From Nannocystis bainbridge (lineage in GTDB: Bacteria; Myxococcota_A; Polyangia; Nannocystales; Nannocystaceae): DNA of 64,000 nucleotides. Shown piece by piece: positions 1-64,000 of this stretch. Both the position numbers and the translations under genes were made by a program. Each line of letters starts with the position of its first letter. The first letter of the stretch is position 1. The notes beneath the pieces are model-generated. The model ran no database searches, was not told the DNA's origin, and was given only the letters and a program-made list of their open reading frames with translations. The stretch is from positions 1,920,001 to 1,984,000 of the forward strand of contig NZ_JAQNDL010000003.1 of the NCBI RefSeq assembly GCF_028368995.1. The letters run 5' to 3'.

Positions 1-2
1 CC

Positions 3-3000
3 GGCATCCGCGACCCCGAGCAGTTCATCGATCGGTTCCTCAAGATCGAGTACCGCGAGGTCCTCGACGCCGCCTTCGACGTCACGAAGAGGAGCGCCGT
101 CACCGGCTTCAAGAACCTCGATGACCTCCGCACGATCATCTTCACCTACGGCGAGTTCCGCACCGCCGCCGAAGTCGGCCTCAAGCTGCCGCGCCCGCTG
201 GTCGAGACCCTCACGATCACGATGGACGAGGAGCAGGAGGCGAAGTACGCCCGCTACGTCGCGCAGATCGAGCGCATTCTGGAGAACCCGAACCCTGAAG
301 GGGGAGAGAGCTACGCGATCCTCGGCCTCCTCGCGCGCCTGTCGCTGATCGCTTTGCACGCGTCGCTCGAGGACGGCTACAGCTACAAGACCGCGCTCGA
401 GGGCGGCACGGTCCAGAAGCGCGTCTATCAAGACGGCGAGCCCGTCGACGTCTCTGTCCGGCTCAGTCGCCCGACCTACGAGAGCCCGAAGCTGACCGAA
501 TGCGCGAAGCGGGTCGCAGCGAGCCCGCACTGCGGCCACATCATCTTCTGCGAGCCGACGGCGGTCCACCAGTGGATGCGCGAGGTCCTGGTGAAGCACG
601 GAATCCCGCGCGAGCGGATCGCCATCCTCAACGCCGAGGAGACCGCCCCCGCCGACCGGATCCGGATCGCCCGCGAGTTCAACGGTCTTTCCTCGGAGCC
701 CCCCGCACCCGGCACGTGCGCGCGCCCCACCGACAGCGCCATCGCGCCGAAGTACGACGTCGTCATCGCCAACTCGGTCGCCTACGAGGGCATCGACCTG
801 CAGGTCCGGACCTGCACCATCCACCACCTCGATCTGCCCTGGACCCCCGCCGACCTCGAGCAGCGCAACGGCCGGGCCGTGCGCCAGGGCAACACGCTCG
901 GCACCGTCCAGATCTTCTACTACTTCGCCGACGGCTCGACCGATGGCTACCGATTCTCGCTCATCGATGGCAAGGCCGGCTGGCTCGGTGAGCTGATCAA
1001 GTCGCAGGTCCGCGACACCAACAACCCCGCGGCGCAGCAGCAACTCACGCCCGAGGACATCTTGTTGATGATCTCGCGCAACAAGGAGAAGACGCGCGCG
1101 TTGCTCGAGGAAAAGCGGAAGCGCCAGGCCGAGGAGGCACGCGCCAGGATCGCCAAGGAGGCCGCGCGTCTGCTGCGGCAGGCGGCAGGCCGCTTCCGCG
1201 ACGCTCGCACGAGCGCCGACCCGGAGCGCGCCGCCCGTCTGCGCGATGAGGGTGAACAGCGCCTCGCCGACCTCGAGCAAGTCAGCCCGGACGCGTGGCC
1301 GTGGGCGCCGTGGATGTACGCGGTCCGCGACGCGGACATGATCATCCCCGAGAACGGTGGCGCACCGGTCTACGAGGGTCTGCGCGTCGCCCGGCCCCGC
1401 GCCGGTGCGCCGGACCAGCTCGACTATCTCGAGTTCGGCCAGATCGTCAGCACCGACGAGGGCGACAAGATCGGTCTGCGAGCCGCGGGCTCGCCGGGCT
1501 GGCAGCTCATCGCCTACACCGGCACGCTCAATGGAACGCCCATCGCCGCCCGCGAGCTCCCGCGCGATGGCGGCCCGCTGTGGCCCGACGACGACGACGC
1601 GCGCACAGGCGCCGCGATCGAGAAGAAGATCGACGAGGTCTTTCGCTACGGCCGATTCGAGAGCCTGCGCTGGCGCGGCGCCAGCGACACCTGGCTGGAG
1701 AAGTGGTGGCCGCGCTTCGAGACGCCAATCACGGAGGGCCTCGCGCGGTCGCACCAGCGTGAGCAGGTGCCCGTGGTCGACGCCGAGGGTCTGGCGATCG
1801 CTACGGGCGCGGAGCTCCGCGGCGCCTCGATCGTCCCGCCAACCCGCGCCGGCTGGCAGGGCTTCCTCGAACTCGCCCCGTCGAGCGGCGAGAGTTTTAC
1901 CAACCTGAAGGACATCGGCCTGGCCTGGTGGGGCCGCAAGGTCCCGCAGGACCTGCTCTCGAAGGAGCGCAACTTCCTGCGCCGCTTGATCGTGCCACAC
2001 CTGCTGGACGATCCCGCGTACCGCAACGCCCGGGAGAACTCCGACCCCCAGAACGCGCGCATCGAAAACGACAAAGCGCTCGGTCGCGTGATGCTGGCCC
2101 TCTTCAACGAGGACCCCGAGGCTCACGGCGAGCTCTACCGCCGCTTCTCCGACGACGAGGCATTCCGCCGCTCGCTGCACGAACAAGCCTTCGCCGAGAC
2201 CTACTCGACGAGCGAAAAACAACGGCAGGGCGCATCAGGGAGCGAAGCGGCTGGACCCGAGAACGTCGACCAGCGCGTGGCCGACCTCCCGCCTGCGACG
2301 ACCGAAGAGACTCGCCCACGTGCGGGACAGGCTGCCGCCAAACAGCTCGCGCGCAGACTTCGGGCCTTGCTGAGCGGCGTCAAGATCGGGCGCTTCCGGT
2401 ATCATACGCCGCATAGCGAGGCGAGCGGGGACGAAGTCGAGATTGACTTCGTGGGCGAATCGCCGGACGCACCGATTCTCACCCTGCGCGCAGCGCCCCG
2501 GCAGGGCAGCGAGATCGATCTCCGGGGCGAACTCGCCGACGAAGACGGCGAGCTCGTCGCCAGCTTCGGCTGGATCGCCATTGAGCTCCGGGATCTTATC
2601 GCCATGAAAGAGACCTCGTTCGCGCACTGGTTCGGTATGCCCGTCGTCGCCGAGCCGAGGCTGTCGCCCGTGATGCGCGAGGCCCTCGCTGCCCTCCGCG
2701 CCGAGGAGGAAGCAAAGCCCTATGACATGTACTTCTGGCCAGGTGTCCATGATGCGACCCGGGACAGCCTGATCGCCCGTGGACTGGTAGAAGCCCTGGA
2801 GAACAAGAAGGGCGGAGCCCCCCACTTCAGGACGACCGCGGCGGGCCGGGCCAAGCTGACCGAAATCGGAAGCCCAGCGGCAGCACCTGCCAGCGCGCCG
2901 CCCGTGAGCGACTCCGGCCAGCCCTACGAAGAGGCCCGCAGCGCGATCAAGGCGCTGGGCTTGCCGATCAAGAAGTACGCGTACTACGTCACCCAGGCCG

Positions 3001-4439
3001 AGACCGCGGTCGCCAGCGGCAAGAGCTACCTGCCGATCGTCGAGCGGGCGCGCAAGACCGCCGAGAAGCTCAAAGGCGACAGCGGCCACAGCAAGCCGAG
3101 GAGCCGCGTGGTTCCGCAAACCACAGGCTCCCGCCAACGGCTCGTCGACGTCGTGCTCGACACCTTCAACGCCTCGCCGCGCTGGCGCCTCGCGCAGCTC
3201 CGCACGCGCCCCAACGGCCACGTGCTCGTCGTGTACCCCGAGGGCCGCGACCCGGACGCCGCTGTCGCCGCCATCGACATCATCGATGAGAACGTCGACG
3301 ACGTCCGCTGGCTCGATACCCGGACCCCGCAGGCCGAGCAAGACACGATTCTTGAGCGCCTGGATCGTGCTCTGTGGGCCGCTTTCGAGGTCCGTGAGGA
3401 AGAAGCGACCGATGAGGACGAGAATGGTCAACAGAAGACCGCGATCCCCTCGCCGATCCAGGGGCTCATTGACATGATGGAGCGTCGCAGCCTGTCGCTC
3501 GGCGCGCGCCGGGATGCGAGCAAGGACACCGCTCGCACCGACGGGCACCAGCAGATCGCAGAAGCTCTGCGAGACCTCGCCGAGCCTGCGTGGCTCACCG
3601 CCGACGAGCTCGAGCGCTGGCTCGAGACCGAACGGCTCATGGACGCCGCCCTCGTGCTGCGCCGCTCGCCGGACGCCTCGCCGCGAGAGCTCCTCGCCAG
3701 GCTGTGGGCTGAGGTTCTGCGCGAGCTTCCGCTCGACGAGGTCAAGGTGGTGGAGCCCAACGATGAAGTGCTCGTCCCCGAGGGAGTGGTGTTCGGTGAC
3801 ATGAGAAAGGAATTTGTCCTCGAACGTGCCGACGATCGTGGCCGCGCGTCGCTCCGCCGGATCCCCATCGGCATGACCGTGCATCTGCTCGTGAATTCGC
3901 CGATGGAGCACGCCGAGGCAGAACGCCGCAGAGCGTTTCGGCCGACCGTCGAGCGCGCGGATGACGAGCGCATGCTCTCGTTCGAGCACACGGGCGCTCT
4001 CGATCCCAGGTCGCTTGTGCATCGTCGCGTACGCGACGCACGATTCATCACCGAGCTCTATCAAAAGATCGGCGACTTCCACGACGGCCTCCTCCGGGCC
4101 CCCGACACCCTTCGGGACGTCCGCGTGTTGCTCTACTGGGCCGCCATGATGCTTGGTGCGCCGCTCTGCCAGGGCACCGCCAAGGCGCGCGCGACCGTCG
4201 CCTTCGAGCAGGCCAAGGCGTATTACGACACCGCCCGCAGCCGGATGATTGAGGGCAGCACCGCCGACGCCGTCCGACGCATGCACGAGGCTCTGCGACG
4301 CATCAGCGCTGCGGCGGCCGAGATAGCAAAGAGCTGCGGCGAAGGGCAGATCGACATCACCGTGACACCGCCGCACCTGCCGGTACGGCCCGAGGACAAG
4401 GCCGCGATCGAGGGCGGCGAGGGGGAGGTGAGACCATGA
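3..4439 (+). CDS. Large polyvalent SNF2/DarB-like helicase, 5'-partial
   Basis: Frame is open from position 3 (GIRDPEQFIDRF...GFKNLDDLR). Helicase C-terminal motifs YDVVIANSVAYEGIDLQ and HHLDLPWTPADLEQRNGRAVRQGN, followed by a long multi-domain tail. Confidence 0.85.
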   Translation, partial: GIRDPEQFIDRFLKIEYREVLDAAFDVTKRSAVTGFKNLDDLRTIIFTYGEFRTAAEVGLKLPRPLVETLTITMDEEQEAKYARYVAQIERILENPNPEGGESYAILGLLARLSLIALHASLEDGYSYKTALEGGTVQKRVYQDGEPVDVSVRLSRPTYESPKLTECAKRVAASPHCGHIIFCEPTAVHQWMREVLVKHGIPRERIAILNAEETAPADRIRIAREFNGLSSEPPAPGTCARPTDSAIAPKYDVVIANSVAYEGIDLQVRTCTIHHLDLPWTPADLEQRNGRAVRQGNTLGTVQIFYYFADGSTDGYRFSLIDGKAGWLGELIKSQVRDTNNPAAQQQLTPEDILLMISRNKEKTRALLEEKRKRQAEEARARIAKEAARLLRQAAGRFRDARTSADPERAARLRDEGEQRLADLEQVSPDAWPWAPWMYAVRDADMIIPENGGAPVYEGLRVARPRAGAPDQLDYLEFGQIVSTDEGDKIGLRAAGSPGWQLIAYTGTLNGTPIAARELPRDGGPLWPDDDDARTGAAIEKKIDEVFRYGRFESLRWRGASDTWLEKWWPRFETPITEGLARSHQREQVPVVDAEGLAIATGAELRGASIVPPTRAGWQGFLELAPSSGESFTNLKDIGLAWWGRKVPQDLLSKERNFLRRLIVPHLLDDPAYRNARENSDPQNARIENDKALGRVMLALFNEDPEAHGELYRRFSDDEAFRRSLHEQAFAETYSTSEKQRQGASGSEAAGPENVDQRVADLPPATTEETRPRAGQAAAKQLARRLRALLSGVKIGRFRYHTPHSEASGDEVEIDFVGESPDAPILTLRAAPRQGSEIDLRGELADEDGELVASFGWIAIELRDLIAMKETSFAHWFGMPVVAEPRLSPVMREALAALRAEEEAKPYDMYFWPGVHDATRDSLIARGLVEALENKKGGAPHFRTTAAGRAKLTEIGSPAAAPASAPPVSDSGQPYEEARSAIKALGLPIKKYAYYVTQAETAVASGKSYLPIVERARKTAEKLKGDSGHSKPRSRVVPQTTGSRQRLVDVVLDTFNASPRWRLAQLRTRPNGHVLVVYPEGRDPDAAVAAIDIIDENVDDVRWLDTRTPQAEQDTILERLDRALWAAFEVREEEATDEDENGQQKTAIPSPIQGLIDMMERRSLSLGARRDASKDTARTDGHQQIAEALRDLAEPAWLTADELERWLETERLMDAALVLRRSPDASPRELLARLWAEVLRELPLDEVKVVEPNDEVLVPEGVVFGDMRKEFVLERADDRGRASLRRIPIGMTVHLLVNSPMEHAEAERRRAFRPTVERADDERMLSFEHTGALDPRSLVHRRVRDARFITELYQKIGDFHDGLLRAPDTLRDVRVLLYWAAMMLGAPLCQGTAKARATVAFEQAKAYYDTARSRMIEGSTADAVRRMHEALRRISAAAAEIAKSCGEGQIDITVTPPHLPVRPEDKAAIEGGEGEVRP

Positions 4440-4630
4440 CCGAGCAACAGTTCATGCAGCGGACGCAGGAGCGGCTTGAGCAGCTCCGTGACGAGCAAAG
4501 GCGCCTCCATGAGCGGCTGGCGACCGACCTCAGGCAGATGCAGGGCCTGCGGACGGGCCTCGGCATCCTCGCGGGTACCCTCGCGCTGGGCCTCGGCCTG
4601 AGCGTCGGCTACCAGATCGGGAGGCGATGA
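4436..4630 (+). CDS. Small coiled-coil protein with C-terminal TM anchor
   Basis: ATGA overlap with the helicase stop, GGAGG RBS; ends GLGILAGTLALGLGLSVGYQIGRR. Confidence 0.75.
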   Translation: MTEQQFMQRTQERLEQLRDEQRRLHERLATDLRQMQGLRTGLGILAGTLALGLGLSVGYQIGRR

Positions 4631-4631
4631 G

Positions 4632-4838
4632 ATGGCCGAAGCACTCATCAAGTCGCAGTCGGAGGTCGACAACGTGCTGTTCGACGCGACGGAACAGCAG
4701 CGAACGTTTGACCTCAATTACGGCGACGCCATCGATAAGCTCAGGCGCAAGCTCGTTCACGAGGTCACGATCGCAACGACGGTGGGACTCGTGCTCGGGG
4801 GTCTCGTCGGGACGATTGTCGGCCTGAGGAGGCGCTGA
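4632..4838 (+). CDS. Small protein with C-terminal TM anchor
   Basis: GGAGG RBS; ends TTVGLVLGGLVGTIVGLRRR. Confidence 0.75.
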   Translation: MAEALIKSQSEVDNVLFDATEQQRTFDLNYGDAIDKLRRKLVHEVTIATTVGLVLGGLVGTIVGLRRR

Positions 4839-4840
4839 CC

Positions 4841-5734
4841 ATGGCTCGCTCATCCGAGTGGGAGAAGCTGGAGATGGCGCAGGGCGACCCGAAACCCGCG
4901 TGGCCGCTGCCGACGGTGACGCCGAAGTTTGCGACCTGGAGCGTCGGCGGCGGCAGACCCTACGGTTGCGAGACCGACAAGTGCGAGCGATGGCACGCAG
5001 GCGTCGATCTCACCGGCGCACCGGATGGCGCGCTGATCCTTGCGCCCGAGGACGCGGTGGTCGCCGGCATCGATCGCGGCTGGAGCGAGGGCTCCAAGGC
5101 GGCGTTTTTGCGCACCAGCTCGGGCCTGTTCGTCGTGCTCGGGGGCTTCAAGACCGGCTCGCACAAGGAATACGGCATCACGACCGGCCAGCAGGTTCGC
5201 AAGGGCGACAAGCTCGGGCGCGTACTCGGATCCTACGGGATGATTCACCTCGAGACCTACGTCGCCGAGACGCGCACTGCGAACTCCGTGTGGTGGAGGA
5301 CCGAGCCGCCACCGGACGGTCTGCTGAATCCGACCAACTACGTCGAGCGGATGGTCGGGGACAAGGTGTCGCTGCTCCAGACGCGGCAACGACACGAGGC
5401 GCTCAAGACCCTCGGCTACTACAGGGGCGACGTCGGCGCGACGTGGGGCGCGACTTCCACCGAGGCGCTTCGAGCGGCACAGACGGCTCTGGGGAGCGGC
5501 GTCGACGGCAAGTGGGGCCCCGAGACCGAGGACGCGATCCAGCGCGCCCTGGGCAAGCTCCAGGGCTGCTCCGCCGACGAGTGCAGCCCCTCCAGCGGCG
5601 GCGGGGTCACAGGCGGTACGAGCTCGGATCCTCTGAGCGCCGTCGGCCGACTCGGCTGGTGGATCATCGGCGGGGCTACTGTCGCCGGCGTCGCCGTCGG
5701 TCTGGCGATCGCGATGCGAGCGCGCGAGGAGTAG
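4841..5734 (+). CDS. M23-family peptidase with peptidoglycan-binding domain and C-terminal TM (lysin-like)
   Basis: HAGVD zinc motif, GQQVRKGDKLG, MIHLE; PG-binding signature LKTLGYY...VDGKWGPETEDAI; C-terminal hydrophobic helix. Confidence 0.85.
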   Translation: MARSSEWEKLEMAQGDPKPAWPLPTVTPKFATWSVGGGRPYGCETDKCERWHAGVDLTGAPDGALILAPEDAVVAGIDRGWSEGSKAAFLRTSSGLFVVLGGFKTGSHKEYGITTGQQVRKGDKLGRVLGSYGMIHLETYVAETRTANSVWWRTEPPPDGLLNPTNYVERMVGDKVSLLQTRQRHEALKTLGYYRGDVGATWGATSTEALRAAQTALGSGVDGKWGPETEDAIQRALGKLQGCSADECSPSSGGGVTGGTSSDPLSAVGRLGWWIIGGATVAGVAVGLAIAMRAREE

Positions 5735-5765
5735 CGCGTGCCTCGCAGATGGATGGAGGACAGAC

Positions 5766-6119
5766 ATGGATAAACAGCACCGCACGCCTATCTGCTCGAC
5801 CGACCTGTCGGCGTTCTCCTGCCCGCAGCCCGAGCTCCTCGTCGGCGTCTTGAGCAAGCACCCGACGCTCGCTCCCCTCCTGCTGCAGATCGCGGAGCAA
5901 GTCCCGCGGTTCTTCAGGAGAGACGCCGTCAAGCAACTTCGACTGCGCCCCAGCTCCGGGACATACACCGCCGTGGACGACGGCGTGGTGGTGGAGATCG
6001 TCGTAGCCGCAGATGATCCAGACGCCGACGAATCACTGGACCGATTCGACGAGGAGTGGTGGTTCGATGCATCGGGGCGATGCACCGCCGAGACCGTCGT
6101 CGACATCCGCAGGGAATGA
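5766..6119 (+). CDS. Hypothetical protein resembling small HEPN-partner/antitoxin-like proteins
   Basis: GGAGG RBS; HPTLAPLLLQIAEQVPRFF...LDRFDEEWW pattern. Confidence 0.6.
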   Translation: MDKQHRTPICSTDLSAFSCPQPELLVGVLSKHPTLAPLLLQIAEQVPRFFRRDAVKQLRLRPSSGTYTAVDDGVVVEIVVAADDPDADESLDRFDEEWWFDASGRCTAETVVDIRRE

Positions 6120-6129
6120 GGTATTGGCT

Positions 6130-6807
6130 ATGAACCGTGCGATCCTCGTCACCACCCTCGTCACCAGCTCCGCGCTGATCGGCGCTGGCTATCTCCTGCG
6201 CAGCCGGCCGCGGGCACGAGCGCTGCCGTCCAGCATCATCCCGATCGTTACGCCGGTGATCGACGTCCGCGTGGCGGAGGACGTGCTCGGGGTGATGGAG
6301 CAGCTCCGCGGAGACGAGGTCACGCTGCTCCTGCACACCGTCGGCGGATGCGTGACGTCGTGCGTGATGATCGCCAACGCGTTGCGGGAGTTCGAGCGCT
6401 CGACGGCGATCGTCCCCTACATGGCGCTCTCGGGCGGCACGCTGCTCGCCCTCAACGCACGGCAGCTCCAGATGGGCCGCAGCGCGTCGTTGTCGGCTGT
6501 CGATCCGATCGTCAGCGGACAGCGGGCCCGGCACTTGCTCGACGACGAACCGCCGAACGGGATTGCCGCGCTCGCACGTGAGTACGAGGTCGCCATGGCC
6601 CGCTACGTCCGCGACACGCTGACCGCGCGGCTGCCCGGCGCGAGCGAGGCCGCGCTCGAGCGCGCGATGGGCGTGTTCATGGGGGAGCACGCGCCGCACG
6701 AATGGCCGGTCCGCCGGCCCGAGGTCGAGGCGCTCGGTCTTCCGGTCGGCCCCTCGGCGCGCTCGTGGGCCGAGATGGTCGATGCGTATCGAAAGAGGTG
6801 GTGGTGA
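6130..6807 (+). CDS. SDH_sah / ClpP-crotonase-like serine protease with N-terminal TM
   Basis: LLLHTVGG, VPYMALSGGTLLAL, SLSAVDP motifs. Confidence 0.85.
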   Translation: MNRAILVTTLVTSSALIGAGYLLRSRPRARALPSSIIPIVTPVIDVRVAEDVLGVMEQLRGDEVTLLLHTVGGCVTSCVMIANALREFERSTAIVPYMALSGGTLLALNARQLQMGRSASLSAVDPIVSGQRARHLLDDEPPNGIAALAREYEVAMARYVRDTLTARLPGASEAALERAMGVFMGEHAPHEWPVRRPEVEALGLPVGPSARSWAEMVDAYRKRWW

Positions 6808-7354
6808 TGTCGGACGTGATCGAGCAGTCCGTGGCGAAGGTGGCCTGCGAGGCGCCAGGCGAGGAGCGACCCCGCGTCGAGGTCCTGAGCGAGTCGCTCT
6901 GCACCGCGTCCGAGCTGCGCCAGGCGGTCATCGCCGGCGCGATCACCTCGGGAGTTTTCTGCACGATCGTCGGCGGCCTGTCCCTTCGATCATGCACTCC
7001 GGCGTCGACGCCCCCCTGCTCGCCGAGCCGCCGGTTGCGCCCACGAACAAGAACATGCCCGAGCATCTGCCCACCACCGCGGGACCCGAAGGCGGATGCG
7101 CAGTCGAGCGGATCGAGGATGTCGCCGAGCCGCTACCGCTTGCGGCGACCGAAGAGGAAGTCGCCCGCGCCGTCGAGCTCGTCGGCGCGTTCGGAGACGA
7201 GGTCGAGGCGCAACACAGGCAGAGCGCCGCACGTCTCACTCGGGTCGAGCACGAGATGCACGTGATGCGTGTCCTCGTCGCGCGCGCGGACGCGGGCGGC
7301 GATGACACCGACGGCGAGGCGCAGCCCGAGGAAGCGGATGCGGTCCATGGCTGA
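6807..7354 (+). pseudogene. Membrane protein split by an apparent frameshift near the C6 run at 7011-7016
   Basis: 5' half starts at an ATG overlapping the previous stop. 3' half is in another frame, has GC-rich third positions and stops across the next start (ATGGCTGA). One extra C would join the halves. Confidence 0.55.
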
Positions 7355-8177
7355 CAACAAGGACGTCGCCGTCCTGGCGAAGAAGGTCTACGAGCTCACG
7401 ATGCTGACGCCCGACGAGCTCGAGGCCCGCAAGTGGGAGGCGCTGCTGATCGTCAACGCCGTGATCAGCTCGGCGACACCCGACGGCATCGCCAAGGCCC
7501 ACGCCGACAAGGACGCCCGCTGGGGCGCACAGATCCAGCAGGAGGGAATCCTGTCGAGGCTCCACCCGAAGTGGCTGCTGCGCACCGACGACGACAAGCC
7601 CCCGGCGATCAAGCACGCCCTCGAGAGCGCACTGGACAACCCGTTCCGCGACCTCCGCGCGCGCCTCCAGATGCTTCAGTTCATCGCGCCAGCCGATCGC
7701 GAGCGGCTGACCGACCTCGTCCGAGCATTTCAGGCGGACGCATGGGCGGGAGCGCGGGGAGACGCGCGTGACCAGTTCGTCACGACGATGCGCAGAATCT
7801 CGAAGGAGTGGTTCCGGGATCCGTGGCTGACCGTGCTGCCCCACGACGGCAATCCGCCGCCAGTCTCGATCCTGATCGAGAACCAGGGTCCGACCCACGA
7901 CGGAGGTTGGCACGACGATCCCTCCGACGACACCTCCTGGGAGCAGGCCAAGTTCGGCTGGGCCGATGCGATACGCACCTGGGACGTGGACTTCCTGCGC
8001 GATAACCCGCTGAGCCAGCTCTACCTGACCGTGGAGGAGACGGCGAGCGAGGTCGCGTCGGGAGCCAACGAAGCAGCGAAGGGCATCGCCACGATCATGA
8101 AGTGGGCCCCCTACGTCGCCGCGGGGATCGCCGTCCTGGGTGTGACGACGGCGGTCCTGGTCGCCGCACGGCGGTGA
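7347..8177 (+). CDS. Hypothetical protein with C-terminal TM anchor
   Basis: MADNKDV start coupled to the upstream stop; ends WAPYVAAGIAVLGVTTAVLVAARR. Confidence 0.8.
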   Translation: MADNKDVAVLAKKVYELTMLTPDELEARKWEALLIVNAVISSATPDGIAKAHADKDARWGAQIQQEGILSRLHPKWLLRTDDDKPPAIKHALESALDNPFRDLRARLQMLQFIAPADRERLTDLVRAFQADAWAGARGDARDQFVTTMRRISKEWFRDPWLTVLPHDGNPPPVSILIENQGPTHDGGWHDDPSDDTSWEQAKFGWADAIRTWDVDFLRDNPLSQLYLTVEETASEVASGANEAAKGIATIMKWAPYVAAGIAVLGVTTAVLVAARR

Positions 8178-8293
8178 GCTGGGGGCAACGACGAGCACGA
8201 ACCGAGGGATGCGCCTTGATGGCGCGAAGGGAGGAGTGGAGATGGTCATCGCATTCTACAGCCACATGCTCGGCATGAACCAGGAGCCTCTCC

Positions 8294-8884
8294 ATGTCGC
8301 TGCCTAAACTCGCCGCGCGTGTCATCCTCGGCTACGTCGGACTGGTCGAAGGGACAGCCGCGTTGATCCGCTTCCGCGAGCGTTCCACGGCCTTTCAGAT
8401 GGCCGCCGAGCGCGCCACAGCCCTCGGGCGCCGGCTCGTCGTCGTGGGCGATCCTGACGCGGGCATGCACACCCGGCTCATGCGGGCCTATGGCTGCGGT
8501 GATGTATGCATCGACATGAACGGCTGTCCGGGCTGCCCGATCACGATCGTCGCCGATATCACCAAGGGTCCGATCGCCGACATCGCCGACGACTCTGCGG
8601 TCGTGTTCGTCTCGTGCGTCCTCGAATATGTGACGGATCTAAACGCGGCTCTCCGCGAGATCGCGCGGCTCGCCGGCAGCCCCGATAACGTGTTCGTCGT
8701 GACCGTGCAACCGTGGACCCTGACAGCGCGCCTGTACCCCGGCGCGCGCTGGCGGGGCACCGTCGGTAACGCCTCCGGAGCGCAGGCGGTCGACATGAAG
8801 CCGGTCGGCCTCGAGGAGAAACTCGCAGTCACCGGGGCGCTGGGCCTGGCGCTCGCGGCTGCGTTCTGGCCGAGGAGGCGGTGA
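8294..8884 (+). CDS. SAM-methyltransferase-like protein with C-terminal TM anchor
   Basis: DDSAVVFVSCVLEYVTDLNAALREIAR resembles class I MTase motifs; CGDVCIDMNGCPGC cluster; ends LGLALAAAFWPRRR. Confidence 0.65.
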   Translation: MSLPKLAARVILGYVGLVEGTAALIRFRERSTAFQMAAERATALGRRLVVVGDPDAGMHTRLMRAYGCGDVCIDMNGCPGCPITIVADITKGPIADIADDSAVVFVSCVLEYVTDLNAALREIARLAGSPDNVFVVTVQPWTLTARLYPGARWRGTVGNASGAQAVDMKPVGLEEKLAVTGALGLALAAAFWPRRR

Positions 8885-9093
8885 GCGCCGTGGCAGACAC
8901 GAACGCCGAGCAGGCCCTCGAGCTCGCGCGGGCCGAGGCACGGACTCTGGCGGACCAGCTCCGCCAAGCCCGCGCGGACCTGCATCGCCTCGGCATCGCC
9001 GATCAGAACCGGGCCCTCGTCTGTGCGGCCGTGTCCGGCGCACTCGGCATCCTTTGCGGCGTCGGTATCGGGCTGAGCATCCGGAAGAAGTGA
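8881..9093 (+). CDS. Small coiled-coil protein with C-terminal TM anchor
   Basis: GTGA overlap, GGAGG RBS; ends GALGILCGVGIGLSIRKK. Confidence 0.75.
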   Translation: MSAVADTNAEQALELARAEARTLADQLRQARADLHRLGIADQNRALVCAAVSGALGILCGVGIGLSIRKK

Positions 9094-9309
9094 GCACCTG
9101 AGAGAGGGAGGAGGTGGGTGGTGAAGACAGGACATGGTCCCGCGAGTGGTCCACGGACGACTAGCCCCAACGCTCGGGCAGCGTCCGTGGAGAAATCCCA
9201 TCCTTACATCACAGTGGGTCTCAGGAATAAATCTGTCTCTTCGGACATAGAAGAGGCGATCCGCCATGAACAGGGTTCTCAAGGCGTGAGTTCCCCCGGG
9301 GCGACCGAA

Positions 9310-9501
9310 ATGCCGACGGCGCTCATGACCGTCGAGGAGCTCGCTCTACTGCTCAACACGAGCAAAGGGGCTGTCTATGCCCGGCTCTCGCGTGCAGGGA
9401 TCCCCGGTGCCGTACGGCTCGGCCGGACCCTTCGCTTTGACCCCCGGATCATTGCACAATGGCTCTCGGCGAAAAGTGCGAGCGCGGGAGGTCACTTATG
9501 A
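9310..9501 (+). CDS. Excisionase / HTH_17 DNA-binding protein
   Basis: LMTVEELALLLNTSKGAVY...GAVRLGRTLRF; ATGA overlap with the integrase. Confidence 0.85.
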   Translation: MPTALMTVEELALLLNTSKGAVYARLSRAGIPGAVRLGRTLRFDPRIIAQWLSAKSASAGGHL

Positions 9502-10583
9502 TCACGCTGCGCCCGTGGAAGGGATCGAAGAATGAATTTGAAGTTGACGTTCGCGTCGAGAACGCAGTGGGGCGCAAGCTCCGCCAACGAGTCAAGGCAC
9601 CGGTCACCGGCAGGTCCGCTGCCGAGCGGTGGGCCAAGGCGCTCGAGCAGGAGCTCCTCGCTCAACTCCTCGCGCCCGAGCCCGAGCCCGAGAAGCCCCC
9701 GCCACCGACGTTCGAGGAGTTCGCCAAGACCTTCCTCGACCTGTGCCTGGCCGACCGGCTCGGGACCAACACATTGATCAACTACGACGTCCATCTGCGC
9801 CTGTACCTGCTCCCGGTGCTGGCTCGGCGGCGGCTCGACGAGGTGACGCCCAAGGACATCACCGCGATCAAGAAGTCGCTCGTCAGCAAGTCGCACAACA
9901 CGATGTGCGAGGTGCTCAAAACCCTCCGTCGGGTGTTCAACCGGGCCATCGCCGAGAACGAGATCAAGAGCGCGCCGGTGGACTTCGAGATTCCCCGTCG
10001 GAAGCGCAAGCCCGCGATCGCCTACGACGACCAGGAGCAGGTGGCGCTGCTCGCCGCGGCCCAAGCGATGGGGCCGATGTTCGTCGTCGCCGTCCTGCTC
10101 GGCCTCGACGGCGGTCTCCGGCGCGGAGAGATTCTCGCGCTCAAGTGGACGGACGTCGATCTCAAGCGAGGGCTGATGACGATCCGCCACAACCTCGTGC
10201 GGGACAAGGTCGACCTCCCCAAGGGCAGGACCGAGGACGAGGTCGGCCTGACGACGCGCCTCGCCGCCACGCTGCGCGGCTTTTCGGCGACCGGCCCGTT
10301 CGTGCTCGACAACCACGGGAGTCACTTCCAGGAGCATCACATCAAGTCCTGGATGCGGGCGCTGGTGAAGCGCGCGGGCTTGCCCTGGCGCGGCACCCAC
10401 GTCCTCCGCAAGTCGTGCGGCACGCGGATCGCCGAGGGCGGTGGCGGGGTGGCGGCTGTCGCCAGCCACCTCCGCCACAAGGATCTGCAGACCGCGAGCG
10501 ACTACGTCGATCGTCGCCGCGGCAGCGCTGGCGCGATCCACGCCTTGGAGACGTCGGGGAGACGCACTTCCGAGCACTCGTAA
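9498..10583 (+). CDS. Tyrosine recombinase (phage integrase family)
   Basis: Catalytic residues R (GLRRGE), K (LPKGR), HxxR (HVLRK), H (LRHKD), Y (SDYV). Confidence 0.95.
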   Translation: MITLRPWKGSKNEFEVDVRVENAVGRKLRQRVKAPVTGRSAAERWAKALEQELLAQLLAPEPEPEKPPPPTFEEFAKTFLDLCLADRLGTNTLINYDVHLRLYLLPVLARRRLDEVTPKDITAIKKSLVSKSHNTMCEVLKTLRRVFNRAIAENEIKSAPVDFEIPRRKRKPAIAYDDQEQVALLAAAQAMGPMFVVAVLLGLDGGLRRGEILALKWTDVDLKRGLMTIRHNLVRDKVDLPKGRTEDEVGLTTRLAATLRGFSATGPFVLDNHGSHFQEHHIKSWMRALVKRAGLPWRGTHVLRKSCGTRIAEGGGGVAAVASHLRHKDLQTASDYVDRRRGSAGAIHALETSGRRTSEHS

Positions 10584-10593
10584 GTGCTCGGAA
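10568..10593. repeat. Perfect 11-bp inverted repeat at the integrase stop (terminator or att-arm candidate)
   Basis: TTCCGAGCACT-cgta-AGTGCTCGGAA followed by AT-rich sequence. Confidence 0.6.
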
Positions 10594-10617
10594 TATTAAG
10601 ATGAATTTGGCTTTTAT

Positions 10618-11985
10618 CTACTGCTCGAAGCAATACAGCCGCTGCTGCGTGGAGCAGTTCGACGCGAAGAACACCGAGCGAGCGCTCCAGTTGAAGTCGA
10701 TCGCGTTGTTGCGGCCTTCGTAGCCGATCACCCCGATCCCGCCGCCCGCGGTCCAGCCGCTGCAGTCTTCGACGAGCGAAGTGCCGTTCTCCGAGGTGCC
10801 GGTCCAGATGTCGGCTTGCGGGGACATGTCGCCGAACTCGTTGATGTTGATCGGCACGTCGACGGTGCCGTCGACCAGGTCGGCCCAGGTCTGGGCGACT
10901 TCCTGGCCGTCGAGGCGGGCGTAGCGGGTCGTCGACTTGACGAAGCGGCTGGCCGGGTTGCTGGTGTTGTTGCTGATCCACGCGTCCCAGGTGCCGCCGA
11001 GGCCGGCCGCGGTGGCGCGGGCCTGGCACTTGGCCTTGGCGCCGGCGATGCCGCCGAGGTTGCCGTTCCAGCTGAGGCTCGTGTTGAACACGCGCTTCGG
11101 CTTGGTGCAGTTGGCGTTGCAGAGGTCGCCGTTGGCGACGTTGCCGTCGTCGCACTGCTCGGCGGGGGCGGTGGTCTTGAGCACGCCGTCGCCGCAGACT
11201 GCGGTCTTGCAGGTGTTGAGGCAGGCGTCGCTGTTGGTGCCGTTGCCGTCGTCGCACTGCTCGGTGCCCTGCTTGAAGCCGTCGCCGCACTTGGGCAGGA
11301 GGCAGGCGAGGGTGCAGGCGCCGGTGTTGCTGTTGTTGGCCCCGAGGTCGCACTGCTCGTTGGCCTGCTTGATGCCGTCGCCGCAGCTGGCGAGCTTGCA
11401 GGCGTTGGTGCAGGTGTCGTTGTTGACGGCGTTGCCGTCGTCGCAGGCCTCACCGGGGCCGACGAAGCCGTCGCCGCAGGTCTGCTTGGTGCAGTTGGCC
11501 TTGCACGCCTTGGTGTTGCCGTTGTTGGCCCCGTCGTCGCACTGCTCGACGCCGGTGCGGATGAGGCCGTCGCCGCACACGGCGTTCTTGCACACGAGGG
11601 TGCAGGCGCCGGTGTTGCTGTTGCTGTTGCCGAGGTCGCACTGCTCGCCCTTGCTGACCTGCTTGAAGGCGTCGCCGCAGAACGGGAGCAGGCACAGGTC
11701 GGTGCAGCCGTCGTCCTGGTTGCCGTTCTTGCCGTCGTCGCACTGCTCGGCGCCGTCCTCGATGCTGTTGCCGCAGACCTCGAGCACGCAGGTGGCGCTG
11801 CAGCCGTCGTCGCTGACGTTGTTGCCGTCGTCGCACTGCTCGCCGGGGCCGGTGTCGCCGTCGCCGCAGACGTTGGTCTCGCAGTTGGCGTTGCACGCCT
11901 TGCCGGGGCCGTTGCCGTCGCCGAGGTCGCACTGCTCGGGGCTCATGCCGAGGGTGTTGACGAGGCCGTCGCCGCACACGTTGCC
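10618..11985 (-). pseudogene. Myxococcus Cys-rich repeat (DUF4215-like) protein with C-terminal DUF1554-like domain; 5' end missing
   Basis: Many CGDG...EQCDDGN repeats; C-terminal NGNLGGIAGAKAKCQ domain; no signal peptide, and the frame runs directly into the nucleotidyltransferase gene. Confidence 0.8.
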
Positions 11986-12262
11986 GCCCGCAGTCGGTGT
12001 CGAGGTACAGGTTGCGATAGCGGGCCAGTTGCTCCGGCGTCGCGTCGAGCTCGCCGAGGTCGGGGCGGGCTGCGTTGCGCGGGTGCAACGGGCGCAGCGC
12101 CGCCAGCAGGCGCGCCATGTTGTCGACGGTGAACACGGCCGCCACGTCGAGGTCGTCGGTGTTGCGCGCCGAGCCGTGGACCGCGGCCGCCACTCCGCCC
12201 ACGATCACGAACTCGAAGCTGGCCGCCAGCAGGCGCTGCAGCAGCTCAGGCGTGTCTTGCAC
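11983..12262 (-). pseudogene. Nucleotidyltransferase (AbiEii/MenT-like toxin), truncated after about 93 aa
   Basis: FVIVGGVAAAVHGSARNTDDLD motif; family-like sequence stops at LDTDCGR, where CGDG-repeat DNA begins. Confidence 0.75.
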
Positions 12263-12458
12263 GGCTCAGTCCTGCGCGCAGCAGCGCGATCGCTTGCTGC
12301 GTGCGGTGCTTTTGCAAGATCCGCTGCTCGGGCGTCAGCGCCAGGTTGCGCTCCAGCGCTGCCACGTCGATCCCCAGCTCGATCGCCTCGTCCCAGTCTG
12401 GCCCGTAGCTGGGCCAGTGCGCGCGGAAGACCGGGCGGAGGTCGATTGGGGCGTCCAC
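12246..12458 (-). CDS. Small antitoxin-like partner of the nucleotidyltransferase
   Basis: GIDVAALERNLALTPEQRI motif; overlaps the NTase start. Confidence 0.7.
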   Translation of the reverse strand: MDAPIDLRPVFRAHWPSYGPDWDEAIELGIDVAALERNLALTPEQRILQKHRTQQAIALLRAGLSRARHA

Positions 12459-12481
12459 GGGGCGCCAGCGTAACACGGCGC

Positions 12482-13084
12482 TCAGGGCGCCAGGCGGGTC
12501 AAGCTCCAGCCCGAGGCTGCCGGGCGGTAGACGAAGCGCTCGTGCAGGCGACCGTCGTGGCCGACCCAGAACTCCCACGACTCGGGCGCCACCGCGTAGC
12601 CGCCCCAGTTGGCGGGGCGCGGCACGGGGGCCTCGCCGAGCTCGTGGGCCAGGTGTGACACCTGGTCGAGCAGCGTCTGGAAATCGTCGATCGGCCGGCT
12701 CTGCGGCGACACCACCGCGCCGAGCTGGCTCAGGCGCGGGCGGGACGCGAAGTACGCGTCGGACTCGGCGGCCGGCAGGCGGGTGACCTTGCCCTCGACG
12801 CGGACCTGCACGTACAGCGACGGCCACCAGAACAGCAGCGACGCGTGCGGGTTGCGGTCGAGCTCGCCGGCCTTGCGGCTGTCGTAGTTGGTGAAGAAGC
12901 GCAGGCGCCCGGCCGGGTCGAAGCCCTTCAGCAGGACCATGCGCGCCGACGGCCGGCCGTCCTCGTCGGCGGTCGCCAGCGTCATCGCCTCGGGCATCGC
13001 CATGCCGCTCTTGGCCGCCGCGGCGAACCACTCCTGAAACAGGTCGAGGGGCTGGAGCTCGGGCTCGGGCTTGCGCACGGACAT
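12482..13084 (-). CDS. pdxH: Pyridoxamine 5'-phosphate oxidase
   Basis: AMTLAT...PSARMVLLKG, FFTNYDSRK, YFASRP, WEFWVG...RLHER. Confidence 0.97.
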   Translation of the reverse strand: MSVRKPEPELQPLDLFQEWFAAAAKSGMAMPEAMTLATADEDGRPSARMVLLKGFDPAGRLRFFTNYDSRKAGELDRNPHASLLFWWPSLYVQVRVEGKVTRLPAAESDAYFASRPRLSQLGAVVSPQSRPIDDFQTLLDQVSHLAHELGEAPVPRPANWGGYAVAPESWEFWVGHDGRLHERFVYRPAASGWSLTRLAP

Positions 13085-13132
13085 CGCGCCAGGTGTAGCG
13101 CGGATCGCCGGCCCCGGCCCGCACCGGCGGGT

Positions 13133-13382
13133 GAGTCAGCGCTCGTTCATGCCCGCGCATGTCCCTTCGGACATGGCCCATCGACCCTGTCCGGACCCGG
13201 GCAGGTCAGCGCCCGCCGGAAGCACCTGCCCCTTCGGACATGCCATCTATCCTGCCCCGCCGGGTCAGCGCCCGCCTGAAGCACCTGGCCCTTCGGACAT
13301 GCCTCTCCCCTACCCCGCCGGGTCAGCGCCGGTCATGCCGTCTTGCTCTTCGGACATGTCCCATCCACCATGTCCCGAAGAC
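13133..13382. repeat. Four tandem 58-70 bp units (GTCAGCGC...CTTCGGACATG) containing the CATG repeat
   Basis: Units begin near 13133, 13204, 13263 and 13321; the last overlaps the protease stop codon. Confidence 0.85.
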
Positions 13383-14651
13383 CAGCCATGCCAGGCCCCC
13401 GCGCTCTCCGCCGCTGCGGCAGCCGCAGCCCTCGTCCCCGCCCGACTCGCCCCCGCTCGAGGCGCTGTCGGCCCCGACCTCGATGACCACCGGCTCGGAG
13501 CGGGCGACGTGGCCGACCGCGTCCTCGGCGATCGCCACCAGCGTGTGGCTGCCGGCCGGGAACTCGGCGGCGCCGAAGCGCCACGGCGGCTCGGCGTCGC
13601 TGGCCTGCAGTTTGCCGTCGATCTCGAGCGCGACCTCGGCGACGCCCCAGCCGACGTCCGCGGCCTCGGCGACGATCTCGACGACCATCGGCTGCGGCCC
13701 CGCCGTCGGGCTCGTGATCACCACCGTCGGCGGGGTGTCGTCGGCGCTGGCGTCGAACGCCGGGCCGCAGCTGGTGCCCGCGGGCCCGGCCGGGGCGGCG
13801 GCGCAGAGATCGGTCCACGCGCCGGCGCCGGCGCTGTCGGCCGGGGCGAACCCGCTGCAGCGGAAATCGGGCTGCCAGGCGCCGTCGCCGGCGTGGCACG
13901 GAGTGAGGTCGAGCTCGGCCTCGGCCTCGAGCCAGTCGATCGCGGCGCTCGCGTACGCGTAGTGGCCGATCCCGCCGCAGCCGGCGGCGTGCACCGAGGC
14001 GACGCCGAACACCCGCCAGGTGTCGTCGGCGGCGCGCAGCAGCGCGGGCCCGCCGGAGTCGCCGGCGCACGGGCCCGCCTCGGTGAGCCCGCCGACCTCG
14101 AAGTAATCGGCGAGCACCAGCCGCACCGGCGCCGCGGCCCAGCGCTTGGGCCCGTCGCCGCTGCCGGACTCGGCCTCGCCGAAGCCGACGATGGTCGCCT
14201 CGGCCTTGGGCTCCAGCAGCGCCGCCTCGCAGCCGAACGCGATCGGCAACACCGGCACCGGCGCGGGCTCGGCGAGGCGGCAGAAGGCGAAATCGACGGC
14301 CTCGTCGCCGATGCCTCCGTAATCGGGGTGGACGCGGCAGAGTTCGGGCTCGACCGTGTGCGCGGGCGCCTGGGCCGACTCGCCGAAGCCGACCTTCATG
14401 CCAGTGGCGCCGCAGTGGGCGGCGTAAAGCACCAGGCGCGGATGCACGAGCGCGCCGGTGCAGCGGGTGCTGCCGTCGCCCAGCGAGACCACCCCCGGGA
14501 AGGCGCAGATCTCGGCCTCGGCGCCGCCGAAGATCGGGCTCGGCGGCGTCGGCAGGGCTGTCCGCGCGCCTGCCGCTCGCGCCTCGCCGACCAGCAGCAC
14601 GACCACGCTCGCCGCCGCCGAACCCACCCGGACCTGCCACCGCCGCTGCAT
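13323..14651 (-). CDS. Trypsin-like serine protease with Ig-like domain and MYXO-CTERM tail
   Basis: IFGG, YAAHC, DFA, GDSGGP catalytic motifs; GCGC plus TM plus basic tail. Confidence 0.92.
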   Translation of the reverse strand: MQRRWQVRVGSAAASVVVLLVGEARAAGARTALPTPPSPIFGGAEAEICAFPGVVSLGDGSTRCTGALVHPRLVLYAAHCGATGMKVGFGESAQAPAHTVEPELCRVHPDYGGIGDEAVDFAFCRLAEPAPVPVLPIAFGCEAALLEPKAEATIVGFGEAESGSGDGPKRWAAAPVRLVLADYFEVGGLTEAGPCAGDSGGPALLRAADDTWRVFGVASVHAAGCGGIGHYAYASAAIDWLEAEAELDLTPCHAGDGAWQPDFRCSGFAPADSAGAGAWTDLCAAAPAGPAGTSCGPAFDASADDTPPTVVITSPTAGPQPMVVEIVAEAADVGWGVAEVALEIDGKLQASDAEPPWRFGAAEFPAGSHTLVAIAEDAVGHVARSEPVVIEVGADSASSGGESGGDEGCGCRSGGERGGLAWLVFGTWWMGHVRRARRHDRR

Positions 14652-14766
14652 CGGCGCGAGGATGACACAGGGGCTCCGGGCCGCGCGACAATTGCTGCCG
14701 CTGCGCAGCGAGCGAGCGTATCATCGCGCCGCCGGCCGCAGCCGGACGACCCCCCGACGCTCGGAG

Positions 14767-16347
14767 ATGTCGATGCCTCTCAGCCTCTCGTGGCTCATCC
14801 TGACCCTCGCGACCGCCCCGGCCGCCGAGCCCGCCGCCACGCCCCCGACCTCCGAACCCGCGCCCGCACCGGCGCCAGCGGCCGCCACCGCCGACGCCGA
14901 AGCACGCGCCGAGCAGGCCGCCGTGCTGTACGGCCAGAAGAAGTACCTCGAGGCCGCGCAGATCTTCGAGGACCTGTGGGCCTCGGTGCACGAGCCGCGC
15001 GACCTGTTCAACGCCGGCCTCGCGCGCCTCGCCCTCGGCCACCGCGCTCACGCGATCCGCTACTGGGAGATCTATCTCCAGCAGACCGGGATCCCCGCAG
15101 ACGGGCGCGAGCAGGCCCAGAGCCGCAGCAAGAAGGCCCAGGCCGCCGCCACCGGCGTGATCGTCAAGATCGCCCCGTCGGCCGTGGCCGAGTTCGGCGC
15201 CACGCTGACGCTGACCCGCGTCGACGACGACAAGGACCAGCGCCCGCCGCTGGTCTACGAGCTGCCGCCGCGGGCCCCCGAGTTCACCGCCGGCGGCAAG
15301 ACGATCCACGTCGACCCCGGCAAGTGGGAGCTGAAGATCAGCGCGCCGACCTACGGGACCTCGACGCGCGACCTGACCATCAAGCCAGGTGCGCCGGGCT
15401 TCGTGCTCGACGTGGCGCTGGCCAGCGATCCGGCGTTCCGGGCCGCGAGCTTCCAGATCGGGCCGGGCGAGGCGGTCGCGGCCGGGGCGACGGTGTCGCT
15501 GCAGCGGCTGGCGCTGGGCGCCGTGCCGGTGCCGTGCCCGCTCGACGGTCGCGGCAATTGTGCGGTCCGCATCGAGCCGGGCGACTGGGAGGTCACGGTG
15601 CAGGCGCCCGGCTACCAGCGCCACGTCGAGAAGATCAGCCTCGGCGCCCAGCCGACCGCGACCTTCGCCGTCGCCCTCGCGCCGTCGCTGACGCCCGCGC
15701 CCGCGCCGACGCCCGCGCCCGCGCAGGCCGGCGCGACGCCGACGCCGGCCCCGGCCGAGGCCACCCCCGCGCCGCCGCCGGTGCCCGAGCGCGTGCCAAA
15801 GAAGACCCGCGTGCGGGTCTCGACCGGGCTCATCGTCTCGGGCGTGCCGGTGTTCATCACCGGCCTCGCGCTCGCGGTCCACGGCAGCAACGTCTACGAC
15901 GAGAAGAAGCTGGCGAAGGTGGCCAACGGCGACATGCTGCCGGCGATCCGCCTGCGCTCGGCGGGCTCGGGGCTGATGGGCGTGGCCGTCGGCCTGTGGG
16001 CCACCGGCCTGACCGCGGAGTACGACGTGAAGCCGTGGGTGTGGTGGACCGAGATCGGCGTCGGCGCGGCCGCGCTGCTGACCGGCGGCGTGTGGGCCGG
16101 CGTCAGCACCGGGCGCTGGAACGCCAACGCCACCGACTCGCTGGTCTGCACCAACAACGAGGGCCTCGACTGCTTCACCGCCCATCGCCTGGCCAGCGGC
16201 TTCTTCCTCGGCCTCGGCGCGGGCGCCATCGCCGGGGCGACCACCGGCCTGCTGGTGCAGCGCTTCCACCTCAAGAAGCGCCGCGTCAGCTTCGCGCCGA
16301 CGCTCGGCGGCGGCCAGGCCGGCTTCCTCGTCCACGGACGGTTTTGA
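14767..16347 (+). CDS. Secreted TPR/PEGA-like myxobacterial protein
   Basis: Signal peptide, TPR-like helices, beta-sandwich repeats, Pro-rich linker, C-terminal hydrophobic segments ending in F. Confidence 0.75.
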   Translation: MSMPLSLSWLILTLATAPAAEPAATPPTSEPAPAPAPAAATADAEARAEQAAVLYGQKKYLEAAQIFEDLWASVHEPRDLFNAGLARLALGHRAHAIRYWEIYLQQTGIPADGREQAQSRSKKAQAAATGVIVKIAPSAVAEFGATLTLTRVDDDKDQRPPLVYELPPRAPEFTAGGKTIHVDPGKWELKISAPTYGTSTRDLTIKPGAPGFVLDVALASDPAFRAASFQIGPGEAVAAGATVSLQRLALGAVPVPCPLDGRGNCAVRIEPGDWEVTVQAPGYQRHVEKISLGAQPTATFAVALAPSLTPAPAPTPAPAQAGATPTPAPAEATPAPPPVPERVPKKTRVRVSTGLIVSGVPVFITGLALAVHGSNVYDEKKLAKVANGDMLPAIRLRSAGSGLMGVAVGLWATGLTAEYDVKPWVWWTEIGVGAAALLTGGVWAGVSTGRWNANATDSLVCTNNEGLDCFTAHRLASGFFLGLGAGAIAGATTGLLVQRFHLKKRRVSFAPTLGGGQAGFLVHGRF

Positions 16348-16430
16348 GCGCCCCCGGCGTGTGAGTCTAGGCGGCGCGCGCGGGCAGCCGTGCGCGCCGC
16401 GGCCCTGTCACGCTCGGTTAGCATGACAAA

Positions 16431-17732
16431 ATGCTGACCCTCGCCCGCCCCCTGCTCGCCGCACCGCTCTGTGTCTGCACGCTCCTGACCGCCTGCGGCG
16501 ACGACGGCGGCGGTGTCCAGTCTGCCAGCGACACCGCGGCCACCAGCGAGGACACGACCGGCGACGACAGCACCACCGGCGGCCCCGGCACCACCGACGA
16601 TCCGACCTCGACCAGCGTCGGCCCGACCACCGGCGATCCGGTCACCGGCGATCCGGTCACCACGACGACCGGCGATCCGACCACCGGCGATCCGACCACC
16701 GACGGCACCACTGGCGACCCGCCGCCGCCCTCGCCGTGGGACGGCGAGCCGCTGCCCGAGGCCCCGCCCGGCGAGTGGACGTGGGTCGATTTCCCCGACG
16801 CGCTGTGTCGCGACGGCAGCAGCACCGGCATCGGCGTGCGCTACGGCAACGGCGACGGCCTCGTCGTCTACTTCCAGGGCGGCGGCGCCTGCTTCAACGC
16901 CCTCACCTGCGCCCAGAACCCGTCCAGCTTCGACGGCGGCGACTTCGACGGCTTCAACAGCGGCATCTTCGAGCCCGGCCCGCAGAACCCGGTCGGCGAC
17001 TGGACCCACGTGTTCGTCCCGTACTGCACCGGCGACGTGCACGCCGGCAACCGCCCCGACCAGATGTCGGAGGCCGGCATCCAGCAGTTCGTCGGCTTCC
17101 GCAACGTCGCCGCCTACCTCGAGCGCGTCGTCCCCACCTTCCCCGGCGTCGGCCACGTGCTCGTCACCGGCGAGAGCGCCGGCGGCTTCGGGGCCGCCTT
17201 CAACTACGACCGGATCGCCGACGCCTTCCCCGACGCGCGCGTCACCCTGCTCGACGACTCCGGCCCGCCGCTCGGCTTCGAGGTCGCGCCGCTGTGCCTG
17301 CAGCAGAAATGGAGCGACCTGTGGGGCTTCGACGACACGATCCCCGCCGGCTGCGAGGATTGCTTCCCCAGCCAGGGCGGCGGCATCGTCAACATCGGCC
17401 GCCACATCGGCCAAAAACACGCCGACCAGCGCCTCGCCCTCATCTCGTCGACCGGCGACTCGGTGATCCGCTTCTTCTTCGGCTTCGGCGGCAACGACTG
17501 CAGCGCCCTGCTGCCCAACACCCCCCAGGCTGCCTTCGAGGCCGCCCTGCTCGACGCCCGCGACAACTATTACAATGAGCCCGACGACGTGTGGGGCACC
17601 TTCTTCGTCGACAACAGCGAGCAGCACACCTTCCTCAGCAGCAGCCTCTACACGGCCAAGGTCGGCGACACCAAGCTGGTCGACTGGGTCTCCCAGCTGA
17701 TCGCCGGCCAGGTCTCGCACGTCGGGCCGTGA
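16431..17732 (+). CDS. Pectinacetylesterase-family lipoprotein
   Basis: LLTAC lipobox; FQGGGAC, YCTGDVHAG, TGESAGG. Confidence 0.9.
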   Translation: MLTLARPLLAAPLCVCTLLTACGDDGGGVQSASDTAATSEDTTGDDSTTGGPGTTDDPTSTSVGPTTGDPVTGDPVTTTTGDPTTGDPTTDGTTGDPPPPSPWDGEPLPEAPPGEWTWVDFPDALCRDGSSTGIGVRYGNGDGLVVYFQGGGACFNALTCAQNPSSFDGGDFDGFNSGIFEPGPQNPVGDWTHVFVPYCTGDVHAGNRPDQMSEAGIQQFVGFRNVAAYLERVVPTFPGVGHVLVTGESAGGFGAAFNYDRIADAFPDARVTLLDDSGPPLGFEVAPLCLQQKWSDLWGFDDTIPAGCEDCFPSQGGGIVNIGRHIGQKHADQRLALISSTGDSVIRFFFGFGGNDCSALLPNTPQAAFEAALLDARDNYYNEPDDVWGTFFVDNSEQHTFLSSSLYTAKVGDTKLVDWVSQLIAGQVSHVGP

Positions 17733-17747
17733 ATCATTTTTAATGAG

Positions 17748-17824
17748 GGGACATGCTCGAAAGAGCATGTCCCATGGGGCATGGCTATCGCGCCATGCCC
17801 CTTCGAACATGTCCTTTGAACATT
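17748..17824. repeat. 14-bp-phased CATG array
   Basis: CATG at 17752, 17766, 17780, 17794, 17808, between convergent genes. Confidence 0.9.
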
Positions 17825-17898
17825 AGAGCCAGATCGCCCGGCACACGGCGCACGTCTGTCGCTCGCGCCATTCGTCGAGCGCCTCGCTGCGCCGCCGC

Positions 17899-18585
17899 TC
17901 AGCTCGCGGGCCGGCGGCTCACCGCGGCGCCGATCGCCAGCGGCAAGAACCCATTGACGACGTTGAGCGCCAGCATCGCCGAATGCGACAGCAAACCGCG
18001 CCCGACCAGCAGCAGCGAGGCGATCAGGAGCGCGTGCATCACCACCCCGGTGGCGACCACCCACCCGCACTGCGCCGGCCGCAGGACGCCCGCGCGGACC
18101 GACGCGCGCAGGACCCACAGGCTCAGCGGCACGAACAGCACCACGCTCGTCAAAAGACCCGCGCCGTAGGTCCCCTGCGCCAGCGAGCCGGCGATGTGGA
18201 TCAGCCCGTTGACCAGCGGGATGCCCCACGCGCACGCCGCCACCAGCGGCCAGCGCCGGCGCAGCAGCACGGCGGTGACAAAGGCGATCTGGCACCCGCC
18301 GACGTTGACGGCGCACATGGTCGCCTCGTCGGCGGGACAGTGGGCGAGGTCGGGATAGCCGAGCGTGCGGCACAGGTCGACGAGGAAGGCGTATCGCCGG
18401 CCGAGCAGATCGATGCCGTGCTCCTCGAATTGATGCAGCAGGTACATCGGCCACAGCAACGCCAGGAGCCACGCCGGATCGCGCCAGCGCGAGCCCCCGC
18501 GGGCGGGCTGGATGGCCAACCAGACCAGCAACAAGACGGCGAGCCCGAGCCCGATGAAGGGCCAATCGCGGAGAAAACTTTCCAT
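17899..18585 (-). CDS. HXXEE-domain membrane protein
   Basis: LHQFEEH motif and several TM helices. Confidence 0.88.
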   Translation of the reverse strand: MESFLRDWPFIGLGLAVLLLVWLAIQPARGGSRWRDPAWLLALLWPMYLLHQFEEHGIDLLGRRYAFLVDLCRTLGYPDLAHCPADEATMCAVNVGGCQIAFVTAVLLRRRWPLVAACAWGIPLVNGLIHIAGSLAQGTYGAGLLTSVVLFVPLSLWVLRASVRAGVLRPAQCGWVVATGVVMHALLIASLLLVGRGLLSHSAMLALNVVNGFLPLAIGAAVSRRPAS

Positions 18586-18761
18586 TCGTTCTGCCCCTCT
18601 CTTTTAAAAAAATCCCCTCCCCGGGTCCACCTGGACCTGGCCTTTATCGCATGTCGCGTGGTTCGAGATCCGCACGACACCTCGCGCGGGTCCGCGCCGA
18701 GGCGCGAAATTCGTGCCGTGTTCGCCGCGCCTGCCGCGAGACCTGCTACCAAGGTGCTGTG

Positions 18762-19805
18762 ATGATTCGACCCCGCGCGACCGCCCCGCTCCTGCTGCTC
18801 CTCGGCGCCTGTCAGGCCGGCGGCGGCGACACCGACGCCACGACGACCACCGCCGACACCTCGACCAGCACTTCGGGACAGGTCTCTTCGACCACCACCG
18901 GCACGGGCGAGCCGACCACCACCGGCACCACCACGACCACCGGCACGGGCGAGCCGACCACCACCGGCACCACCACCGGCACCACCGACCCGGACGAGAC
19001 CACCGACACCGACGGCGCCGCGCCGATCGTCGTCGAGGGGCTCAGCGTCCCCGAGTCGATCCTCCACGACGTCGCCGCCGACGTCTATCTGATCAGCAAC
19101 ATCAACGGTACGCCGACCGCCACCGACGACAACGGCTTCATCAGCCGCGTCCTGCCCGACGGCACCGTCGACCAGCTCGCCTTCATCGACGGCGCCGACC
19201 CCGAGGTCACGCTCGACGCGCCGAAGGGCATGGCGATCGTCGGCGATTTTCTCTACGTCTCCGACATCACCGTCGTCCGCAAGTTCGACCGCACCACCGG
19301 CGCGCCGCTGGCCACGATCGCCATCGACGGCGCCGGCTTCCTCAACGACCTCAGCGCCGACGCCAGCGGCAACGTCTACGTCGGCGACATGCAGGTCGAG
19401 GCGATCCACGTCATCAACCCCGCCGACGAGCCCACGCTGCTGTTCGAGTCGAGCGACCTGCAGAACCCCAACGGTCTGCTCGCCGACGATCAGGGCGTGC
19501 ACGTCGTCACCAACGGCGGCACCAAGCTGCTCTACGTGCCGCGCCAGATGCCGGTGGTGATGGAGCTGTTCGACCTCGAGGCCAGCAGCCTCGACGGCCT
19601 CGCGCCCCACCCCGCCGGCGGCTGGCTGGTGTCCTCGTGGGAGACCAGCGCCGTCTACCACGTCAGCGCCGACCTGCAGACCGCCGCGGTCGTCGTCGCC
19701 GACATCAGCTCGCCGGCCGACATCGGCGTCGACACCGGCCGCGAGCGCGTGCTGATCCCCGTGTTCACCGAGAACCGCGCGGAGTTCCATCTCCTCGCCC
19801 CGTGA
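18762..19805 (+). CDS. SMP-30/gluconolactonase-like beta-propeller lipoprotein
   Basis: LLGAC lipobox, Thr-rich linker; PESI, APKGM, FLNDL, NPNGL, SPADI repeats. Confidence 0.85.
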   Translation: MIRPRATAPLLLLLGACQAGGGDTDATTTTADTSTSTSGQVSSTTTGTGEPTTTGTTTTTGTGEPTTTGTTTGTTDPDETTDTDGAAPIVVEGLSVPESILHDVAADVYLISNINGTPTATDDNGFISRVLPDGTVDQLAFIDGADPEVTLDAPKGMAIVGDFLYVSDITVVRKFDRTTGAPLATIAIDGAGFLNDLSADASGNVYVGDMQVEAIHVINPADEPTLLFESSDLQNPNGLLADDQGVHVVTNGGTKLLYVPRQMPVVMELFDLEASSLDGLAPHPAGGWLVSSWETSAVYHVSADLQTAAVVVADISSPADIGVDTGRERVLIPVFTENRAEFHLLAP

Positions 19806-19820
19806 GGGCGGCGCCGCAAA

Positions 19821-19922
19821 GGACATGGCTCTCGAGACATGTTCGTAAGACCATGAGATCGGTCGCTCCTCCTCGGGAGGAATCACATGTCTCTCGAGAC
19901 ATGTCTTCACGACCATGAGGTC
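19821..19922. repeat. Two 62-bp-spaced copies of a CATG triplet (14-bp phase)
   Basis: CATG at 19824/19838/19852 and 19886/19900/19914. Confidence 0.9.
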
Positions 19923-20012
19923 GAACGCCCGCCGATGCGGCGAGACCACGGCCGCCGCGGAGCCCCGCCTGCCGCGCTGCTCGCCGCCTGCGCGCGGGTC
20001 AGGCCCAAAGCT

Positions 20013-20477
20013 CTAGCCCGGCAGCCGGCACACCCCGTAGTCGGCCCACATCGGCGGCACATTGTCGCCGGAGAACACCGGCGCGCAGACCTCGGACGCG
20101 CTGCCGCACTGGGCCGAGGTGTCGCTGACCTCGCACAGCGAGCTGCAGCACGAGCCGGCCTCGCAGTCACCGAGCGCCACCGCCGACAGGCACACCAGGC
20201 CCGGGCCGCACTCGCCGGAGCCCTGGCACGCGTCTCCGGCGGCGCCGGCGATCGCGACCTCGATGCACACGAAGTCGCCGCCGACGAGCGAGCACGCCTG
20301 TCCGTCGGGACAGCTCTGGGCGAGCGGGTCGCACTCGACCACTGGCGGCGGCTCCTCGTCGTCGCCAGTGGTCGTCCCGGGCCCGCTGGGGCCATCGGTG
20401 GTCGGCCCGGACTCGAACTGAATGCAGCCGCCGGCGAGCAGCAGCGCGAGGGCGGCGACGAGACGCGGTCTTGACAT
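20013..20477 (-). CDS. Cys-rich lipoprotein
   Basis: LAGGC lipobox; CDPLAQSCP...CCSSLC pattern. Confidence 0.8.
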   Translation of the reverse strand: MSRPRLVAALALLLAGGCIQFESGPTTDGPSGPGTTTGDDEEPPPVVECDPLAQSCPDGQACSLVGGDFVCIEVAIAGAAGDACQGSGECGPGLVCLSAVALGDCEAGSCCSSLCEVSDTSAQCGSASEVCAPVFSGDNVPPMWADYGVCRLPG

Positions 20478-20551
20478 GACGCCAGGGTAACGCGAGCCGG
20501 GCCGTCCCGTGCAGACGGCGATCCGACCCCGGGGCGTGGTAATGTGCGCGC

Positions 20552-21478
20552 GTGAAGCACGAGACAGAAGGCCTCCCGGGCGACGGCGTGACCACCCACG
20601 TCCACGTGTGGACCCCCGACGACGGCCAGCCGGTCCGCGGGCTGGTCCAGGTGCTGCACGGCCTGGCCGAGCACGCCGGCCGCTACGAGGGCCTCGCGGC
20701 CGGCCTGTGCGACGCCGGCCTGGCCGTGGTCGCCCACGACCACCGCGGTCACGGCCGCTCGGCCGCCGGCCCCGACGAGCTCGGCTTCTTCGGCGACCGC
20801 GACGGCTGGGGCGCGGTGCTGGCCGACTCCGCCCGCGTCCGCGCCCACGCCCGCGCGCGCTTCGGCGACGTCCCGTGGGCGCTGCTCGGCCACAGCATGG
20901 GCTCGGTGGTCGCCCTGCACGACCTCGCCACCAGCGGGGCCCGGCCGACCGCGGTGATGCTGTCGGGCGCGACCGGCAAGGTCGGGGCGCTGCTGCGGAT
21001 CGGCCAGGGCCTCATCCGCGTCGAGCTGCGACGGATCGGCGCCCGCGGCCGCAGCAAGCTGCTCAACGCGACCGCGTTCGGGACCTACAACCGGGCGTTC
21101 CGCCCCAACCGCACCCAGTTCGACTGGCTGTCCGGCGAAGCGGCCCAGGTCGACGCCTACGTCGGCGACCCGCTGTGCGGCTTCTTGCCGACGACTTCGC
21201 TGTGGCGCGACCTGGTCGGCGGCCAGGCGCTGCTGCAGACCGATGCCTTCCTGGCCCGCCTGCCCCGCGTGCCCTACGCGGTGATCGCCGGCGACCTCGA
21301 CCCGGTCGGCGGCAAGGGCCGCCAGGTCGAAGCCCTGGTCAAGATGATGCGCAAGCTCGGCCTGCAGGTCGACCTGCGCATGTGGCCAGGCGGCCGCCAC
21401 GAGATGTTCCACGAGACCAATCGCGCCGACGTGGTCGCCGAGACGGTCCGGTGGCTCTCGAGCAAGCTCGCCGCCTGA
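20552..21478 (+). CDS. Alpha/beta hydrolase (lysophospholipase / Hydrolase_4)
   Basis: HGLAEHAGRY, DHRGHG, GHSMG, GRHEMFHE. Confidence 0.93.
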   Translation: MKHETEGLPGDGVTTHVHVWTPDDGQPVRGLVQVLHGLAEHAGRYEGLAAGLCDAGLAVVAHDHRGHGRSAAGPDELGFFGDRDGWGAVLADSARVRAHARARFGDVPWALLGHSMGSVVALHDLATSGARPTAVMLSGATGKVGALLRIGQGLIRVELRRIGARGRSKLLNATAFGTYNRAFRPNRTQFDWLSGEAAQVDAYVGDPLCGFLPTTSLWRDLVGGQALLQTDAFLARLPRVPYAVIAGDLDPVGGKGRQVEALVKMMRKLGLQVDLRMWPGGRHEMFHETNRADVVAETVRWLSSKLAA

Positions 21479-21509
21479 GCGGACCTGCGCAGCGCCGTTG
21501 AGCGCCTCA

Positions 21510-21577
21510 AGACATGTCCCACTGGACATGTCTCAGAGAACATTTTTAAAGGGACATGTCCTCATGAACATGTCCTT
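21510..21577. repeat. 14-bp-phased CATG array
   Basis: CATG at 21513, 21527, (CATT 21541), 21555, 21569. Confidence 0.9.
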
Positions 21578-21690
21578 GGGTGTTCTCCCAGGCGCGGCGT
21601 GACGACGGCAGTCTCGACCCGGGCGCGCCGTCGCAGAGACGGCTCGCCCGCTGAGCGAGTCTCGTCGGTCCGCCGCTTGACGGAGCAGCC

Positions 21691-22167
21691 TCAGCCGCGC
21701 AGCACGATCGACCGACTCTCGGCCGCATCGGTCACCTCGACGCGGGCGCAGCGGATCGGCGCCGACGCCCCTTTGGCCCCGGGCTCGAGGACGAGCTGGC
21801 CGCACACGGTATACGTGCCGGGCGCGACGTCCCCATAAACGAGGGGCCTGGTGGCATCCACGCCGCCGTTCAGGACCATCTTCACGGTCGCCCCAGGGGG
21901 CCGCGAAAGATCGTCCACTTCGTCGACCTCGACCTCGCCGGGGACGAGCCAGCCGAGGGCGTGATGGGTGCCCGCCGGCGCCTGGAGGTCGACGCGAAGT
22001 CGCCGCGGCTCCGCGAGCTGCCAATCGGCCCAAGCCTGAACCCCCGCCGCGACCCACTCGATCGCGACGGGGCTCGCCCTGGGCTCGGCCGGTACCCCGG
22101 TGCAATACGCATTCGATAGGACGAGCAGCAAGCTCGCGTGGATCCGCAGATTCCGGGTCGACAGCAT
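21691..22167 (-). CDS. Hypothetical exported protein
   Basis: Hydrophobic N-terminus; C-terminal beta-rich PGTYTVC segment. Confidence 0.55.
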   Translation of the reverse strand: MLSTRNLRIHASLLLVLSNAYCTGVPAEPRASPVAIEWVAAGVQAWADWQLAEPRRLRVDLQAPAGTHHALGWLVPGEVEVDEVDDLSRPPGATVKMVLNGGVDATRPLVYGDVAPGTYTVCGQLVLEPGAKGASAPIRCARVEVTDAAESRSIVLRG

Positions 22168-22344
22168 GCCCCGGTGTAGCAAGGCACGGGCGACTTCTGC
22201 AAGATCGGGGCGCAAGCGACGTCAGGCCCGCGAGCGAGGTACCGGGTGCCCCCGGCGCTCTCGCGCATGCGTCTCGAGCTCCGTGGCCCGATCACCTCGG
22301 GCCTGAGGGGATCGCGCCGAAGGACACGACGAGGGCTTCCGGTC

Positions 22345-23412
22345 TCACGGCGCGCAGTCGACGCTGTCCGCCGGGTGCTGCTCGATCACCGTCTTCAGCG
22401 TCGCCTCGATCAGCTTGCTCGCGTGTTCCTTCGGCAGCCCGAAGCCGACGTGGATGTGGCCGGCGGCCACGTTGTGCGGCGTGATCGAATTATAAAAGAC
22501 CCCGTGCAGGCCGAGGAAGCCTGACAGGAAATTGCCGCTGGTATTTTCATCGATCTGCACGCCCGTCAGCGCCAGCGCGCTCGTCGCCGTCACGATCGCC
22601 TTCATCGGCAGCTGGCTCGGCAGCGTGTTGCCCTGGCGGTACTCCGAGATCGCGGCCCACGAGCGGGCCTCGATCGTCGCCTCCGTCGGCCATTGTTCCA
22701 TCCCGTGGCCGTCCGACGCCCAGTCCTGCGCCGGGCCGCCGTCGTTGTCCTGGCCGTGGCCACCCTCGAGCGCCTCCACCTCCCAGCCGATGTCGCCGCC
22801 GCGGCTGGTCGTGATGAGGATGCTCGGCTGATACGTATCGACGATGCGCCAGAAATCCGACGACGTCGCCTGATAGTCGACGCGCAGGTCGTAATCGGGC
22901 GAGCCGACCGCCCCGGGGGAGCCGATGTCGTCGTTGCTGGGGTCGCCGTCGGGCGGGAACTCGGGGAAGAACGCGTACACGTCGTAGCCGTGGCCGCCCC
23001 AGTTCTCGCCGATCCACCCGTCGGGGTTCTGCTCGGGGTTGGTGCTCCACGGCCGCAACATCTCGTTGGTCGGCGGCCAGTAGCCCATCAGCACCACGGT
23101 CTTCTTGCATTCGACCGGACCGGTGGTCGAAGTGTCTTCGGTAGTGGTGGTCGTCTCGGTCGAGCTCGTCGTCGGCGCGCTCGTGCCCGTCTCCGTGCCG
23201 GTCGGCGCCTCGGTCGAGGTCTCGGTCGTCGAAGTGCCCGCGGTCGACGGGCCCTCCGTGCTCGAGGCGCCCTCCGTGCTCGAAGCGCCCTCCGTGCTCG
23301 AAGCGCCCTCCGTCGGCTCCGAGGACCCGCCGCCGCAACCAGTGACGCACAGCGCCGCCACCGTCCATCGCCCCCATCGCCCGCTCGTCCCCGTTCGCTC
23401 GCGTCGCATCAT
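22345..23412 (-). CDS. Pyroglutamyl-peptidase (C15)-like lipoprotein
   Basis: VTGC lipobox; VVLMGYWP, WEVE, SGNFLS and GHIHVG align with the C15 motifs. Confidence 0.65.
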   Translation of the reverse strand: MMRRERTGTSGRWGRWTVAALCVTGCGGGSSEPTEGASSTEGASSTEGASSTEGPSTAGTSTTETSTEAPTGTETGTSAPTTSSTETTTTTEDTSTTGPVECKKTVVLMGYWPPTNEMLRPWSTNPEQNPDGWIGENWGGHGYDVYAFFPEFPPDGDPSNDDIGSPGAVGSPDYDLRVDYQATSSDFWRIVDTYQPSILITTSRGGDIGWEVEALEGGHGQDNDGGPAQDWASDGHGMEQWPTEATIEARSWAAISEYRQGNTLPSQLPMKAIVTATSALALTGVQIDENTSGNFLSGFLGLHGVFYNSITPHNVAAGHIHVGFGLPKEHASKLIEATLKTVIEQHPADSVDCAP

Positions 23413-23590
23413 GCGATCCCTGTACCACACCGCGCTCGAGTCCGTGTGTGACAGCGAGCCGTGAGTCATTCGATCTCGATGAGCCACGCGATCGAGCATT
23501 GGGCGGTGCCCTCGTCGCGCCGTGAGGGCCCCGCCGAGGCCGCGCACGTCGATCCCCGGAGTTCGCGTCACGACCCACCCGGTCGAACTC

Positions 23591-24298
23591 TCAGGGCTCG
23601 CCGTCGCGGAGGCCCAGCCGGCGCTTCACCTCTGCCAGCGCCCGTCGACTGACCTGCGCGCGCTGACCGTCGGACAGCTCGAGCACCGCCGCGCCGTCGC
23701 GCTGGTGGAGCGTGCGGACCTCGAGCAGGTTGACCAGCTCGCTCCGGTGCACCCGCAGGAAATCGAGGCCGCCGAGCCGCTCTTCGAGCGTATTCAAGCT
23801 GTCGTCGAGCACGTGTTCTTCGCCGCCGACGCGGAACACGGTGTACTTGTCGGCGGCGTGGAAGCGGGTGATCGCGCGCGGGTCGAACAGGCGCACCGAG
23901 TCGCCGGCGCGGGCGGAGATCCGTATCGGCGCGGCGCGCTGGGCCGCGGCCGATCGGGCCTCGACGCGCGCGAGCGCCTGCTCGAGCCGCTCCTGCTGCA
24001 CCGGCTTGAGCAGGTAGTCCTGCGCTGCCACGGCGAACGCCCGCACCGCGTAGTCCGGGTGCGCCGTGACGAAGACGATCGCCGGCATGTCGGCCGTGGT
24101 CTCGGCCAGCTCGATGCCGTCGAGCTCCGGCATGTGGATGTCGAGGAGCACCACGTCGGGCCGCAGCTCGCCGATGAGGCGCACCGCCGCGAGCCCGTCC
24201 TCCGCCTCGCCGACGACCTCGACCCCGGCGATGCGCTCGAGCATGCGCACAAGCCGGCGGCGCGCCGGCGCCTCGTCATCGACCACCAGCACCTTCAC
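23591..24298 (-). CDS. LytTR-family response regulator
   Basis: VLVVDDE, LLDIHMP, DYLLKP, FLRVHRSELVN. Confidence 0.95.
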   Translation of the reverse strand: MKVLVVDDEAPARRRLVRMLERIAGVEVVGEAEDGLAAVRLIGELRPDVVLLDIHMPELDGIELAETTADMPAIVFVTAHPDYAVRAFAVAAQDYLLKPVQQERLEQALARVEARSAAAQRAAPIRISARAGDSVRLFDPRAITRFHAADKYTVFRVGGEEHVLDDSLNTLEERLGGLDFLRVHRSELVNLLEVRTLHQRDGAAVLELSDGQRAQVSRRALAEVKRRLGLRDGEP

Positions 24299-25437
24299 GC
24301 CGCCCCCTCCCCGCGCGCGGCCCCGGCCGGCAGGCGCAAGCGGGCCCGGAAGCCGCCCTCGGCCCGCGGCCCGGCCTCGAGCCCGGCCGCCGCGCCGTAG
24401 GCCAGCCGCAGCCGCTCGCGCAGGTCGGCGAGGGCCGTGCCGCTGCCCGAGCGGTTCGCTCGCCCCGTCGCGGCCGCGTCGTCCTCGACCGTCAGCTCCA
24501 GCGAAGCCCCGACCCGGGCCGCGACGATCCGCACCGTCGCCCCGCCGCGGCTGGCCGCGACCCCGTGACCGACCGCGTTCTCGACCAGCGGCTGCAGCAC
24601 CAGCGGCGGCACCACCAGCGACTCGGTCGCCGGCTCGACGGCGAACTCGACCCGCAGGCGCTCGCCGAAGCGCAGCCGCTCGACCTCGACATAATCGCGG
24701 ACCGCCGCCAGCTCGTCGCGCAGCGGCACCGCCAGCGTGCGCGAGCCGTCGAGGCTGTAGCGGAACAGCCCCGCGAGGCGCTCGACCGCCTGCTCGGCCA
24801 GCGCCGGGTCGTCCTCGATCAAGCTGGCGACCGTGTTGAGCGCGTTGAACAAGAAATGCGGGTTGGTGCGGGCCTGCAGCGCCGCCAGCTGGGCCCGCAG
24901 GGCCTCGCGGCGGAGCTGCTCCTCGCGCCGCTCGAGCGCCCGGCGGCGCTCGTGGATCCGCTCGAGCGCGGCCGCGGTGACGAACAGGGTCACCGACACG
25001 ACCGCGGAGATCCGCAGCACCTGCGTGCGGCTGGCGGCCAGGTCGGCGACCCACCCGATCGCCGCGTAAAGGCGCAGCGTCAGCTCGGCGGCGACCACCA
25101 CGGCGACGGCGACCACGCCCACGCGAGCGGCCCAGCGCAGCGCCGGCGCCCGGCCGGCGGTCCGCGGCGCCACCACCAGGACGAACAGCCCGCTGGCGAT
25201 CAGCTCGACCAGCACCATCATCGTCGCGTTGAAGGCGAACGTGCGCGCCAGCTCGCCGGGCTCGGGGCGGCCGAGCGCGGCGAGCATCGCCGTCAGGGCG
25301 ACCGACACGAACACGACGATCCACGCGTCCTCGCGCAGCTCGTCGGCCCACGCGCGCAGGCGGGTCCGCAGCGGCGGGAGTTCGGCGGCGGGCACGGGCG
25401 CGAGGGTAGCAAGCGGCCGGTCCGGCCGTCCCGCCAT
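24295..25437 (-). CDS. LytS/YehU-type sensor histidine kinase
   Basis: LQARTNPHFLFNALN, LQPLVENAV; N-terminal TM helices. Confidence 0.93.
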   Translation of the reverse strand: MAGRPDRPLATLAPVPAAELPPLRTRLRAWADELREDAWIVVFVSVALTAMLAALGRPEPGELARTFAFNATMMVLVELIASGLFVLVVAPRTAGRAPALRWAARVGVVAVAVVVAAELTLRLYAAIGWVADLAASRTQVLRISAVVSVTLFVTAAALERIHERRRALERREEQLRREALRAQLAALQARTNPHFLFNALNTVASLIEDDPALAEQAVERLAGLFRYSLDGSRTLAVPLRDELAAVRDYVEVERLRFGERLRVEFAVEPATESLVVPPLVLQPLVENAVGHGVAASRGGATVRIVAARVGASLELTVEDDAAATGRANRSGSGTALADLRERLRLAYGAAAGLEAGPRAEGGFRARLRLPAGAARGEGAA

Positions 25438-26174
25438 CACGCCTGGCCCCGCGTGAACCGGGCCCGGTACGCCCGCGCCGCCGGCACGCCGATCAGCGTC
25501 GGCAGCACCCACGGCAGGAACGCGAGGCCGGGCGGCAGCGCCCCCGCCAGCAGGCGCTCGGCGTTGAACACGCTGAACGCGGTGAGCGCGGCGATCACGG
25601 CCCCGAGCATGCTGTCGAGGTGGCGCAACAGCCAGGCCCGGCGCTCGGTCTGCGGGCGCAGGTGGTAGCGCAGGTCGCCCCAGCCGCCGAGGCTGCCGAT
25701 CGCCCCGAACACGATCATCAGCACGCTGCCGTGGCAGAGCCCCGCGATCGCCAGCGCGGCCCCGGTGCCGAGCACGAACACCGCCATGGCCCGGTCGACC
25801 AGCGCACCGTGGACCGCCCGCCGGCGCCCGACCGCGACCGCCCGCAGCCCGCTCGTCACCGATTGGAGGATCAGCACCCCGAGGTAGGCGAGGAAGCAGC
25901 CGAACTGGCGCATCATCGCCACCCGCGCCGCCGCCTCCTCGGGGCTCAGCAGCGTCGTCGGCGGCTTCACGGTCAGCGGGATCGTGATCCACAGGCTGGC
26001 GATCACCAGCCCCGAGACGGCCGTGAAGGCCATGGCGGCGACGAAGGCCATGCCGACCCAGCGGTGCCAGGCGCCGCCCTTGCGGGCCACCAGCGGCGGG
26101 ACGAGGGTCAAAAGGCTCACCACGCCGGCGACGATGTGGACGGTGACGAGGGGCAGATAAAAGAGCTCGCGCAT
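25437..26174 (-). CDS. DUF2306-like membrane protein
   Basis: HIVAG...KGGAWHRWVG, HLDSMLGAVIAALTAF; coupled to the kinase start. Confidence 0.8.
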   Translation of the reverse strand: MRELFYLPLVTVHIVAGVVSLLTLVPPLVARKGGAWHRWVGMAFVAAMAFTAVSGLVIASLWITIPLTVKPPTTLLSPEEAAARVAMMRQFGCFLAYLGVLILQSVTSGLRAVAVGRRRAVHGALVDRAMAVFVLGTGAALAIAGLCHGSVLMIVFGAIGSLGGWGDLRYHLRPQTERRAWLLRHLDSMLGAVIAALTAFSVFNAERLLAGALPPGLAFLPWVLPTLIGVPAARAYRARFTRGQA

Positions 26175-26613
26175 CGGCTTCACGGCGAGGATGGACCCCC
26201 GCCCCGGCCGCCGCCGCACCCGCCGGACGGGCGGCGTGGAACTCCCGATGAACGGCGCCGGCCGGCCGACGAGCGCGGCGCCGCCGTCCCGGCCGGAGCA
26301 GGACCGCCGGCCCTGCACCCACGCAGGACCGCGCGCGAGAGGCTCCGTTCACGCCCATGATTGCGAGCCGGTCGACGCCCCCACGACACAGCATGCGACC
26401 GGACGCCGAAGCCATCGGCTCCGACGCATGGCGAGCGAGACGAGGGCTGCTCACAGCGTGTACGGGCTCGAGCCGGGTGACCGGCTCCGAGCGAGCGGCA
26501 TCCTCGTCAAGAGGCCCACGGCGCGAGGCGTGTCGCCGATGCGCGCGAACAGTGCTGTCACCTCCCGCCGCTCGACCTGCCCTACCCGGCTCGATCGGGG
26601 CTGGGACCTGCTG

Positions 26614-27051
26614 TCAGCCCTTCAGCCGAAACTCGGCCCGCAGGCGCGCCCGGAGCTCGAGCACCTCCTGTCTCTCGGGACAGGCGAACGGACCGCCGAA
26701 CAGCAGCCCGCCGACCAGCCACAGCCCGACCGTCTGGAATCCGACGAACAGCGACTCCGCGGCGAACCGCTCTGGCGTCCAGAAGGCGACTTCCTCGCCG
26801 CCGAGCACGAGGGTCAAGAGCGGCGCGGCGAGCAGCACCGCCGCCGCCGCGAGGAGCGGGCGCGCCGGCAAGGCGGTGCCGCGGCGGGCGTAGTGGACCG
26901 CCGAGCCGAGCACGATCGCCAGCGTGCCGAGCCCGGAGGCCTCCGCGGTAGCGTCGATGGACACGCGGCCGAGCGCGGCGATGAACAGCCCGATCGCCGC
27001 GGCGATCTTGAGCACCGCGACGAACATCACCAGGCCGAAGAACAACTTCAC
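26614..27051 (-). CDS. Hypothetical membrane protein
   Basis: About four hydrophobic helices; GC-rich third positions. Confidence 0.6.
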   Translation of the reverse strand: MKLFFGLVMFVAVLKIAAAIGLFIAALGRVSIDATAEASGLGTLAIVLGSAVHYARRGTALPARPLLAAAAVLLAAPLLTLVLGGEEVAFWTPERFAAESLFVGFQTVGLWLVGGLLFGGPFACPERQEVLELRARLRAEFRLKG

Positions 27052-27195
27052 GCGAGCAGGATACCGCCGCCGCGACCCGGTTCAAGACCGCCGCCGCGTC
27101 CTCCGGCAGGACGACGTTCAGCCCGGCCGGCCCGCGACCGCGGCAGGCGCCCGCCACGAGCCCCAGGGACGCGGCCATCCGCGAGCGCCTGCCCA

Positions 27196-27412
27196 CCACA
27201 TGTCTCTCAGGGCATGACCTCGAGGACGGGTCTATCGTCGAGCGCACCACGCCCCGGGTCACCGGGCGACGCCGTCACTGAAACCTGCCCCCATGAACAT
27301 GTCCTAAAGGTCATGAATAGAATCGCCCTGCGGCTCGCCGGGTCTCGACCTCGCAATGGCATCACTGTTAGATAACCCAAAAGACATATCTTCAAAGACA
27401 TGTCCCGAGGAC
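27196..27412. repeat. Three clusters of 14-bp-phased CATG units
   Basis: Pairs 27199/27213, 27298/27312, 27385(CATA)/27399. Confidence 0.8.
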
Positions 27413-27416
27413 CCTC

Positions 27417-30227
<2,811 letters not shown>

Positions 30228-30241
30228 GCCGGCCAGCGGCT

Positions 30242-30270
30242 TATACCCCGGCGCCCGGGCAGCGTGTAGC
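30242..30270. repeat. 29-bp direct repeat, copy 1
   Basis: TATACCCCGGCGCCCGGGCAGCGTGTAGC; one mismatch to 33506-33534. Confidence 0.9.
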
Positions 30271-30415
30271 CGCGTCGTCGTCGTCCGGGCCCGGCCGCGA
30301 GGCGCGAGCTCGGCGTCGAGGAACGGCTTGCGGTCGAAGCGCGCGGCGAAGCTGGCGAAGAAGGCCGGGTCGATCGCCAGGGTCGCTCCGGCCCAGCGCC
30401 CGCCCCCGGCCTGCT
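30271..30415 (-). pseudogene. Degenerate copy of the 3' end of the 33000-33470 gene
   Basis: Encodes PAFFASFAARFDRKPFLDAELA versus PAFFNSYAARFDRKQFLEAVEDELA. Confidence 0.8.
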
Positions 30416-30427
30416 GCCCTCACACGG

Positions 30428-31696
30428 CTAGCGGGTGTCAGGCACCTCCTGCACCCAATGAAAGCCGCGCATCAAGATGTACGCGTGCTCGGTGTCGCGG
30501 CGGCGGAGGTGAATCGTCGCGCGCCCGGGGCCAGGCGGGCCGGTGAGCACCAGCTCGTCGCTCGCCAGGCGGGCGACTGCGAGGACCCGCGGAGGCTCGG
30601 AGACGTCGAGGCGCGTGAGGGTGAGCGTATCGTTGGCCGCGTCGTGCTCGAGGCTGAATCGCCGGCGTTCACCATTCGCGGTGTGCACCATGGCCATCCC
30701 CGGGTGGGCGACCAGGAGTCGTCGCCAGCGCAGTTCGCCGGGCTGCGGTTCGCCCTCGAGCTCGAATTGGTCGACATCCCAGACGCCGTGGAAGGCGGGC
30801 CTGTCGTCGGCTCTGGCCAGCCGCGCGGCGCGCTGCTGCCATTGTTCGACGCCCCACCACGAGACGAGCAGGACGAAGCCCGCCTTGGCCACCACGCGGG
30901 CGATTCCCAGACCACGCCCGAGGCGCGGGGCGCTGTGATCGACGGGGTCGGTGCCGCGATTGCGCACGAACACGTCGAGGATCCGGCGCACGTCGGGCGC
31001 CGCCAGGAATACGGCCGAGAGCAGGAAGAACGACGAGTAGATCTTCACCGGCACGTCGAAGCAGAAGTTCATCATCGCCACGTTCGCCAGGACGCCGATG
31101 AGGATGAGCGCGCCGAGGGTTGTGGTGCGGCGGGACAGCAGGAGGACGGCGCCCATGACCTCGGCGAGCCCGGCGAAGGCCTGATAGGTCGGCGAGAAGC
31201 CCATGAAGGTCCACAGCAGGCCGGCCGGCGACGAGTCGGCGTAGGTCCGCTCCAGCATGAGCGGATCCAGCGCCATCTGACGGCCGAACACCTTGATGAG
31301 CCCGTACGAGAACATGTGCTGGGCCAGCGAATAGCGCACGATGATGCGAAACCACCCGAGAATGGTGTCGTACGTCGATTGCCGGCGTACGTACGCGGCG
31401 CAGCCGATGGCCCCGACCGCAGCGATCACGAGGTACCAGAACTCCTGCACGTAATTCCAGGTCATGTCGCTGCTACCGGCAGGCATGGTGGAGATCGGCC
31501 CCTCGATCCCGAAGACCGCGTTGCCCAGCGTCGGCATGAGCGCCGACCATAATTGAATCCACCCCATCGCCAGCAGTTCGCCGACCCGCGGGACCTCGAA
31601 TACCAGCAGCGGGATACCGTTGAGGCACAAAAAAAGCCCGAGGAAGATGACCCCGAGCCGTACTCCCAGCCTCCAGCGCATCGCTTCACTGTCCAT
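30428..31696 (-). CDS. DoxX-like membrane protein
   Basis: YGLIKVFGRQM, LLWTFMGFS, NFCFDVPVK. Confidence 0.85.
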   Translation of the reverse strand: MDSEAMRWRLGVRLGVIFLGLFLCLNGIPLLVFEVPRVGELLAMGWIQLWSALMPTLGNAVFGIEGPISTMPAGSSDMTWNYVQEFWYLVIAAVGAIGCAAYVRRQSTYDTILGWFRIIVRYSLAQHMFSYGLIKVFGRQMALDPLMLERTYADSSPAGLLWTFMGFSPTYQAFAGLAEVMGAVLLLSRRTTTLGALILIGVLANVAMMNFCFDVPVKIYSSFFLLSAVFLAAPDVRRILDVFVRNRGTDPVDHSAPRLGRGLGIARVVAKAGFVLLVSWWGVEQWQQRAARLARADDRPAFHGVWDVDQFELEGEPQPGELRWRRLLVAHPGMAMVHTANGERRRFSLEHDAANDTLTLTRLDVSEPPRVLAVARLASDELVLTGPPGPGRATIHLRRRDTEHAYILMRGFHWVQEVPDTR

Positions 31697-32247
31697 CCAG
31701 TCTGCTCCTCGAGCCAGCCGACAGCGCACGGACAGGAAAGTTCCCGGGGTTGGCGCGCGTCAGGGATGGACGCTCGTGGCTGCGCCGGGGCCGACGCGCG
31801 CGGCGGGCTCGGGGCCGATTCGGCCCGGAGGACCGAGCAACGCATCACGTATGTATCAGGGCGTGAGGCGGCGCGCTCGGCGGGAGCCAGGACACAGCTG
31901 GCAGAGCGCGGCTTGCGCTGCCCCCCCCTGCGAGCCAGATCGGCGCCATCGCCGAACAGTCACACATGGCCGCACAATGTCGATCAGAAGTTCAAATTGT
32001 GATGGAGATCAAACATGCGTGGGCATCTTCCACGAAGATGATATTGCACAGAGAGGCGCGACGAGCGGCATCTCTCAGGACCGGGACAAAGATGAGATTG
32101 CACGCCATGCTCCATTAGCATGACAGGCATCCGTAGGGCCAGCGCCATACCCGCCGCGCCCTTGATCGACCGTGACGCCGAGGATTCCAGTAGACATCTC
32201 GGAAGGGGGATGCACCATGAGATGGAATCATTGGAAAGGAAGACACA

Positions 32248-32655
32248 ATGTTGAAGACGCTCTCAGTTTCAGCTCTCTTTGCGCTCACCTTGTCGGGAAC
32301 GCCATCTACCGCTGTCGGGCCGGGCTCGCCGCAGGCGAGTAGGAGTGATGAATTTGTTTGTTTGTCTGATGCCACCGTGCACGGAGAGATCGAAGCATTC
32401 ATGGACTATTTGGAAGGGGAGGTGGATGTGCCTCCGACGGATCCCTTGCCGCTGTACTGCCTCGCCAAATGCGTAGGGCCTCACGCGAGCACCCAATTCA
32501 GACCGATCGCCGGACCTACCACCCCTGAGAAGATCGTGAAAGAATATCCTTACGTGGACCCGTACAAATGGTGTGACTACGTGGCAGAAAAGACCTGCGC
32601 GCAACTGGGCGCGGACGTCGGAGTCGGTGAATCGTGTTTTGGCTCCCGCCTCTGA
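32248..32655 (+). CDS. Secreted Cys-containing hypothetical protein, lower GC
   Basis: AAGGAAG RBS, signal peptide, six Cys; AT-richer than the flanks. Confidence 0.7.
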   Translation: MLKTLSVSALFALTLSGTPSTAVGPGSPQASRSDEFVCLSDATVHGEIEAFMDYLEGEVDVPPTDPLPLYCLAKCVGPHASTQFRPIAGPTTPEKIVKEYPYVDPYKWCDYVAEKTCAQLGADVGVGESCFGSRL

Positions 32656-32999
32656 GCTTGCGAGCGCTCGCCGAGGCTCTGCGTCAGGCGCGGTTCGTCT
32701 GTCGTCCGACCTGGGCTCGGCGAGCTGCGGGGACCCGGTCGGCGACTCGGGCACCGGGCCCGCATGAAGCCCCCAGCACCAGGCGGATCGCGGGCTTCGC
32801 GACGCGCATCGAGGTCGGGACCTCATGCTGCAGCAGCAGTCGACGAGCGCGAGGTCTTCTTCCCCCTGCGGCCCCCTGAGCGTGAGCATGGAGGCACTCG
32901 AGCGACTCGACAGCCGCATCAAGGCCCCCAAGGGCCAGATGTATCGGTTGTTGAGCTTGCTCGACGCGGTGACCCGCCATGTCGCGGATCGCCGCGGCG

Positions 33000-33470
33000 C
33001 TACGCGTCCTCGTCGTCGTCCGGCACGCGGGACGCGAGCTCGTCCTCGACGGCCTCGAGGAACTGCTTGCGATCGAAGCGCGCGGCGTAGCTGTTGAAGA
33101 AGGCCGGGCCGATCGCCGGGGTCTTTCCGGTCCAGCGCCCGCCCCCGGCCTGCCGCTCGGCCCCGGACTCGCGCCACATCGCCGCCAGCGCCTCGTCGTC
33201 GCCGCCGCGGGCCCGCGACCAGTAGTCGTGGCCCTGACCGACGACCCAATCGGTCAAGTCCTCGCAGCTGTCCTCGGACAGGCAGCCGTCCAGCTCGGGG
33301 ACGAACGGGCCCTCCCACTTCGCGCGCACCTCGGCGCTGGCGTCCACGACATCGGCGTAGAGCACGACGAGCAGATCCTCGTCCAGCTCGGCGACGAGGG
33401 CGTGGAACCGGGCCGGGTCGGGCATGCTGGCGTCGAGCAGGTCCCACAGGCGCGCGTAAGCACGGGTCAT
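33000..33470 (-). CDS. DUF4240-like protein
   Basis: LWDLLD...SEDSCEDLTDWVVGQG motif. Confidence 0.7.
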   Translation of the reverse strand: MTRAYARLWDLLDASMPDPARFHALVAELDEDLLVVLYADVVDASAEVRAKWEGPFVPELDGCLSEDSCEDLTDWVVGQGHDYWSRARGGDDEALAAMWRESGAERQAGGGRWTGKTPAIGPAFFNSYAARFDRKQFLEAVEDELASRVPDDDEDA

Positions 33471-33505
33471 GGCGCCGGGAGTATCACGACGCGCGGCGCG
33501 GCGCG

Positions 33506-33534
33506 TATACCCCGGCGCCCGGGCGGCGTGTAGC
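33506..33534. repeat. 29-bp direct repeat, copy 2 (overlaps a TAGCAT -10-like hexamer before the sigma gene)
   Basis: TATACCCCGGCGCCCGGGCGGCGTGTAGC. Confidence 0.9.
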
Positions 33535-33545
33535 ATCCGCCTGCC

Positions 33546-34430
33546 ATGTCCGGGGCCCTCGAGCTGCTGTCCGCCCGCTGGGGCGAGCTTCCGCCGCCGC
33601 TGCGCGAGCGGACCGACGCGGCCGCGCTGGCGAGCGCGTGGCAGGCGATCGCGGCGGCCTGGCCGGGGTTCGCCGCCGACCCGCCGGCGTTCTTCGCCCG
33701 CGTGGCCCCGCGCCTGGCCCCGGACTGCGACATCGCGGCGGTGGCCTGGGCCGACCTGGCGCTCGCCGACGCCTGCCTGCGCGCCCTCCCGGGCGCCCTG
33801 GCGGCCTTCGAGGCGGCCCACGGCGAGGCCCTCGACGCGGCCCTGCAGGCGGTGGGCATCGGCGCCGACGCGCGGGCCGAGGCCCGCCAGCGCCTCCGCC
33901 TGCGCCTGCTGGTCCGCGAGACCGAAGCTCCGCCGCGCCTGGCCAGCTACTCCGGCCGCGGCCCGCTGCGCGCGTGGCTGCGGGTGGCGACGGTGCGCGA
34001 GGCCTTGATGCTGGTCCGCTCGGCCCGCCGCCGCGCCGCCCACGAGATCGAGGACGACGGCGAGCTGCTCGAGCAGGCCGCGGTGGTCGACGATCCGGAG
34101 ATCGTGCTGCTGCGCGAGCGCTGCCGCGAGGAGCTGCGCGCGGCCCTGCGCGCCGCCGTGGCCGCGCTCGACAGCCGCGACCGCACGCTGCTGCGCCTGG
34201 CGCTGCGCGACCGCCTGACCGTCGACCAACTCGGCGCGCTGTTCCACGTCCACCGCTCGACCGCGGCCCGCTGGCTGCGCGCGGTGCAGGCCAAGCTGCA
34301 CGCCGACACCCGCGCCGAGCTGGCCCGCACGCTCCGCCTCGAAGGCGCCGAGATCGAGTCCCTCATCCGCGCGATCGGCAGCCGCATCGACATGAGCCTG
34401 GCCGGCTCGCTCGAGCCGACCATCGCCTGA
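33546..34430 (+). CDS. Myxobacterial ECF-type sigma-70 factor (kinase-associated family)
   Basis: DLALADAC, YSGRGPLRAWLRV, region 4 LTVDQLGALFHVHRSTAARW. Confidence 0.9.
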   Translation: MSGALELLSARWGELPPPLRERTDAAALASAWQAIAAAWPGFAADPPAFFARVAPRLAPDCDIAAVAWADLALADACLRALPGALAAFEAAHGEALDAALQAVGIGADARAEARQRLRLRLLVRETEAPPRLASYSGRGPLRAWLRVATVREALMLVRSARRRAAHEIEDDGELLEQAAVVDDPEIVLLRERCREELRAALRAAVAALDSRDRTLLRLALRDRLTVDQLGALFHVHRSTAARWLRAVQAKLHADTRAELARTLRLEGAEIESLIRAIGSRIDMSLAGSLEPTIA

Positions 34431-34540
34431 ATTGTCCTCATGGAAACTTCGGACATGCCCCAAGGGACATATCCGACGCGCCATCCATCGCCTGAACGAC
34501 TCTCATGAGCTTTGGACATGCCCCAAGGGACATGTCCGAA
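34420..34540. repeat. Two tandem ~64-bp units made of the sigma gene's last codons plus a CATG pair
   Basis: CCATCGCCTGAA at 34420 and 34485; GGACATGCCCCAAGGGACAT at 34451 and 34514. Confidence 0.85.
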
Positions 34541-34649
34541 TCGCCATCTTTGATGACTCCCGATTCCGATGATTCAGGACATCGGCGATGCGACCGACCC
34601 GGCACCGCGCCGGCCCGCCGGGACACAAAACATCAAAGTCGACGGGCGT

Positions 34650-35774
34650 TCAATCGCCGAGCGCCATGTCGATCTGCGCCAGCGCGACCGCCATCGCTGC
34701 CTTCTGGGCGGCCAGGTTGCCCGCCGCCGTCCCGCCGTCGGCCTTGGCTCCGGCGCTGTCGAACGAGTGGCCGGCGTTCGGGTAGACCGTGATGTCGTAG
34801 AGGTTCGGCACCTTCTGCTTGCTCGCCACCTGCCCCGCCTGGATCTCCCGCGAGCCGGCGCCGTGCTCGGTGCTACAGTGCTCGACCAGCGAATCCTCGC
34901 TGCCGTGGAGGATGAACAGCGGCGCGGTCGGCAGGTACTTGTTCTCGACGGCCACCTTGGTGCTGGTCGAGAGCGGCACCGTGCCGTCGAAGCCGCAGCC
35001 CGGGTAGTACGCGATCCCGACCTTGAAGTCCGGCCGCCCCGGCTTCACGTCCGGCACCGGGATGTCGACCGTGTTCGCCTTGGTCTCGCGGAAGTACTGC
35101 AGCGCGTGCTCGATCTGCCAGTGCAGCCCCAGCATCGTCATCGTCCCGCCCTGCGAGAAGCCGAGCAGGCCCATGCGGTCGCAGTCGACCTCGGGCCGGT
35201 CGCACAGGTAGCGCGTCGCGGCGTCGAGGTCGTAGATCCGGCCCAGGATCTGCTCGGTGTTCTCGTCGAAGGTCTTGGGCATCTTGCTGGCCTGGGAGTG
35301 CTTGTCGCAGAACCCGCGGGCCGAGTAGCTCGACGGCAGCAGCACTGTGTAACCCAGCTTGGCCAGGCGGTCCGACCAGGCGGTGAATTGCGACTCCATC
35401 TGCTCGCTGCACGGGGCGGCCTTGGTCTTGCCGTCCTTGAGCAGGCCGCCGGAGCCGTGCAGCACCATCATCGCCGGCTTCTGGCCGACCGCCTTGGACC
35501 ACTTCGGCCGCACCAACTTGGCCGGGATCGCCAGGCCCTGCGCGTGCAGCGATTTGGGGATCGTGACATCGAGGACCTCTACCCCGACGACCGTGGCGCC
35601 GCCGAGGTCGGCCTCGCCGCCACTGTCGCCGCCACCCCCCAATTCGGAGGACAGCTCCAGGTGATGCCATTCCTGCGACTCGACCGCGTCAGGCCCGTAC
35701 GCCTCCTCGTCGCAGCCGACCGCGAGCACAGCCACGCACATCGTCGTCTTCGCCAGGGTCCTTGCGTGAATCAT
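34650..35774 (-). CDS. Dienelactone-hydrolase-family lipoprotein
   Basis: AVGC lipobox; LHGSGG, GFSQGG, HGSED, GHSFD. Confidence 0.9.
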   Translation of the reverse strand: MIHARTLAKTTMCVAVLAVGCDEEAYGPDAVESQEWHHLELSSELGGGGDSGGEADLGGATVVGVEVLDVTIPKSLHAQGLAIPAKLVRPKWSKAVGQKPAMMVLHGSGGLLKDGKTKAAPCSEQMESQFTAWSDRLAKLGYTVLLPSSYSARGFCDKHSQASKMPKTFDENTEQILGRIYDLDAATRYLCDRPEVDCDRMGLLGFSQGGTMTMLGLHWQIEHALQYFRETKANTVDIPVPDVKPGRPDFKVGIAYYPGCGFDGTVPLSTSTKVAVENKYLPTAPLFILHGSEDSLVEHCSTEHGAGSREIQAGQVASKQKVPNLYDITVYPNAGHSFDSAGAKADGGTAAGNLAAQKAAMAVALAQIDMALGD

Positions 35775-35871
35775 CGTCAGACACCTCCTCGTCCGACAAT
35801 CTCGTCACCTCAAGAACACGTCAATGCTGCGTGTCGACCGCCTTCGCAATTACGACCCTGGCGCCGATTGC

Positions 35872-35912
35872 ACATATGTCCCAAGGGACATGCCCTTCGG
35901 GGCATGTCATGA
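35872..35912. repeat. 14-bp-phased CATG array
   Basis: TATG 35875, CATG 35889, CATG 35903. Confidence 0.8.
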
Positions 35913-36007
35913 AAGACGGGTGAGGCGTGAGCCATGTCTCCATGTGCGTGAGCGGCGGCGGTTGCCGCGCAGAGGTTCACGCAGTCTGCCTCGGAAGATG
36001 TGTCGAC

Positions 36008-36027
36008 TTTCTCAAATCAGTGAGAAA
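36008..36027. promoter_or_regulatory. Candidate operator palindrome
   Basis: TTTCTCA-N6-TGAGAAA in AT-rich DNA upstream of the hydrolase. Confidence 0.3.
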
Positions 36028-36646
36028 TCGCAAGATATAGGTCCCAGCGTTCAGCGGTCCGATCGTGCTTCTGCGCAACCGTCGCCGCGGCCCTGCCCCC
36101 GGCTGCAGGTCGCCCAAGCTGCTTCCTGCGCGGCCGGCCGCCTACAGCGCAGCGATCCCCGTCCAGCCGGCGCGCTCTCGCGCCTCAGAAGCTGTCTTCT
36201 TGGACCCAGGACGGGATGCCCACGCCTTGACACCTCCCCCCGGCGCGTCACGCACCAGCGACGCCGCAACGGCCGCGGATCCCCGCTCCGCACGGCGAGG
36301 CAAAGGATTGGATGCCCTCCCCTGCATCGCCCTGGAGCGCCCGGGCTCGTGCCAGCGAATCACGCGAGGGCGCCTACGCGGACGCAGGCTCCAGCGAGGC
36401 GGCCCGATCGGCCGCCCCGTGGACCCGTGGCATACCCCGCAGCATCACCACGATGACGGCCGCGAGCAGCAGCTCGGAGACGGCGAAGCCCACCAGATAC
36501 GCGGCAGTGCCCGGCGCGCCGCTCACGGTCAGGGCCAGATCGGCGGCGTTCCATGACCAGGAGGTAGCGGGCGACGCGAAAGAAGAGCACGCGCGACGGT
36601 AATACCGTTCGGGGCGGCCGGGCGATCCGGCCACGAGATCGCGGCT

Positions 36647-37198
36647 TCAGCCTGGAGGCAGGGGCAGCAGCATGGCCTGCGAGAAGCGCACGCGGTCGGT
36701 GCCGTTGTTGGTGCCTTGATGCATCGTCACGTCGATCCACAGCACCACGTCGAGCATGAAGTTGGGAAATGCGTCGAGCAGGGCCTCGGACCAGGCGTCG
36801 GTGGTCGCGTTGCCGCTGAGGACATCGCCGAAGAAGGTGGCCACCGTCGAGGCGCGGTGAATCCCGTGCAGCTCGGCGAGCACCCAGGTGTTGCTGCCTC
36901 CAGCGTCGGGATCGCGGGCCATGATCCCGATCCCCGAGTGGCGCAGCCCGGTCTTGACGTTGCCGGTCATGTAGAACGGCGAGATCCGGACCGGGCACAG
37001 CAGCTCGATGTCGTCGTTCTGGACGGCGGCGCCGACCAGCCAGGAGCCGTCGACGAGCTCGGCCTTGCCGATGTCGTCGGCGTTCGCCATGCGGCAGGCG
37101 CTGGCGGGGATCGCCTCGCGGAAGGTCTCCGACGCGGCGGCCGGACCGGGGGTGAATGCAATCGTGGCAGCGATGAATGGCAGGATCGTCTTGTACAT
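36647..37198 (-). CDS. Secreted hypothetical protein, paralogue 3
   Basis: Signal peptide; IPASAC...GSW...LLCPV. Confidence 0.8.
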   Translation of the reverse strand: MYKTILPFIAATIAFTPGPAAASETFREAIPASACRMANADDIGKAELVDGSWLVGAAVQNDDIELLCPVRISPFYMTGNVKTGLRHSGIGIMARDPDAGGSNTWVLAELHGIHRASTVATFFGDVLSGNATTDAWSEALLDAFPNFMLDVVLWIDVTMHQGTNNGTDRVRFSQAMLLPLPPG

Positions 37199-37214
37199 GG
37201 TGGAGCTCCGGCGA

Positions 37215-37757
37215 TCACTGGGGCGACGGCTGGAAATCGAGGCCGACGAACGCCGGCGTCGCGGTGGCGGTGGTGTCGCGCTGGAGCGTGACCTCGACGT
37301 GGTAGGTGAAGAGGAGGAAGGAGGCGGTGTGGTTGACGAAGAGCATCGTGCGGATGAAGAAATTGTCGACGAAATCATCCGAGTCGACGACGCCGCCGGT
37401 CACCAGCGAGTCGACGGTGCTGGTCCGCGAGCGCCGCAGCAGGTCGGCGCGCACGAACGAGCTGGCGCCGTCGCCGTCGGGATCGTGGTACCACAGGCGG
37501 AACGAGGCGATATTGACCGAATCGGCCTGGGCGTCCGGACGCGACAGGTGAAGCGGGCAGAACAGCCGGGCCTCGCCGGAGTGGCCGGTGGCGAATGTCC
37601 ACACGCCGTTGGTGAGCTTGAGCTTGGCCGCGTCGGTCGAATTGCGCGGCTGGCAGGCGGGCGCGGGGATGCGGAGGTCGAACCAGGTGGCAGCGCTGGC
37701 GACGGTCGGGACGAGGGCGGCGCTCAGGGCCAGGAGAGTCGGGTAAAGGCGCTTCAT
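37215..37757 (-). CDS. Secreted hypothetical protein, paralogue 2
   Basis: Signal peptide; IPAPACQP...GVW...LFCPL...LWYHDPDG. Confidence 0.82.
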   Translation of the reverse strand: MKRLYPTLLALSAALVPTVASAATWFDLRIPAPACQPRNSTDAAKLKLTNGVWTFATGHSGEARLFCPLHLSRPDAQADSVNIASFRLWYHDPDGDGASSFVRADLLRRSRTSTVDSLVTGGVVDSDDFVDNFFIRTMLFVNHTASFLLFTYHVEVTLQRDTTATATPAFVGLDFQPSPQ

Positions 37758-37764
37758 GGGGTCC

Positions 37765-38379
37765 TCAGGGCGCTTCGAAGAAGGAGACGCCGCGGAAAGT
37801 GACGGTCCGGTTGGTGCCCTGGCGGAACAGCCGCACGACCAGGAAATACTGGGCGTCGACCATCGCCAGGTTGTTCAGCGCGGTGGCGAAGGTGGTGGGC
37901 GAGGTGTTGCTGTTGTTGTCGGAAAGCACGGTGCCGACCAGCACCGAGGTGAGCGACGGCGGGGCGATCCGGCGCAGCTCGACCTTGACGCTGGCGTCGG
38001 TCAAATCACCGCTGGTATCGATGTACCACATCCGCAACTCTTCGATGATGCGGTTGCCGCTGTCCTCGTCGGTCCACGGGGTGTAGACCGGGCACTCGAG
38101 GAAGACCTCGCCGGTCTCGCCGGTGGTGAAGCGCCAGTCGACGCCGTTCCAGGTCAGCTTGCTGCGGTCGCTGGCGAGGCGCGGCTGGCAGGCGGCCGCG
38201 GAGACCCGCTCGTTCAGCTTGTCGTCTTCGGCCGCGCGCGCGGCCCCGGGCACGGCGAGTCCGCCGAGGCCGAGCGCGACCACCAGCGGGGCAGCGTGAA
38301 AGACTCTGATGAATGCGTCGCGCCGGCGCGCGGGGCGACGACGCGCGCTGGGCAGGGCCGTAGGATGTGGTTGGCTCAT
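37765..38379 (-). CDS. Secreted hypothetical protein, paralogue 1
   Basis: Signal peptide; VSAAACQP...DW...LECPV...MWYIDTSG. Confidence 0.78.
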   Translation of the reverse strand: MSQPHPTALPSARRRPARRRDAFIRVFHAAPLVVALGLGGLAVPGAARAAEDDKLNERVSAAACQPRLASDRSKLTWNGVDWRFTTGETGEVFLECPVYTPWTDEDSGNRIIEELRMWYIDTSGDLTDASVKVELRRIAPPSLTSVLVGTVLSDNNSNTSPTTFATALNNLAMVDAQYFLVVRLFRQGTNRTVTFRGVSFFEAP

Positions 38380-38651
38380 GCGAGGCGTATGAGCAATCGA
38401 CGTGCCCCGCGAATTGTCGTGGAGATCCGCGAGCGAGGTCCCACGATTGCGCGGGCGAGCGAGCGAGCGGGGATGCGGCAGCCCCATGGGGCCCCATGGG
38501 GCGATGAATCACCAGAGCGCGCCGTCCCGTGGCGCGCCGCGCCGAAGCGCCAGGGACGGGATGCATGGGGGCCGGCGTCCTCGCAGACATCGGAGGCATG
38601 ATTGTCGACGGCGCCCGCAATTTTTCTGCGGCCGCTGGTTACTCCGCTCGC

Positions 38652-40181
38652 ATGAGCCTGTCTGTCCCTCTCCGGCTGCGGTCGCTGGCGCTCACGGGTG
38701 CGTTCTTGTTGACCGCGTGTCCCATCGACGGCGGCACCGCCACCGACGCCGAGCTCACCAGCGGCTCGGGCGGACCCGCCACCACTGGAACCGGCGGTGA
38801 CATGACCACCACCGACGTCGACGAGCCGACCACGGCCGACCCGACGACCACCGGCACCACCGGCACCACCGGCACCACTGGCGAGGACGAGGTGATTCCC
38901 GTACCGCCCGTGTGCGACGACCCGGCCAGCCCGCTGTGCCGGGACCCGATCACGAAGTGCAAGCTCGACGAGGACCGCGACGGCGTCACGTACACTTGCG
39001 ACAACGCGCCGGAATTCACCAACCCCGGGCAGGAGGACCTCGACGGCGACGGCATCGGCGATGTCGCCGATCTGTGCCCGATCCTCCCCACCGACGACAA
39101 CAACGACTCCGACCGCGACAGCGTCGGCAACGCCTGTGACGTGTGCTCGCGGCCGCCCAACGCTTACAACAAGCAGGTCGCGTCGGTGCCGTTCTACATG
39201 CGAGCGCGCAACAACCCGACCCAGGTCGACAGCGACCGCGACGGCATCGGTGACGCCTGCGACAACTGCGTGCAGGTCGCCAACTGCCAGGCGTACGGCG
39301 ACGGGCCCGGGCTCACGCCGCACGTGGTCGGCCAGCCGACCGACATCAAGGTACCCGGTTGTCAGGACGACCTCGACGTCGACCTGATCGGCGACGCCTG
39401 CGAGGGCATGGCGATCGCTGGCGCCGCCGGACCGGTCGGCTTCCTCGACGGCGACGACTTCGATCAGGACGGGCTCGCCAACCTCGTCGACGGCTGCCCG
39501 CGGCAGCCTGTCGAGCGGCGCGCGTGCGTCGAAGACGACGACTGCCCCTCCGGCGCCACCTGCAGCGCCGCACAGATCTGCAACCACGCCGACCACGACG
39601 GCGACGCGGTCGGCGACGTCTGTGACAACTGCCCGTGGACCGCCAACCCCGAGCAGCTCGACGAGGACGCCGACGACGACATCGACAACGACTTCATCGG
39701 CGCCGCCTGCGAGCAGCACCCGCTCTGCGTCGAGCACGGCAACCCGCGCCCGCTCGCCTTTTACGACATCAGCGTCGGCGGCTACTGTTGCGTCCCCAGC
39801 CATGGCGGTCAGCCCTTGATCGATCCGGACGGCCAGCCCATCGACCTCGCCGACCTGCCTCCGCTCCCGCCTGGCGTGCTCGAGCTCCCGCCTGGCTGCG
39901 ACGAGGCCTTGCTCGCCAGCGCGGACGGCAAGGCCCACAAGATGAAGGCCTGCCACGTCGACGCACCGATCGACCTGTGGCAGCACCTGTGCCTGATGCC
40001 CGCGTGGGACCAGGACTTCGACGCCGTGCCCGACGAGTGCGACCTGTGCCCGTTCGCGTTCGATCCGTCGAACGCGGCCTACGTCGACGCAGACATGAAA
40101 GAGTGGCCCAACTACGGCAAGTACTGCCACGGCGACTACAGCCCGGAGCACCTCGACCCGGCCGAGATGTGCATGCCGTGA
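38652..40181 (+). CDS. Thrombospondin type-3 repeat lipoprotein
   Basis: LLTAC lipobox; repeated DxDxDGxGDACDNC motifs. Confidence 0.9.
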   Translation: MSLSVPLRLRSLALTGAFLLTACPIDGGTATDAELTSGSGGPATTGTGGDMTTTDVDEPTTADPTTTGTTGTTGTTGEDEVIPVPPVCDDPASPLCRDPITKCKLDEDRDGVTYTCDNAPEFTNPGQEDLDGDGIGDVADLCPILPTDDNNDSDRDSVGNACDVCSRPPNAYNKQVASVPFYMRARNNPTQVDSDRDGIGDACDNCVQVANCQAYGDGPGLTPHVVGQPTDIKVPGCQDDLDVDLIGDACEGMAIAGAAGPVGFLDGDDFDQDGLANLVDGCPRQPVERRACVEDDDCPSGATCSAAQICNHADHDGDAVGDVCDNCPWTANPEQLDEDADDDIDNDFIGAACEQHPLCVEHGNPRPLAFYDISVGGYCCVPSHGGQPLIDPDGQPIDLADLPPLPPGVLELPPGCDEALLASADGKAHKMKACHVDAPIDLWQHLCLMPAWDQDFDAVPDECDLCPFAFDPSNAAYVDADMKEWPNYGKYCHGDYSPEHLDPAEMCMP

Positions 40182-40473
40182 CGGCGAGCGGGGCTTCTCG
40201 TGACGCATGAGCTGCAACTTCCCCCTCGGGGCCGCCGGCGCTGCATGTATCGATGGGTCGAAAGGACGCCGGGCGATCGCAACTCTCGCTGCGAATCGAC
40301 GGTTGGCTACTTTCAGAGTTTGAATGCACCTCGGGATTGGGGCGATCCGCTGGAGGGGCTCTGGGAGGACGAAGAAAAAGATCCGCATCTGCTTCTCGAG
40401 GAAGTCGCGGCCCTCCTCCGACTGTAGCCGCCCCTGCTGTGAGACACGGCCTTCGAGCACGTTGCGCTCTCGT

Positions 40474-41736
40474 TTAGTCCGCGTCTGCCACACGAAACGC
40501 ATCGGCCATGGTGTCTTGTTCGGCCCGCGAGATCTCCGCCGCAGTCGCCTCCGTTCGCCAGCTCCGGACGACTTCCTTGACTTCCTCAATGATCTCTCCG
40601 GCCCTCCGAGGCTTGATGCGGAAGTGCTCTGCAACCTCACGCGCGAGCTCAAGATCTTGCGCGTTGTCCGTTTCGGAGATGTTCATGGAAAGTCCGTCCC
40701 CGCTCCTGACCGGATTCATGTCGTAGGCGGGCGCCAGTGACCACCCAGGAGGCTCGAGCAAGAAGCCGTGATTGCGCGGATGATCGTCAACGTTCGAGAC
40801 GCACACGGAGAAAACGATCCGCCGCCAGAGTTGCTCGAGGTCGCGGTCCGGCTCTACGCCGTGTTGAATGATCACCGCCGCGAGGTCGAGATAGCTCGAG
40901 TCATGGTCGCCGTCGCTCTTCTCGAGCATAGTCATCGCAGACGAGAAGTGAATGCGTTCACCGCTCGCCGAACGATCGAAACGCCGTGAAAGAAAGGTGT
41001 GGTGGGGACTCGCAAAGCGTTGCCGGGTCGAATCGGGGACAATGATGCCCGCACGATACGCCAAGACGTGTACTACGCTCTCCCACGCTCCTATGTCGAC
41101 CTCGTCGTCCTTGCTGGGGAACTTGGCAATCCAAAGCCTTCCGTCCGCGTCATATACGCTGGCCTTCGGTCGGGCCCCCCCCAAAGAGCGCCCCGGTGCG
41201 ATGAGCAACTGCAGCCATTTTTTATAAGACGGATCGTCCTCAACGCCCTGCTGCTCGAGCGCCAAGCTCGCATGTTCCAGCTCTCGCAGAGAGGCCCACG
41301 GCGGAGCCGCCAGATCACGATTGTCGTCCAGAAACGGCCCGTCCTCGACCGCAAAGCGCAACGCCCCCATCCGGTGGCCGTCGTACACGCCCAGGAGAAA
41401 ATCGAGCTCGAAGAGGTGTCGTTGTTTTCGCTTCTCCTCCCTTGCGAGCTGCGCCTCGCGGCGCTTGAGCAGCACTCTGCCCCATCGATCAGGAGAGGAA
41501 TCGAGGAACAGGTTAAAGTTCTCTTTTCCGGCAGAGGGATACTGAGGCCCCTGAAACAGACGCAACGCGGGATCGAGCACTTGGGCCTGTCCGCCTTTGA
41601 GCCACTTCTCATCATATTCGAAGGAAAAGACCTCCTTGGTGCGGACACGCATGGAATGGAGGACCCCCATACGTGTCGGACCGGCGAGTCCCATCCAGTG
41701 GGCCCACACCGTGATACTTCGTCTCTCAGACGTCAT
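40474..41736 (-). CDS. hipA: HipA-family toxin kinase
   Basis: [50 protein letters not shown]. Confidence 0.95.
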
Positions 41737-42082
41737 CCTGCTCCCCTCCCGAGGTCTCTGCGCTTTTTGGCTTCCTCGACCGTGGCCGTCGCTCGGGTTG
41801 CATCTTCAAATCCTGAAGCCGCCTCCCGAGTTCATCATCTTTAGCTATCAGCGCGAGGTCTTTCTCCAAACCCAGGCAATGCAACACGTTTGCGTATGCA
41901 CCGATGGTGACCCCGGCTTCTCCTCGTTCGATGGCCCTGAGTGTCGGAGCAGACATACCGGCGCGCTCAGCGACGAGGGCGCTGGGCAGTCTGCGCCGCA
42001 AGCGGGCCAGGCGAATACTCTCCCCCATCTGCTGAAGAAGACGGGAAACTGCGGGCAGCGGGGCCACGGTCGTTCGGGCCAT
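41726..42082 (-). CDS. XRE/HipB-like HTH antitoxin
   Basis: [11 protein letters not shown]...[17 protein letters not shown]; overlaps the hipA start. Confidence 0.92.
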
Positions 42083-42090
42083 GATGAAAT

Positions 42091-42125
42091 TATCTTTTCG
42101 GAAATCAGCGATTTCTGCAAAAATA
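42091..42125. promoter_or_regulatory. Candidate autoregulatory operator of the hipBA-like operon
   Basis: GAAATC-agc-GATTTC core inverted repeat with imperfect AT-rich arms, immediately upstream of the antitoxin start. Confidence 0.45.
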
Positions 42126-42877
42126 TTTTCTTTTCGTGTCGGCTTCTCAGCCTGAGTACGCTTTCAGCGCGGAAGCTAACTCACGCCAGGCGCGCGATTT
42201 GCACATGGAGGGAAATCGTGTTGCGCTGATGACGCTGCCAATCAGCTTTCGTAACCGAAAAAATTCCTTCTAGATGAGCGTCGAGTTGAAAGAATATTTT
42301 CTCTCAAGCTAGTCCGTTTCTAATCTTCGTGCACAATTTGCAGTGGCGCAACTCCCGCAAACAAATAGGTCCCTTAGCGCGTCCGTCGCGCACTCGATGC
42401 GGGTTTGCCTCACTCACGCGGTCGCGCCCATCGCGCAGACCTGTCAGCCCAGCTCCAGCGCCGCCACCGCAGCCGTCTCCGCCCCAGGAAAGTTGCCCAA
42501 GTAAATCGCCGTCATCACGCGCCAAGGACGGCTCGCCGTACGTCATGACCTTGTTTCTGTCGGACAGGTTATCTTATGACTCGCACGACGGTCGTACCCG
42601 GGACGTGTTCTCGCTCGGGACGACGCTCTAACCAGCTCTGCACGCAGCTCCTGCCGCGCATAACCGGGCTGCTCTCCATCGTCCTGAGCCTGCCACCGGC
42701 GCCTCACGCCAGGTGATTGTGATGACCTCAACATACCAGCATGTACGTCGGGCCATCTCACTGACGATTCGCGGGTCGACACCGGGCGCCTCGGCCATTC
42801 GCTGCAGGACGTCGATGCGATGACGGAGAGCGTCTCCCAGGCCCTCACAAGGGCGAATTCCGAAGGCCAGCGCATAC

Positions 42878-43303
42878 ATGCCTCCATCCGCGAAAGCTCC
42901 CGTCCTATGCGCCTCTCTCGCCGCGCTCGTGCTCACCGCCTGTGGTGGTGGGATCGAGGGCGTCCGGGCGCGTGCTCCCGTGGATTTGCAGTGTGACGCC
43001 GGGGCGATCGACGTGCGCCCGGCCTCGCCGTCGGGGCCTCCCGCCGGGCCGTTCTACGCCGAGGGCTGTGACCAGCTGTGGCGCTACGTGAGCCCGCCGC
43101 GGGGCAAGACGGAGGGCAATGACGTGAAGGGAATCATCGTCCGCCAGGCGAGCTTCGATCTGTCCTGCAGCGCCGACCAGCTCGAGTTCACGCCGCTGAA
43201 CGCCGACACCTTCGGCGTCAAGGGCTGTGACAAGCAGGCGAGCTACCTCCTCGTGTGTCCGGTCGGCGGCTGCAAGGCCGTGCAGAACACGCAGGCCCAG
43301 TGA
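42878..43303 (+). CDS. Lipoprotein with two internal DLxC...GC repeats
   Basis: LTAC lipobox; APVDLQC...AEGCD and ASFDLSC...VKGCD. Confidence 0.8.
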   Translation: MPPSAKAPVLCASLAALVLTACGGGIEGVRARAPVDLQCDAGAIDVRPASPSGPPAGPFYAEGCDQLWRYVSPPRGKTEGNDVKGIIVRQASFDLSCSADQLEFTPLNADTFGVKGCDKQASYLLVCPVGGCKAVQNTQAQ

Positions 43304-43483
43304 TACGGCGAGCGGCCTCTCGCCTGGGGCGCGGCGCGTCCGCCTCTCGCTCCTGGCCGGCCACCCGCTCCACGCCGATTCGCCCGCGACAGCGGGCTTC
43401 GCCGCGCGCCGATTCCGCTCGCGACGACGGCGGCGCCGCGGGGCGCCGCCGTCTCGTCTGTCCCTTCGGACAGCTCTCTCGAA

Positions 43484-44821
43484 TCAGCCGAACAGCGGCA
43501 GCGAGTCGGTGACGATGCCGAACTTCTTCGCCGCCGCGCTCTCGGCCACCCCGGCCATCTCGCGCAGGGCCAGGTGGACGTGCGGGGCGGTGAGGACCAC
43601 GCCGTTCTCCGTCTCGTCGAGCTCGAGTGTGTCGGGGTCGATGCCGATCGGCAGCTGCTCGCCCTCGGTGGTGGCGCCGACGACCCGGCCGCCGCCGCCG
43701 AGCAGGCCCGGGTTGCCGCTCAGGAACATGGCCGAAGAGACAGGCCAGTGGTCCTTGCCCGAGCCCGCGTCCATGCCGTTGTAGCCCTTGCCGCGGCCGA
43801 AATCGGAGCCGACCATCACGATCAGGTTGGTGTCGATGCCGGCCATCACCGCCTGCGACATCACGTAGTCGATGCCCCACATCAGCTTGGCCAGCTGGCG
43901 CACCTGCACCGTGTCGTGGTTGGCGTGGGTGTCGAAGCCGCCGATCTCGAGGTTGACGCCGACCGCAAGGCCGGCCGTGAACGCCGCCATCGCCAGCTGC
44001 GTCTGCTGGGCCATGCGCTCGAGGTCGCCCATCTCGTTCGGCAGGTCGATGAGCGTGTCGGGCAGCGCCACTGACGACAGCAGGTCGAGGTTGCCGCGCG
44101 CGAGGTAGAGCTGCCCCGCCGCGGTCTCGATCTTCGGCAGGCGCTGCTTGGCCTTGAACGCGGCCAGCCGCTCCTGCTGGGTCGCGGCGATGCGGTCGAA
44201 CGTGTCCTGGTGGACGTAGGTGGTCATGTTGCCGGGGTCGGCCGGGTTGACGCGATTCGGCTGGGCCAGCTTGCGGAACGAGGTCACCGAGTTGAGGCGC
44301 GTGACCGGGATCAGGTTGCCGGTGCCCGAGTAACCGCCGCCGGAGATGAACGCCAGCGGGTGCTCGGGCGCCCGCGTGGCCGCCACCAGCGCGGCGAAGT
44401 TGGGGTAGCCGCCGTCGCCGCGGCCCGACCAGATCGTCACCACGCCGCGGTCGTGGTTGTTGGTCGCCATGTTGACCCCGTTCAGCACCACCAGCTTGCT
44501 GGCGTACTTGGCGAAGAAGTCGGCGTTCGACATCATGTACGGCACCGACATCGGGTCGGTCACCAGATTGGCGGCCAGCGGGATGTCGGCGTAATGGATG
44601 TCGCCCACCTTCGTCGGGTCGGCGGGGTCGTAATCATAAAGGCGGTTGAACGTGCCCTTCGGCTTGGGGTCGCAGAAGTACACGGGGTCCCAGCCGCCGC
44701 GGGCGCTGATCATCACGTAGAACGGGCCCTTGTAGGGCGGCAGCGCGGCGCGGGCGTGGCGCGGCAGGGCGACGGCGAGTCCGGTCCCGGCGGCGATCTT
44801 GAGGAAGCTGCGGCGATCCAT
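43484..44821 (-). CDS. DUF1501-family Tat-exported protein
   Basis: MDRRSFLK Tat signal; GGWDP, GGFDTH, SDFGR, GKDHW. Confidence 0.9.
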   Translation of the reverse strand: MDRRSFLKIAAGTGLAVALPRHARAALPPYKGPFYVMISARGGWDPVYFCDPKPKGTFNRLYDYDPADPTKVGDIHYADIPLAANLVTDPMSVPYMMSNADFFAKYASKLVVLNGVNMATNNHDRGVVTIWSGRGDGGYPNFAALVAATRAPEHPLAFISGGGYSGTGNLIPVTRLNSVTSFRKLAQPNRVNPADPGNMTTYVHQDTFDRIAATQQERLAAFKAKQRLPKIETAAGQLYLARGNLDLLSSVALPDTLIDLPNEMGDLERMAQQTQLAMAAFTAGLAVGVNLEIGGFDTHANHDTVQVRQLAKLMWGIDYVMSQAVMAGIDTNLIVMVGSDFGRGKGYNGMDAGSGKDHWPVSSAMFLSGNPGLLGGGGRVVGATTEGEQLPIGIDPDTLELDETENGVVLTAPHVHLALREMAGVAESAAAKKFGIVTDSLPLFG

Positions 44822-44851
44822 GGTCGTAACTCCGATCTCGCGGGGGTGGGC

Positions 44852-47239
44852 TCACTCGTAGAGGAAGGCGAAGTCCGACAGCAGGTAGGCGATCACGGCC
44901 TGCCAGGCGCGGATGGTGTAGTCGTCGTCGGCGGTCAGCTTCTGCTCGTCGGGCAGCGCCATCCCGGTGTTCGGGTCCTTGGTCGCGCCGCACGGCCCCA
45001 GGCCCTTGCCCTCGAGCGCGTCGGCGATGTTCTGCGCGCCCGCCAGCCACGTCTCGCGGTAGAGATCGTAGGTGCGCTCGATCTCCGGATCGTCGATCGC
45101 CAGCTCCTCGCCGAGGATCCGCGCGTGCAGGTACTGGATGTTGGCCTTGATGTCCGCCGCCTTGAAGTCGGGCGAGTCGGTCGCCTCGACCAGCGGGAAC
45201 AGCACGCGCGACTCGAGCGGCTTGCTGAAGTCGAACGCCGTCGCGGTGCACGCGACCTCGACCGCCATGCGCTGGGCCACGCTCGCCATCAGCTGATTGA
45301 CGCTCGTCAGCCGCTGGACGATCGTGTTCGAGTCGATGCCGCCGTAGAGCAGCTTGAACTCGCCGTTCAGCAGGTCGCCGGTGCCGCCCCAGCGCACGCC
45401 GGTGGTCGCGATCACCTTCCGCGCCAGCTGCTCCGGGGTCGACAGGCGGCCGGTGCCGACGTGCGCGAGCTCGGCCTTATGCGCCTCGCTCGGCTGGTTG
45501 GCGACCTGCACGCCGCGGTAGTACGGGCTCAGGATCAGCTTGACGAGGATCGTCTTCAGGTTGTGGTCGTCGGCCACGAACTCGGCCGCGACCGCGCGCA
45601 TGAAGGTGTCCTGGGTCTCCCACGCGGCCATCTGCTGGGCGTAGTCGGGCGCGGCGGCGTTGGTCGGGTAGCGCGCGGCCTCCTCGCCGGTCAGCGCCTG
45701 GAACATCTTGTAGGTCGCCGACAGGCTGAAGCGCGGGTCGTGGGCGACCTTCTGCGCCAGCCACTGCACGCCGGTGGCCGACTGGTCGGTCGGCATCAGC
45801 TCGAACTGATAGCCGGGCGCGAACATCTCGGGGAACCAGGTCGGCTTCTCGAGCAGGAACTCCTGGTTGTTGCGGTCGAACATCTGGAACGCCCCGGCGA
45901 TCGGGTCGATCGTGATGTGACACTGGGCGCAGGTCGGGTCGTCGCGCGTCGGGTTGGCGAACGCGGCCCCGGCGTCGGGGTCGATGGCCTGGCTGGCCAG
46001 CGCGAGCACGTCGGTGGCCAGGAACTGGTCGTAGACCTTGCGCGCGCGGTGGCGGTTGCGATTCGTCGGCGTGGTCGGGAACCGGTTCAGCCACATCGGC
46101 GAGGTCAGGATGCCGGCGTGCGGGTAGGTCATCTCCTTGCCGTTGCGGGTGACCTTGAGGACGCCGGGCTTGAGCTCGGTCGGGTCGTTCGGGTCCTCGA
46201 AGCGGGCGGCGACGCCGTAGATGAAGGCCGAGTCGGGCGTGAAGACGGTGTAGTCGGCCGTCAGGACCTCGGTGAAGGGCCGGTCGTTGCGGACGATGTA
46301 GTTGATGAGGTCGAGCGGCTCGCGGGCCACGGCGCGGTGGATCCGCGTCTTCTGGTCCTCGGGCATCGGCGTCATCTTGTCGAAGTACTTGGCCACGTTC
46401 GGCCAGTCGGGCGTGCCGGCGTTGATGTTGTTGAGCGAGCCGCCGCCGTAGTACATGTCCGTCAGGAAGGTGTCGTTGAACAGCTCGGTGAGGCGGGCGT
46501 AGAACGCGTCCTCCGTCATCATGTCCTCGAGCACATCCATGAGCGCGGCCTCGCCGTCGGCCTCGACCGCGGCGACCTCGTCCGCGAGCGGCAGGCGGCC
46601 GACGAGCTGCAGCGACGCCTTGCGCAGCGTCTCGACCGGGTCGAGCAGGATCACGTCCGGGAAGCTCTCGCCGGCCGACGGCGGCGGACACTCGATCGGG
46701 TCGTCGAGCTGCTCGAGCAGCGACTCGATGTTCTTGTAGAGCTCACTGTCGGCCGGCAGCACCGCGCCGCCGCCGTGCTCGACGACGCCGCTCGGCTTGG
46801 CGAGCAGCAGCGGGGTGTCCTCGAACTCGTAGCCGGCCAGGCCCTGGATGTTGGCCAGGTTGGCCTCGATGAAGCCGGGGTAGACCGGCGTGAGCAGGCG
46901 GAACTTGGCGCCCTTCGCCGCGGCCGAGCCGGTCGGTTCGTGGCACTGCACGCACAGCGTGCCCATGCCCTTCGACCACACCTTGTCGGCGAAGAAATCG
47001 CGGGTCGAATAACAGTCGCCGTTCGGCTCGCCGGTGGTCCCGGTGCCGGCGGACGTCGTCGGCGAGTCCGTGGTCGGCGCCCCGCCGTCGGTCGTCGACG
47101 ACGTGCCCTCGGACCCGGAGGTCCCGGGCCCTCCTTCGGTTTCGACCTGAGCGTCCGGGGCATAACACCCGAACGCGAAGAGAGCTGCCCCGAGAGGCAG
47201 ATAGACCATTCGCCGGCTCAGCCGCGTGTTCTCGACCAT
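44852..47239 (-). CDS. c-type heme lipoprotein (DUF1549/1588/1592-like)
   Basis: FAFGC lipobox; CVQCH and CAQCH; LRKASLQLVGRLP, HAGILTSP. Confidence 0.85.
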   Translation of the reverse strand: MVENTRLSRRMVYLPLGAALFAFGCYAPDAQVETEGGPGTSGSEGTSSTTDGGAPTTDSPTTSAGTGTTGEPNGDCYSTRDFFADKVWSKGMGTLCVQCHEPTGSAAAKGAKFRLLTPVYPGFIEANLANIQGLAGYEFEDTPLLLAKPSGVVEHGGGAVLPADSELYKNIESLLEQLDDPIECPPPSAGESFPDVILLDPVETLRKASLQLVGRLPLADEVAAVEADGEAALMDVLEDMMTEDAFYARLTELFNDTFLTDMYYGGGSLNNINAGTPDWPNVAKYFDKMTPMPEDQKTRIHRAVAREPLDLINYIVRNDRPFTEVLTADYTVFTPDSAFIYGVAARFEDPNDPTELKPGVLKVTRNGKEMTYPHAGILTSPMWLNRFPTTPTNRNRHRARKVYDQFLATDVLALASQAIDPDAGAAFANPTRDDPTCAQCHITIDPIAGAFQMFDRNNQEFLLEKPTWFPEMFAPGYQFELMPTDQSATGVQWLAQKVAHDPRFSLSATYKMFQALTGEEAARYPTNAAAPDYAQQMAAWETQDTFMRAVAAEFVADDHNLKTILVKLILSPYYRGVQVANQPSEAHKAELAHVGTGRLSTPEQLARKVIATTGVRWGGTGDLLNGEFKLLYGGIDSNTIVQRLTSVNQLMASVAQRMAVEVACTATAFDFSKPLESRVLFPLVEATDSPDFKAADIKANIQYLHARILGEELAIDDPEIERTYDLYRETWLAGAQNIADALEGKGLGPCGATKDPNTGMALPDEQKLTADDDYTIRAWQAVIAYLLSDFAFLYE

Positions 47240-47777
47240 CGCGTTCGCGCCTCCACCCGTGCATCGCAAGGTAGACCGCCGAGCTCGCCGCATACAAGCC
47301 GCATAAACCCGACCGGGCCTCGGGAGCGGGGACGGCCGCGGATGCAGGTCTGTATGCGATCGCGCGCGCGCACGCGGACCCATCCCGCTCGAACGGCCCG
47401 CCGACGGCCGATTCGTCGCCCGCGCGCGCATCTGCGGGCTGGGGCGTGCCCGCGAGGTTCGCCGACCCCGCGCAATCGCAGCGTCAGGTGATCGACCGAT
47501 CCCGGTGAAGTGGACTTCGCGCGGCGCTCGCGACAGGCGTGTCACGTTCACCGCGCTCCGCGCTCGCTCGACTCCGCGATCCGGCTGCCTACGCGCGAGC
47601 AGCGGCGTCTGTGGGCCTGGGACTGGCGTGGGCGCGTGCCCGAGGGCCAGTCGCCCGGCGCCAATGTTTATATGTCTCGAAAGACATGTCGATGGATTCC
47701 TCCGAGCGCGACGGGGGCGCTGGTTCGCGCCTCCGGCCGGTTGCGGGGTGACCGCCGGGTCCGATACCGTCGCCGCC

Positions 47778-49127
47778 ATGCCTCGCGCCTTTGCTTCTCC
47801 TCCTTCGCTGCGCCTCACCGCCGGCCTCGCGCTGGCCTCGCTGCTCACCGCCTGCCCTGACGGCGGGTCCGCCACGACCACGGACGCCGCCACCAGCGCG
47901 ACCGGCGACGCGTCGACCGGCGGCAGCGAGACCGCGGGCCCGACGAGCGCCGGCTCCGACGCCACCAGCGCGCCGACCACCGGCGACCCGACCACCGGCA
48001 CCGGCGGCACGACGACGACCGATCCGCCCGTCACCACCAGCGACACCAGCGACACCAGCGACACCACCGGCACCAGCGACACCACCGGCGAGCCGGTCGA
48101 TCCGGGCTGGGCCGAGCGCGACTACGCCCGCGTGTTCCTCTCGGGTCACAGCCTCACCGACAACCCGCTGGCCGACTTCATGCTCGAGATCGCGGCGGGG
48201 GTCGGCGTCGACCTCGACTACAACCAGCAGATCGGGATCGGCTCACCGATCCGCGTGCGCACGCTCGGCAACAGCTGGGACAACCTCGACTGGCCCGGCT
48301 ACCGGACCGGCAAGAACCGCGAGGGCGACGGCATGGACGTCATCGCCGAGCTGGCGGCGCCGCAGACCCTCGGGCCCGGCGAGCAATACGACACTCTGGT
48401 GATTACCGAGCGGCACGACATCCTCGGCACGATCCAGTGGGAGGACACCACGGGGCTGCTCCGCCACTACCACGATCGCCTGATCGACGGCAATCCGGCC
48501 GGGCAGACCCTGCTCTATCACAGCTGGCTCGACATCGACAAGTCGGCCCCGGAGGGCTGGATCGTGCACGAGAAGAACGCCCTGTTCGCGTGGGAGTGCG
48601 TGGCGACCAAGGTCAATCACACGCTCGAGGCCGAAGGCCGGCCCGACCGCCTGCGGACGCTGCCGGTCGGCGCGGCGCTGGTGCACCTGGTCGAGGCGGT
48701 GCTGGCCGACGAGGTGGCCGGGATCGACGGTGCGATGAATCAGAAGCTGGACCAGATCTTCAACGACAACGTGCACCTGACGCCGCTCGGGGCCTATTAC
48801 GCGGCGCTGGTGACCCACGCGGCGGTGTTCCGCAGCTCGCCGGTCGGCGCCCCGGTGCCGCAGGGCGTGCCCGCGGGGCCGGCGGCCGACCTGCAGCAGT
48901 TGGCGTGGGACTTCGTGCGCGGCTACTACAACGATCCGGCGAGCGGGCAGCACAGCATGGAGGAGTGCCGCGCGTTCATCTCGGACCAGGTGTGCGGGTC
49001 GTTCTGGACGCTGCTCGGCGAGCCGCAGAACGTGGGCGGCTGCAGCAACCATTTCGCCAACGCCGACGCCGAGGGCAACCCGTTCCGCTGGCCCGACCCG
49101 CAGTGGACGCCGTGGCCGGCGCCGTGA
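47778..49127 (+). CDS. SGNH-hydrolase-like lipoprotein
   Basis: LLTAC lipobox; FLSGHSLTD and DNVH motifs. Confidence 0.8.
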   Translation: MPRAFASPPSLRLTAGLALASLLTACPDGGSATTTDAATSATGDASTGGSETAGPTSAGSDATSAPTTGDPTTGTGGTTTTDPPVTTSDTSDTSDTTGTSDTTGEPVDPGWAERDYARVFLSGHSLTDNPLADFMLEIAAGVGVDLDYNQQIGIGSPIRVRTLGNSWDNLDWPGYRTGKNREGDGMDVIAELAAPQTLGPGEQYDTLVITERHDILGTIQWEDTTGLLRHYHDRLIDGNPAGQTLLYHSWLDIDKSAPEGWIVHEKNALFAWECVATKVNHTLEAEGRPDRLRTLPVGAALVHLVEAVLADEVAGIDGAMNQKLDQIFNDNVHLTPLGAYYAALVTHAAVFRSSPVGAPVPQGVPAGPAADLQQLAWDFVRGYYNDPASGQHSMEECRAFISDQVCGSFWTLLGEPQNVGGCSNHFANADAEGNPFRWPDPQWTPWPAP

Positions 49128-49189
49128 GGCCCCCGGTCCTGTGATTCGCCGGACCCGGCGCGCGGTGCTCTCGGCCAGCGCGCCGATTC

Positions 49190-49224
49190 ACGTGTCCCTG
49201 CTGAACATGTCCTTCGGGCCATGT
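49190..49224. repeat. 14-bp-phased CATG pair
   Basis: CATG at 49206 and 49220. Confidence 0.7.
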
Positions 49225-49238
49225 GTGAATATCGACCC

Positions 49239-49613
49239 TCACCGGCCGCGGCGCGCGTCCTCGTCGGGGTCCGGCGGTCCGTCGATCCGGGTCTCCGCCC
49301 GCGCGCTGCAGGGGTCGCAGATCGTCTCATCCCAGCCTTCGACCGTCTGCCGGCGCCCTGCCCCGCCGCAGACCCCACAAATTGTCGCGCTGCGGTCGGC
49401 GATCTCGACCAGGAATGCTTCGAACGCCGCGTCGTCGACATCGACGTCGAAGCGCAGCTCGGCCCATTTTTGATAGGCCTGACGGATCTGCAGCCCGGGT
49501 GGCAGGCGATCATAGACCTCGTCGACCAGGGCCAGCCAGCCGGGGTAGCCGCATTGCGAGATCCAGCTGCGCGCGGCGGCTCTGTCCATGATGATCTCGT
49601 CGCGTGAGGTCAT
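49239..49613 (-). CDS. Small Zn-ribbon protein
   Basis: PGWLALV...QKWAELRF...CGVCG...GWDETICDPC. Confidence 0.75.
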   Translation of the reverse strand: MTSRDEIIMDRAAARSWISQCGYPGWLALVDEVYDRLPPGLQIRQAYQKWAELRFDVDVDDAAFEAFLVEIADRSATICGVCGGAGRRQTVEGWDETICDPCSARAETRIDGPPDPDEDARRGR

Positions 49614-50344
49614 TGCGCGTCGCGCTTGCGCGGCTTCGCGGCCGGCTTCGGCTTCGCTTTCGCTTCCTGCTTGGCCCGGTGCTCGCGCCCCTTGGCGATG
49701 TACGCCACCGCGTCGAACGTCTTGCAGTCCGTGTCGCCGTGATCGATCTCCACCGGGCCGATCGTGCGGGCCGCGGCCGTCGCCAGGCGGGCCAGCGCGT
49801 CGCTGCGGGTGCCGATGGCGATCAGCGTCCCGTTCATCGCCTCGCGCGTGCGGTTGGGGGCGCCGTGGATCTCGCGCTCGATGCGGGGCAGCAGGTCGGC
49901 GAAGAAGCTGTCCGCGAGGTCGTTGGATTCACGGGCCAGGTGGGCCACCAGCACCCAGCCGGCGCGGCGCTGCGACTCCGTCGTCGCGTCGAGCCACGGC
50001 ACCACCGCCGTCGCGGCCGCGGCCATCCGCGCGCCGACGTGGGTGATCAGGGCGTCGGTCTGCACGTAGCAGGTCGTCTCGGCCTGCCAGCGGCGCAGCA
50101 TCGCCACGTCGAACGCGGCGGGCTCGGCGATCATCGCCGCCAGCACGCGGGCGTCGTGGTTGCCGGACTGCCACAGCGCCTCTGCCAGCGCCTGGTCGCG
50201 GCCGAGGCGCTTTTGCAGCTTGCCGAGGTCGCCGTACTTGACCCCGAACATCGGCTCGGGCACCTCGTGGCGGCGCCAGGTCTTGCGGGTTTGCTCGCTG
50301 CCGAGGGCCTCGAGCTCGCGGAGGACATCACGGGCTGTGGTCAC
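49610..50344 (-). CDS. DNA alkylation repair protein (AlkD-like HEAT repeat)
   Basis: FGVKYGDL, ALWQSGNHDARVLA, AMNGTLIAIG, IGPVEIDHGDTDCK. Confidence 0.9.
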   Translation of the reverse strand: MTTARDVLRELEALGSEQTRKTWRRHEVPEPMFGVKYGDLGKLQKRLGRDQALAEALWQSGNHDARVLAAMIAEPAAFDVAMLRRWQAETTCYVQTDALITHVGARMAAAATAVVPWLDATTESQRRAGWVLVAHLARESNDLADSFFADLLPRIEREIHGAPNRTREAMNGTLIAIGTRSDALARLATAAARTIGPVEIDHGDTDCKTFDAVAYIAKGREHRAKQEAKAKPKPAAKPRKRDAQ

Positions 50345-50401
50345 GCGCGTCCGAGGGTCGCAACTGCGCCGGGGGGGCGTCAAGCCGGTATACTCGCGGC
50401 G

Positions 50402-51760
50402 ATGTCGACGCCTGTCCCCTCGGCTCACGCCGCCCGCGCCGGCGCCTGGGCGCTGCTCGTCGTGCTCGCCACCGACCTCGTCTTCAGCGCCGCGCGGCAC
50501 ATCGTGCCGCTGGTGCTGCTCGACCCGGACAGGCCGCGGCCGGAGTTCGACTGGTACCGCTGGCTGCAGTGGTTCGACGGCGCCGACCTGCCGCTGCGCG
50601 CCTTGCTCGTGGGGATCCTCGTGATCGGCCTGCTGCGGCTGCGCCGGGGCTCGGCCGATGCTGGCGCGAGGGCCATGTTCCTCGGGTCAGGTGCGGCCAC
50701 GGCGATCTCGCTGGTGGCGCTGCTGATGATGCAGCGGAGGGTCGGCGCCGACGCGCTGCCGGGCACGCTGCTCCCGCTGACGGTCGTGCTCGACCGGCTC
50801 GGCGTCGGCCTGTTGCTGGCGGGGCTGTGGCGGGCGCGGCGGGCCCTGGGCCGCGGCGTCGGGCCTGCGTTGTCGATCGCCGCGTCGATCTTCGGGCTGC
50901 GGCTGGTGCTGCTCTCCGGCGCGATCGACCTCGACTGGGGCGACGGCCACGAGGGCCTCGTGCGCCTCGGCGTGTTGCGGCTCGCGCTCGACGCCGCCGA
51001 GTGCGGCGCGATCATGGCGGCGCTGCTGGGATTCGCTCGCCTCGCGCCGGACGGGCCGCCCGCTGCGCGGCTCACCGCGGCCGCGGCGGGCCTCGACCTC
51101 TACTTCCGCGCCCTGGTCGCCCGCGTCACCATCGTCGCGGTCGGCGTCGTCGTCACTCTGGCGTTCGGCTTCACCTCGCCGACGGCCCGCGGCAAGCTGC
51201 TGTTCGCGGTGCTGGTCCTGCCGCTGCCGACGCTGATCGCCCAGGTCGCGGGGCTGACCCGCTACGCCGACGCGCCGGTCGACGTCGGCCGCGGCGCGCT
51301 GCGGGTCGCGCTGCTGGCGATGGGCGTGGGGGCGGCGGTCGAGATCCTGACGCTGGTGGTCTACGCGCGGCTGGTGTGGCCTGACGGCGACGACGCGTTC
51401 GCGCCGCGGTCGGAGACGCTGGTGTACGCCGACATGTTGAAGTACGTCGGCGTCGGCGGTCAGCTGGTCGCGCTGGTCGGCGCGCTGGCGTTGCTCGCCT
51501 CGTTGCGGCGGGCGGCGCTCGCCCTGGGGGCGCCGGCGCTGCAGCGGCGGGCCACCGCGCTGGCGGTCGCGCTGGCCGGCGTCACCGCCGGCGGCTTCGT
51601 CCTGCTGCGACTATTCGGCCAGACTCTGATTCGCGCCCCCGGAGCGCTGTTCGGGCTCGGCCTCGTCGCGCTCGTGATCGGCGTGACGGTGTTCGTATCG
51701 TGGTTGCGGCTCGTCGAGGGTGTGGCGCAGGAGCTGCGCGCGCGGGCCAAGGGCGCGTGA
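50402..51760 (+). CDS. Polytopic membrane protein
   Basis: About 12 hydrophobic helices; GC-rich third positions. Confidence 0.75.
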   Translation: MSTPVPSAHAARAGAWALLVVLATDLVFSAARHIVPLVLLDPDRPRPEFDWYRWLQWFDGADLPLRALLVGILVIGLLRLRRGSADAGARAMFLGSGAATAISLVALLMMQRRVGADALPGTLLPLTVVLDRLGVGLLLAGLWRARRALGRGVGPALSIAASIFGLRLVLLSGAIDLDWGDGHEGLVRLGVLRLALDAAECGAIMAALLGFARLAPDGPPAARLTAAAAGLDLYFRALVARVTIVAVGVVVTLAFGFTSPTARGKLLFAVLVLPLPTLIAQVAGLTRYADAPVDVGRGALRVALLAMGVGAAVEILTLVVYARLVWPDGDDAFAPRSETLVYADMLKYVGVGGQLVALVGALALLASLRRAALALGAPALQRRATALAVALAGVTAGGFVLLRLFGQTLIRAPGALFGLGLVALVIGVTVFVSWLRLVEGVAQELRARAKGA

Positions 51761-52102
51761 AGCTCATTCGTGGGTGGTGCGATACGACCTCGAGGCGCAC
51801 CGCGGAAACGACACCCTCTCGCATCAAAAACGGCGCGCGATGTCGCGGCGCCGGCGTGGTCGCGATCACCGTGGAATGGGCATCACGGGCTCGCAAGGGC
51901 CGTTCTGCGAGCATAACACCGATATTGATAGGTTCTTGAGGTCAGGTCTCGAAGTCCTGATACCCACTTGATCATCGGTGCCCTTAGTCTTGAAGGCGTC
52001 GAGTTCGCCGTCGGCCGATGATTTTTCGGTCGGCATCCAGTCCCGACCGCGTCATCGCAATTGTGGGCCGGACCACCCTCTCTTTCAAGGAAATGCTGCG
52101 CC

Positions 52103-53434
<1,332 letters not shown>

Positions 53435-53668
53435 TTGGGGCCCGCGGCCGGTGAGCGAGCCGCGCAGGCGACCGCTTGCGACTCGGAACATTGATTCGGG
53501 CGGAGGCCCGCCGCGCCGTCGCCGATGCAGGGCGGCGCGCCGCGTCGGCCCGGGTGCCCGGACCCCCTGGCCCGCGGCCCCGAGTCTGCGGCACGATCGG
53601 TCGACTTCGCGTATTCCTGAACTGCGCCGCCGCTCGCGTCCGGCCCCGGCGTCCTTCTCCGAACACTC

Positions 53669-55699
53669 GTGACCACCCGCAACCAACCCCCCGCGCGCCG
53701 CCCCGTCGTCCGCCCGACGCTGCTCGACGCGTTGCGCGAGCTCGACCCACGAGAGGTCGTGCGCCGCCCGCTGCTGCTCGGCGTCGGCCTGGCGGCGGCG
53801 CTGACGACGATGCTGGCGCTGCTCCGCCCCGACGCGTTCACGGTGGCGACGGCCGCGTGGATCTGGGTGATGGGGGCGGTGATGGCGGTCGCCGGCGTGC
53901 TCGTACGAATGGCGGCGAACACCCTGGTGATTCGCCTGCAGCACGACGGCGACCTGATGGCGCGGCGGCTGCGAGAGCTGCGGCGCGACGCGCAGGCCGA
54001 GGTGATCCCGGCGTCGCGGCTGCGCCGCGGCGATCTGGTGCACGTGCCCGCGGGCGACAACATCCCCGCCGACGGCGTGGTGGTGGCCGGCAGCGCGGTC
54101 ATTCGCAGCACCCTGAGCGGGCGCTCGGTGCCGCTGGTGCGCGAGAGCGGGGCCGACCGGCGCGCGCTGGTGGCCGGCTCGGCGGTGCTGAGCGGGTGGC
54201 TGATCGTCGACGTGTGGAGCAACCCGGGCGAGGACTTTCGTCAGCGACTGCTGGCGCTGGCCGAGCGGGCCCGATTGGTCGCGCGTCAGGAGCCGCAGGG
54301 CCTGGCGGTGCTGCTGCTGGCGCTGACGGCCACGGGCCTGGCCGCCGGCGCGGCGCTGCAGCCGTGGGCGGCGCTGCTGCTCGCGGGCGACCCGGCGCCG
54401 CTGGTCAACCTCCTGGCGCTGCTGGCCTGCGCGGTGCCGGCGAGCTTCGCCGGGCTGCAGTCGGCGCTCGACGTGGCGGGCTTCCGCCGGCTGCTGCGCA
54501 GCAACGTGGTGACCGGCTCGGCCGCGGTGGTGCGCGCGCTGGGCCAGGTCGACGTGCTCCTGCTCGAGCGCGCGAGCGTGGCGGTCCGCGGCAATTGCGA
54601 GGCCGACGAGCTGATCCCGATGCCGGGGGTCGCGATCGAGGAGCTGGCCGGCGTGGCGTTCCTGGCCAGCCTGGCCGACGAGACGCCCGAGGGCCGCAGC
54701 ATCGTCGCGCTGGCCGAGCGCCGCTACGGGCTGGTGCCGTCGGGCCTGCAGCAGGCGCGCTTCCTGGCGGGCACGGGCCCGGGGCGGCTGACCGGCGTCG
54801 ACCTGCCGGGCCGTCACCTGCGCAAGGGCGACGCCGACGCGATCCGCCAGTTCGTGCGCGAGCACAGCAGCGTCGAGCCGCCGGACGAGTTCCGCGCCGC
54901 GGTGCAGGCGGTCGCCGGCGACGGCGGCGTGGCGATCGGCGTGGCCGACGGACCGCGCATGCTCGGGGTGGTGCGGCTGCGCAGCCGCATGCGCGAGGCG
55001 CTGGCGCGGCTGCGACGCGCCGGGGTGTTCACGGTGATGGCGACGGCCGACACGCCGGCGGCCGCGGCGACGCTGGCGGCCGAGGCGGGGGTCGACGATT
55101 TCCTGGCCGAGGCGACGCCGGAGGCCAAGCTGGCGCTGATCCGCCGCCACCAGGCCGCGGGCCGCAAGGTCGCGATGGTCGGCGACGGCAACCATGACGG
55201 CCCGGCGATGGCCCAGGCCGACGTGGCGGTGGCGACCAACGCCGGGCCGCTGGCGGCGCGCGAGGCCGGCGGCCTGGTCGACCTCGACGGCGACCCGACC
55301 AAGCTGATCGAGGCCGTCGAGCTCGGCCGCGACCAGCGCGCCATCGGCCGCATGCTCGCCGCCTGGTGCCTGGCCAGCGACCTCGCGCTGGCGCTGGTGC
55401 TGGTGCCGCTCGTGATCTCCGAGGCGATGGTCCGCGGCGCCGATCAAATATCTCTCGGGACATGTCCCGAAGGACTCTCGCGGCTCGACCCGCTGGCGCT
55501 GCACTCGCCGCGCAGCGCGGTGCTGGCCGGGCTCGTGGTCCACACCCTCACCCTGGCCGCCGTGGCGCCGCTGGCGCTGCGCTGGCGGGGCCCCGCGCGC
55601 AGTCGCCTGGGCGCCGCCATCATCGGCGTCGTGTTCACCCTGGCGGCCGTCAAGTCGCTCGATCTGTTGCTGTTCGCCGCCTTCGCGCCAGACCTATGA
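53669..55699 (+). CDS. kdpB: KdpB-like P-type ATPase homologue with degenerate catalytic motifs
   Basis: KdpB hallmarks SLADETPEGRSIV, GVDDFLAEATPEAKL, DPTKLIE; DKTGT replaced by ERASV and TGES by SGRS. Confidence 0.85.
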   Translation: MTTRNQPPARRPVVRPTLLDALRELDPREVVRRPLLLGVGLAAALTTMLALLRPDAFTVATAAWIWVMGAVMAVAGVLVRMAANTLVIRLQHDGDLMARRLRELRRDAQAEVIPASRLRRGDLVHVPAGDNIPADGVVVAGSAVIRSTLSGRSVPLVRESGADRRALVAGSAVLSGWLIVDVWSNPGEDFRQRLLALAERARLVARQEPQGLAVLLLALTATGLAAGAALQPWAALLLAGDPAPLVNLLALLACAVPASFAGLQSALDVAGFRRLLRSNVVTGSAAVVRALGQVDVLLLERASVAVRGNCEADELIPMPGVAIEELAGVAFLASLADETPEGRSIVALAERRYGLVPSGLQQARFLAGTGPGRLTGVDLPGRHLRKGDADAIRQFVREHSSVEPPDEFRAAVQAVAGDGGVAIGVADGPRMLGVVRLRSRMREALARLRRAGVFTVMATADTPAAAATLAAEAGVDDFLAEATPEAKLALIRRHQAAGRKVAMVGDGNHDGPAMAQADVAVATNAGPLAAREAGGLVDLDGDPTKLIEAVELGRDQRAIGRMLAAWCLASDLALALVLVPLVISEAMVRGADQISLGTCPEGLSRLDPLALHSPRSAVLAGLVVHTLTLAAVAPLALRWRGPARSRLGAAIIGVVFTLAAVKSLDLLLFAAFAPDL

Positions 55700-58440
55700 G
55701 CCTGATCCACCCTATCGAGGAGAGGAGCGTCGCCGACCCGCGGCGCGGGCGGATGACGCTGTATTTCGGGGCGGCGCCCGGGGTCGGCAAGACCTACGCC
55801 ATGCTCGAGGCGGCCCAGCGGCTGCGTCGGCAGGGCGTCGACGTGATCGTCGGCGCGGTCGACACCCACGGGCGGCCCGAGGTCGCCGACCTGCTGGTCG
55901 GGCTCGAGCGCCTGCCGTCGCGCACCGTCGAGACCCGCGGCAAGGTCATCGAGGAGTTCCACCTCGACGCCGCGCTGGTGCGCCGGCCGAGCCTCGTCGT
56001 CGTCGACGACCTCGGGCACGTCAACGCCGCCGGCTCGCGCCACAACCAGCGCTGGCACGACGTCATCGACCTGCTGGCCGCCGGCGTCGACGTGATGTCG
56101 ACCCTGTGCGTGCAGCAGCTCGAGAGCCAGCACGACGTGGTCCAGCAGATCACCTCGATGCGGGTCCGCGACCCGGTGCCCGACGCGATGTTCGAGCGCG
56201 CCGACCACGTCGAGTTCATCGACCCGCCGGCCAAGGAGGTGCTGACGCGCCTGCAGGACGGCAAGGTCAACATCCCCGAGCAGGACGCCCGCGCGGCCGC
56301 GGCGATGTACCGCAAGAACAGCCTGCTGGCGCTGCGCGAGCTGGCGCTGCGGCGCATGTCGCAACGGACAGGTCGAGAGAACCTGATCTACCGCAGCGCG
56401 CCGCGGCTCGGCGCGGGGCCGACTTCCGAGCGCATCCTCGTGTGCGTCGACCCGAGCTCCCTGGGGCCGCGGCTGATCCGCGCCGCCTTCCGCATGGCCA
56501 CCGGGCTGCGCGCCGAGTGGTTGGCGCTGTACGTCGAGACCCCGCGGCTGGCGCTGGCCGGCGAGTCGGCGCGGGCCCAGGTCGGCGAGACCTTGCGCCT
56601 CGCCGAGCAGCTCGGGGCCGAGGTCGTCCACATCAGCGGCGCCCGCATCGACCGCGAGATCCTCGGCTTCGCCCGGGCCCGCGGCGCCACCCGCCTCATC
56701 ATCGGCAAGCCGCTGCAGCACCGCTGGCGCGACATCCTGCGCGGCTCGCTGGTCGACGCGCTGGTGCGCGGCTCGGGCGACCTCGACGTCCACGTGATCG
56801 CCGGCGACATCGCCCCGCACGAGGTGACGCCGGTGCCCGCCCTGCGCTCGCCGATCCGCATCGCCGCCTACTTCTGGGCCGCGCTGACGGTGGCCACCAT
56901 CGCCGCGACGCGGCTGCTGCACCTGCCGCTGTTCTACGTGATCGTGCTGCTGCTGGTCGGCATCGCCCTGGTCGGCTCGCGGCTCGGTCGCGGCCCGGCG
57001 CTCGGGGCGGCGCTGCTCAGCATCCTTGCGGTCGAGACTTCGCTGCGGCTCGACCTCGACCTGGACCCCATCGACGACCTGCAGCGGGCGGCGATCTACC
57101 TCGGCATGCTGGTGCTGGCGCTGTGGGTCTCGGGCCTGACCGAGCTCAGCCGCCGCCAGGCCGAGGCGGCCCGCGTCGACGAGCGGCGGCTGACGGCGCT
57201 GTACCTGCTGAGCCGCGAGCTGTCGCAGCTGCGCAGCGAGGTCGACATCGCCGAGTGCGCGATCCGCCACGTCAAAAAGACCATGTCCGCGCGGACCGTC
57301 ATCCTCCTGCACGGGCACGACGGCGAGCTCGCGCCGGTGGCGGGGACTGACGTCGAGCTGACGACCGACGCGCGCGAGGAGGGCGTGGCCCGCTGGGCCT
57401 TCGAGCACGGGCCGGCCGGGCGCGGGACCGAGACGCTGAAGGCCGCGCAGGCGCTGTACCTGCCGCTGACCGCCGCCGGGCGCACGATCGGCGTGCTCGG
57501 GGTCGCCCCCGACGACCCCGACAAGCTGGCCAGCCCGGCCGAGCGCCAGCTTCTCGACGCCATGACCGGGCCGGTCGCCCTCGCGCTGCAGCGGGTCCGC
57601 CTGGCCGAGGAGGCCCAGGTCGCCGAGGTCCGCGCGCGCGAGGAGGAGCTGCGCGGCTCGCTGCTTTCGTCGGTCAGCCACGACCTGCGCACGCCGCTGG
57701 CGTCGATCACCGGGGCCGCCAGCGCGATGCTCGACAGCGGCGACGCGATCGCCTTCGAGACTCGCCGCGACCTGCTGCAGACCATCTATGAGGAGGCCGA
57801 GCGGCTCGGGCGGCTGGTCGGCAACCTGCTCGACATGACCCGGCTCGAGGCCGGCTCGGTCGCGCTGCGGACCGACTGGGTCGCGCTCGAGGACCCGATC
57901 GGCTCGGCCCTGGCCCGGCTCGACCGCCGCCTGGCCGGGCGCGAGGTCCAGGTCACGCTGCAGCCCGATCTGCCGCTGCTGGCGCTCGACGAGGTGCTGT
58001 TCGAGCAGCTGATCCTGAACCTGCTGGAGAACGCCTGCAAGCACACCCCGGCGGGCAGCCCGATGCGGTTGGTGGCGCGGGTGCAGGCCGGGCGGGTGAT
58101 GGTCGAGGTGGCGGACCGCGGCCCGGGGCTGCCGGCCGGCGAGGAGGAGACGATCTTCGAGAAGTTCGTGCGCGGCAGCAAGGCCAAGACCCAGGGGTTC
58201 GGGCTCGGGCTGGCGATCTGCCGGGCGATCGCCGCGGCCCACGGCGGTGAAATCACGGCGGAGAACCGGGCGGGCGGCGGGGCCGTGTTCCGGATCAGCC
58301 TGCCGATCGGCGCCGGCCCGCCGGAACCCGCCCCCGACACCTCGCTCGCGTCGATGAGCGGCCCCTCGGGCATGCTACACAACACGGCGAAGATCCTGCT
58401 GCAGCAGGCGTCGGGCCTGGAGGCGGAGACGACGACATGA
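55696..58440 (+). CDS. kdpD: Sensor histidine kinase KdpD
   Basis: GAAPGVGKTYAML, Usp domain, TM bundle, GAF, SVSHDLRTPL. Confidence 0.96.
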   Translation: MSLIHPIEERSVADPRRGRMTLYFGAAPGVGKTYAMLEAAQRLRRQGVDVIVGAVDTHGRPEVADLLVGLERLPSRTVETRGKVIEEFHLDAALVRRPSLVVVDDLGHVNAAGSRHNQRWHDVIDLLAAGVDVMSTLCVQQLESQHDVVQQITSMRVRDPVPDAMFERADHVEFIDPPAKEVLTRLQDGKVNIPEQDARAAAAMYRKNSLLALRELALRRMSQRTGRENLIYRSAPRLGAGPTSERILVCVDPSSLGPRLIRAAFRMATGLRAEWLALYVETPRLALAGESARAQVGETLRLAEQLGAEVVHISGARIDREILGFARARGATRLIIGKPLQHRWRDILRGSLVDALVRGSGDLDVHVIAGDIAPHEVTPVPALRSPIRIAAYFWAALTVATIAATRLLHLPLFYVIVLLLVGIALVGSRLGRGPALGAALLSILAVETSLRLDLDLDPIDDLQRAAIYLGMLVLALWVSGLTELSRRQAEAARVDERRLTALYLLSRELSQLRSEVDIAECAIRHVKKTMSARTVILLHGHDGELAPVAGTDVELTTDAREEGVARWAFEHGPAGRGTETLKAAQALYLPLTAAGRTIGVLGVAPDDPDKLASPAERQLLDAMTGPVALALQRVRLAEEAQVAEVRAREEELRGSLLSSVSHDLRTPLASITGAASAMLDSGDAIAFETRRDLLQTIYEEAERLGRLVGNLLDMTRLEAGSVALRTDWVALEDPIGSALARLDRRLAGREVQVTLQPDLPLLALDEVLFEQLILNLLENACKHTPAGSPMRLVARVQAGRVMVEVADRGPGLPAGEEETIFEKFVRGSKAKTQGFGLGLAICRAIAAAHGGEITAENRAGGGAVFRISLPIGAGPPEPAPDTSLASMSGPSGMLHNTAKILLQQASGLEAETTT

Positions 58441-59156
58441 GCGAACAGGGGCCATTGGTACTCATCGTCGAGGACGAAGCACCGTTGCGGCGGTTCCTGC
58501 GGGCGGCGCTGGTCGCCCAGAACTACCGCCTGGTCGAGGCCGAGACGGCCGCCGAGGGGCTGCAGCGGGCCACCGAGCACAACCCGGACATCGTCCTGCT
58601 CGACCTCGGCTTGCCCGACGGCGACGGGCTCGACGTCACCTCGCGGCTGCGCGAGTGGACCCGTGTGCCGATCATCGTCCTGTCGGCCCGCGGCCAGGAG
58701 CGCGACAAGGTGCAGGCGCTCGACGCCGGGGCCGACGACTACCTGACCAAGCCGTTCGGCACCAGCGAGCTGCTGGCGCGGATCCGGGTGGCGCTGCGGC
58801 GGGTCGCCGAGCGCACGCCGACCGAGGAGCCGATCGTGTCGCTCGGCGAGGTCACCGTCGACCTGGCGCGCCGGCTGGTCACGCGCGCCGGCAAGCCGGT
58901 CCACCTCACGCCGCACGAGTACAAGCTGCTCACCACCCTGCTCAAGTACGCCGGCAAGGTCGTGACCCACAAGCAGCTGCTCAAAGAAGTCTGGGGCCCG
59001 CAGGCGGTCAGCCAGACGCACTACCTCCGGGTCTACATGGCCCAGCTGCGGCAGAAGCTCGAGGGCGACCCGGCCCGGCCGCGCTACCTGACCACCGAGC
59101 CGGGCGTCGGCTACCGCCTGCGCTCCGAGGACGACATCGCCGGGGGCGCCGCGTGA
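58437..59156 (+). CDS. kdpE: Response regulator KdpE
   Basis: LIVEDE, LLDLGLPDGDG, YLRVYMAQLRQKLE...TEPGVGYR. Confidence 0.96.
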   Translation: MSEQGPLVLIVEDEAPLRRFLRAALVAQNYRLVEAETAAEGLQRATEHNPDIVLLDLGLPDGDGLDVTSRLREWTRVPIIVLSARGQERDKVQALDAGADDYLTKPFGTSELLARIRVALRRVAERTPTEEPIVSLGEVTVDLARRLVTRAGKPVHLTPHEYKLLTTLLKYAGKVVTHKQLLKEVWGPQAVSQTHYLRVYMAQLRQKLEGDPARPRYLTTEPGVGYRLRSEDDIAGGAA

Positions 59157-60028
59157 ACCGCCGGCGCGACCGCCCAGTCGCGCTGCTGGACACCTCGCAG
59201 GCGCTGCCGGCCGTGGCCGACGAGCTGCCGACGCCGCGCCTGCGCCGACTGATGCTGCGAGCCCTGGGGGTGCCGCTGGCGGCGATGTTGCTGCTGTGCG
59301 GGCTGCTCGGCGCCGCGCTGGCGGTCGCCGCCGGGGACGAGGCCGAGGCCGCCCGCGCGCGCACCGTCGTCGCCGAGGCCCACCACGTCCAGCGGCTGGT
59401 GCTCGACCAGGAGGCCGCGCTGCGCGGCTTCGCGATCGGGGGCGAGGATAAATTCTTGCCGCCGCTGCACAGCGGCCGCGCGATGGTCCCACCGGCGCTG
59501 CGCCGCCTGGCCGAGCTGACGGCCGGCGACCGCGCGCAGGAGGCCCGCACCGCCGCGCTGGCGGCCGCCTACGGGCGCTGGGTCGCGGCCACCGGCATGA
59601 CGCCGACAGGCCCGCGCGCCGGCGCACCGGTGCTCCCGGGCGAGCCGTCGCGGCTGGCCGCGCGCGCGGCCCAGCTCGAGGCGGTCCGCCAGCTCGTGCG
59701 CCAATTGGTCGACGCCGAGCACGGGCGCACCGGCGCCGACCAGGCGAGCAGTTGGTCGCTGGCCGCGATCGCGGCCGGGCTGGCGGTCGCCCTGGCGCTC
59801 GTCGGCCTCACGACCTCGGCGCTGCGCCGATCGATCCGCCGCATGGAGGGCGTCTACGCCAGGGCCCTGGTGATGCGCCGCCACAGCGAGGCCAGCGAGC
59901 GCGCCGCCCGACGCTCGGCCGAAGCCCTGGCCGCCGAGGTCGCCGCCCACAGCCGCGAGCTGCAGGCCCGCTTCCGGGCCGCGCGCGACGAGCTCGAGCT
60001 GGCGCGGGCGCCCGCGCGAGCGAGCTGA
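59153..60028 (+). CDS. CHASE3-domain membrane protein with no output domain
   Basis: TM, then LVLDQEAALRGFAIGGEDKFLPP, then TM and a short coiled coil; GTGA overlap with kdpE. Confidence 0.75.
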   Translation: MNRRRDRPVALLDTSQALPAVADELPTPRLRRLMLRALGVPLAAMLLLCGLLGAALAVAAGDEAEAARARTVVAEAHHVQRLVLDQEAALRGFAIGGEDKFLPPLHSGRAMVPPALRRLAELTAGDRAQEARTAALAAAYGRWVAATGMTPTGPRAGAPVLPGEPSRLAARAAQLEAVRQLVRQLVDAEHGRTGADQASSWSLAAIAAGLAVALALVGLTTSALRRSIRRMEGVYARALVMRRHSEASERAARRSAEALAAEVAAHSRELQARFRAARDELELARAPARAS

Positions 60029-60295
60029 CGCCCGCGCCGAGCTGGCGCGAGCGCCCGCGCGAGCGAGCTGACGGCGCTCCGAGCTGGCGCGAGCGAGCTG
60101 ACGGCGCCCCGAGCCGGCGCGAGCGAGATGATGGCGCTCCGAGCTGGCGCGCCCGCCCGCGCGAACGAGCTGACGGCGCTCCGAGCTGGCGCGCCCGCCC
60201 GCGCCAACGAGCTGACGGCGCTCCGAACCGGCGCGAGCGAGCTGACAGCGCTCCGAGCTGGCGCGGGCGTACGCGCAGCGAGCTGACGCCGACCG
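59996..60295. repeat. Tandem array of about 8 units of 30-43 bp derived from the CHASE3 gene's last codons and stop
   Basis: GAGCTGGCGCG...GAGCGAGCTGACGGCGCTCC reiterated. Confidence 0.9.
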
Positions 60296-60380
60296 TTCCC
60301 GCGCCCGCCGGTGCTCGCATTCGCGGCGCCGTCGTCGTCGCGCGCGTCGTGCCCCGCCCGGGCGACCGGCTATCGTGGGC

Positions 60381-61853
60381 ATGGTGACGAACATCCCCTG
60401 GATCATGATCGCGGGCACCGGCACCGACCCGCTGCCCGCCGAGCTCGAGACCGTGGCCCACCAGCTCGGCGTGGCCCTGGCGCGGGCCGACTGCGGCGTC
60501 ATCTCCTGCGGCTGGGCCGGCGTCGACCGTGCGCTCGGGGCCGCGTTCGTCGCCGAGCTGCGCGCCACCCGGCGAGACCCGCGAGACCGCTTCAAGCAGG
60601 TGCTGCAGCGCGGGCGCACCCCGTCGGTCGAGGACGGCGAGTCGATCGACGTCGAGCAGGACGCCGAGGAGTACCTCGTCGCCGTCGACCGGGCCGACGT
60701 CGTGATCCTGCTGGCCGGGCGCGGCGGCACGTACCTCGTGTACAAGCACGCGCGGCGGGCCAACAAGCTCGTGCTGCCGCTGCCGGCCACCGAGGGCGAC
60801 GCGCGGCGGGCCTTCGGCGACATCCGCGACAAGTTCGATCGCGCCGCCAACCTCGGCGTCACCGCGAGCGAGTTCGCCGCCCTCGATCGACCGGCAGGCG
60901 AGGCCGCGGAGGCGGTCCTGCGGCTGATCCGCCAGCACCTCGAGGCGAGGGAGATCCGCGACGGCGACTACCTCAAGGCGGACAGCGTCGTCGGCCGCGA
61001 CAACGAGGCCGCGTTCACGCGATTGGTCCGGGAGATCCAGCGGACCGACATGCTCGGGTTCATCGGCGCCGGTGCGTCGATCCCCGGCGGCTACCCCGAC
61101 TGGGGCACGCTGATCGATCGCATGCGCCACGCGCTGCCGTCCGAGATCGCCCGCACGATGGCGTGGGTGGCCCGCGAGGACGACATGCTCATGCGCGCCG
61201 AGCACTACCGCTCTCTGCTCGGCGAGGACTACGGCCGCTTCATCCGCGAGCAGTTCGACGACGACGCCGGCAGGTGCGGCCCGCTGCACCTCGACCTGGT
61301 CCGCCTGCCGGTCGCGCACGTGCTCACGACCAACTACGACACGCTGCTCGAGCGGGCCCACGCGCAGGCGCACCCGGGCGAGCTGCCGCTGCCGACCGAC
61401 TGGAAGAACGCGTCGGACGTCGAGTCCTTCCTCCGCGCGGCCCGCCGCCGCGGCGAGCGCCGCCGCTACGTGCACGTGCACGGGCTCTACAACGACCCGG
61501 CCCACGTCGTCCTGACCGAGAGCGACTACCAGGAGCGCTACTGCCGGGAGACCGCGAGCGAGGCGCTGCTGTCGGCGCTGTTCACCGCCCACGCGTTCCT
61601 GTTCGTCGGCTTCTCGTTCAGCGACCTCGACGTGATGGGGGTGTTCCGCAACACGATGGCGCGGGTCCGCGTCAGCGAGCCGCTGCACTACGCGTTCATG
61701 GCCCTCGACCCCCGCACGCACGACCCGACGCTGGTCCGCCGCCGCCTGCGGCAGAAGTTCAAGATCGACCCGATCTTTTATATGTACACGCCGGACCACG
61801 CGGGCCTGCGCCAGCTCGTCACGCGCCTGCTGGCGACGACGACACCAGCGTGA
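60381..61853 (+). CDS. SLOG-SIR2 fusion protein (putative NADase defence effector)
   Basis: N-terminal SLOG (IAGTG, LGVALARADCGVISCGWAGVD, VILLAGRGGT, LPLPATEGDA); C-terminal SIR2 (FIGAGAS...PDW, TTNYD, HVHG, LFVGFSFSD). Confidence 0.88.
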   Translation: MVTNIPWIMIAGTGTDPLPAELETVAHQLGVALARADCGVISCGWAGVDRALGAAFVAELRATRRDPRDRFKQVLQRGRTPSVEDGESIDVEQDAEEYLVAVDRADVVILLAGRGGTYLVYKHARRANKLVLPLPATEGDARRAFGDIRDKFDRAANLGVTASEFAALDRPAGEAAEAVLRLIRQHLEAREIRDGDYLKADSVVGRDNEAAFTRLVREIQRTDMLGFIGAGASIPGGYPDWGTLIDRMRHALPSEIARTMAWVAREDDMLMRAEHYRSLLGEDYGRFIREQFDDDAGRCGPLHLDLVRLPVAHVLTTNYDTLLERAHAQAHPGELPLPTDWKNASDVESFLRAARRRGERRRYVHVHGLYNDPAHVVLTESDYQERYCRETASEALLSALFTAHAFLFVGFSFSDLDVMGVFRNTMARVRVSEPLHYAFMALDPRTHDPTLVRRRLRQKFKIDPIFYMYTPDHAGLRQLVTRLLATTTPA

Positions 61854-61860
61854 GTGCGAG

Positions 61861-61940
61861 CGCATGCCCCCGAGGGCATGCTTTTAATGGACATGCGCTG
61901 AAGGACATGCCCGTCCAGACATGTCCATTACGCCATGCTA
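61861..61940. repeat. 14-bp-phased CATG array
   Basis: CATG at 61863, 61877, 61892, 61906, 61920, 61934. Confidence 0.9.
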
Positions 61941-61946
61941 TGCACG

Positions 61947-62324
61947 TTACTCGCTCTCGGCGACCCCGGCGAACGCCCGCCGGTACAGCCAGGCCTTGAC
62001 GTCCTCCTGGCTCATGCACCACAGCAGATAGGCGCCGAACACCAGCGGCGTGATCAGCTGCAGCTGCACCACCAGCGGCAGGTGAGTGATGAGCGCGCCG
62101 ACCGTGAACACCGCGAGCATGCCCACCAAAATGTTGAGCACGCCGACCACCACCGCCAGCGACCGCGCGCCCTCGCTGCCGCGCACGAGGCCGACCACCA
62201 AGAACAGCTTGAGCGCGAGGTTGACGTAATTCGGGATGGTGTAGTTGCCCCCCGTGATGTGCATGACCTGCATCACCGTGGCGAGGGCGAGGAGTACGAG
62301 CGCGACGATCAACTTGACGGGCAT
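61947..62324 (-). CDS. Small membrane protein
   Basis: Four hydrophobic helices; C-terminal DVKAWL. Confidence 0.7.
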   Translation of the reverse strand: MPVKLIVALVLLALATVMQVMHITGGNYTIPNYVNLALKLFLVVGLVRGSEGARSLAVVVGVLNILVGMLAVFTVGALITHLPLVVQLQLITPLVFGAYLLWCMSQEDVKAWLYRRAFAGVAESE

Positions 62325-62521
62325 GGGGGTGCGAGGACGAGACCGCACCCCGCCGGCACGGTCAAGCGGATTCTCCTCGCTAGCACGCGGGTCGAACGGC
62401 GAACGAGCGCGATGAAACCTGTCCTGACGCGGCTGTGCTCCAGCAGGCGCTCCCGCCGAAGGGCTCGCCCCGCACCCGCCTCGCCGAGTTTCTTGCTAAG
62501 AACGCGATCGAGGATATCGCC

Positions 62522-63627
62522 ATGTCCAGCGCCGACGATGAGTTCGGCGAAGAAGCCGAGCCCGCGCCGCCAGTGAACCGCGAGCAATTCTTCGAGTGGC
62601 GTTCGCCCCGGTTCGGCGCCGCCAACCCCGAGCCTTTGAGCAACCCCGTTTGGTCATGGCTGGTGCACGCGCGACTCAAAGCCTGGGAAGCCGACCGTCG
62701 ATTCGCCGCTCAGGAGCCCGAGGGCCCGTGCTGGTGCTTCGACCGCTTCGGCCAGAGCGCCACCGAGCTGCCCGACGGTCGCACGATCTACGTCGCCGGC
62801 GTCCACGAAGATCCGTCCGACCCTGGATTTCACCGCTACAACGACGTGGTCGTCCGCCACCCCGACGATCGCTGCGAGATCTTCGGTTACCCGCGCGACG
62901 CCACTCGGCGACGCTCGTCGAAAGCGAGGGCCGCCGCCGCATCATCCTGATCGGCAACCTCGATCTCCCGCCGCAGCAAACCCTAAACTGCACCCCGGTG
63001 TATGGCCTCGACCTCGCCGATCTCGCAATCACGGAGATCGCGACCACGGGCGCCACGCCGGGGTGGATTTACGGTCACAGCGCCGTGCTCGCCGATGAGG
63101 GTCGCACCATCGTCGTATCGCGCGGCAAACGCCTCGACGAACACCACGCGTCCCACGAGAACATCGACGACTGGCGGCTCGATCTCTCCACCTGGCGATG
63201 GCAGCGACTGACCGAGCGGCGATGGCCGCGGCGGGAGCTGCGGCGCGCCGACGGTCAGCGCAATTGCCTGAGTGACCTGCAGGAGGCCCAGTGGATGCGC
63301 GGGACCAGCCTGGTCCCGGAGCTCGGCGCGCTGCTCGAGAAGCTGGAGCGGGACCTCGGCGTCGTCCCCGACCTCGACCTCGTCGCGCGGCTGTTTCGCC
63401 CCTCGGTGGCTCACGAGGCGCTGCCGGAGGCAGACGGCCCGTTCAACGTCGTGCGCATCGTCGTCGCCAGCGTGGTCGTGCGCTTCGTCCATGAATCGTA
63501 CGCGCTGCAGATGACCGTGGAGGGCGACCTGCCGCTGGCCACAGTCGACGCGATCGCCGAGGAGCTGCGCGCCCGGCTCTCGACGCTGCAGCACACGGAC
63601 TGGACCCTGACCCCGATCGGCGCCTGA
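62522..63627 (+). pseudogene. Conserved hypothetical (Kelch-like) gene with a frameshift at about 62900
   Basis: First frame WCFDRFGQS...YNDVVV...FGYPRD; second frame HSATLV...IILIGNL...PGWIYGHSA. Confidence 0.75.
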
Positions 63628-63660
63628 ACCCGCGGCGAGGGCGCAGTCGCCTGCACTTCG

Positions 63661-63696
63661 GAGCATGCCCCTTCGGACATGCCCCGAAGTACATTA
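63661..63696. repeat. 14-bp-phased CATG array
   Basis: CATG 63664, CATG 63678, CATT 63692. Confidence 0.8.
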
Positions 63697-63705
63697 CAAA
63701 AAATC

Positions 63706-64000
63706 TCAGAATTGCGAAGCCCGCGGCCACGCCGGCAGCGGCACTGCTTCGCTCAGCGCCACCAGCGACTGCAGCGGCACCCACGTGAAGTCCGGGCGGT
63801 AGTCGAGCTCGTAGGCCAGCTCGTGGAAGCTGCGCTCGATCACACACGCGCGCAGCAGCGGCGACTCGCGGGCCGCGGGCAGCGGCGAGCCGGGCGTCGC
63901 CGCCGCGTCGTAGCCGGCCAAAAACGCCGCTGAAGTCGCCGCTTCCCAGGCCGGGCCGCCCTTGCCGACCATGCCGGCGTAGGCGAACGAGCGCAGCATA
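63706..64000 (-). CDS. C-terminus of a maltokinase (Mak / TreS-Mak) family protein, 5'-partial
   Basis: MLRSFAYA...ERSFHELAYELDYRPD...VPL. Confidence 0.8.
   Translation of the reverse strand, partial: MLRSFAYAGMVGKGGPAWEAATSAAFLAGYDAAATPGSPLPAARESPLLRACVIERSFHELAYELDYRPDFTWVPLQSLVALSEAVPLPAWPRASQF

Follow-up and report, generated by a model that had tools for sequence, protein, structure and literature searches.

Known palindromes and transcription roadblocks

REP, BIME, and REPIN elements bear GTAG or CGTC tags, and REPs of the CGTC type likewise lack a RAYT (excerpt of PMC3733652). TRIT of Mycobacterium is a genus-restricted palindrome at stop codons in a GC-rich genome and was proposed to be a bidirectional terminator, possibly with a protein partner (excerpt of PMC3152330). 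HIP1 of cyanobacteria is lineage restricted, hyper-abundant, and conserved both within and between genes (excerpt of PMC5861425). PadR of Bacillus subtilis, a wHTH dimer, binds an 18-bp CATG-N10-CATG palindrome, and its crystal also showed a second operator bound, shifted by 14 bp along pseudo-continuous DNA (excerpt of PMC5728393). Roadblock termination has been described for LacI, CcpA, CodY, and Fis with Mfd, and for yeast Reb1; the polymerase stalls at a DNA-bound protein and is released by Mfd, whereas a trailing ribosome pushes it through (excerpt of PMC10310618). Cyanobacteriota lack Rho (PMC11347177); that paper leaves the reasons and substitutes for Rho absence unexplained and, among Myxococcota, names only Haliangium.

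Phased arrays in the window

The window, meaning the whole 64-kb stretch of Nannocystis bainbridge DNA that was analyzed, was reported in a first-pass annotation to carry about 13 loci with two to six units of the consensus RGACATGYCY followed by N4. Most of these are such arrays, but 13160, 43460, 47670, and 49200 hold one strong unit each; further arrays were found at 13343, 50662, and 57256. The CATG coordinates given for 17752-17808 and 61863-61934 proved exact. As had been noted, the majority of arrays lie past stop codons and between convergent genes, except that 55450 is inside a kdpB-like coding sequence, 35880 upstream of a gene, and 47670 between divergent genes. The element at 1-10.6 kb is indeed free of arrays, although it holds four single units (2728, 6979, 8343, and 9234) compared with 46 in the other 53 kb. 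Gene boundaries in the window are our own gene calls. The features, which have no strand assigned, are listed below.

13160..13299, three single units (13160, 13227, and 13286) past the stop of the trypsin-like gene 13323-14651(-)
13343..13384, 3-unit array within the last codons of 13323-14651(-), kept in 5/5 relatives examined
17754..17809, 4-unit array with partial flanking units, between convergent 16431-17732(+) and 17899-18585(-)
19812..19915, 3-unit and 2-unit arrays between convergent 18762-19805(+) and 20013-20477(-)
21515..21570, 4-unit array between convergent 20552-21478(+) and 21691-22167(-)
27201..27400, three 2-unit arrays (27201, 27286, and 27373) past the stop of the kinase-TPR gene 27417-30227(-)
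34433..34546, two single units and a 2-unit array between convergent 33546-34430(+) and 34650-35741(-)
35877..35918, 3-unit array upstream of the hydrolase gene 34650-35741(-)
43459..43472, one unit, in a convergent spacer
47673..47686, one unit, in a divergent spacer
49208..49221, one unit flanked on either side by CATG, in a convergent spacer
50662..50689, 2-unit array inside the coding sequence 50402-51760(+)
55449..55476, 2-unit array within 53669-55699(+), the gene for a kdpB-like P-type ATPase
57256..57297, 3-unit array inside kdpD, 55696-58440(+), which five relatives retain with no indel
61865..61935, five units, including a single step of 15 bp, between convergent 60381-61853(+) and 61947-62324(-)
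63652..63693, 3-unit array between convergent 62998-63627(+) and a gene ending at 63706(-)

All five relatives examined have units behind the same gene as the 17754..17809 array, with other sequence and in other number. The position of the 35877..35918 array is likewise kept in five relatives, while its arms and spacers diverge.

Repeat unit and geometry

Distances between CATG sites peak at 14 (22 pairs), 28 (9), and 42 bp (5) in the window. Genome-wide, 3736 pairs lie 14 bp apart against a background of about 100 (60-160 off-frame and ~250-420 at other multiples of three), and there are 2073 pairs at 28, 1586 at 42, and 751 at 56 bp, which confirms the 14-bp period and the two peaks that had been predicted, at 14 and 28. 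The rare 13- and 15-bp steps do occur in the window (one of each, at 34504 and 61877), but genome-wide these distances show no excess (72 and 262 pairs, equal to background).

The palindromic 14-bp period of the proposed consensus holds; the unit itself is better written TGTCC-N4-GGACA, which has 1987 genome copies with N4 and at most 20 with each other spacer up to 17. CATG is the seam where two units abut. It occupies 2348 of the 2692 inner junctions of 2-unit arrays (strand-counted), and 1357 of the 3663 TGTC-N6-GACA words in the genome have no CATG on either side. Units abut at gap 0 in 956 cases versus 4-19 at each gap of 1-13. Neighbors of strong units number 3, 3, 8, 2, 1, and 2 at 15 to 20 bp against 2473 at 14 bp, and mostly 10-45 out of phase. 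The genome holds 2870 arrays and 5018 strong single units, with modal array lengths of 2-3 and 5-6 units, maxima of 21, 11, and 10 units, and no unit-free gap longer than 23 kb.

Pairing within units and across seams matched expectation, and the G-U asymmetry of the arms flips with the replication strand, not with the transcribed strand. Adjacent units are identical in 35 cases versus 1 in random pairs. Array ends read S-C/A and then TG and carry no terminal tag, in agreement with the first reading that these are neither CRISPRs nor tagged REPs. A 14-bp word of two-fold symmetry, TG(Y)CC-N4-GG(R)CA, is under selection at the level of duplex DNA, both as single copies throughout native genes and in arrays whose units follow one another exactly, head to tail.

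Distribution among relatives

The word is present in three genera of the order and absent from the 250 other genomes of the phylum searched, so that a lineage-specific, genome-wide system, as first supposed, is borne out by the survey together with the distance counts. Low-count relatives have hundreds of words and few CATG triplets. Divergence from relatives affected 5 of 90 core TG..CA positions versus 33 of 89 in N4 and 2588 of 12857 in the intergenic background; the unit arms diverged at or above the background rate, leaving only TG..CA held.

Placement on genes and chromosome

Arrays of at least three units occur at 203 per 100 kb in convergent spacers, 53 in tandem spacers, 10 in divergent spacers, and 4 within genes. 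They could have accumulated there simply as the least-constrained DNA; this was rejected as the only cause, since arrays hug stop codons even where space is free. Given free space, a stop is no more than 20 bp away from 68% of 186 convergent arrays (30% expected) and from 60% of the 183 tandem ones (8% expected), and start positions peak where the stop codon itself belongs to the word. Gene calls nevertheless contain 370 arrays of at least three units and 2965 singles. Strict genic sites number 688 versus 6, 16, and 6 in synonymous shuffles; words are abundant in all three frames of coding DNA, and singles are spread evenly along genes. Arrays fill 55 of 503 short (30-60 bp) co-oriented spacers, and others lie upstream of genes. 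Arrays followed no trend in codon bias, taken as a proxy for expression.

The share of native convergent spacers with at least five units was 0.25, 0.21, 0.21, 0.36, 0.36, and 0.48 per successive Mb from the origin (n = 1182), on a contig order that is inferred and with contigs C4 and C5 placed at midpoints. Array length, given an array, correlates with distance from the origin (rho 0.20, p 4e-7). AT drift was rejected as the cause of this gradient, GC3 being flat at 0.95. In the single-contig genome G001, the dif-proximal third of the chromosome holds 15 of 17 distinct six-CATG arrays (p 4.5e-6); long arrays are concentrated near dif in two genomes.

Loss of Rho

Rho scored over the cut-off in 0/25 genomes of the family versus 12/16 other genomes of the class, and Mfd is present in N. 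bainbridge (TIGR00580 over cut-off at C5:12955-15891). U-tract terminators occur in only 111 of 1015 convergent spacers; they are not rarer beside arrays (72/574 with an array versus 39/441 without), while non-array hairpins are somewhat rarer there (16% of 198 versus 25% of 158). Loss of Rho does not require the motif, since 14 family genomes, 12 of them with at most seven words, and three genomes of the class are Rho-less. A scan of 385 kb from four motif-negative, Rho-less relatives (85-100 kb each) detected no substitute phased word; the same scan recovers the word in 100 kb of the N. bainbridge genome.

A probable protein lattice as a possible terminator

Stop-hugging, exact phase, the exclusion zone at 15-20 bp, absence of covariation, and near absence of copying indicate a protein lattice on double-stranded DNA rather than REP hairpins, a MITE, or CATG methylation. 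Among the options first listed, a polymerizing DNA-binding protein fits best with the fixed spacer and exact abutment. From this geometry, we consider it likely that a sequence-specific homodimer binds the word and polymerizes cooperatively at the 14-bp period, neighbors sharing the CATG seam. Arrays would start with slippage of 14 bp from one CATG seam to another and diverge afterwards.

What the lattice does is less certain. It may, as a working proposal, be a bidirectional transcription roadblock terminator or insulator that substitutes for the lost Rho. A ribosome trailing RNA polymerase would push it through sites inside coding sequence; once the ribosome has left at the stop codon, the polymerase would stall within the array and Mfd would release it. 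Between convergent genes, 5-6 units would be needed, since neither polymerase can finish its stop codon without clearing the first units.

Several observations count against a terminator role. A polymerase halts some bases short of a bound protein, so arrays abutting the stop are awkward for a roadblock unless the first units are displaced. The Rho-less genomes with few or no words, the U-tract terminators that are no rarer beside arrays, the lack of a trend with codon bias, and the failure to find a reader among the families examined weigh in the same direction. Termination does not predict the dif-ward gradient of long arrays; arrays within genes, in short spacers, and upstream of genes also speak against it, and the strong RNA folding predicted for array-bearing ends counts against a protein roadblock.

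Search for the reader protein

No reader was found among the candidate DNA-binding families examined. LexA sites have the spacing CTGT-N8-ACAG, and overlapping SOS boxes offer a parallel, but LexA was rejected: it is single copy and its upstream sequence, on reading, lacks the word. PadR (PF03551) was rejected with 0 matches in the N. bainbridge genome; 26/59 order genomes match, independent of motif status. In genome G013 a small wHTH gene lies behind a degenerate triplet, but its N. bainbridge orthologue has no array, and a 189-aa basic wHTH family (C2:1707006) with ribosomal-type codon bias is in 56/59 order genomes regardless of the motif.

Stand-alone Fis-type HTH_8 proteins have 3-14 copies in the 19 motif-positive genomes versus 1-3 in the 40 motif-negative genomes (33 of which have one), and copy number correlates with word density among positives (rho 0.70, kin not being independent). 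This expanded family is a weak and rather unlikely candidate: its recognition helix is the same in motif-negative genomes, which counts against it, and no paralogue has an upstream array. Six of the paralogue promoters share a different 17-bp element. Ninety small soluble genes with an upstream array showed no obvious DNA-binding family when their sequences were read, and neighbors of the three longest arrays and of arrays in low-count genomes had no gene family in common.

Alternative explanations

The main rival to a roadblock terminator is that a nucleoid protein or topoisomerase docks on the same lattice at sites where positive supercoils accumulate, namely behind genes, between convergent genes, and toward the terminus, much as gyrase does at BIMEs and as proposed for HIP1, for which a nucleoid role has been argued (excerpt of PMC5861425). 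The terminus gradient at flat GC3, the long arrays near dif in G001, the even spread of singles along genes, and the absence of long unit-free gaps agree with such docking, which we regard as possible though doubtful: stop-hugging where space is free is left unexplained, arrays occur everywhere rather than in one macrodomain, the contig order behind the gradient is inferred, and an abundant wHTH nucleoid-like family that we tested does not track the motif.

It is improbable that the arrays are REP- or TRIT-like RNA elements in which any arm pairs with any other, hairpins stabilizing mRNA or pausing polymerase in both directions. Their position past stops and between convergent genes resembles that of REPs and TRIT (excerpt of PMC3152330), and folding is better than that of shuffles by 7.7 kcal/mol for convergent ends with units (n = 284), by 2.1 for those without units (n = 106), and by 1.9 in motif-negative relatives (n = 98). 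Hairpins at transcript 3' ends, as first suggested, are thus possible, but without a sign of selection for pairing: there is no compensatory change, the G-U asymmetry tracks replication, and arms diverge at least as fast as background. A hairpin, moreover, needs no exact 4-nt loop, 14-bp abutment, or exclusion zone, and the window had no Rfam match.

An uptake or recombination signal of the DUS/USS or HIP1 kind, accumulating by biased uptake, repair, or recombination and marking self DNA, is slightly more improbable still. Consistent with it are the abundance of words in all coding frames, their occurrence as arrays in 541/815 convergent spacers between high-GC3 genes versus 19/102 beside lower-GC3 genes, variable gene content at array-bearing junctions, and failure to find the exact two-unit pattern in the viral contigs searched. 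However, such drive does not predict the exact phase, the exclusion zone, the mode at 5-6 units, or the terminus gradient, and depletion from foreign DNA is expected of any slowly gained word.

Clustered CATG methylation sites marking self DNA, also suggested earlier, are very unlikely. CATG is the dominant seam and the N. bainbridge genome has 21 loose N6/N4-methyltransferase motif matches, but CATG is a junction product that many words and low-count relatives largely do without, and outside units it is not enriched (observed/expected 1.17, where five other palindromic tetramers span 1.09-1.36; GTAC 0.79, CTAG 0.19). A mobile MITE or REPIN family, the remaining suggestion, can largely be set aside: arrays at one gene end do differ wholly between species, and a dispersed fixed-sequence palindrome of Mesorhizobium contains the same word, but the 90% complete N. 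bainbridge assembly has 0 matches to RAYT (PF01797), two-unit blocks are shared by only 17 of 1135 arrays, and 5/6 genic sites alignable to motif-negative homologues show no indel.

Implications and comparison with known systems

A Rho-less, GC-rich clade could, more speculatively, have evolved dedicated termination at the DNA level, with one cooperative dimer on about ten thousand 14-bp sites, passed by ribosome-coupled polymerase and blocking, from either direction past the stop codon, any polymerase that is uncoupled or antisense, and with array length tuned along the origin-terminus axis. If true, bacteria would have a third general way of ending transcription, in addition to intrinsic hairpins and Rho. 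For termination in GC-rich bacteria with few U-tracts and no Rho, a cultured genus supplies about ten thousand candidate sites of sharp geometry. Even if the role is structural, a terminus-graded phased lattice would represent a new type of chromosomal signal and offer a tractable counterpart to HIP1. Natural-product clusters of Nannocystis have arrays at gene ends, which bears on heterologous expression.

Dimer-read short palindromes that organize the chromosome or tile cooperatively include matS/MatP, NBS/Noc, SBS/SlmA, and MetJ boxes, with tens to low hundreds of sites that are confined to or excluded from ter, or are promoter-only. The present sites, in contrast, number about ten thousand and are tied to stop codons; arrays lie on all contigs, and only the long ones are dif-biased, unlike matS. 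CRISPRs combine near-identical repeats with long unique spacers; here the period is 14 bp and the arms are degenerate around a 4-bp variable core.

Like REP, BIME, and REPIN elements, which comprise hundreds to thousands of short palindromes with proposed roles in termination, mRNA stability, and supercoiling (excerpt of PMC3733652), the arrays are extragenic, past stops, and between convergent genes. They differ in having no GTAG or CGTC tag, no RAYT, and no near-identical copies at unlinked loci, in a spacer fixed at 4 bp instead of a stem kept by pairing around a tolerant loop, in exact 14-bp tiling, and in thousands of selected genic sites. TRIT, as excerpted, has 147 copies of a structured RNA-type motif in a Rho-bearing host and is not a gapped word repeated in register; the arrays lack covariation and seldom accompany a U-tract. 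The PadR operator shares the array geometry and is a precedent for dimers at a 14-bp period, but PadR has a few local operators, whereas in the arrays the CC/GG within the arms matters and no outer C is required. The bacterial roadblocks in the excerpt of PMC10310618 are single loci, and no genome-wide lattice of dedicated sites is described there. As with HIP1, the word is over-represented and is conserved both in ORFs and between them; HIP1 is a contiguous 8-mer with ties to methyltransferases, for which the excerpt of PMC5861425 describes neither phased arrays nor clustering at gene ends, whereas the word here is gapped and its CATG dispensable.

A 14-bp palindromic unit and its tiling

Distances between CATG sites were counted across the genome of N. 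bainbridge (GCF_028368995.1; 11.05 Mb, 71.5% GC, five contigs designated C1 to C5; window at C2:1920001-1984000). In the window they peaked at 14, 28, and 42 bp. The 14-bp phasing proposed in the first-pass annotation held genome-wide, with 3736 pairs at 14 bp, clearly above the 60 to 160 pairs found off-frame, and with 2073 at 28, 1586 at 42, and 751 at 56 bp. The rare 13- and 15-bp steps that it had also described were at background level genome-wide (72 and 262 pairs).

TGTCC-N4-GGACA occurred 1987 times; with an 18-bp spacer the count was 379, and it was ≤20 at every other spacer length up to 24. The reverse arrangement, GGACA-Nk-TGTCC, was found 956 times at k = 0 and 4 to 19 times at each k from 1 to 13. 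CATG was missing on both sides of 1357 of the 3663 TGTC-N6-GACA words, and the left preference of these words, R-S-C, is also satisfied by the end of a neighboring unit (ACA). CATG is thus the seam between abutting units.

A weight matrix of the unit (score ≥10) had 11705 matches, compared with 641 on the reversed genome; the tally gave 2870 arrays of at least two units and 5018 strong singles. Array lengths were bimodal, with 1354, 612, 235, 376, 211, and 60 arrays of 2, 3, 4, 5, 6, and 7 units, respectively, and a maximum of 21. Pairs of strong units numbered 2473 at 14 bp and 3, 3, 8, 2, 1, and 2 at 15 to 20 bp, under the out-of-phase background, a depletion that looks like a footprint. Genome-wide, the N4 core was 52% AT, with TA, AC, and GT steps avoided at its center. 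Smaller peaks in the unit spacing, at 21-22 and 36 bp, hint at a looser packing mode beside the main one.

Position relative to genes and along the chromosome

Gene calls made for this analysis (8361 genes, 84% coding) placed arrays of at least three units most densely between convergent genes: there were 203 per 100 kb of convergent spacer, 53 of tandem, 10 of divergent, and 4 of genic sequence. Despite free space, arrays lay ≤20 bp from a stop codon in 68% of convergent cases (n = 186; 30% expected) and 60% of tandem cases (n = 183; 8% expected). Array starts peaked at -3 and +2, where the TGA is part of the word, and singles reached 286 in the first 20 bp past stops versus 20 to 35 per bin within genes. 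Convergent spacers carried arrays in 541 of 815 cases between high-GC3 genes and in 19 of 102 beside lower-GC3 genes.

To place origin and terminus, we used GC skew together with a parS cluster at C1:4.343 Mb and a dif-like site at C3:1519949. With contigs in their inferred order, the share of convergent spacers with at least five units increased along this axis: it was 0.21-0.25 over the first three Mb and reached 0.48 past five Mb (n = 1182). GC3 was flat along this gradient. In a single-contig relative (G001), 15 of 17 distinct six-CATG arrays fell in the chromosome third nearest dif (p = 4.5e-6). The following features were recorded in N. bainbridge.

Window 1-10583: integrated element encoding a large helicase, an M23 peptidase, a ClpP-like SDH protease, and a tyrosine integrase (9567-10583), with four single units only
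Window 53669-60028: kdpB-kdpD-kdpE-like operon, with conserved arrays inside its genes; a gene with a SIR2-like domain (60381-61853) comes next
C3:1237889-1238183 (locus L013): AT-richer array of 21 units, double the length of any other, flanked by YbjQ-like and PLP-dependent enzyme genes
C3:1536000-1572000: region close to dif that resembles a prophage or ICE; two of its proteins carry Fis-like domains, and several arrays surround the genes of replication type
Right ends of C1 and C2, last 20 kb of each: near-identical to each other, with some pieces inverted, either a duplication or an assembly artifact

Taxonomic range

All 11 genomes of the genus carried the strict word (114 to 2090 copies), as did those of two other genera of the order (87 to 169 in 4/4 genomes and 67 to 295 in 5/5). 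Counts were ≤20 in each of the remaining 40 Nannocystales genomes and ≤14 in each of 250 sampled genomes of the phylum. Triplet arrays exceeded 1000 in six Nannocystis genomes and numbered 2 to 62 in the other five. The exact two-unit pattern was not found in viral contigs; in a species-genome collection, the 49 loci listed comprised 32 from Nannocystis, 14 from Mesorhizobium, and 3 isolated ones. The Mesorhizobium loci are a different, fixed-sequence dispersed palindrome with the 14-bp word inside it. Two genomes contained 105 and 49 copies, frequently as pairs ~124 bp apart, and the element recurred at a small number of places, genic or intergenic. We take this element to be RIME/MITE-like.

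Mesorhizobium element: L118, L120, L122, L126, L130, L144, L146, L149, L155, L156, L159, L160, L162, L164

Rho, Mfd, and a possible transcription roadblock

Rho (TIGR00767) scored above cut-off in none of the 25 Nannocystaceae genomes, motif-bearing or not, including single-contig G001, and tblastn of a relative's Rho against N. bainbridge returned weak ATPase-like matches only. The same model exceeded cut-off in 12 of 16 other genomes of the class, and a thirteenth had a near-full-length match under it; the three others (G033, G034, and G037) had no Rho match. Mfd is present in N. bainbridge. In PMC11347177, whose tables might also include Nannocystaceae, Haliangium is the one Rho-less genome named among 12 Myxococcota, and substitutes for Rho in Rho-less bacteria are stated to be unknown. 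The remaining genera of the family mostly have neither Rho nor the word, which counters a one-to-one link between the two, and samples from four such genera yielded no substitute word.

We consider it probable that a cooperative dimer lattice forms on the tiled words. As the favored function, though with the chances somewhat against it, the arrays may be ribosome-sensitive transcription roadblocks released by Mfd: the lattice would block RNA polymerase, the block would be sensitive to ribosomes, and Mfd would free the stalled polymerase. PMC10310618 describes Mfd as a major factor of roadblock termination and, in a model, polymerase with a trailing ribosome as ~13 times more resistant to a roadblock. 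Such a roadblock, with ribosome push and Mfd, would account for harmless genic sites, two-fold symmetry, the hugging of stop codons, and the mode at 5-6 units. It leaves the terminus gradient unexplained, and arrays showed no trade-off with U-tract terminators; for these reasons, topological or nucleoid docking ranks next, as a rather unlikely function of the arrays.

Selection on duplex DNA

That the arrays act as RNA hairpins is improbable. Array-bearing gene ends would fold 7.7 kcal/mol better than shuffles, which is counter to selection on DNA only and makes an RNA side effect likely. Base pairing within units or over the seam, however, equaled the expectation from column frequencies, even when one side was off consensus. 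Arm asymmetry flipped between leading- and lagging-strand genes, which ties it to replication skew rather than to G-U wobble. Within genes the strict word was counted 688 times, in every frame and at even density along their length, compared with 6, 16, and 6 after three rounds of synonymous shuffling.

Conservation was assessed with five relatives, each aligned over 36-54 kb; units were picked on N. bainbridge, and counts were pooled and non-independent. Intergenic divergence was 5/90 at TG..CA positions, 38/135 in the arms, and 33/89 in N4, versus 2588/12857 in the background. N4 cores diverged at about twice the background rate. Downstream of the gene ending at window position 17732, all five relatives had units, differing in sequence and number. 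Judged from these tests, selection acts on the DNA duplex word and not on RNA.

Just 17 of 1135 intergenic arrays had a two-unit block in common with another array, and identical adjacent units (35 vs 1) point to local 14-bp slippage. An uptake or recombination signal is slightly less probable even than hairpins, clustered methylation sites are very improbable, and a mobile element is more improbable still.

Candidate reader proteins

Candidates considered and rejected as the protein presumed to bind the word were RAYT, LexA, PadR, and two families of wHTH proteins. The motif-positive genera, and no others, had an expanded stand-alone Fis-type family (3-14 copies in the 19 motif-positive genomes vs 1-3 in the 40 motif-negative ones), possibly as a single clade event, and its recognition helix is unchanged in motif-negative genomes. 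The ~70-aa protein was found in 59/59 genomes of the order, its locus was conserved in the genomes inspected, and the expansion was in three genera. A 17-bp element of TG-N13-CA type, at -41 to -60, recurs in the promoters of six paralogs and differs from the 14-bp word.

L046:1543-1758: Fis-type protein
L045, L047-L053: Fis-type paralogs
C2:2991539, C2:73091, C5:53556, and others: N. bainbridge positions of the family

Two other basic proteins were noted. An unnamed 189-aa protein (L054:3010-3576; C2:1707006), with an N-terminal helical domain, a flexible linker, and a C-terminal wHTH, has strong ribosomal-type codon bias, is present in 56/59 genomes of the order, and looks like an undescribed Myxococcota nucleoid-associated protein family. 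A 65-aa protein with high-expression codon bias (L055; C1:1377114-1377311) presumably resembles a bacterial histone.

Comparison with known systems

The 14-bp repeat system is real and undescribed within the literature searched: open literature, outside subscription journals, on Nannocystis repeats, palindromes, motifs, and methylome, and on termination without Rho or by roadblocks, contained no account of it. It did not belong to REP, MITE, CRISPR, intrinsic terminators, matS-type sites, or the PadR or LexA regulons, and it fits the definition of HIP1 in part only. Arrays resemble REP in their position at gene ends, and PadR and MetJ in geometry. The best structural precedent for a 14-bp lattice is Bacillus subtilis PadR, a wHTH dimer that binds the 18-bp palindrome CATG-N10-CATG (PMC5728393), with a second dimer in the crystal on a "bridge operator" at a 14-bp offset.

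Follow-up and report, generated by a model that had tools for sequence, protein, structure and literature searches.

The KdpFABC K+ pump and its KdpDE regulators are a textbook system, and it was learned only recently that KdpD phosphorylates KdpB directly. In the normal pump-brake circuit the N-terminal serine kinase of KdpD phosphorylates Ser162 of KdpB, which docks on K357 and R363. Transporter-derived proteins can also serve two-component systems as co-sensors, as UhpC does with UhpB and as the 'trigger transporters' do in the DctA-DcuS and BceAB-BceS pairs. Enzymes that were duplicated, lost their catalytic residues and stayed under selection beside active paralogues are familiar as prozymes or pseudoenzymes. 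Silberberg et al. (2024, PMC11018627) describe KdpD itself as a tandem serine/histidine kinase whose Walker B glutamate activates KdpB Ser162, and the same account includes KdpDs in which the serine kinase persists and the histidine-kinase half has been lost. In the alveolate P4-ATPase-guanylate cyclase fusions described in PMC13466520, the Asp of DKTGT and the A-domain Glu are substituted in some lineages while the fold is conserved.

The locus that we describe here, from the soil myxobacterium Nannocystis bainbridge, encodes a KdpB-derived protein (KdpB*) that is like KdpB of E. coli KdpFABC (PDB 5MRW, 6HRA, 7ZRH) in length, in its seven transmembrane (TM) helices and A, N and P domains, and in being encoded directly upstream of kdpD-kdpE. 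Unlike E. coli KdpB, it lacks DKTGT, TGES, TGDN, GDGTND and K586, has no KdpA, KdpC or KdpF nearby, and has a rewired Ser162 regulatory network (E161, K357, R363). Its companion kinase, KdpD2, has the complete domain set of E. coli KdpD and keeps the His box, Walker A and R190. The locus is the reverse of the KdpDs that have kept only their serine kinase: it retains the histidine kinase but has a degenerate serine kinase and a dead pump. As with UhpC-UhpB, DctA-DcuS and BceAB-BceS, a transporter homologue is encoded together with a histidine kinase that we propose it informs; however, UhpC, DctA and BceAB are secondary or ABC transporters, most of them still active and none a P-type ATPase, and the putative link of KdpB* to its kinase is seen in operon coupling and parallel phylogeny. 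The alveolate fusions likewise tie a P-type ATPase module to a signalling enzyme, but as described (PMC13466520) they are eukaryotic, flippase-type and a single polypeptide, while KdpB* is bacterial, separate and linked by its operon only. The likeness to prozymes is one of the dead-paralogue state; activation or inhibition of an active KdpB finds no support here.

Loss of the catalytic motifs of KdpB

The kdpB* gene lies at 53669..55699 (+) of the window, the whole 64-kb stretch of DNA analysed, and is an uninterrupted 2031-nt ORF with a GTG start that encodes 676 amino acids. A sequence-only reading of this DNA had described a full-length ORF coupled by an ATGA overlap to kdpD; both features are confirmed, the kdpD ATG at 55696 overlapping the kdpB* stop. 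The alignment of KdpB* with E. coli KdpB runs from one end to the other (phmmer, PDB 6hra_B, E=6e-129, residues 14-639 to 14-638), with 38-40% identity over the whole chain. A KdpB-like fold is predicted confidently: the AF2 model (pLDDT 82.5, pTM 0.79) has seven TM helices, and Foldseek matches it best to chains of E. coli KdpB (TM up to 0.82). The model matches E1 and E1-P-tight KdpB structures (TM 0.77-0.82) over E2P (0.44-0.48), and a headpiece locked in an E2P-like state by Arg161 on Glu307 was dropped as a candidate.

Alignments bear out the motif changes that had been read from the sequence. The phosphorylation motif DKTGT is replaced by ERASV at exactly 54566..54580 (+; residues 300-304), with the phospho-acceptor D307 (E. 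coli numbering) changed to Glu. The TGES loop of the A domain reads SGRS (54116..54127, +; residues 150-153), E161 having become Arg while Ser162 is kept. TGDN reads TADT (55043..55054, +; residues 459-462; Asp kept, G472 replaced), GDGTND reads GDGNHD (55181..55198, +; residues 505-510; both Asp kept, N521 replaced), and in TM5 DVAK is replaced by DLAL (55379..55390, +), with D583 kept and K586 changed to Leu. Elsewhere in the protein P264 is kept, T265 and G268 are changed, the Ser162-network receivers K357 and R363 are absent, and 24 TM positions that are invariant in canonical KdpBs are substituted. With the acceptor Asp, the TGES Glu and the TM5 Lys gone and the Mg/phosphate loops altered, a P-type cycle should be impossible for KdpB*.

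The N domain had been taken as kept. This holds for SLADETPEGRSIV and the K395-G396 pair, but the claim is only partly true because F377 and R317 are also lost, to Gly and Cys respectively in Nannocystis KdpB*. R317 is invariant among the canonical KdpBs aligned, and a 2023 preprint describes the use of an E. coli KdpB F377A/K395A double mutant to block ATP binding. The two losses weaken the proposal that the protein is a nucleotide sensor.

KdpB* belongs to a clade of 14 related proteins (56-90% identity, three subclades), all of which lack the motifs. The DKTGT site reads ERASV in 8 members, EKSSV in three and DKASV in three, and never DKTGT; ERASV is identical in all six Nannocystis genomes. 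At the TGES site, SGRS (12/14) is accompanied by single instances of GGRS and SGRG. Position 161 is Arg in 14/14 members versus Glu in 86/86 canonical rows, Ser162 is retained by 13/14, and Ser310 and Val311 are found in all 14. In all 11 members aligned at the relevant sites, positions 357 and 363 are Glu and Val, and D473, K499, D518, D522, D344, E348, K395 and G396 are retained. Replacements throughout the clade affect T309, G310, T311, the TGES Glu, G472 and N521, and K586 is Leu, or Val in one subclade.

These retained residues raise the question of altered chemistry: KdpB* might be an enzyme or transporter that uses Glu or a retained Asp as nucleophile, a phosphatase, a nucleotide-binding switch or a KdpA-independent carrier. 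The eight conserved Asp, Glu, Lys and Gly positions would suit such an activity, as would the constraint on the P2 and N domains and the three DKASV members, in which the phosphorylation site keeps Asp-Lys and residue 377 is aromatic. Nevertheless, several independent essential positions have been lost together, the six clade-wide replacements among them, the window protein has in addition lost D307, F377 and R317, and there is no KdpA for ion entry. We consider altered chemistry highly improbable.

Purifying selection on KdpB*

In all six Nannocystis genomes the kdpB* ORF is exactly 2031 nt long, without frameshifts or stops, and because six independent genomes share it a sequencing or annotation artefact is ruled out. 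Across the 15 pairs that these six closely related genomes provide (dS 0.06-0.27), omega (dN/dS) is 0.256, with a bootstrap confidence interval of 0.20-0.31. Constraint is strongest in the A domain, where Ser162 lies (0.094), and then in the N domain (0.138) and P2 (0.178); the TM segments are the least constrained (0.28-0.46). The catalytic motifs are lost, purifying selection is evident and conservation extends across lineages, as in other pseudoenzymes. KdpB* is a conserved pseudo-ATPase, neither a recent decay product nor a decaying gene. The earlier suggestion of a pseudo-ATPase is thereby upheld, and since the orthologues do not retain DKTGT either, neutral decay of this one copy fails as an explanation. 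Selection holds the cytoplasmic A, N and P domains most strongly, and the substituted loops have acquired a consensus of their own.

It could still be argued that the gene is a relic with no function at the protein level, its frame maintained because the ATGA overlap and operon polarity make kdpD2 depend on it for ribosomes or transcription. The translational coupling of kdpB* and kdpD2 is indeed tight. kdpB* also evolves faster than its neighbours (omega about 0.25, against 0.18 for kdpD, 0.08 for the sigma gene and 0.006 for kdpE), and the stem branch of the clade is long and accelerated (0.48 + 0.64 substitutions per site). Coupling, however, would not preserve amino acids, and the A, N and P2 domains have omega values of 0.09-0.18 with confidence intervals well under 1. 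Full-length ORFs persist at identities as low as 56%, the replacement residues are fixed across subclades, and GC3 is 0.951. A relic is therefore very unlikely.

Origin of the locus

The absence of adjacent pump genes that had been read from the sequence was confirmed by tblastn with E. coli KdpA, KdpC and KdpF (E<=1e-3), which returned no match either in the window (64 kb) or across five orthologous loci of 22 kb each. A Pfam scan of 30 window ORFs found no K+ transport family. A recent, strain-specific loss of kdpA and kdpC is ruled out for the genus Nannocystis, as the genes are absent at 5/5 loci.

Nannocystis punicea encodes, on the chromosome that carries its orthologous locus (L002), two KdpBs that are fully canonical and also two canonical KdpDs; the kdpB* module is thus an extra copy, and pumping has a source outside it. 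In the KdpB tree as in the KdpD tree, the clade falls beside the canonical Nannocystis copies (SH 98-100) and divides into the same three subclades, so that the two agree on one operon duplication. For two more distant KdpB*/KdpD2 pairs, both members come from the same source and from contigs of equal size (111711 and 5269 nt). On this evidence the locus is a third, derived copy of a Nannocystaceae kdp operon, from which kdpF, kdpA and kdpC were lost after duplication, leaving kdpB*-kdpD2-kdpE2, joined at least in Nannocystis by a CHASE3 gene, as a single translationally coupled unit. Without KdpA, KdpB* also has no ion entry path.

The operon and the sensor kinase KdpD2

All four genes are joined by 4-nt overlaps. 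In addition to the kdpB*/kdpD2 junction, kdpD2 and kdpE2 overlap at 58437-58440, and kdpE2 and the CHASE3 gene at 59153-59156, where the overlap is GTGA in the window and ATGA in five related loci. The order sigma factor, kdpB*, kdpD, kdpE, CHASE3 is kept in 5/5 related loci, and the four-gene operon is without kdpA and kdpC in all six Nannocystis genomes. In the 234-nt spacer upstream of kdpB*, the six-genome alignment reveals a near-invariant block of about 44 nt (53586..53629, +), a candidate promoter or operator. No sigma-70 consensus or terminator was found over 53300-60500. The E. coli-type KdpE box TTTAYA-N5-TTTAYA has no match at <=2 mismatches in the window (0.11 expected by chance), and autoregulation through such a box was dropped because none lies upstream of kdpB* or elsewhere in the window.

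kdpD2 (55696..58440, +) encodes a full-length KdpD-type histidine kinase with KdpD-N, Usp, DUF4118 TM, GAF, HisKA and HATPase_c domains (Pfam), 39% identical to E. coli KdpD over its full length (884 columns), in which the His box SHDLR is retained. Within the gene, constraint is concentrated in the GAF and DHp-CA regions (omega 0.065-0.081), against 0.33 in the N-terminal domain and 0.53 in the TM domain. kdpE2 (58437..59156, +) encodes an OmpR-family response regulator (Response_reg and Trans_reg_C, Pfam) that is 59% identical to E. coli KdpE and keeps the equivalents of the DNA-contact residues Y191, R193, R200 and T215 (compared with PMC3264566); its omega across the six genomes is 0.006. 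With KdpE2 and the core of the histidine kinase both intact and under tight constraint, the KdpD2/KdpE2 system is in use.

The serine-kinase (ASK) module of KdpD2 has fared differently. The window protein keeps Walker A and R190, but W39 is Tyr and its Walker B is Asp-Asp, not Asp-Glu (56005..56010, +). In an alignment of 121 KdpD rows, one of them without the N-terminal region, this E110D change is found in 8/8 clade KdpDs, versus Asp-Glu in 112/112 other rows with an N-terminus. The Walker A Lys is missing from 6/8 clade KdpDs. The loss of these N-terminal residues fits simple disuse equally well as a new binding role. Combined with the disappearance of K357 and R363 from KdpB*, it weakens the earlier idea that KdpB* is a decoy or substrate for its own KdpD, and the KdpD-KdpB pump-brake circuit has decayed on both sides.

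The last gene (59153..60028, +) encodes a stand-alone CHASE3 protein of 291 aa, consisting of a TM helix, the CHASE3 domain (Pfam, E=5.4e-16), a second TM helix and a short helical tail, with no output domain. It is present in 5/5 loci at 66-73% identity (omega 0.43), a linkage seen within a single genus in which all synteny is conserved. PADLOC returned no matches for KdpB* or the CHASE3 protein, and an ESM Atlas search returned only ordinary KdpB clusters.

Possible roles of KdpB*

The reading that we favour, and hold with middling confidence, is that KdpB*, anchored in the membrane and non-catalytic, serves the KdpD2/KdpE2 two-component system in an accessory role, as a co-sensor or scaffold. 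KdpB* would have been kept as a non-catalytic subunit of the intact KdpD2 histidine kinase and KdpE2, with the CHASE3 protein perhaps supplying a further, periplasmic input. We infer a physical contact between KdpB* and KdpD2, a signal that is sensed and a KdpE2 regulon. The operon linkage is inherited from kdpFABCDE and is therefore not independent evidence of a new partnership. The N-terminal domain of KdpD2, the proposed contact partner, is among its less constrained parts. Co-folding of KdpD2 residues 1-235 with the A domain of KdpB* (84-210) scored 0.22 and 0.04, where the mark is 0.32, and weighs neither for nor against binding.

KdpB* might instead act in trans on the canonical Kdp system, either as a non-pumping brake that occupies the KdpB seat beside KdpA and KdpC, or as a Ser162 sink through which the serine kinase of a canonical KdpD reports K+ status. 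Canonical KdpB and KdpD paralogues whose motifs are intact are present together with KdpB* in Nannocystis, Ser162 is retained almost throughout the clade and lies in the most constrained domain, and D583, P264 and all seven predicted TM helices are in place. Set against this, constraint is weakest in the TM segments, which would face KdpA, 24 TM positions invariant in canonical KdpBs are substituted, and K586, T265 and G268 are changed. Arg replaces E161, a residue that PMC11018627 describes as supporting phosphorylation of Ser162 in E. coli; K357 and R363, which would receive the phospho-Ser, are missing; and kdpB* is co-translated with KdpD2 and not with a pump. We regard an action in trans as unlikely.

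Returning to an accessory role for KdpB*, a more specific form of it is possible but doubtful. KdpB*, stripped of catalysis and of its channel partner, may be the sensory or regulatory subunit of a new two-component module, its headpiece held in one conformation by a charge-swapped contact of the A domain with the N domain (Arg161-Glu357 replacing phospho-Ser162-Lys357/Arg363), and may gate KdpD2 together with the periplasmic CHASE3 protein. If true, KdpB* would be the first pseudo-P-type ATPase in bacteria that has a role in signalling, and a natural experiment on KdpB-KdpD contact beyond pump inhibition. More generally, if KdpB* modulates KdpD2, P-type ATPases join the transporters that have been recycled into sensors, and the locus offers a clean genetic way to study how KdpB and KdpD communicate, independently of transport. 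In this lineage the pump half has been switched off, the channel half lost and the serine-kinase half left to decay, while the dead ATPase and the histidine-kinase pathway have long been under selection, which suggests that a component of the pump found new use as a signalling accessory. The sequence-only reading as a whole is partly supported; it had called the module undescribed, and the literature that we searched indeed held no description of a dead KdpB, a KdpB pseudoenzyme or a Nannocystis kdp system.

Family profiles recognize these proteins at reduced scores. NCBIfam TIGR01497 (kdpB) matches KdpB* over residues 13-638 (E=1.3e-131), indicating full-length homology, at 439.9 bits, under the equivalog cut-off of 527.9; two other clade members score 490 (P0012) and 480 (P0014), and a canonical Nannocystis KdpB (P0396) 1055. 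KdpD2 scores 705.9 on NF007793, below the cut-off of 1123, and KdpE2 312.3 on NF007820, slightly below 325. Database names for the KdpB* proteins vary among 'K+-transporting ATPase B chain', 'HAD-IC family P-type ATPase', 'HAD family hydrolase, partial' and 'hypothetical protein'. With annotation this inconsistent, counts of Kdp pumps derived from KdpB or KdpD annotations will be too high in these genomes.

A KdpB homologue with altered catalytic motifs

The gene that we call kdpB* is an uninterrupted ORF of 676 codons with a GTG start (53669-55699, + strand), in a window whose nearest relatives are Nannocystis (Myxococcota) genomes and whose G+C is 66-79% over the profiled 46-64 kb part. The NCBIfam model TIGR01497 matches residues 13-638 of the product at E=1.3e-131, with a score (439.9 bits) under the curated cut-off of 527.9, and in a phmmer search of PDB sequences its residues 14-639 align with 14-638 of E. 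coli KdpB (6hra_B; E=6e-129). The AlphaFold2 model (76-row alignment; pLDDT 82.5, pTM 0.79) has E. coli KdpB chains as its top structural matches, with TM up to 0.82. The homology to KdpB runs the whole length of KdpB*.

Alignments place each motif substitution listed by the sequence-only reading where that reading had put it: ERASV replaces the phosphorylation motif DKTGT (54566-54580, +), the A-domain TGES reads SGRS, TGDN reads TADT, GDGTND reads GDGNHD, and DVAK of TM5 reads DLAL. The further claim that the N domain is retained holds for the SLADETPEGRSIV stretch and for K395-G396 (E. coli numbering, here and below), but not for F377, which is Gly, or R317, which is Cys. A preprint (bioRxiv 10.1101/2023.11.09.566405) describes loss of ATP binding in the F377A/K395A double mutant of E. 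coli KdpB. Because of F377G and R317C, the suggestion that KdpB* senses nucleotide is weakened.

Nannocystis KdpB* also carries a 12-residue insertion in the loop following TM5 (residues ~585-597, window ~55420-55460), missing from canonical KdpBs and from the other two KdpB* subclades; model confidence is low in this loop, with pLDDT below 50 at residues 596-599.

An operon without the other pump genes

The linked genes overlap in series on the + strand: the ATG of kdpD2 (55696-58440) at 55696 overlaps the kdpB* stop as ATGA, kdpE2 starts at 58437 over the kdpD2 stop, and the CHASE3 gene starts with GTG at 59153 over the kdpE2 stop. By Pfam, kdpD2 encodes every domain of the KdpD set, kdpE2 an OmpR-type regulator and the last gene a CHASE3 domain. 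The 291-aa product of this last gene has no Pfam-detectable output domain; in the translation, its CHASE3 domain is flanked by two hydrophobic segments and followed by a short tail. As the sequence-only reading had claimed, kdpA, kdpC and kdpF are not adjacent: with an E-value limit of 1e-3, tblastn with the E. coli proteins matched nothing in the 64 kb of the window or in five related loci, and Pfam found no K+ transport family among 30 further ORFs of the window. The order sigma factor, kdpB*, kdpD, kdpE, CHASE3 is found in all five related loci, which belong to Nannocystis, the one genus that the genome scan returned.

The sigma-70 family gene (52061-53434, +; 457 aa, regions 2, 3 and 4), syntenic in 5/5 loci, is separated from kdpB* downstream by a 234-nt spacer (53435-53668). 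The spacer holds blocks with little or no variation across six genomes, namely GGAACATTGAT, CCCCCTGGCCC and one of ~44 nt (53586-53629); they match neither a sigma-70 consensus nor the KdpE box of E. coli type.

Conservation of the altered gene

A word-seeded protein search with KdpB* scored 7987 candidates, and among the best 120 listed are thirteen proteins 56-90% identical to it (two of them partial, P0010 at 489 aa and P0013 at 526 aa), the next listed matches being canonical KdpBs at <=44% identity. None of the 14 proteins of this pseudo-clade, KdpB* included, has DKTGT; the site reads ERASV in eight, EKSSV in three and DKASV in three. Position 161 is Arg in 14/14, and Ser162 is retained in 13. 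The genome scan recovered five loci at 87-90% identity, all from named Nannocystis species; in these and the window kdpB* is exactly 2031 nt with zero internal stops, and SGRS, ERASV, TADT, GDGNHD and DLAL are identical (6/6 genomes).

By the Nei-Gojobori method, over 15 pairs from six close genomes, omega (dN/dS) for whole kdpB* is 0.256 (bootstrap CI 0.20-0.31), below 1, the limit that the sequence-only reading had proposed to test, compared with 0.18 for kdpD2, 0.08 for the sigma gene, 0.006 for kdpE2 and 0.43 for the CHASE3 gene. Orthologues that keep DKTGT, together with neutral decay of this copy, would have told against a conserved loss of the motif; neither was found. kdpB* is conserved and not decaying. 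Its A domain (0.094, CI 0.03-0.18), N domain (0.138) and P2 region (0.178) evolve more slowly than its TM segments (0.28-0.46), and therefore the cytoplasmic headpiece carries the constraint, which is least in the membrane-embedded portion.

In N. pusilla, P0010 is annotated as a "hypothetical protein" and is a truncated KdpB*, and this assembly alone has a kdpD frame change near the 3' end (L005:12028-14772). Either an assembly error or a genuine lesion could explain each of them.

Apparent remodelling of KdpB* and degeneration in its partner kinase

Setting 11 full-length members of the clade against 86 canonical KdpBs, a set biased to relatives of the query that gathered them, we found 59 positions at which the canonical residue is at least 95% invariant and a different one is fixed in at least 10 of the 11. 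They include T159S and E161R (A domain), T265A and G268A (TM4), G310S and T311V (phosphorylation loop), R317C, K357E and R363V (N domain), G472A and N521H (P domain) and 17 positions in TM5-7. These substitutions look remodelled rather than random. Phospho-Ser162 pairs with K357 and R363 in the 5MRW crystal and in "tight" off-cycle states of KdpB. The double charge reversal E161R (A domain) and K357E (N domain), present in 11/11, could fix the A and N domains in contact with no need of phosphorylation.

According to Silberberg et al. (PMC11018627), KdpD phosphorylates Ser162 through Walker A, the W39/R190 pair and Walker B D109/E110, the serine being activated by E110 with help from KdpB E161. 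Aligned to E. coli KdpD, KdpD2 retains Walker A and R190, with W39 changed to Tyr and E110 to Asp. In an alignment of 121 rows (120 search matches and E. coli), Asp-Asp occurs in 8/8 KdpDs of the orthologous clade (60-100% identity) and Asp-Glu in 112/113 outside it, the remaining row being without its N-terminus. Six of the eight, reading GVGMT or GVGTT, lack the Walker A Lys; every aligned KdpD has an intact histidine box. Within Nannocystis, omega is 0.33 for the KdpD2 N-terminal domain, 0.12 for Usp, 0.53, the highest of KdpD2, for the TM region (DUF4118, residues 373-485), 0.065 for GAF and 0.081 for DHp-CA, so the histidine-kinase pathway is strongly maintained and the serine-kinase module relaxed. 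The idea that KdpB* is a decoy or substrate of its own KdpD is weakened by E110D in KdpD2 and by the loss of K357 and R363.

The fast membrane parts of both partners (KdpD2 TM, 0.53; KdpB* TM1-2, 0.46) may reflect relaxed constraint or co-adapting membrane surfaces.

Sequence comparison shows KdpB* to be a membrane-embedded KdpB paralogue, predicted to be non-catalytic and under selection on its cytoplasmic domains. Its gene is translationally coupled to those for a KdpD-type histidine kinase that is intact, a KdpE under very tight conservation and a CHASE3 protein. We infer that its most likely role is that of an accessory subunit of KdpD2/KdpE2, acting as co-sensor or as scaffold. Among the closest parallels are co-sensors of histidine kinases that derive from transporters. 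The P4-ATPase modules, also degenerate, in guanylate cyclases of alveolates (PMC13466520) are another. Our literature searches, which covered few subscription journals, turned up no account of a dead KdpB. The case, narrow in taxonomic range, is well supported as an evolutionary observation; the mechanism is a proposal.

Origin of the module

In the KdpB tree (98 rows, FastTree, SH-like support), the pseudo-clade, which has deviant composition and long branches, joins P0125 (SH 100), nested in a larger group of 23 rows (SH 99). Members of the latter include two N. punicea KdpBs, P0396 (TIGR01497 score 1055 bits) and P0401, from the chromosome of the related locus L002, and P0399 from Nannocystis sp.; all motifs are intact in the three. 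The pseudo-clade has long stem branches, two successive ones of 0.48 and 0.64 substitutions per site, where the median tip is 0.05. In the KdpD tree (71 rows, same method and support), the Asp-Asp clade and its Asp-Glu sister P0282 adjoin a clade with named Nannocystis KdpDs (SH 98), among them P0289 and P0298, both on the 13,228,663-nt N. punicea chromosome that carries L002. The supplement of PMC11018627 has a row for a full-length, Walker-positive "Nannocystis sp." KdpD, which differs in sequence from KdpD2. The trees and the canonical paralogues thus identify the kdpB* module as an extra copy from operon duplication. The sequence-only reading had proposed looking for a canonical Kdp elsewhere; since canonical KdpBs occur in the genus, Nannocystis has not lost the pump. 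The presence of canonical kinases and the Ser162 kept by KdpB* would suit action in trans on canonical pumps or their KdpDs, which we consider less likely.

P0125 is partly degenerate (TGAH, DKAGA and TSDN, with K586, F377 and R317 retained), and P0282 retains Walker A and Asp-Glu. Both come from the same source and from 8349-nt contigs, and on these equal sizes and sources they are apparently paired on one contig, a possible evolutionary intermediate. Should the two genes be neighbours, loss of the pump would have preceded that of the serine kinase.

Other genes and other degenerate KdpB-like proteins

Just downstream of the CHASE3 gene, a SIR2_2-domain protein of 492 aa (60375-61853, +; Pfam E=1.4e-25; PADLOC ThsA 2.2e-25, LmuA 1e-19) is missing from 5/5 orthologous Nannocystis loci and probably represents a defence-type gene inserted in this strain alone. 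Pfam also identifies a phage-type integrase gene (9459-10583, +) and a 936-aa Ser/Thr protein kinase with TPR repeats (27417-30227, -), both unrelated to the kdpB* finding.

Degenerate motifs also occur in the KdpB-like proteins P0145, P0166, P0178, P0268, P0152, P0156, P0183 and P0198, all library representatives; examples are DKSAI, DKRAI or DKRAV combined with TGKN or TGQV, K586 being retained. Four of these proteins group as a single clade (SH 100), and three of the four exceed the kdpB equivalog cut-off, so that annotation would treat them as ordinary KdpB. Other lineages may have dead or altered KdpBs as well.
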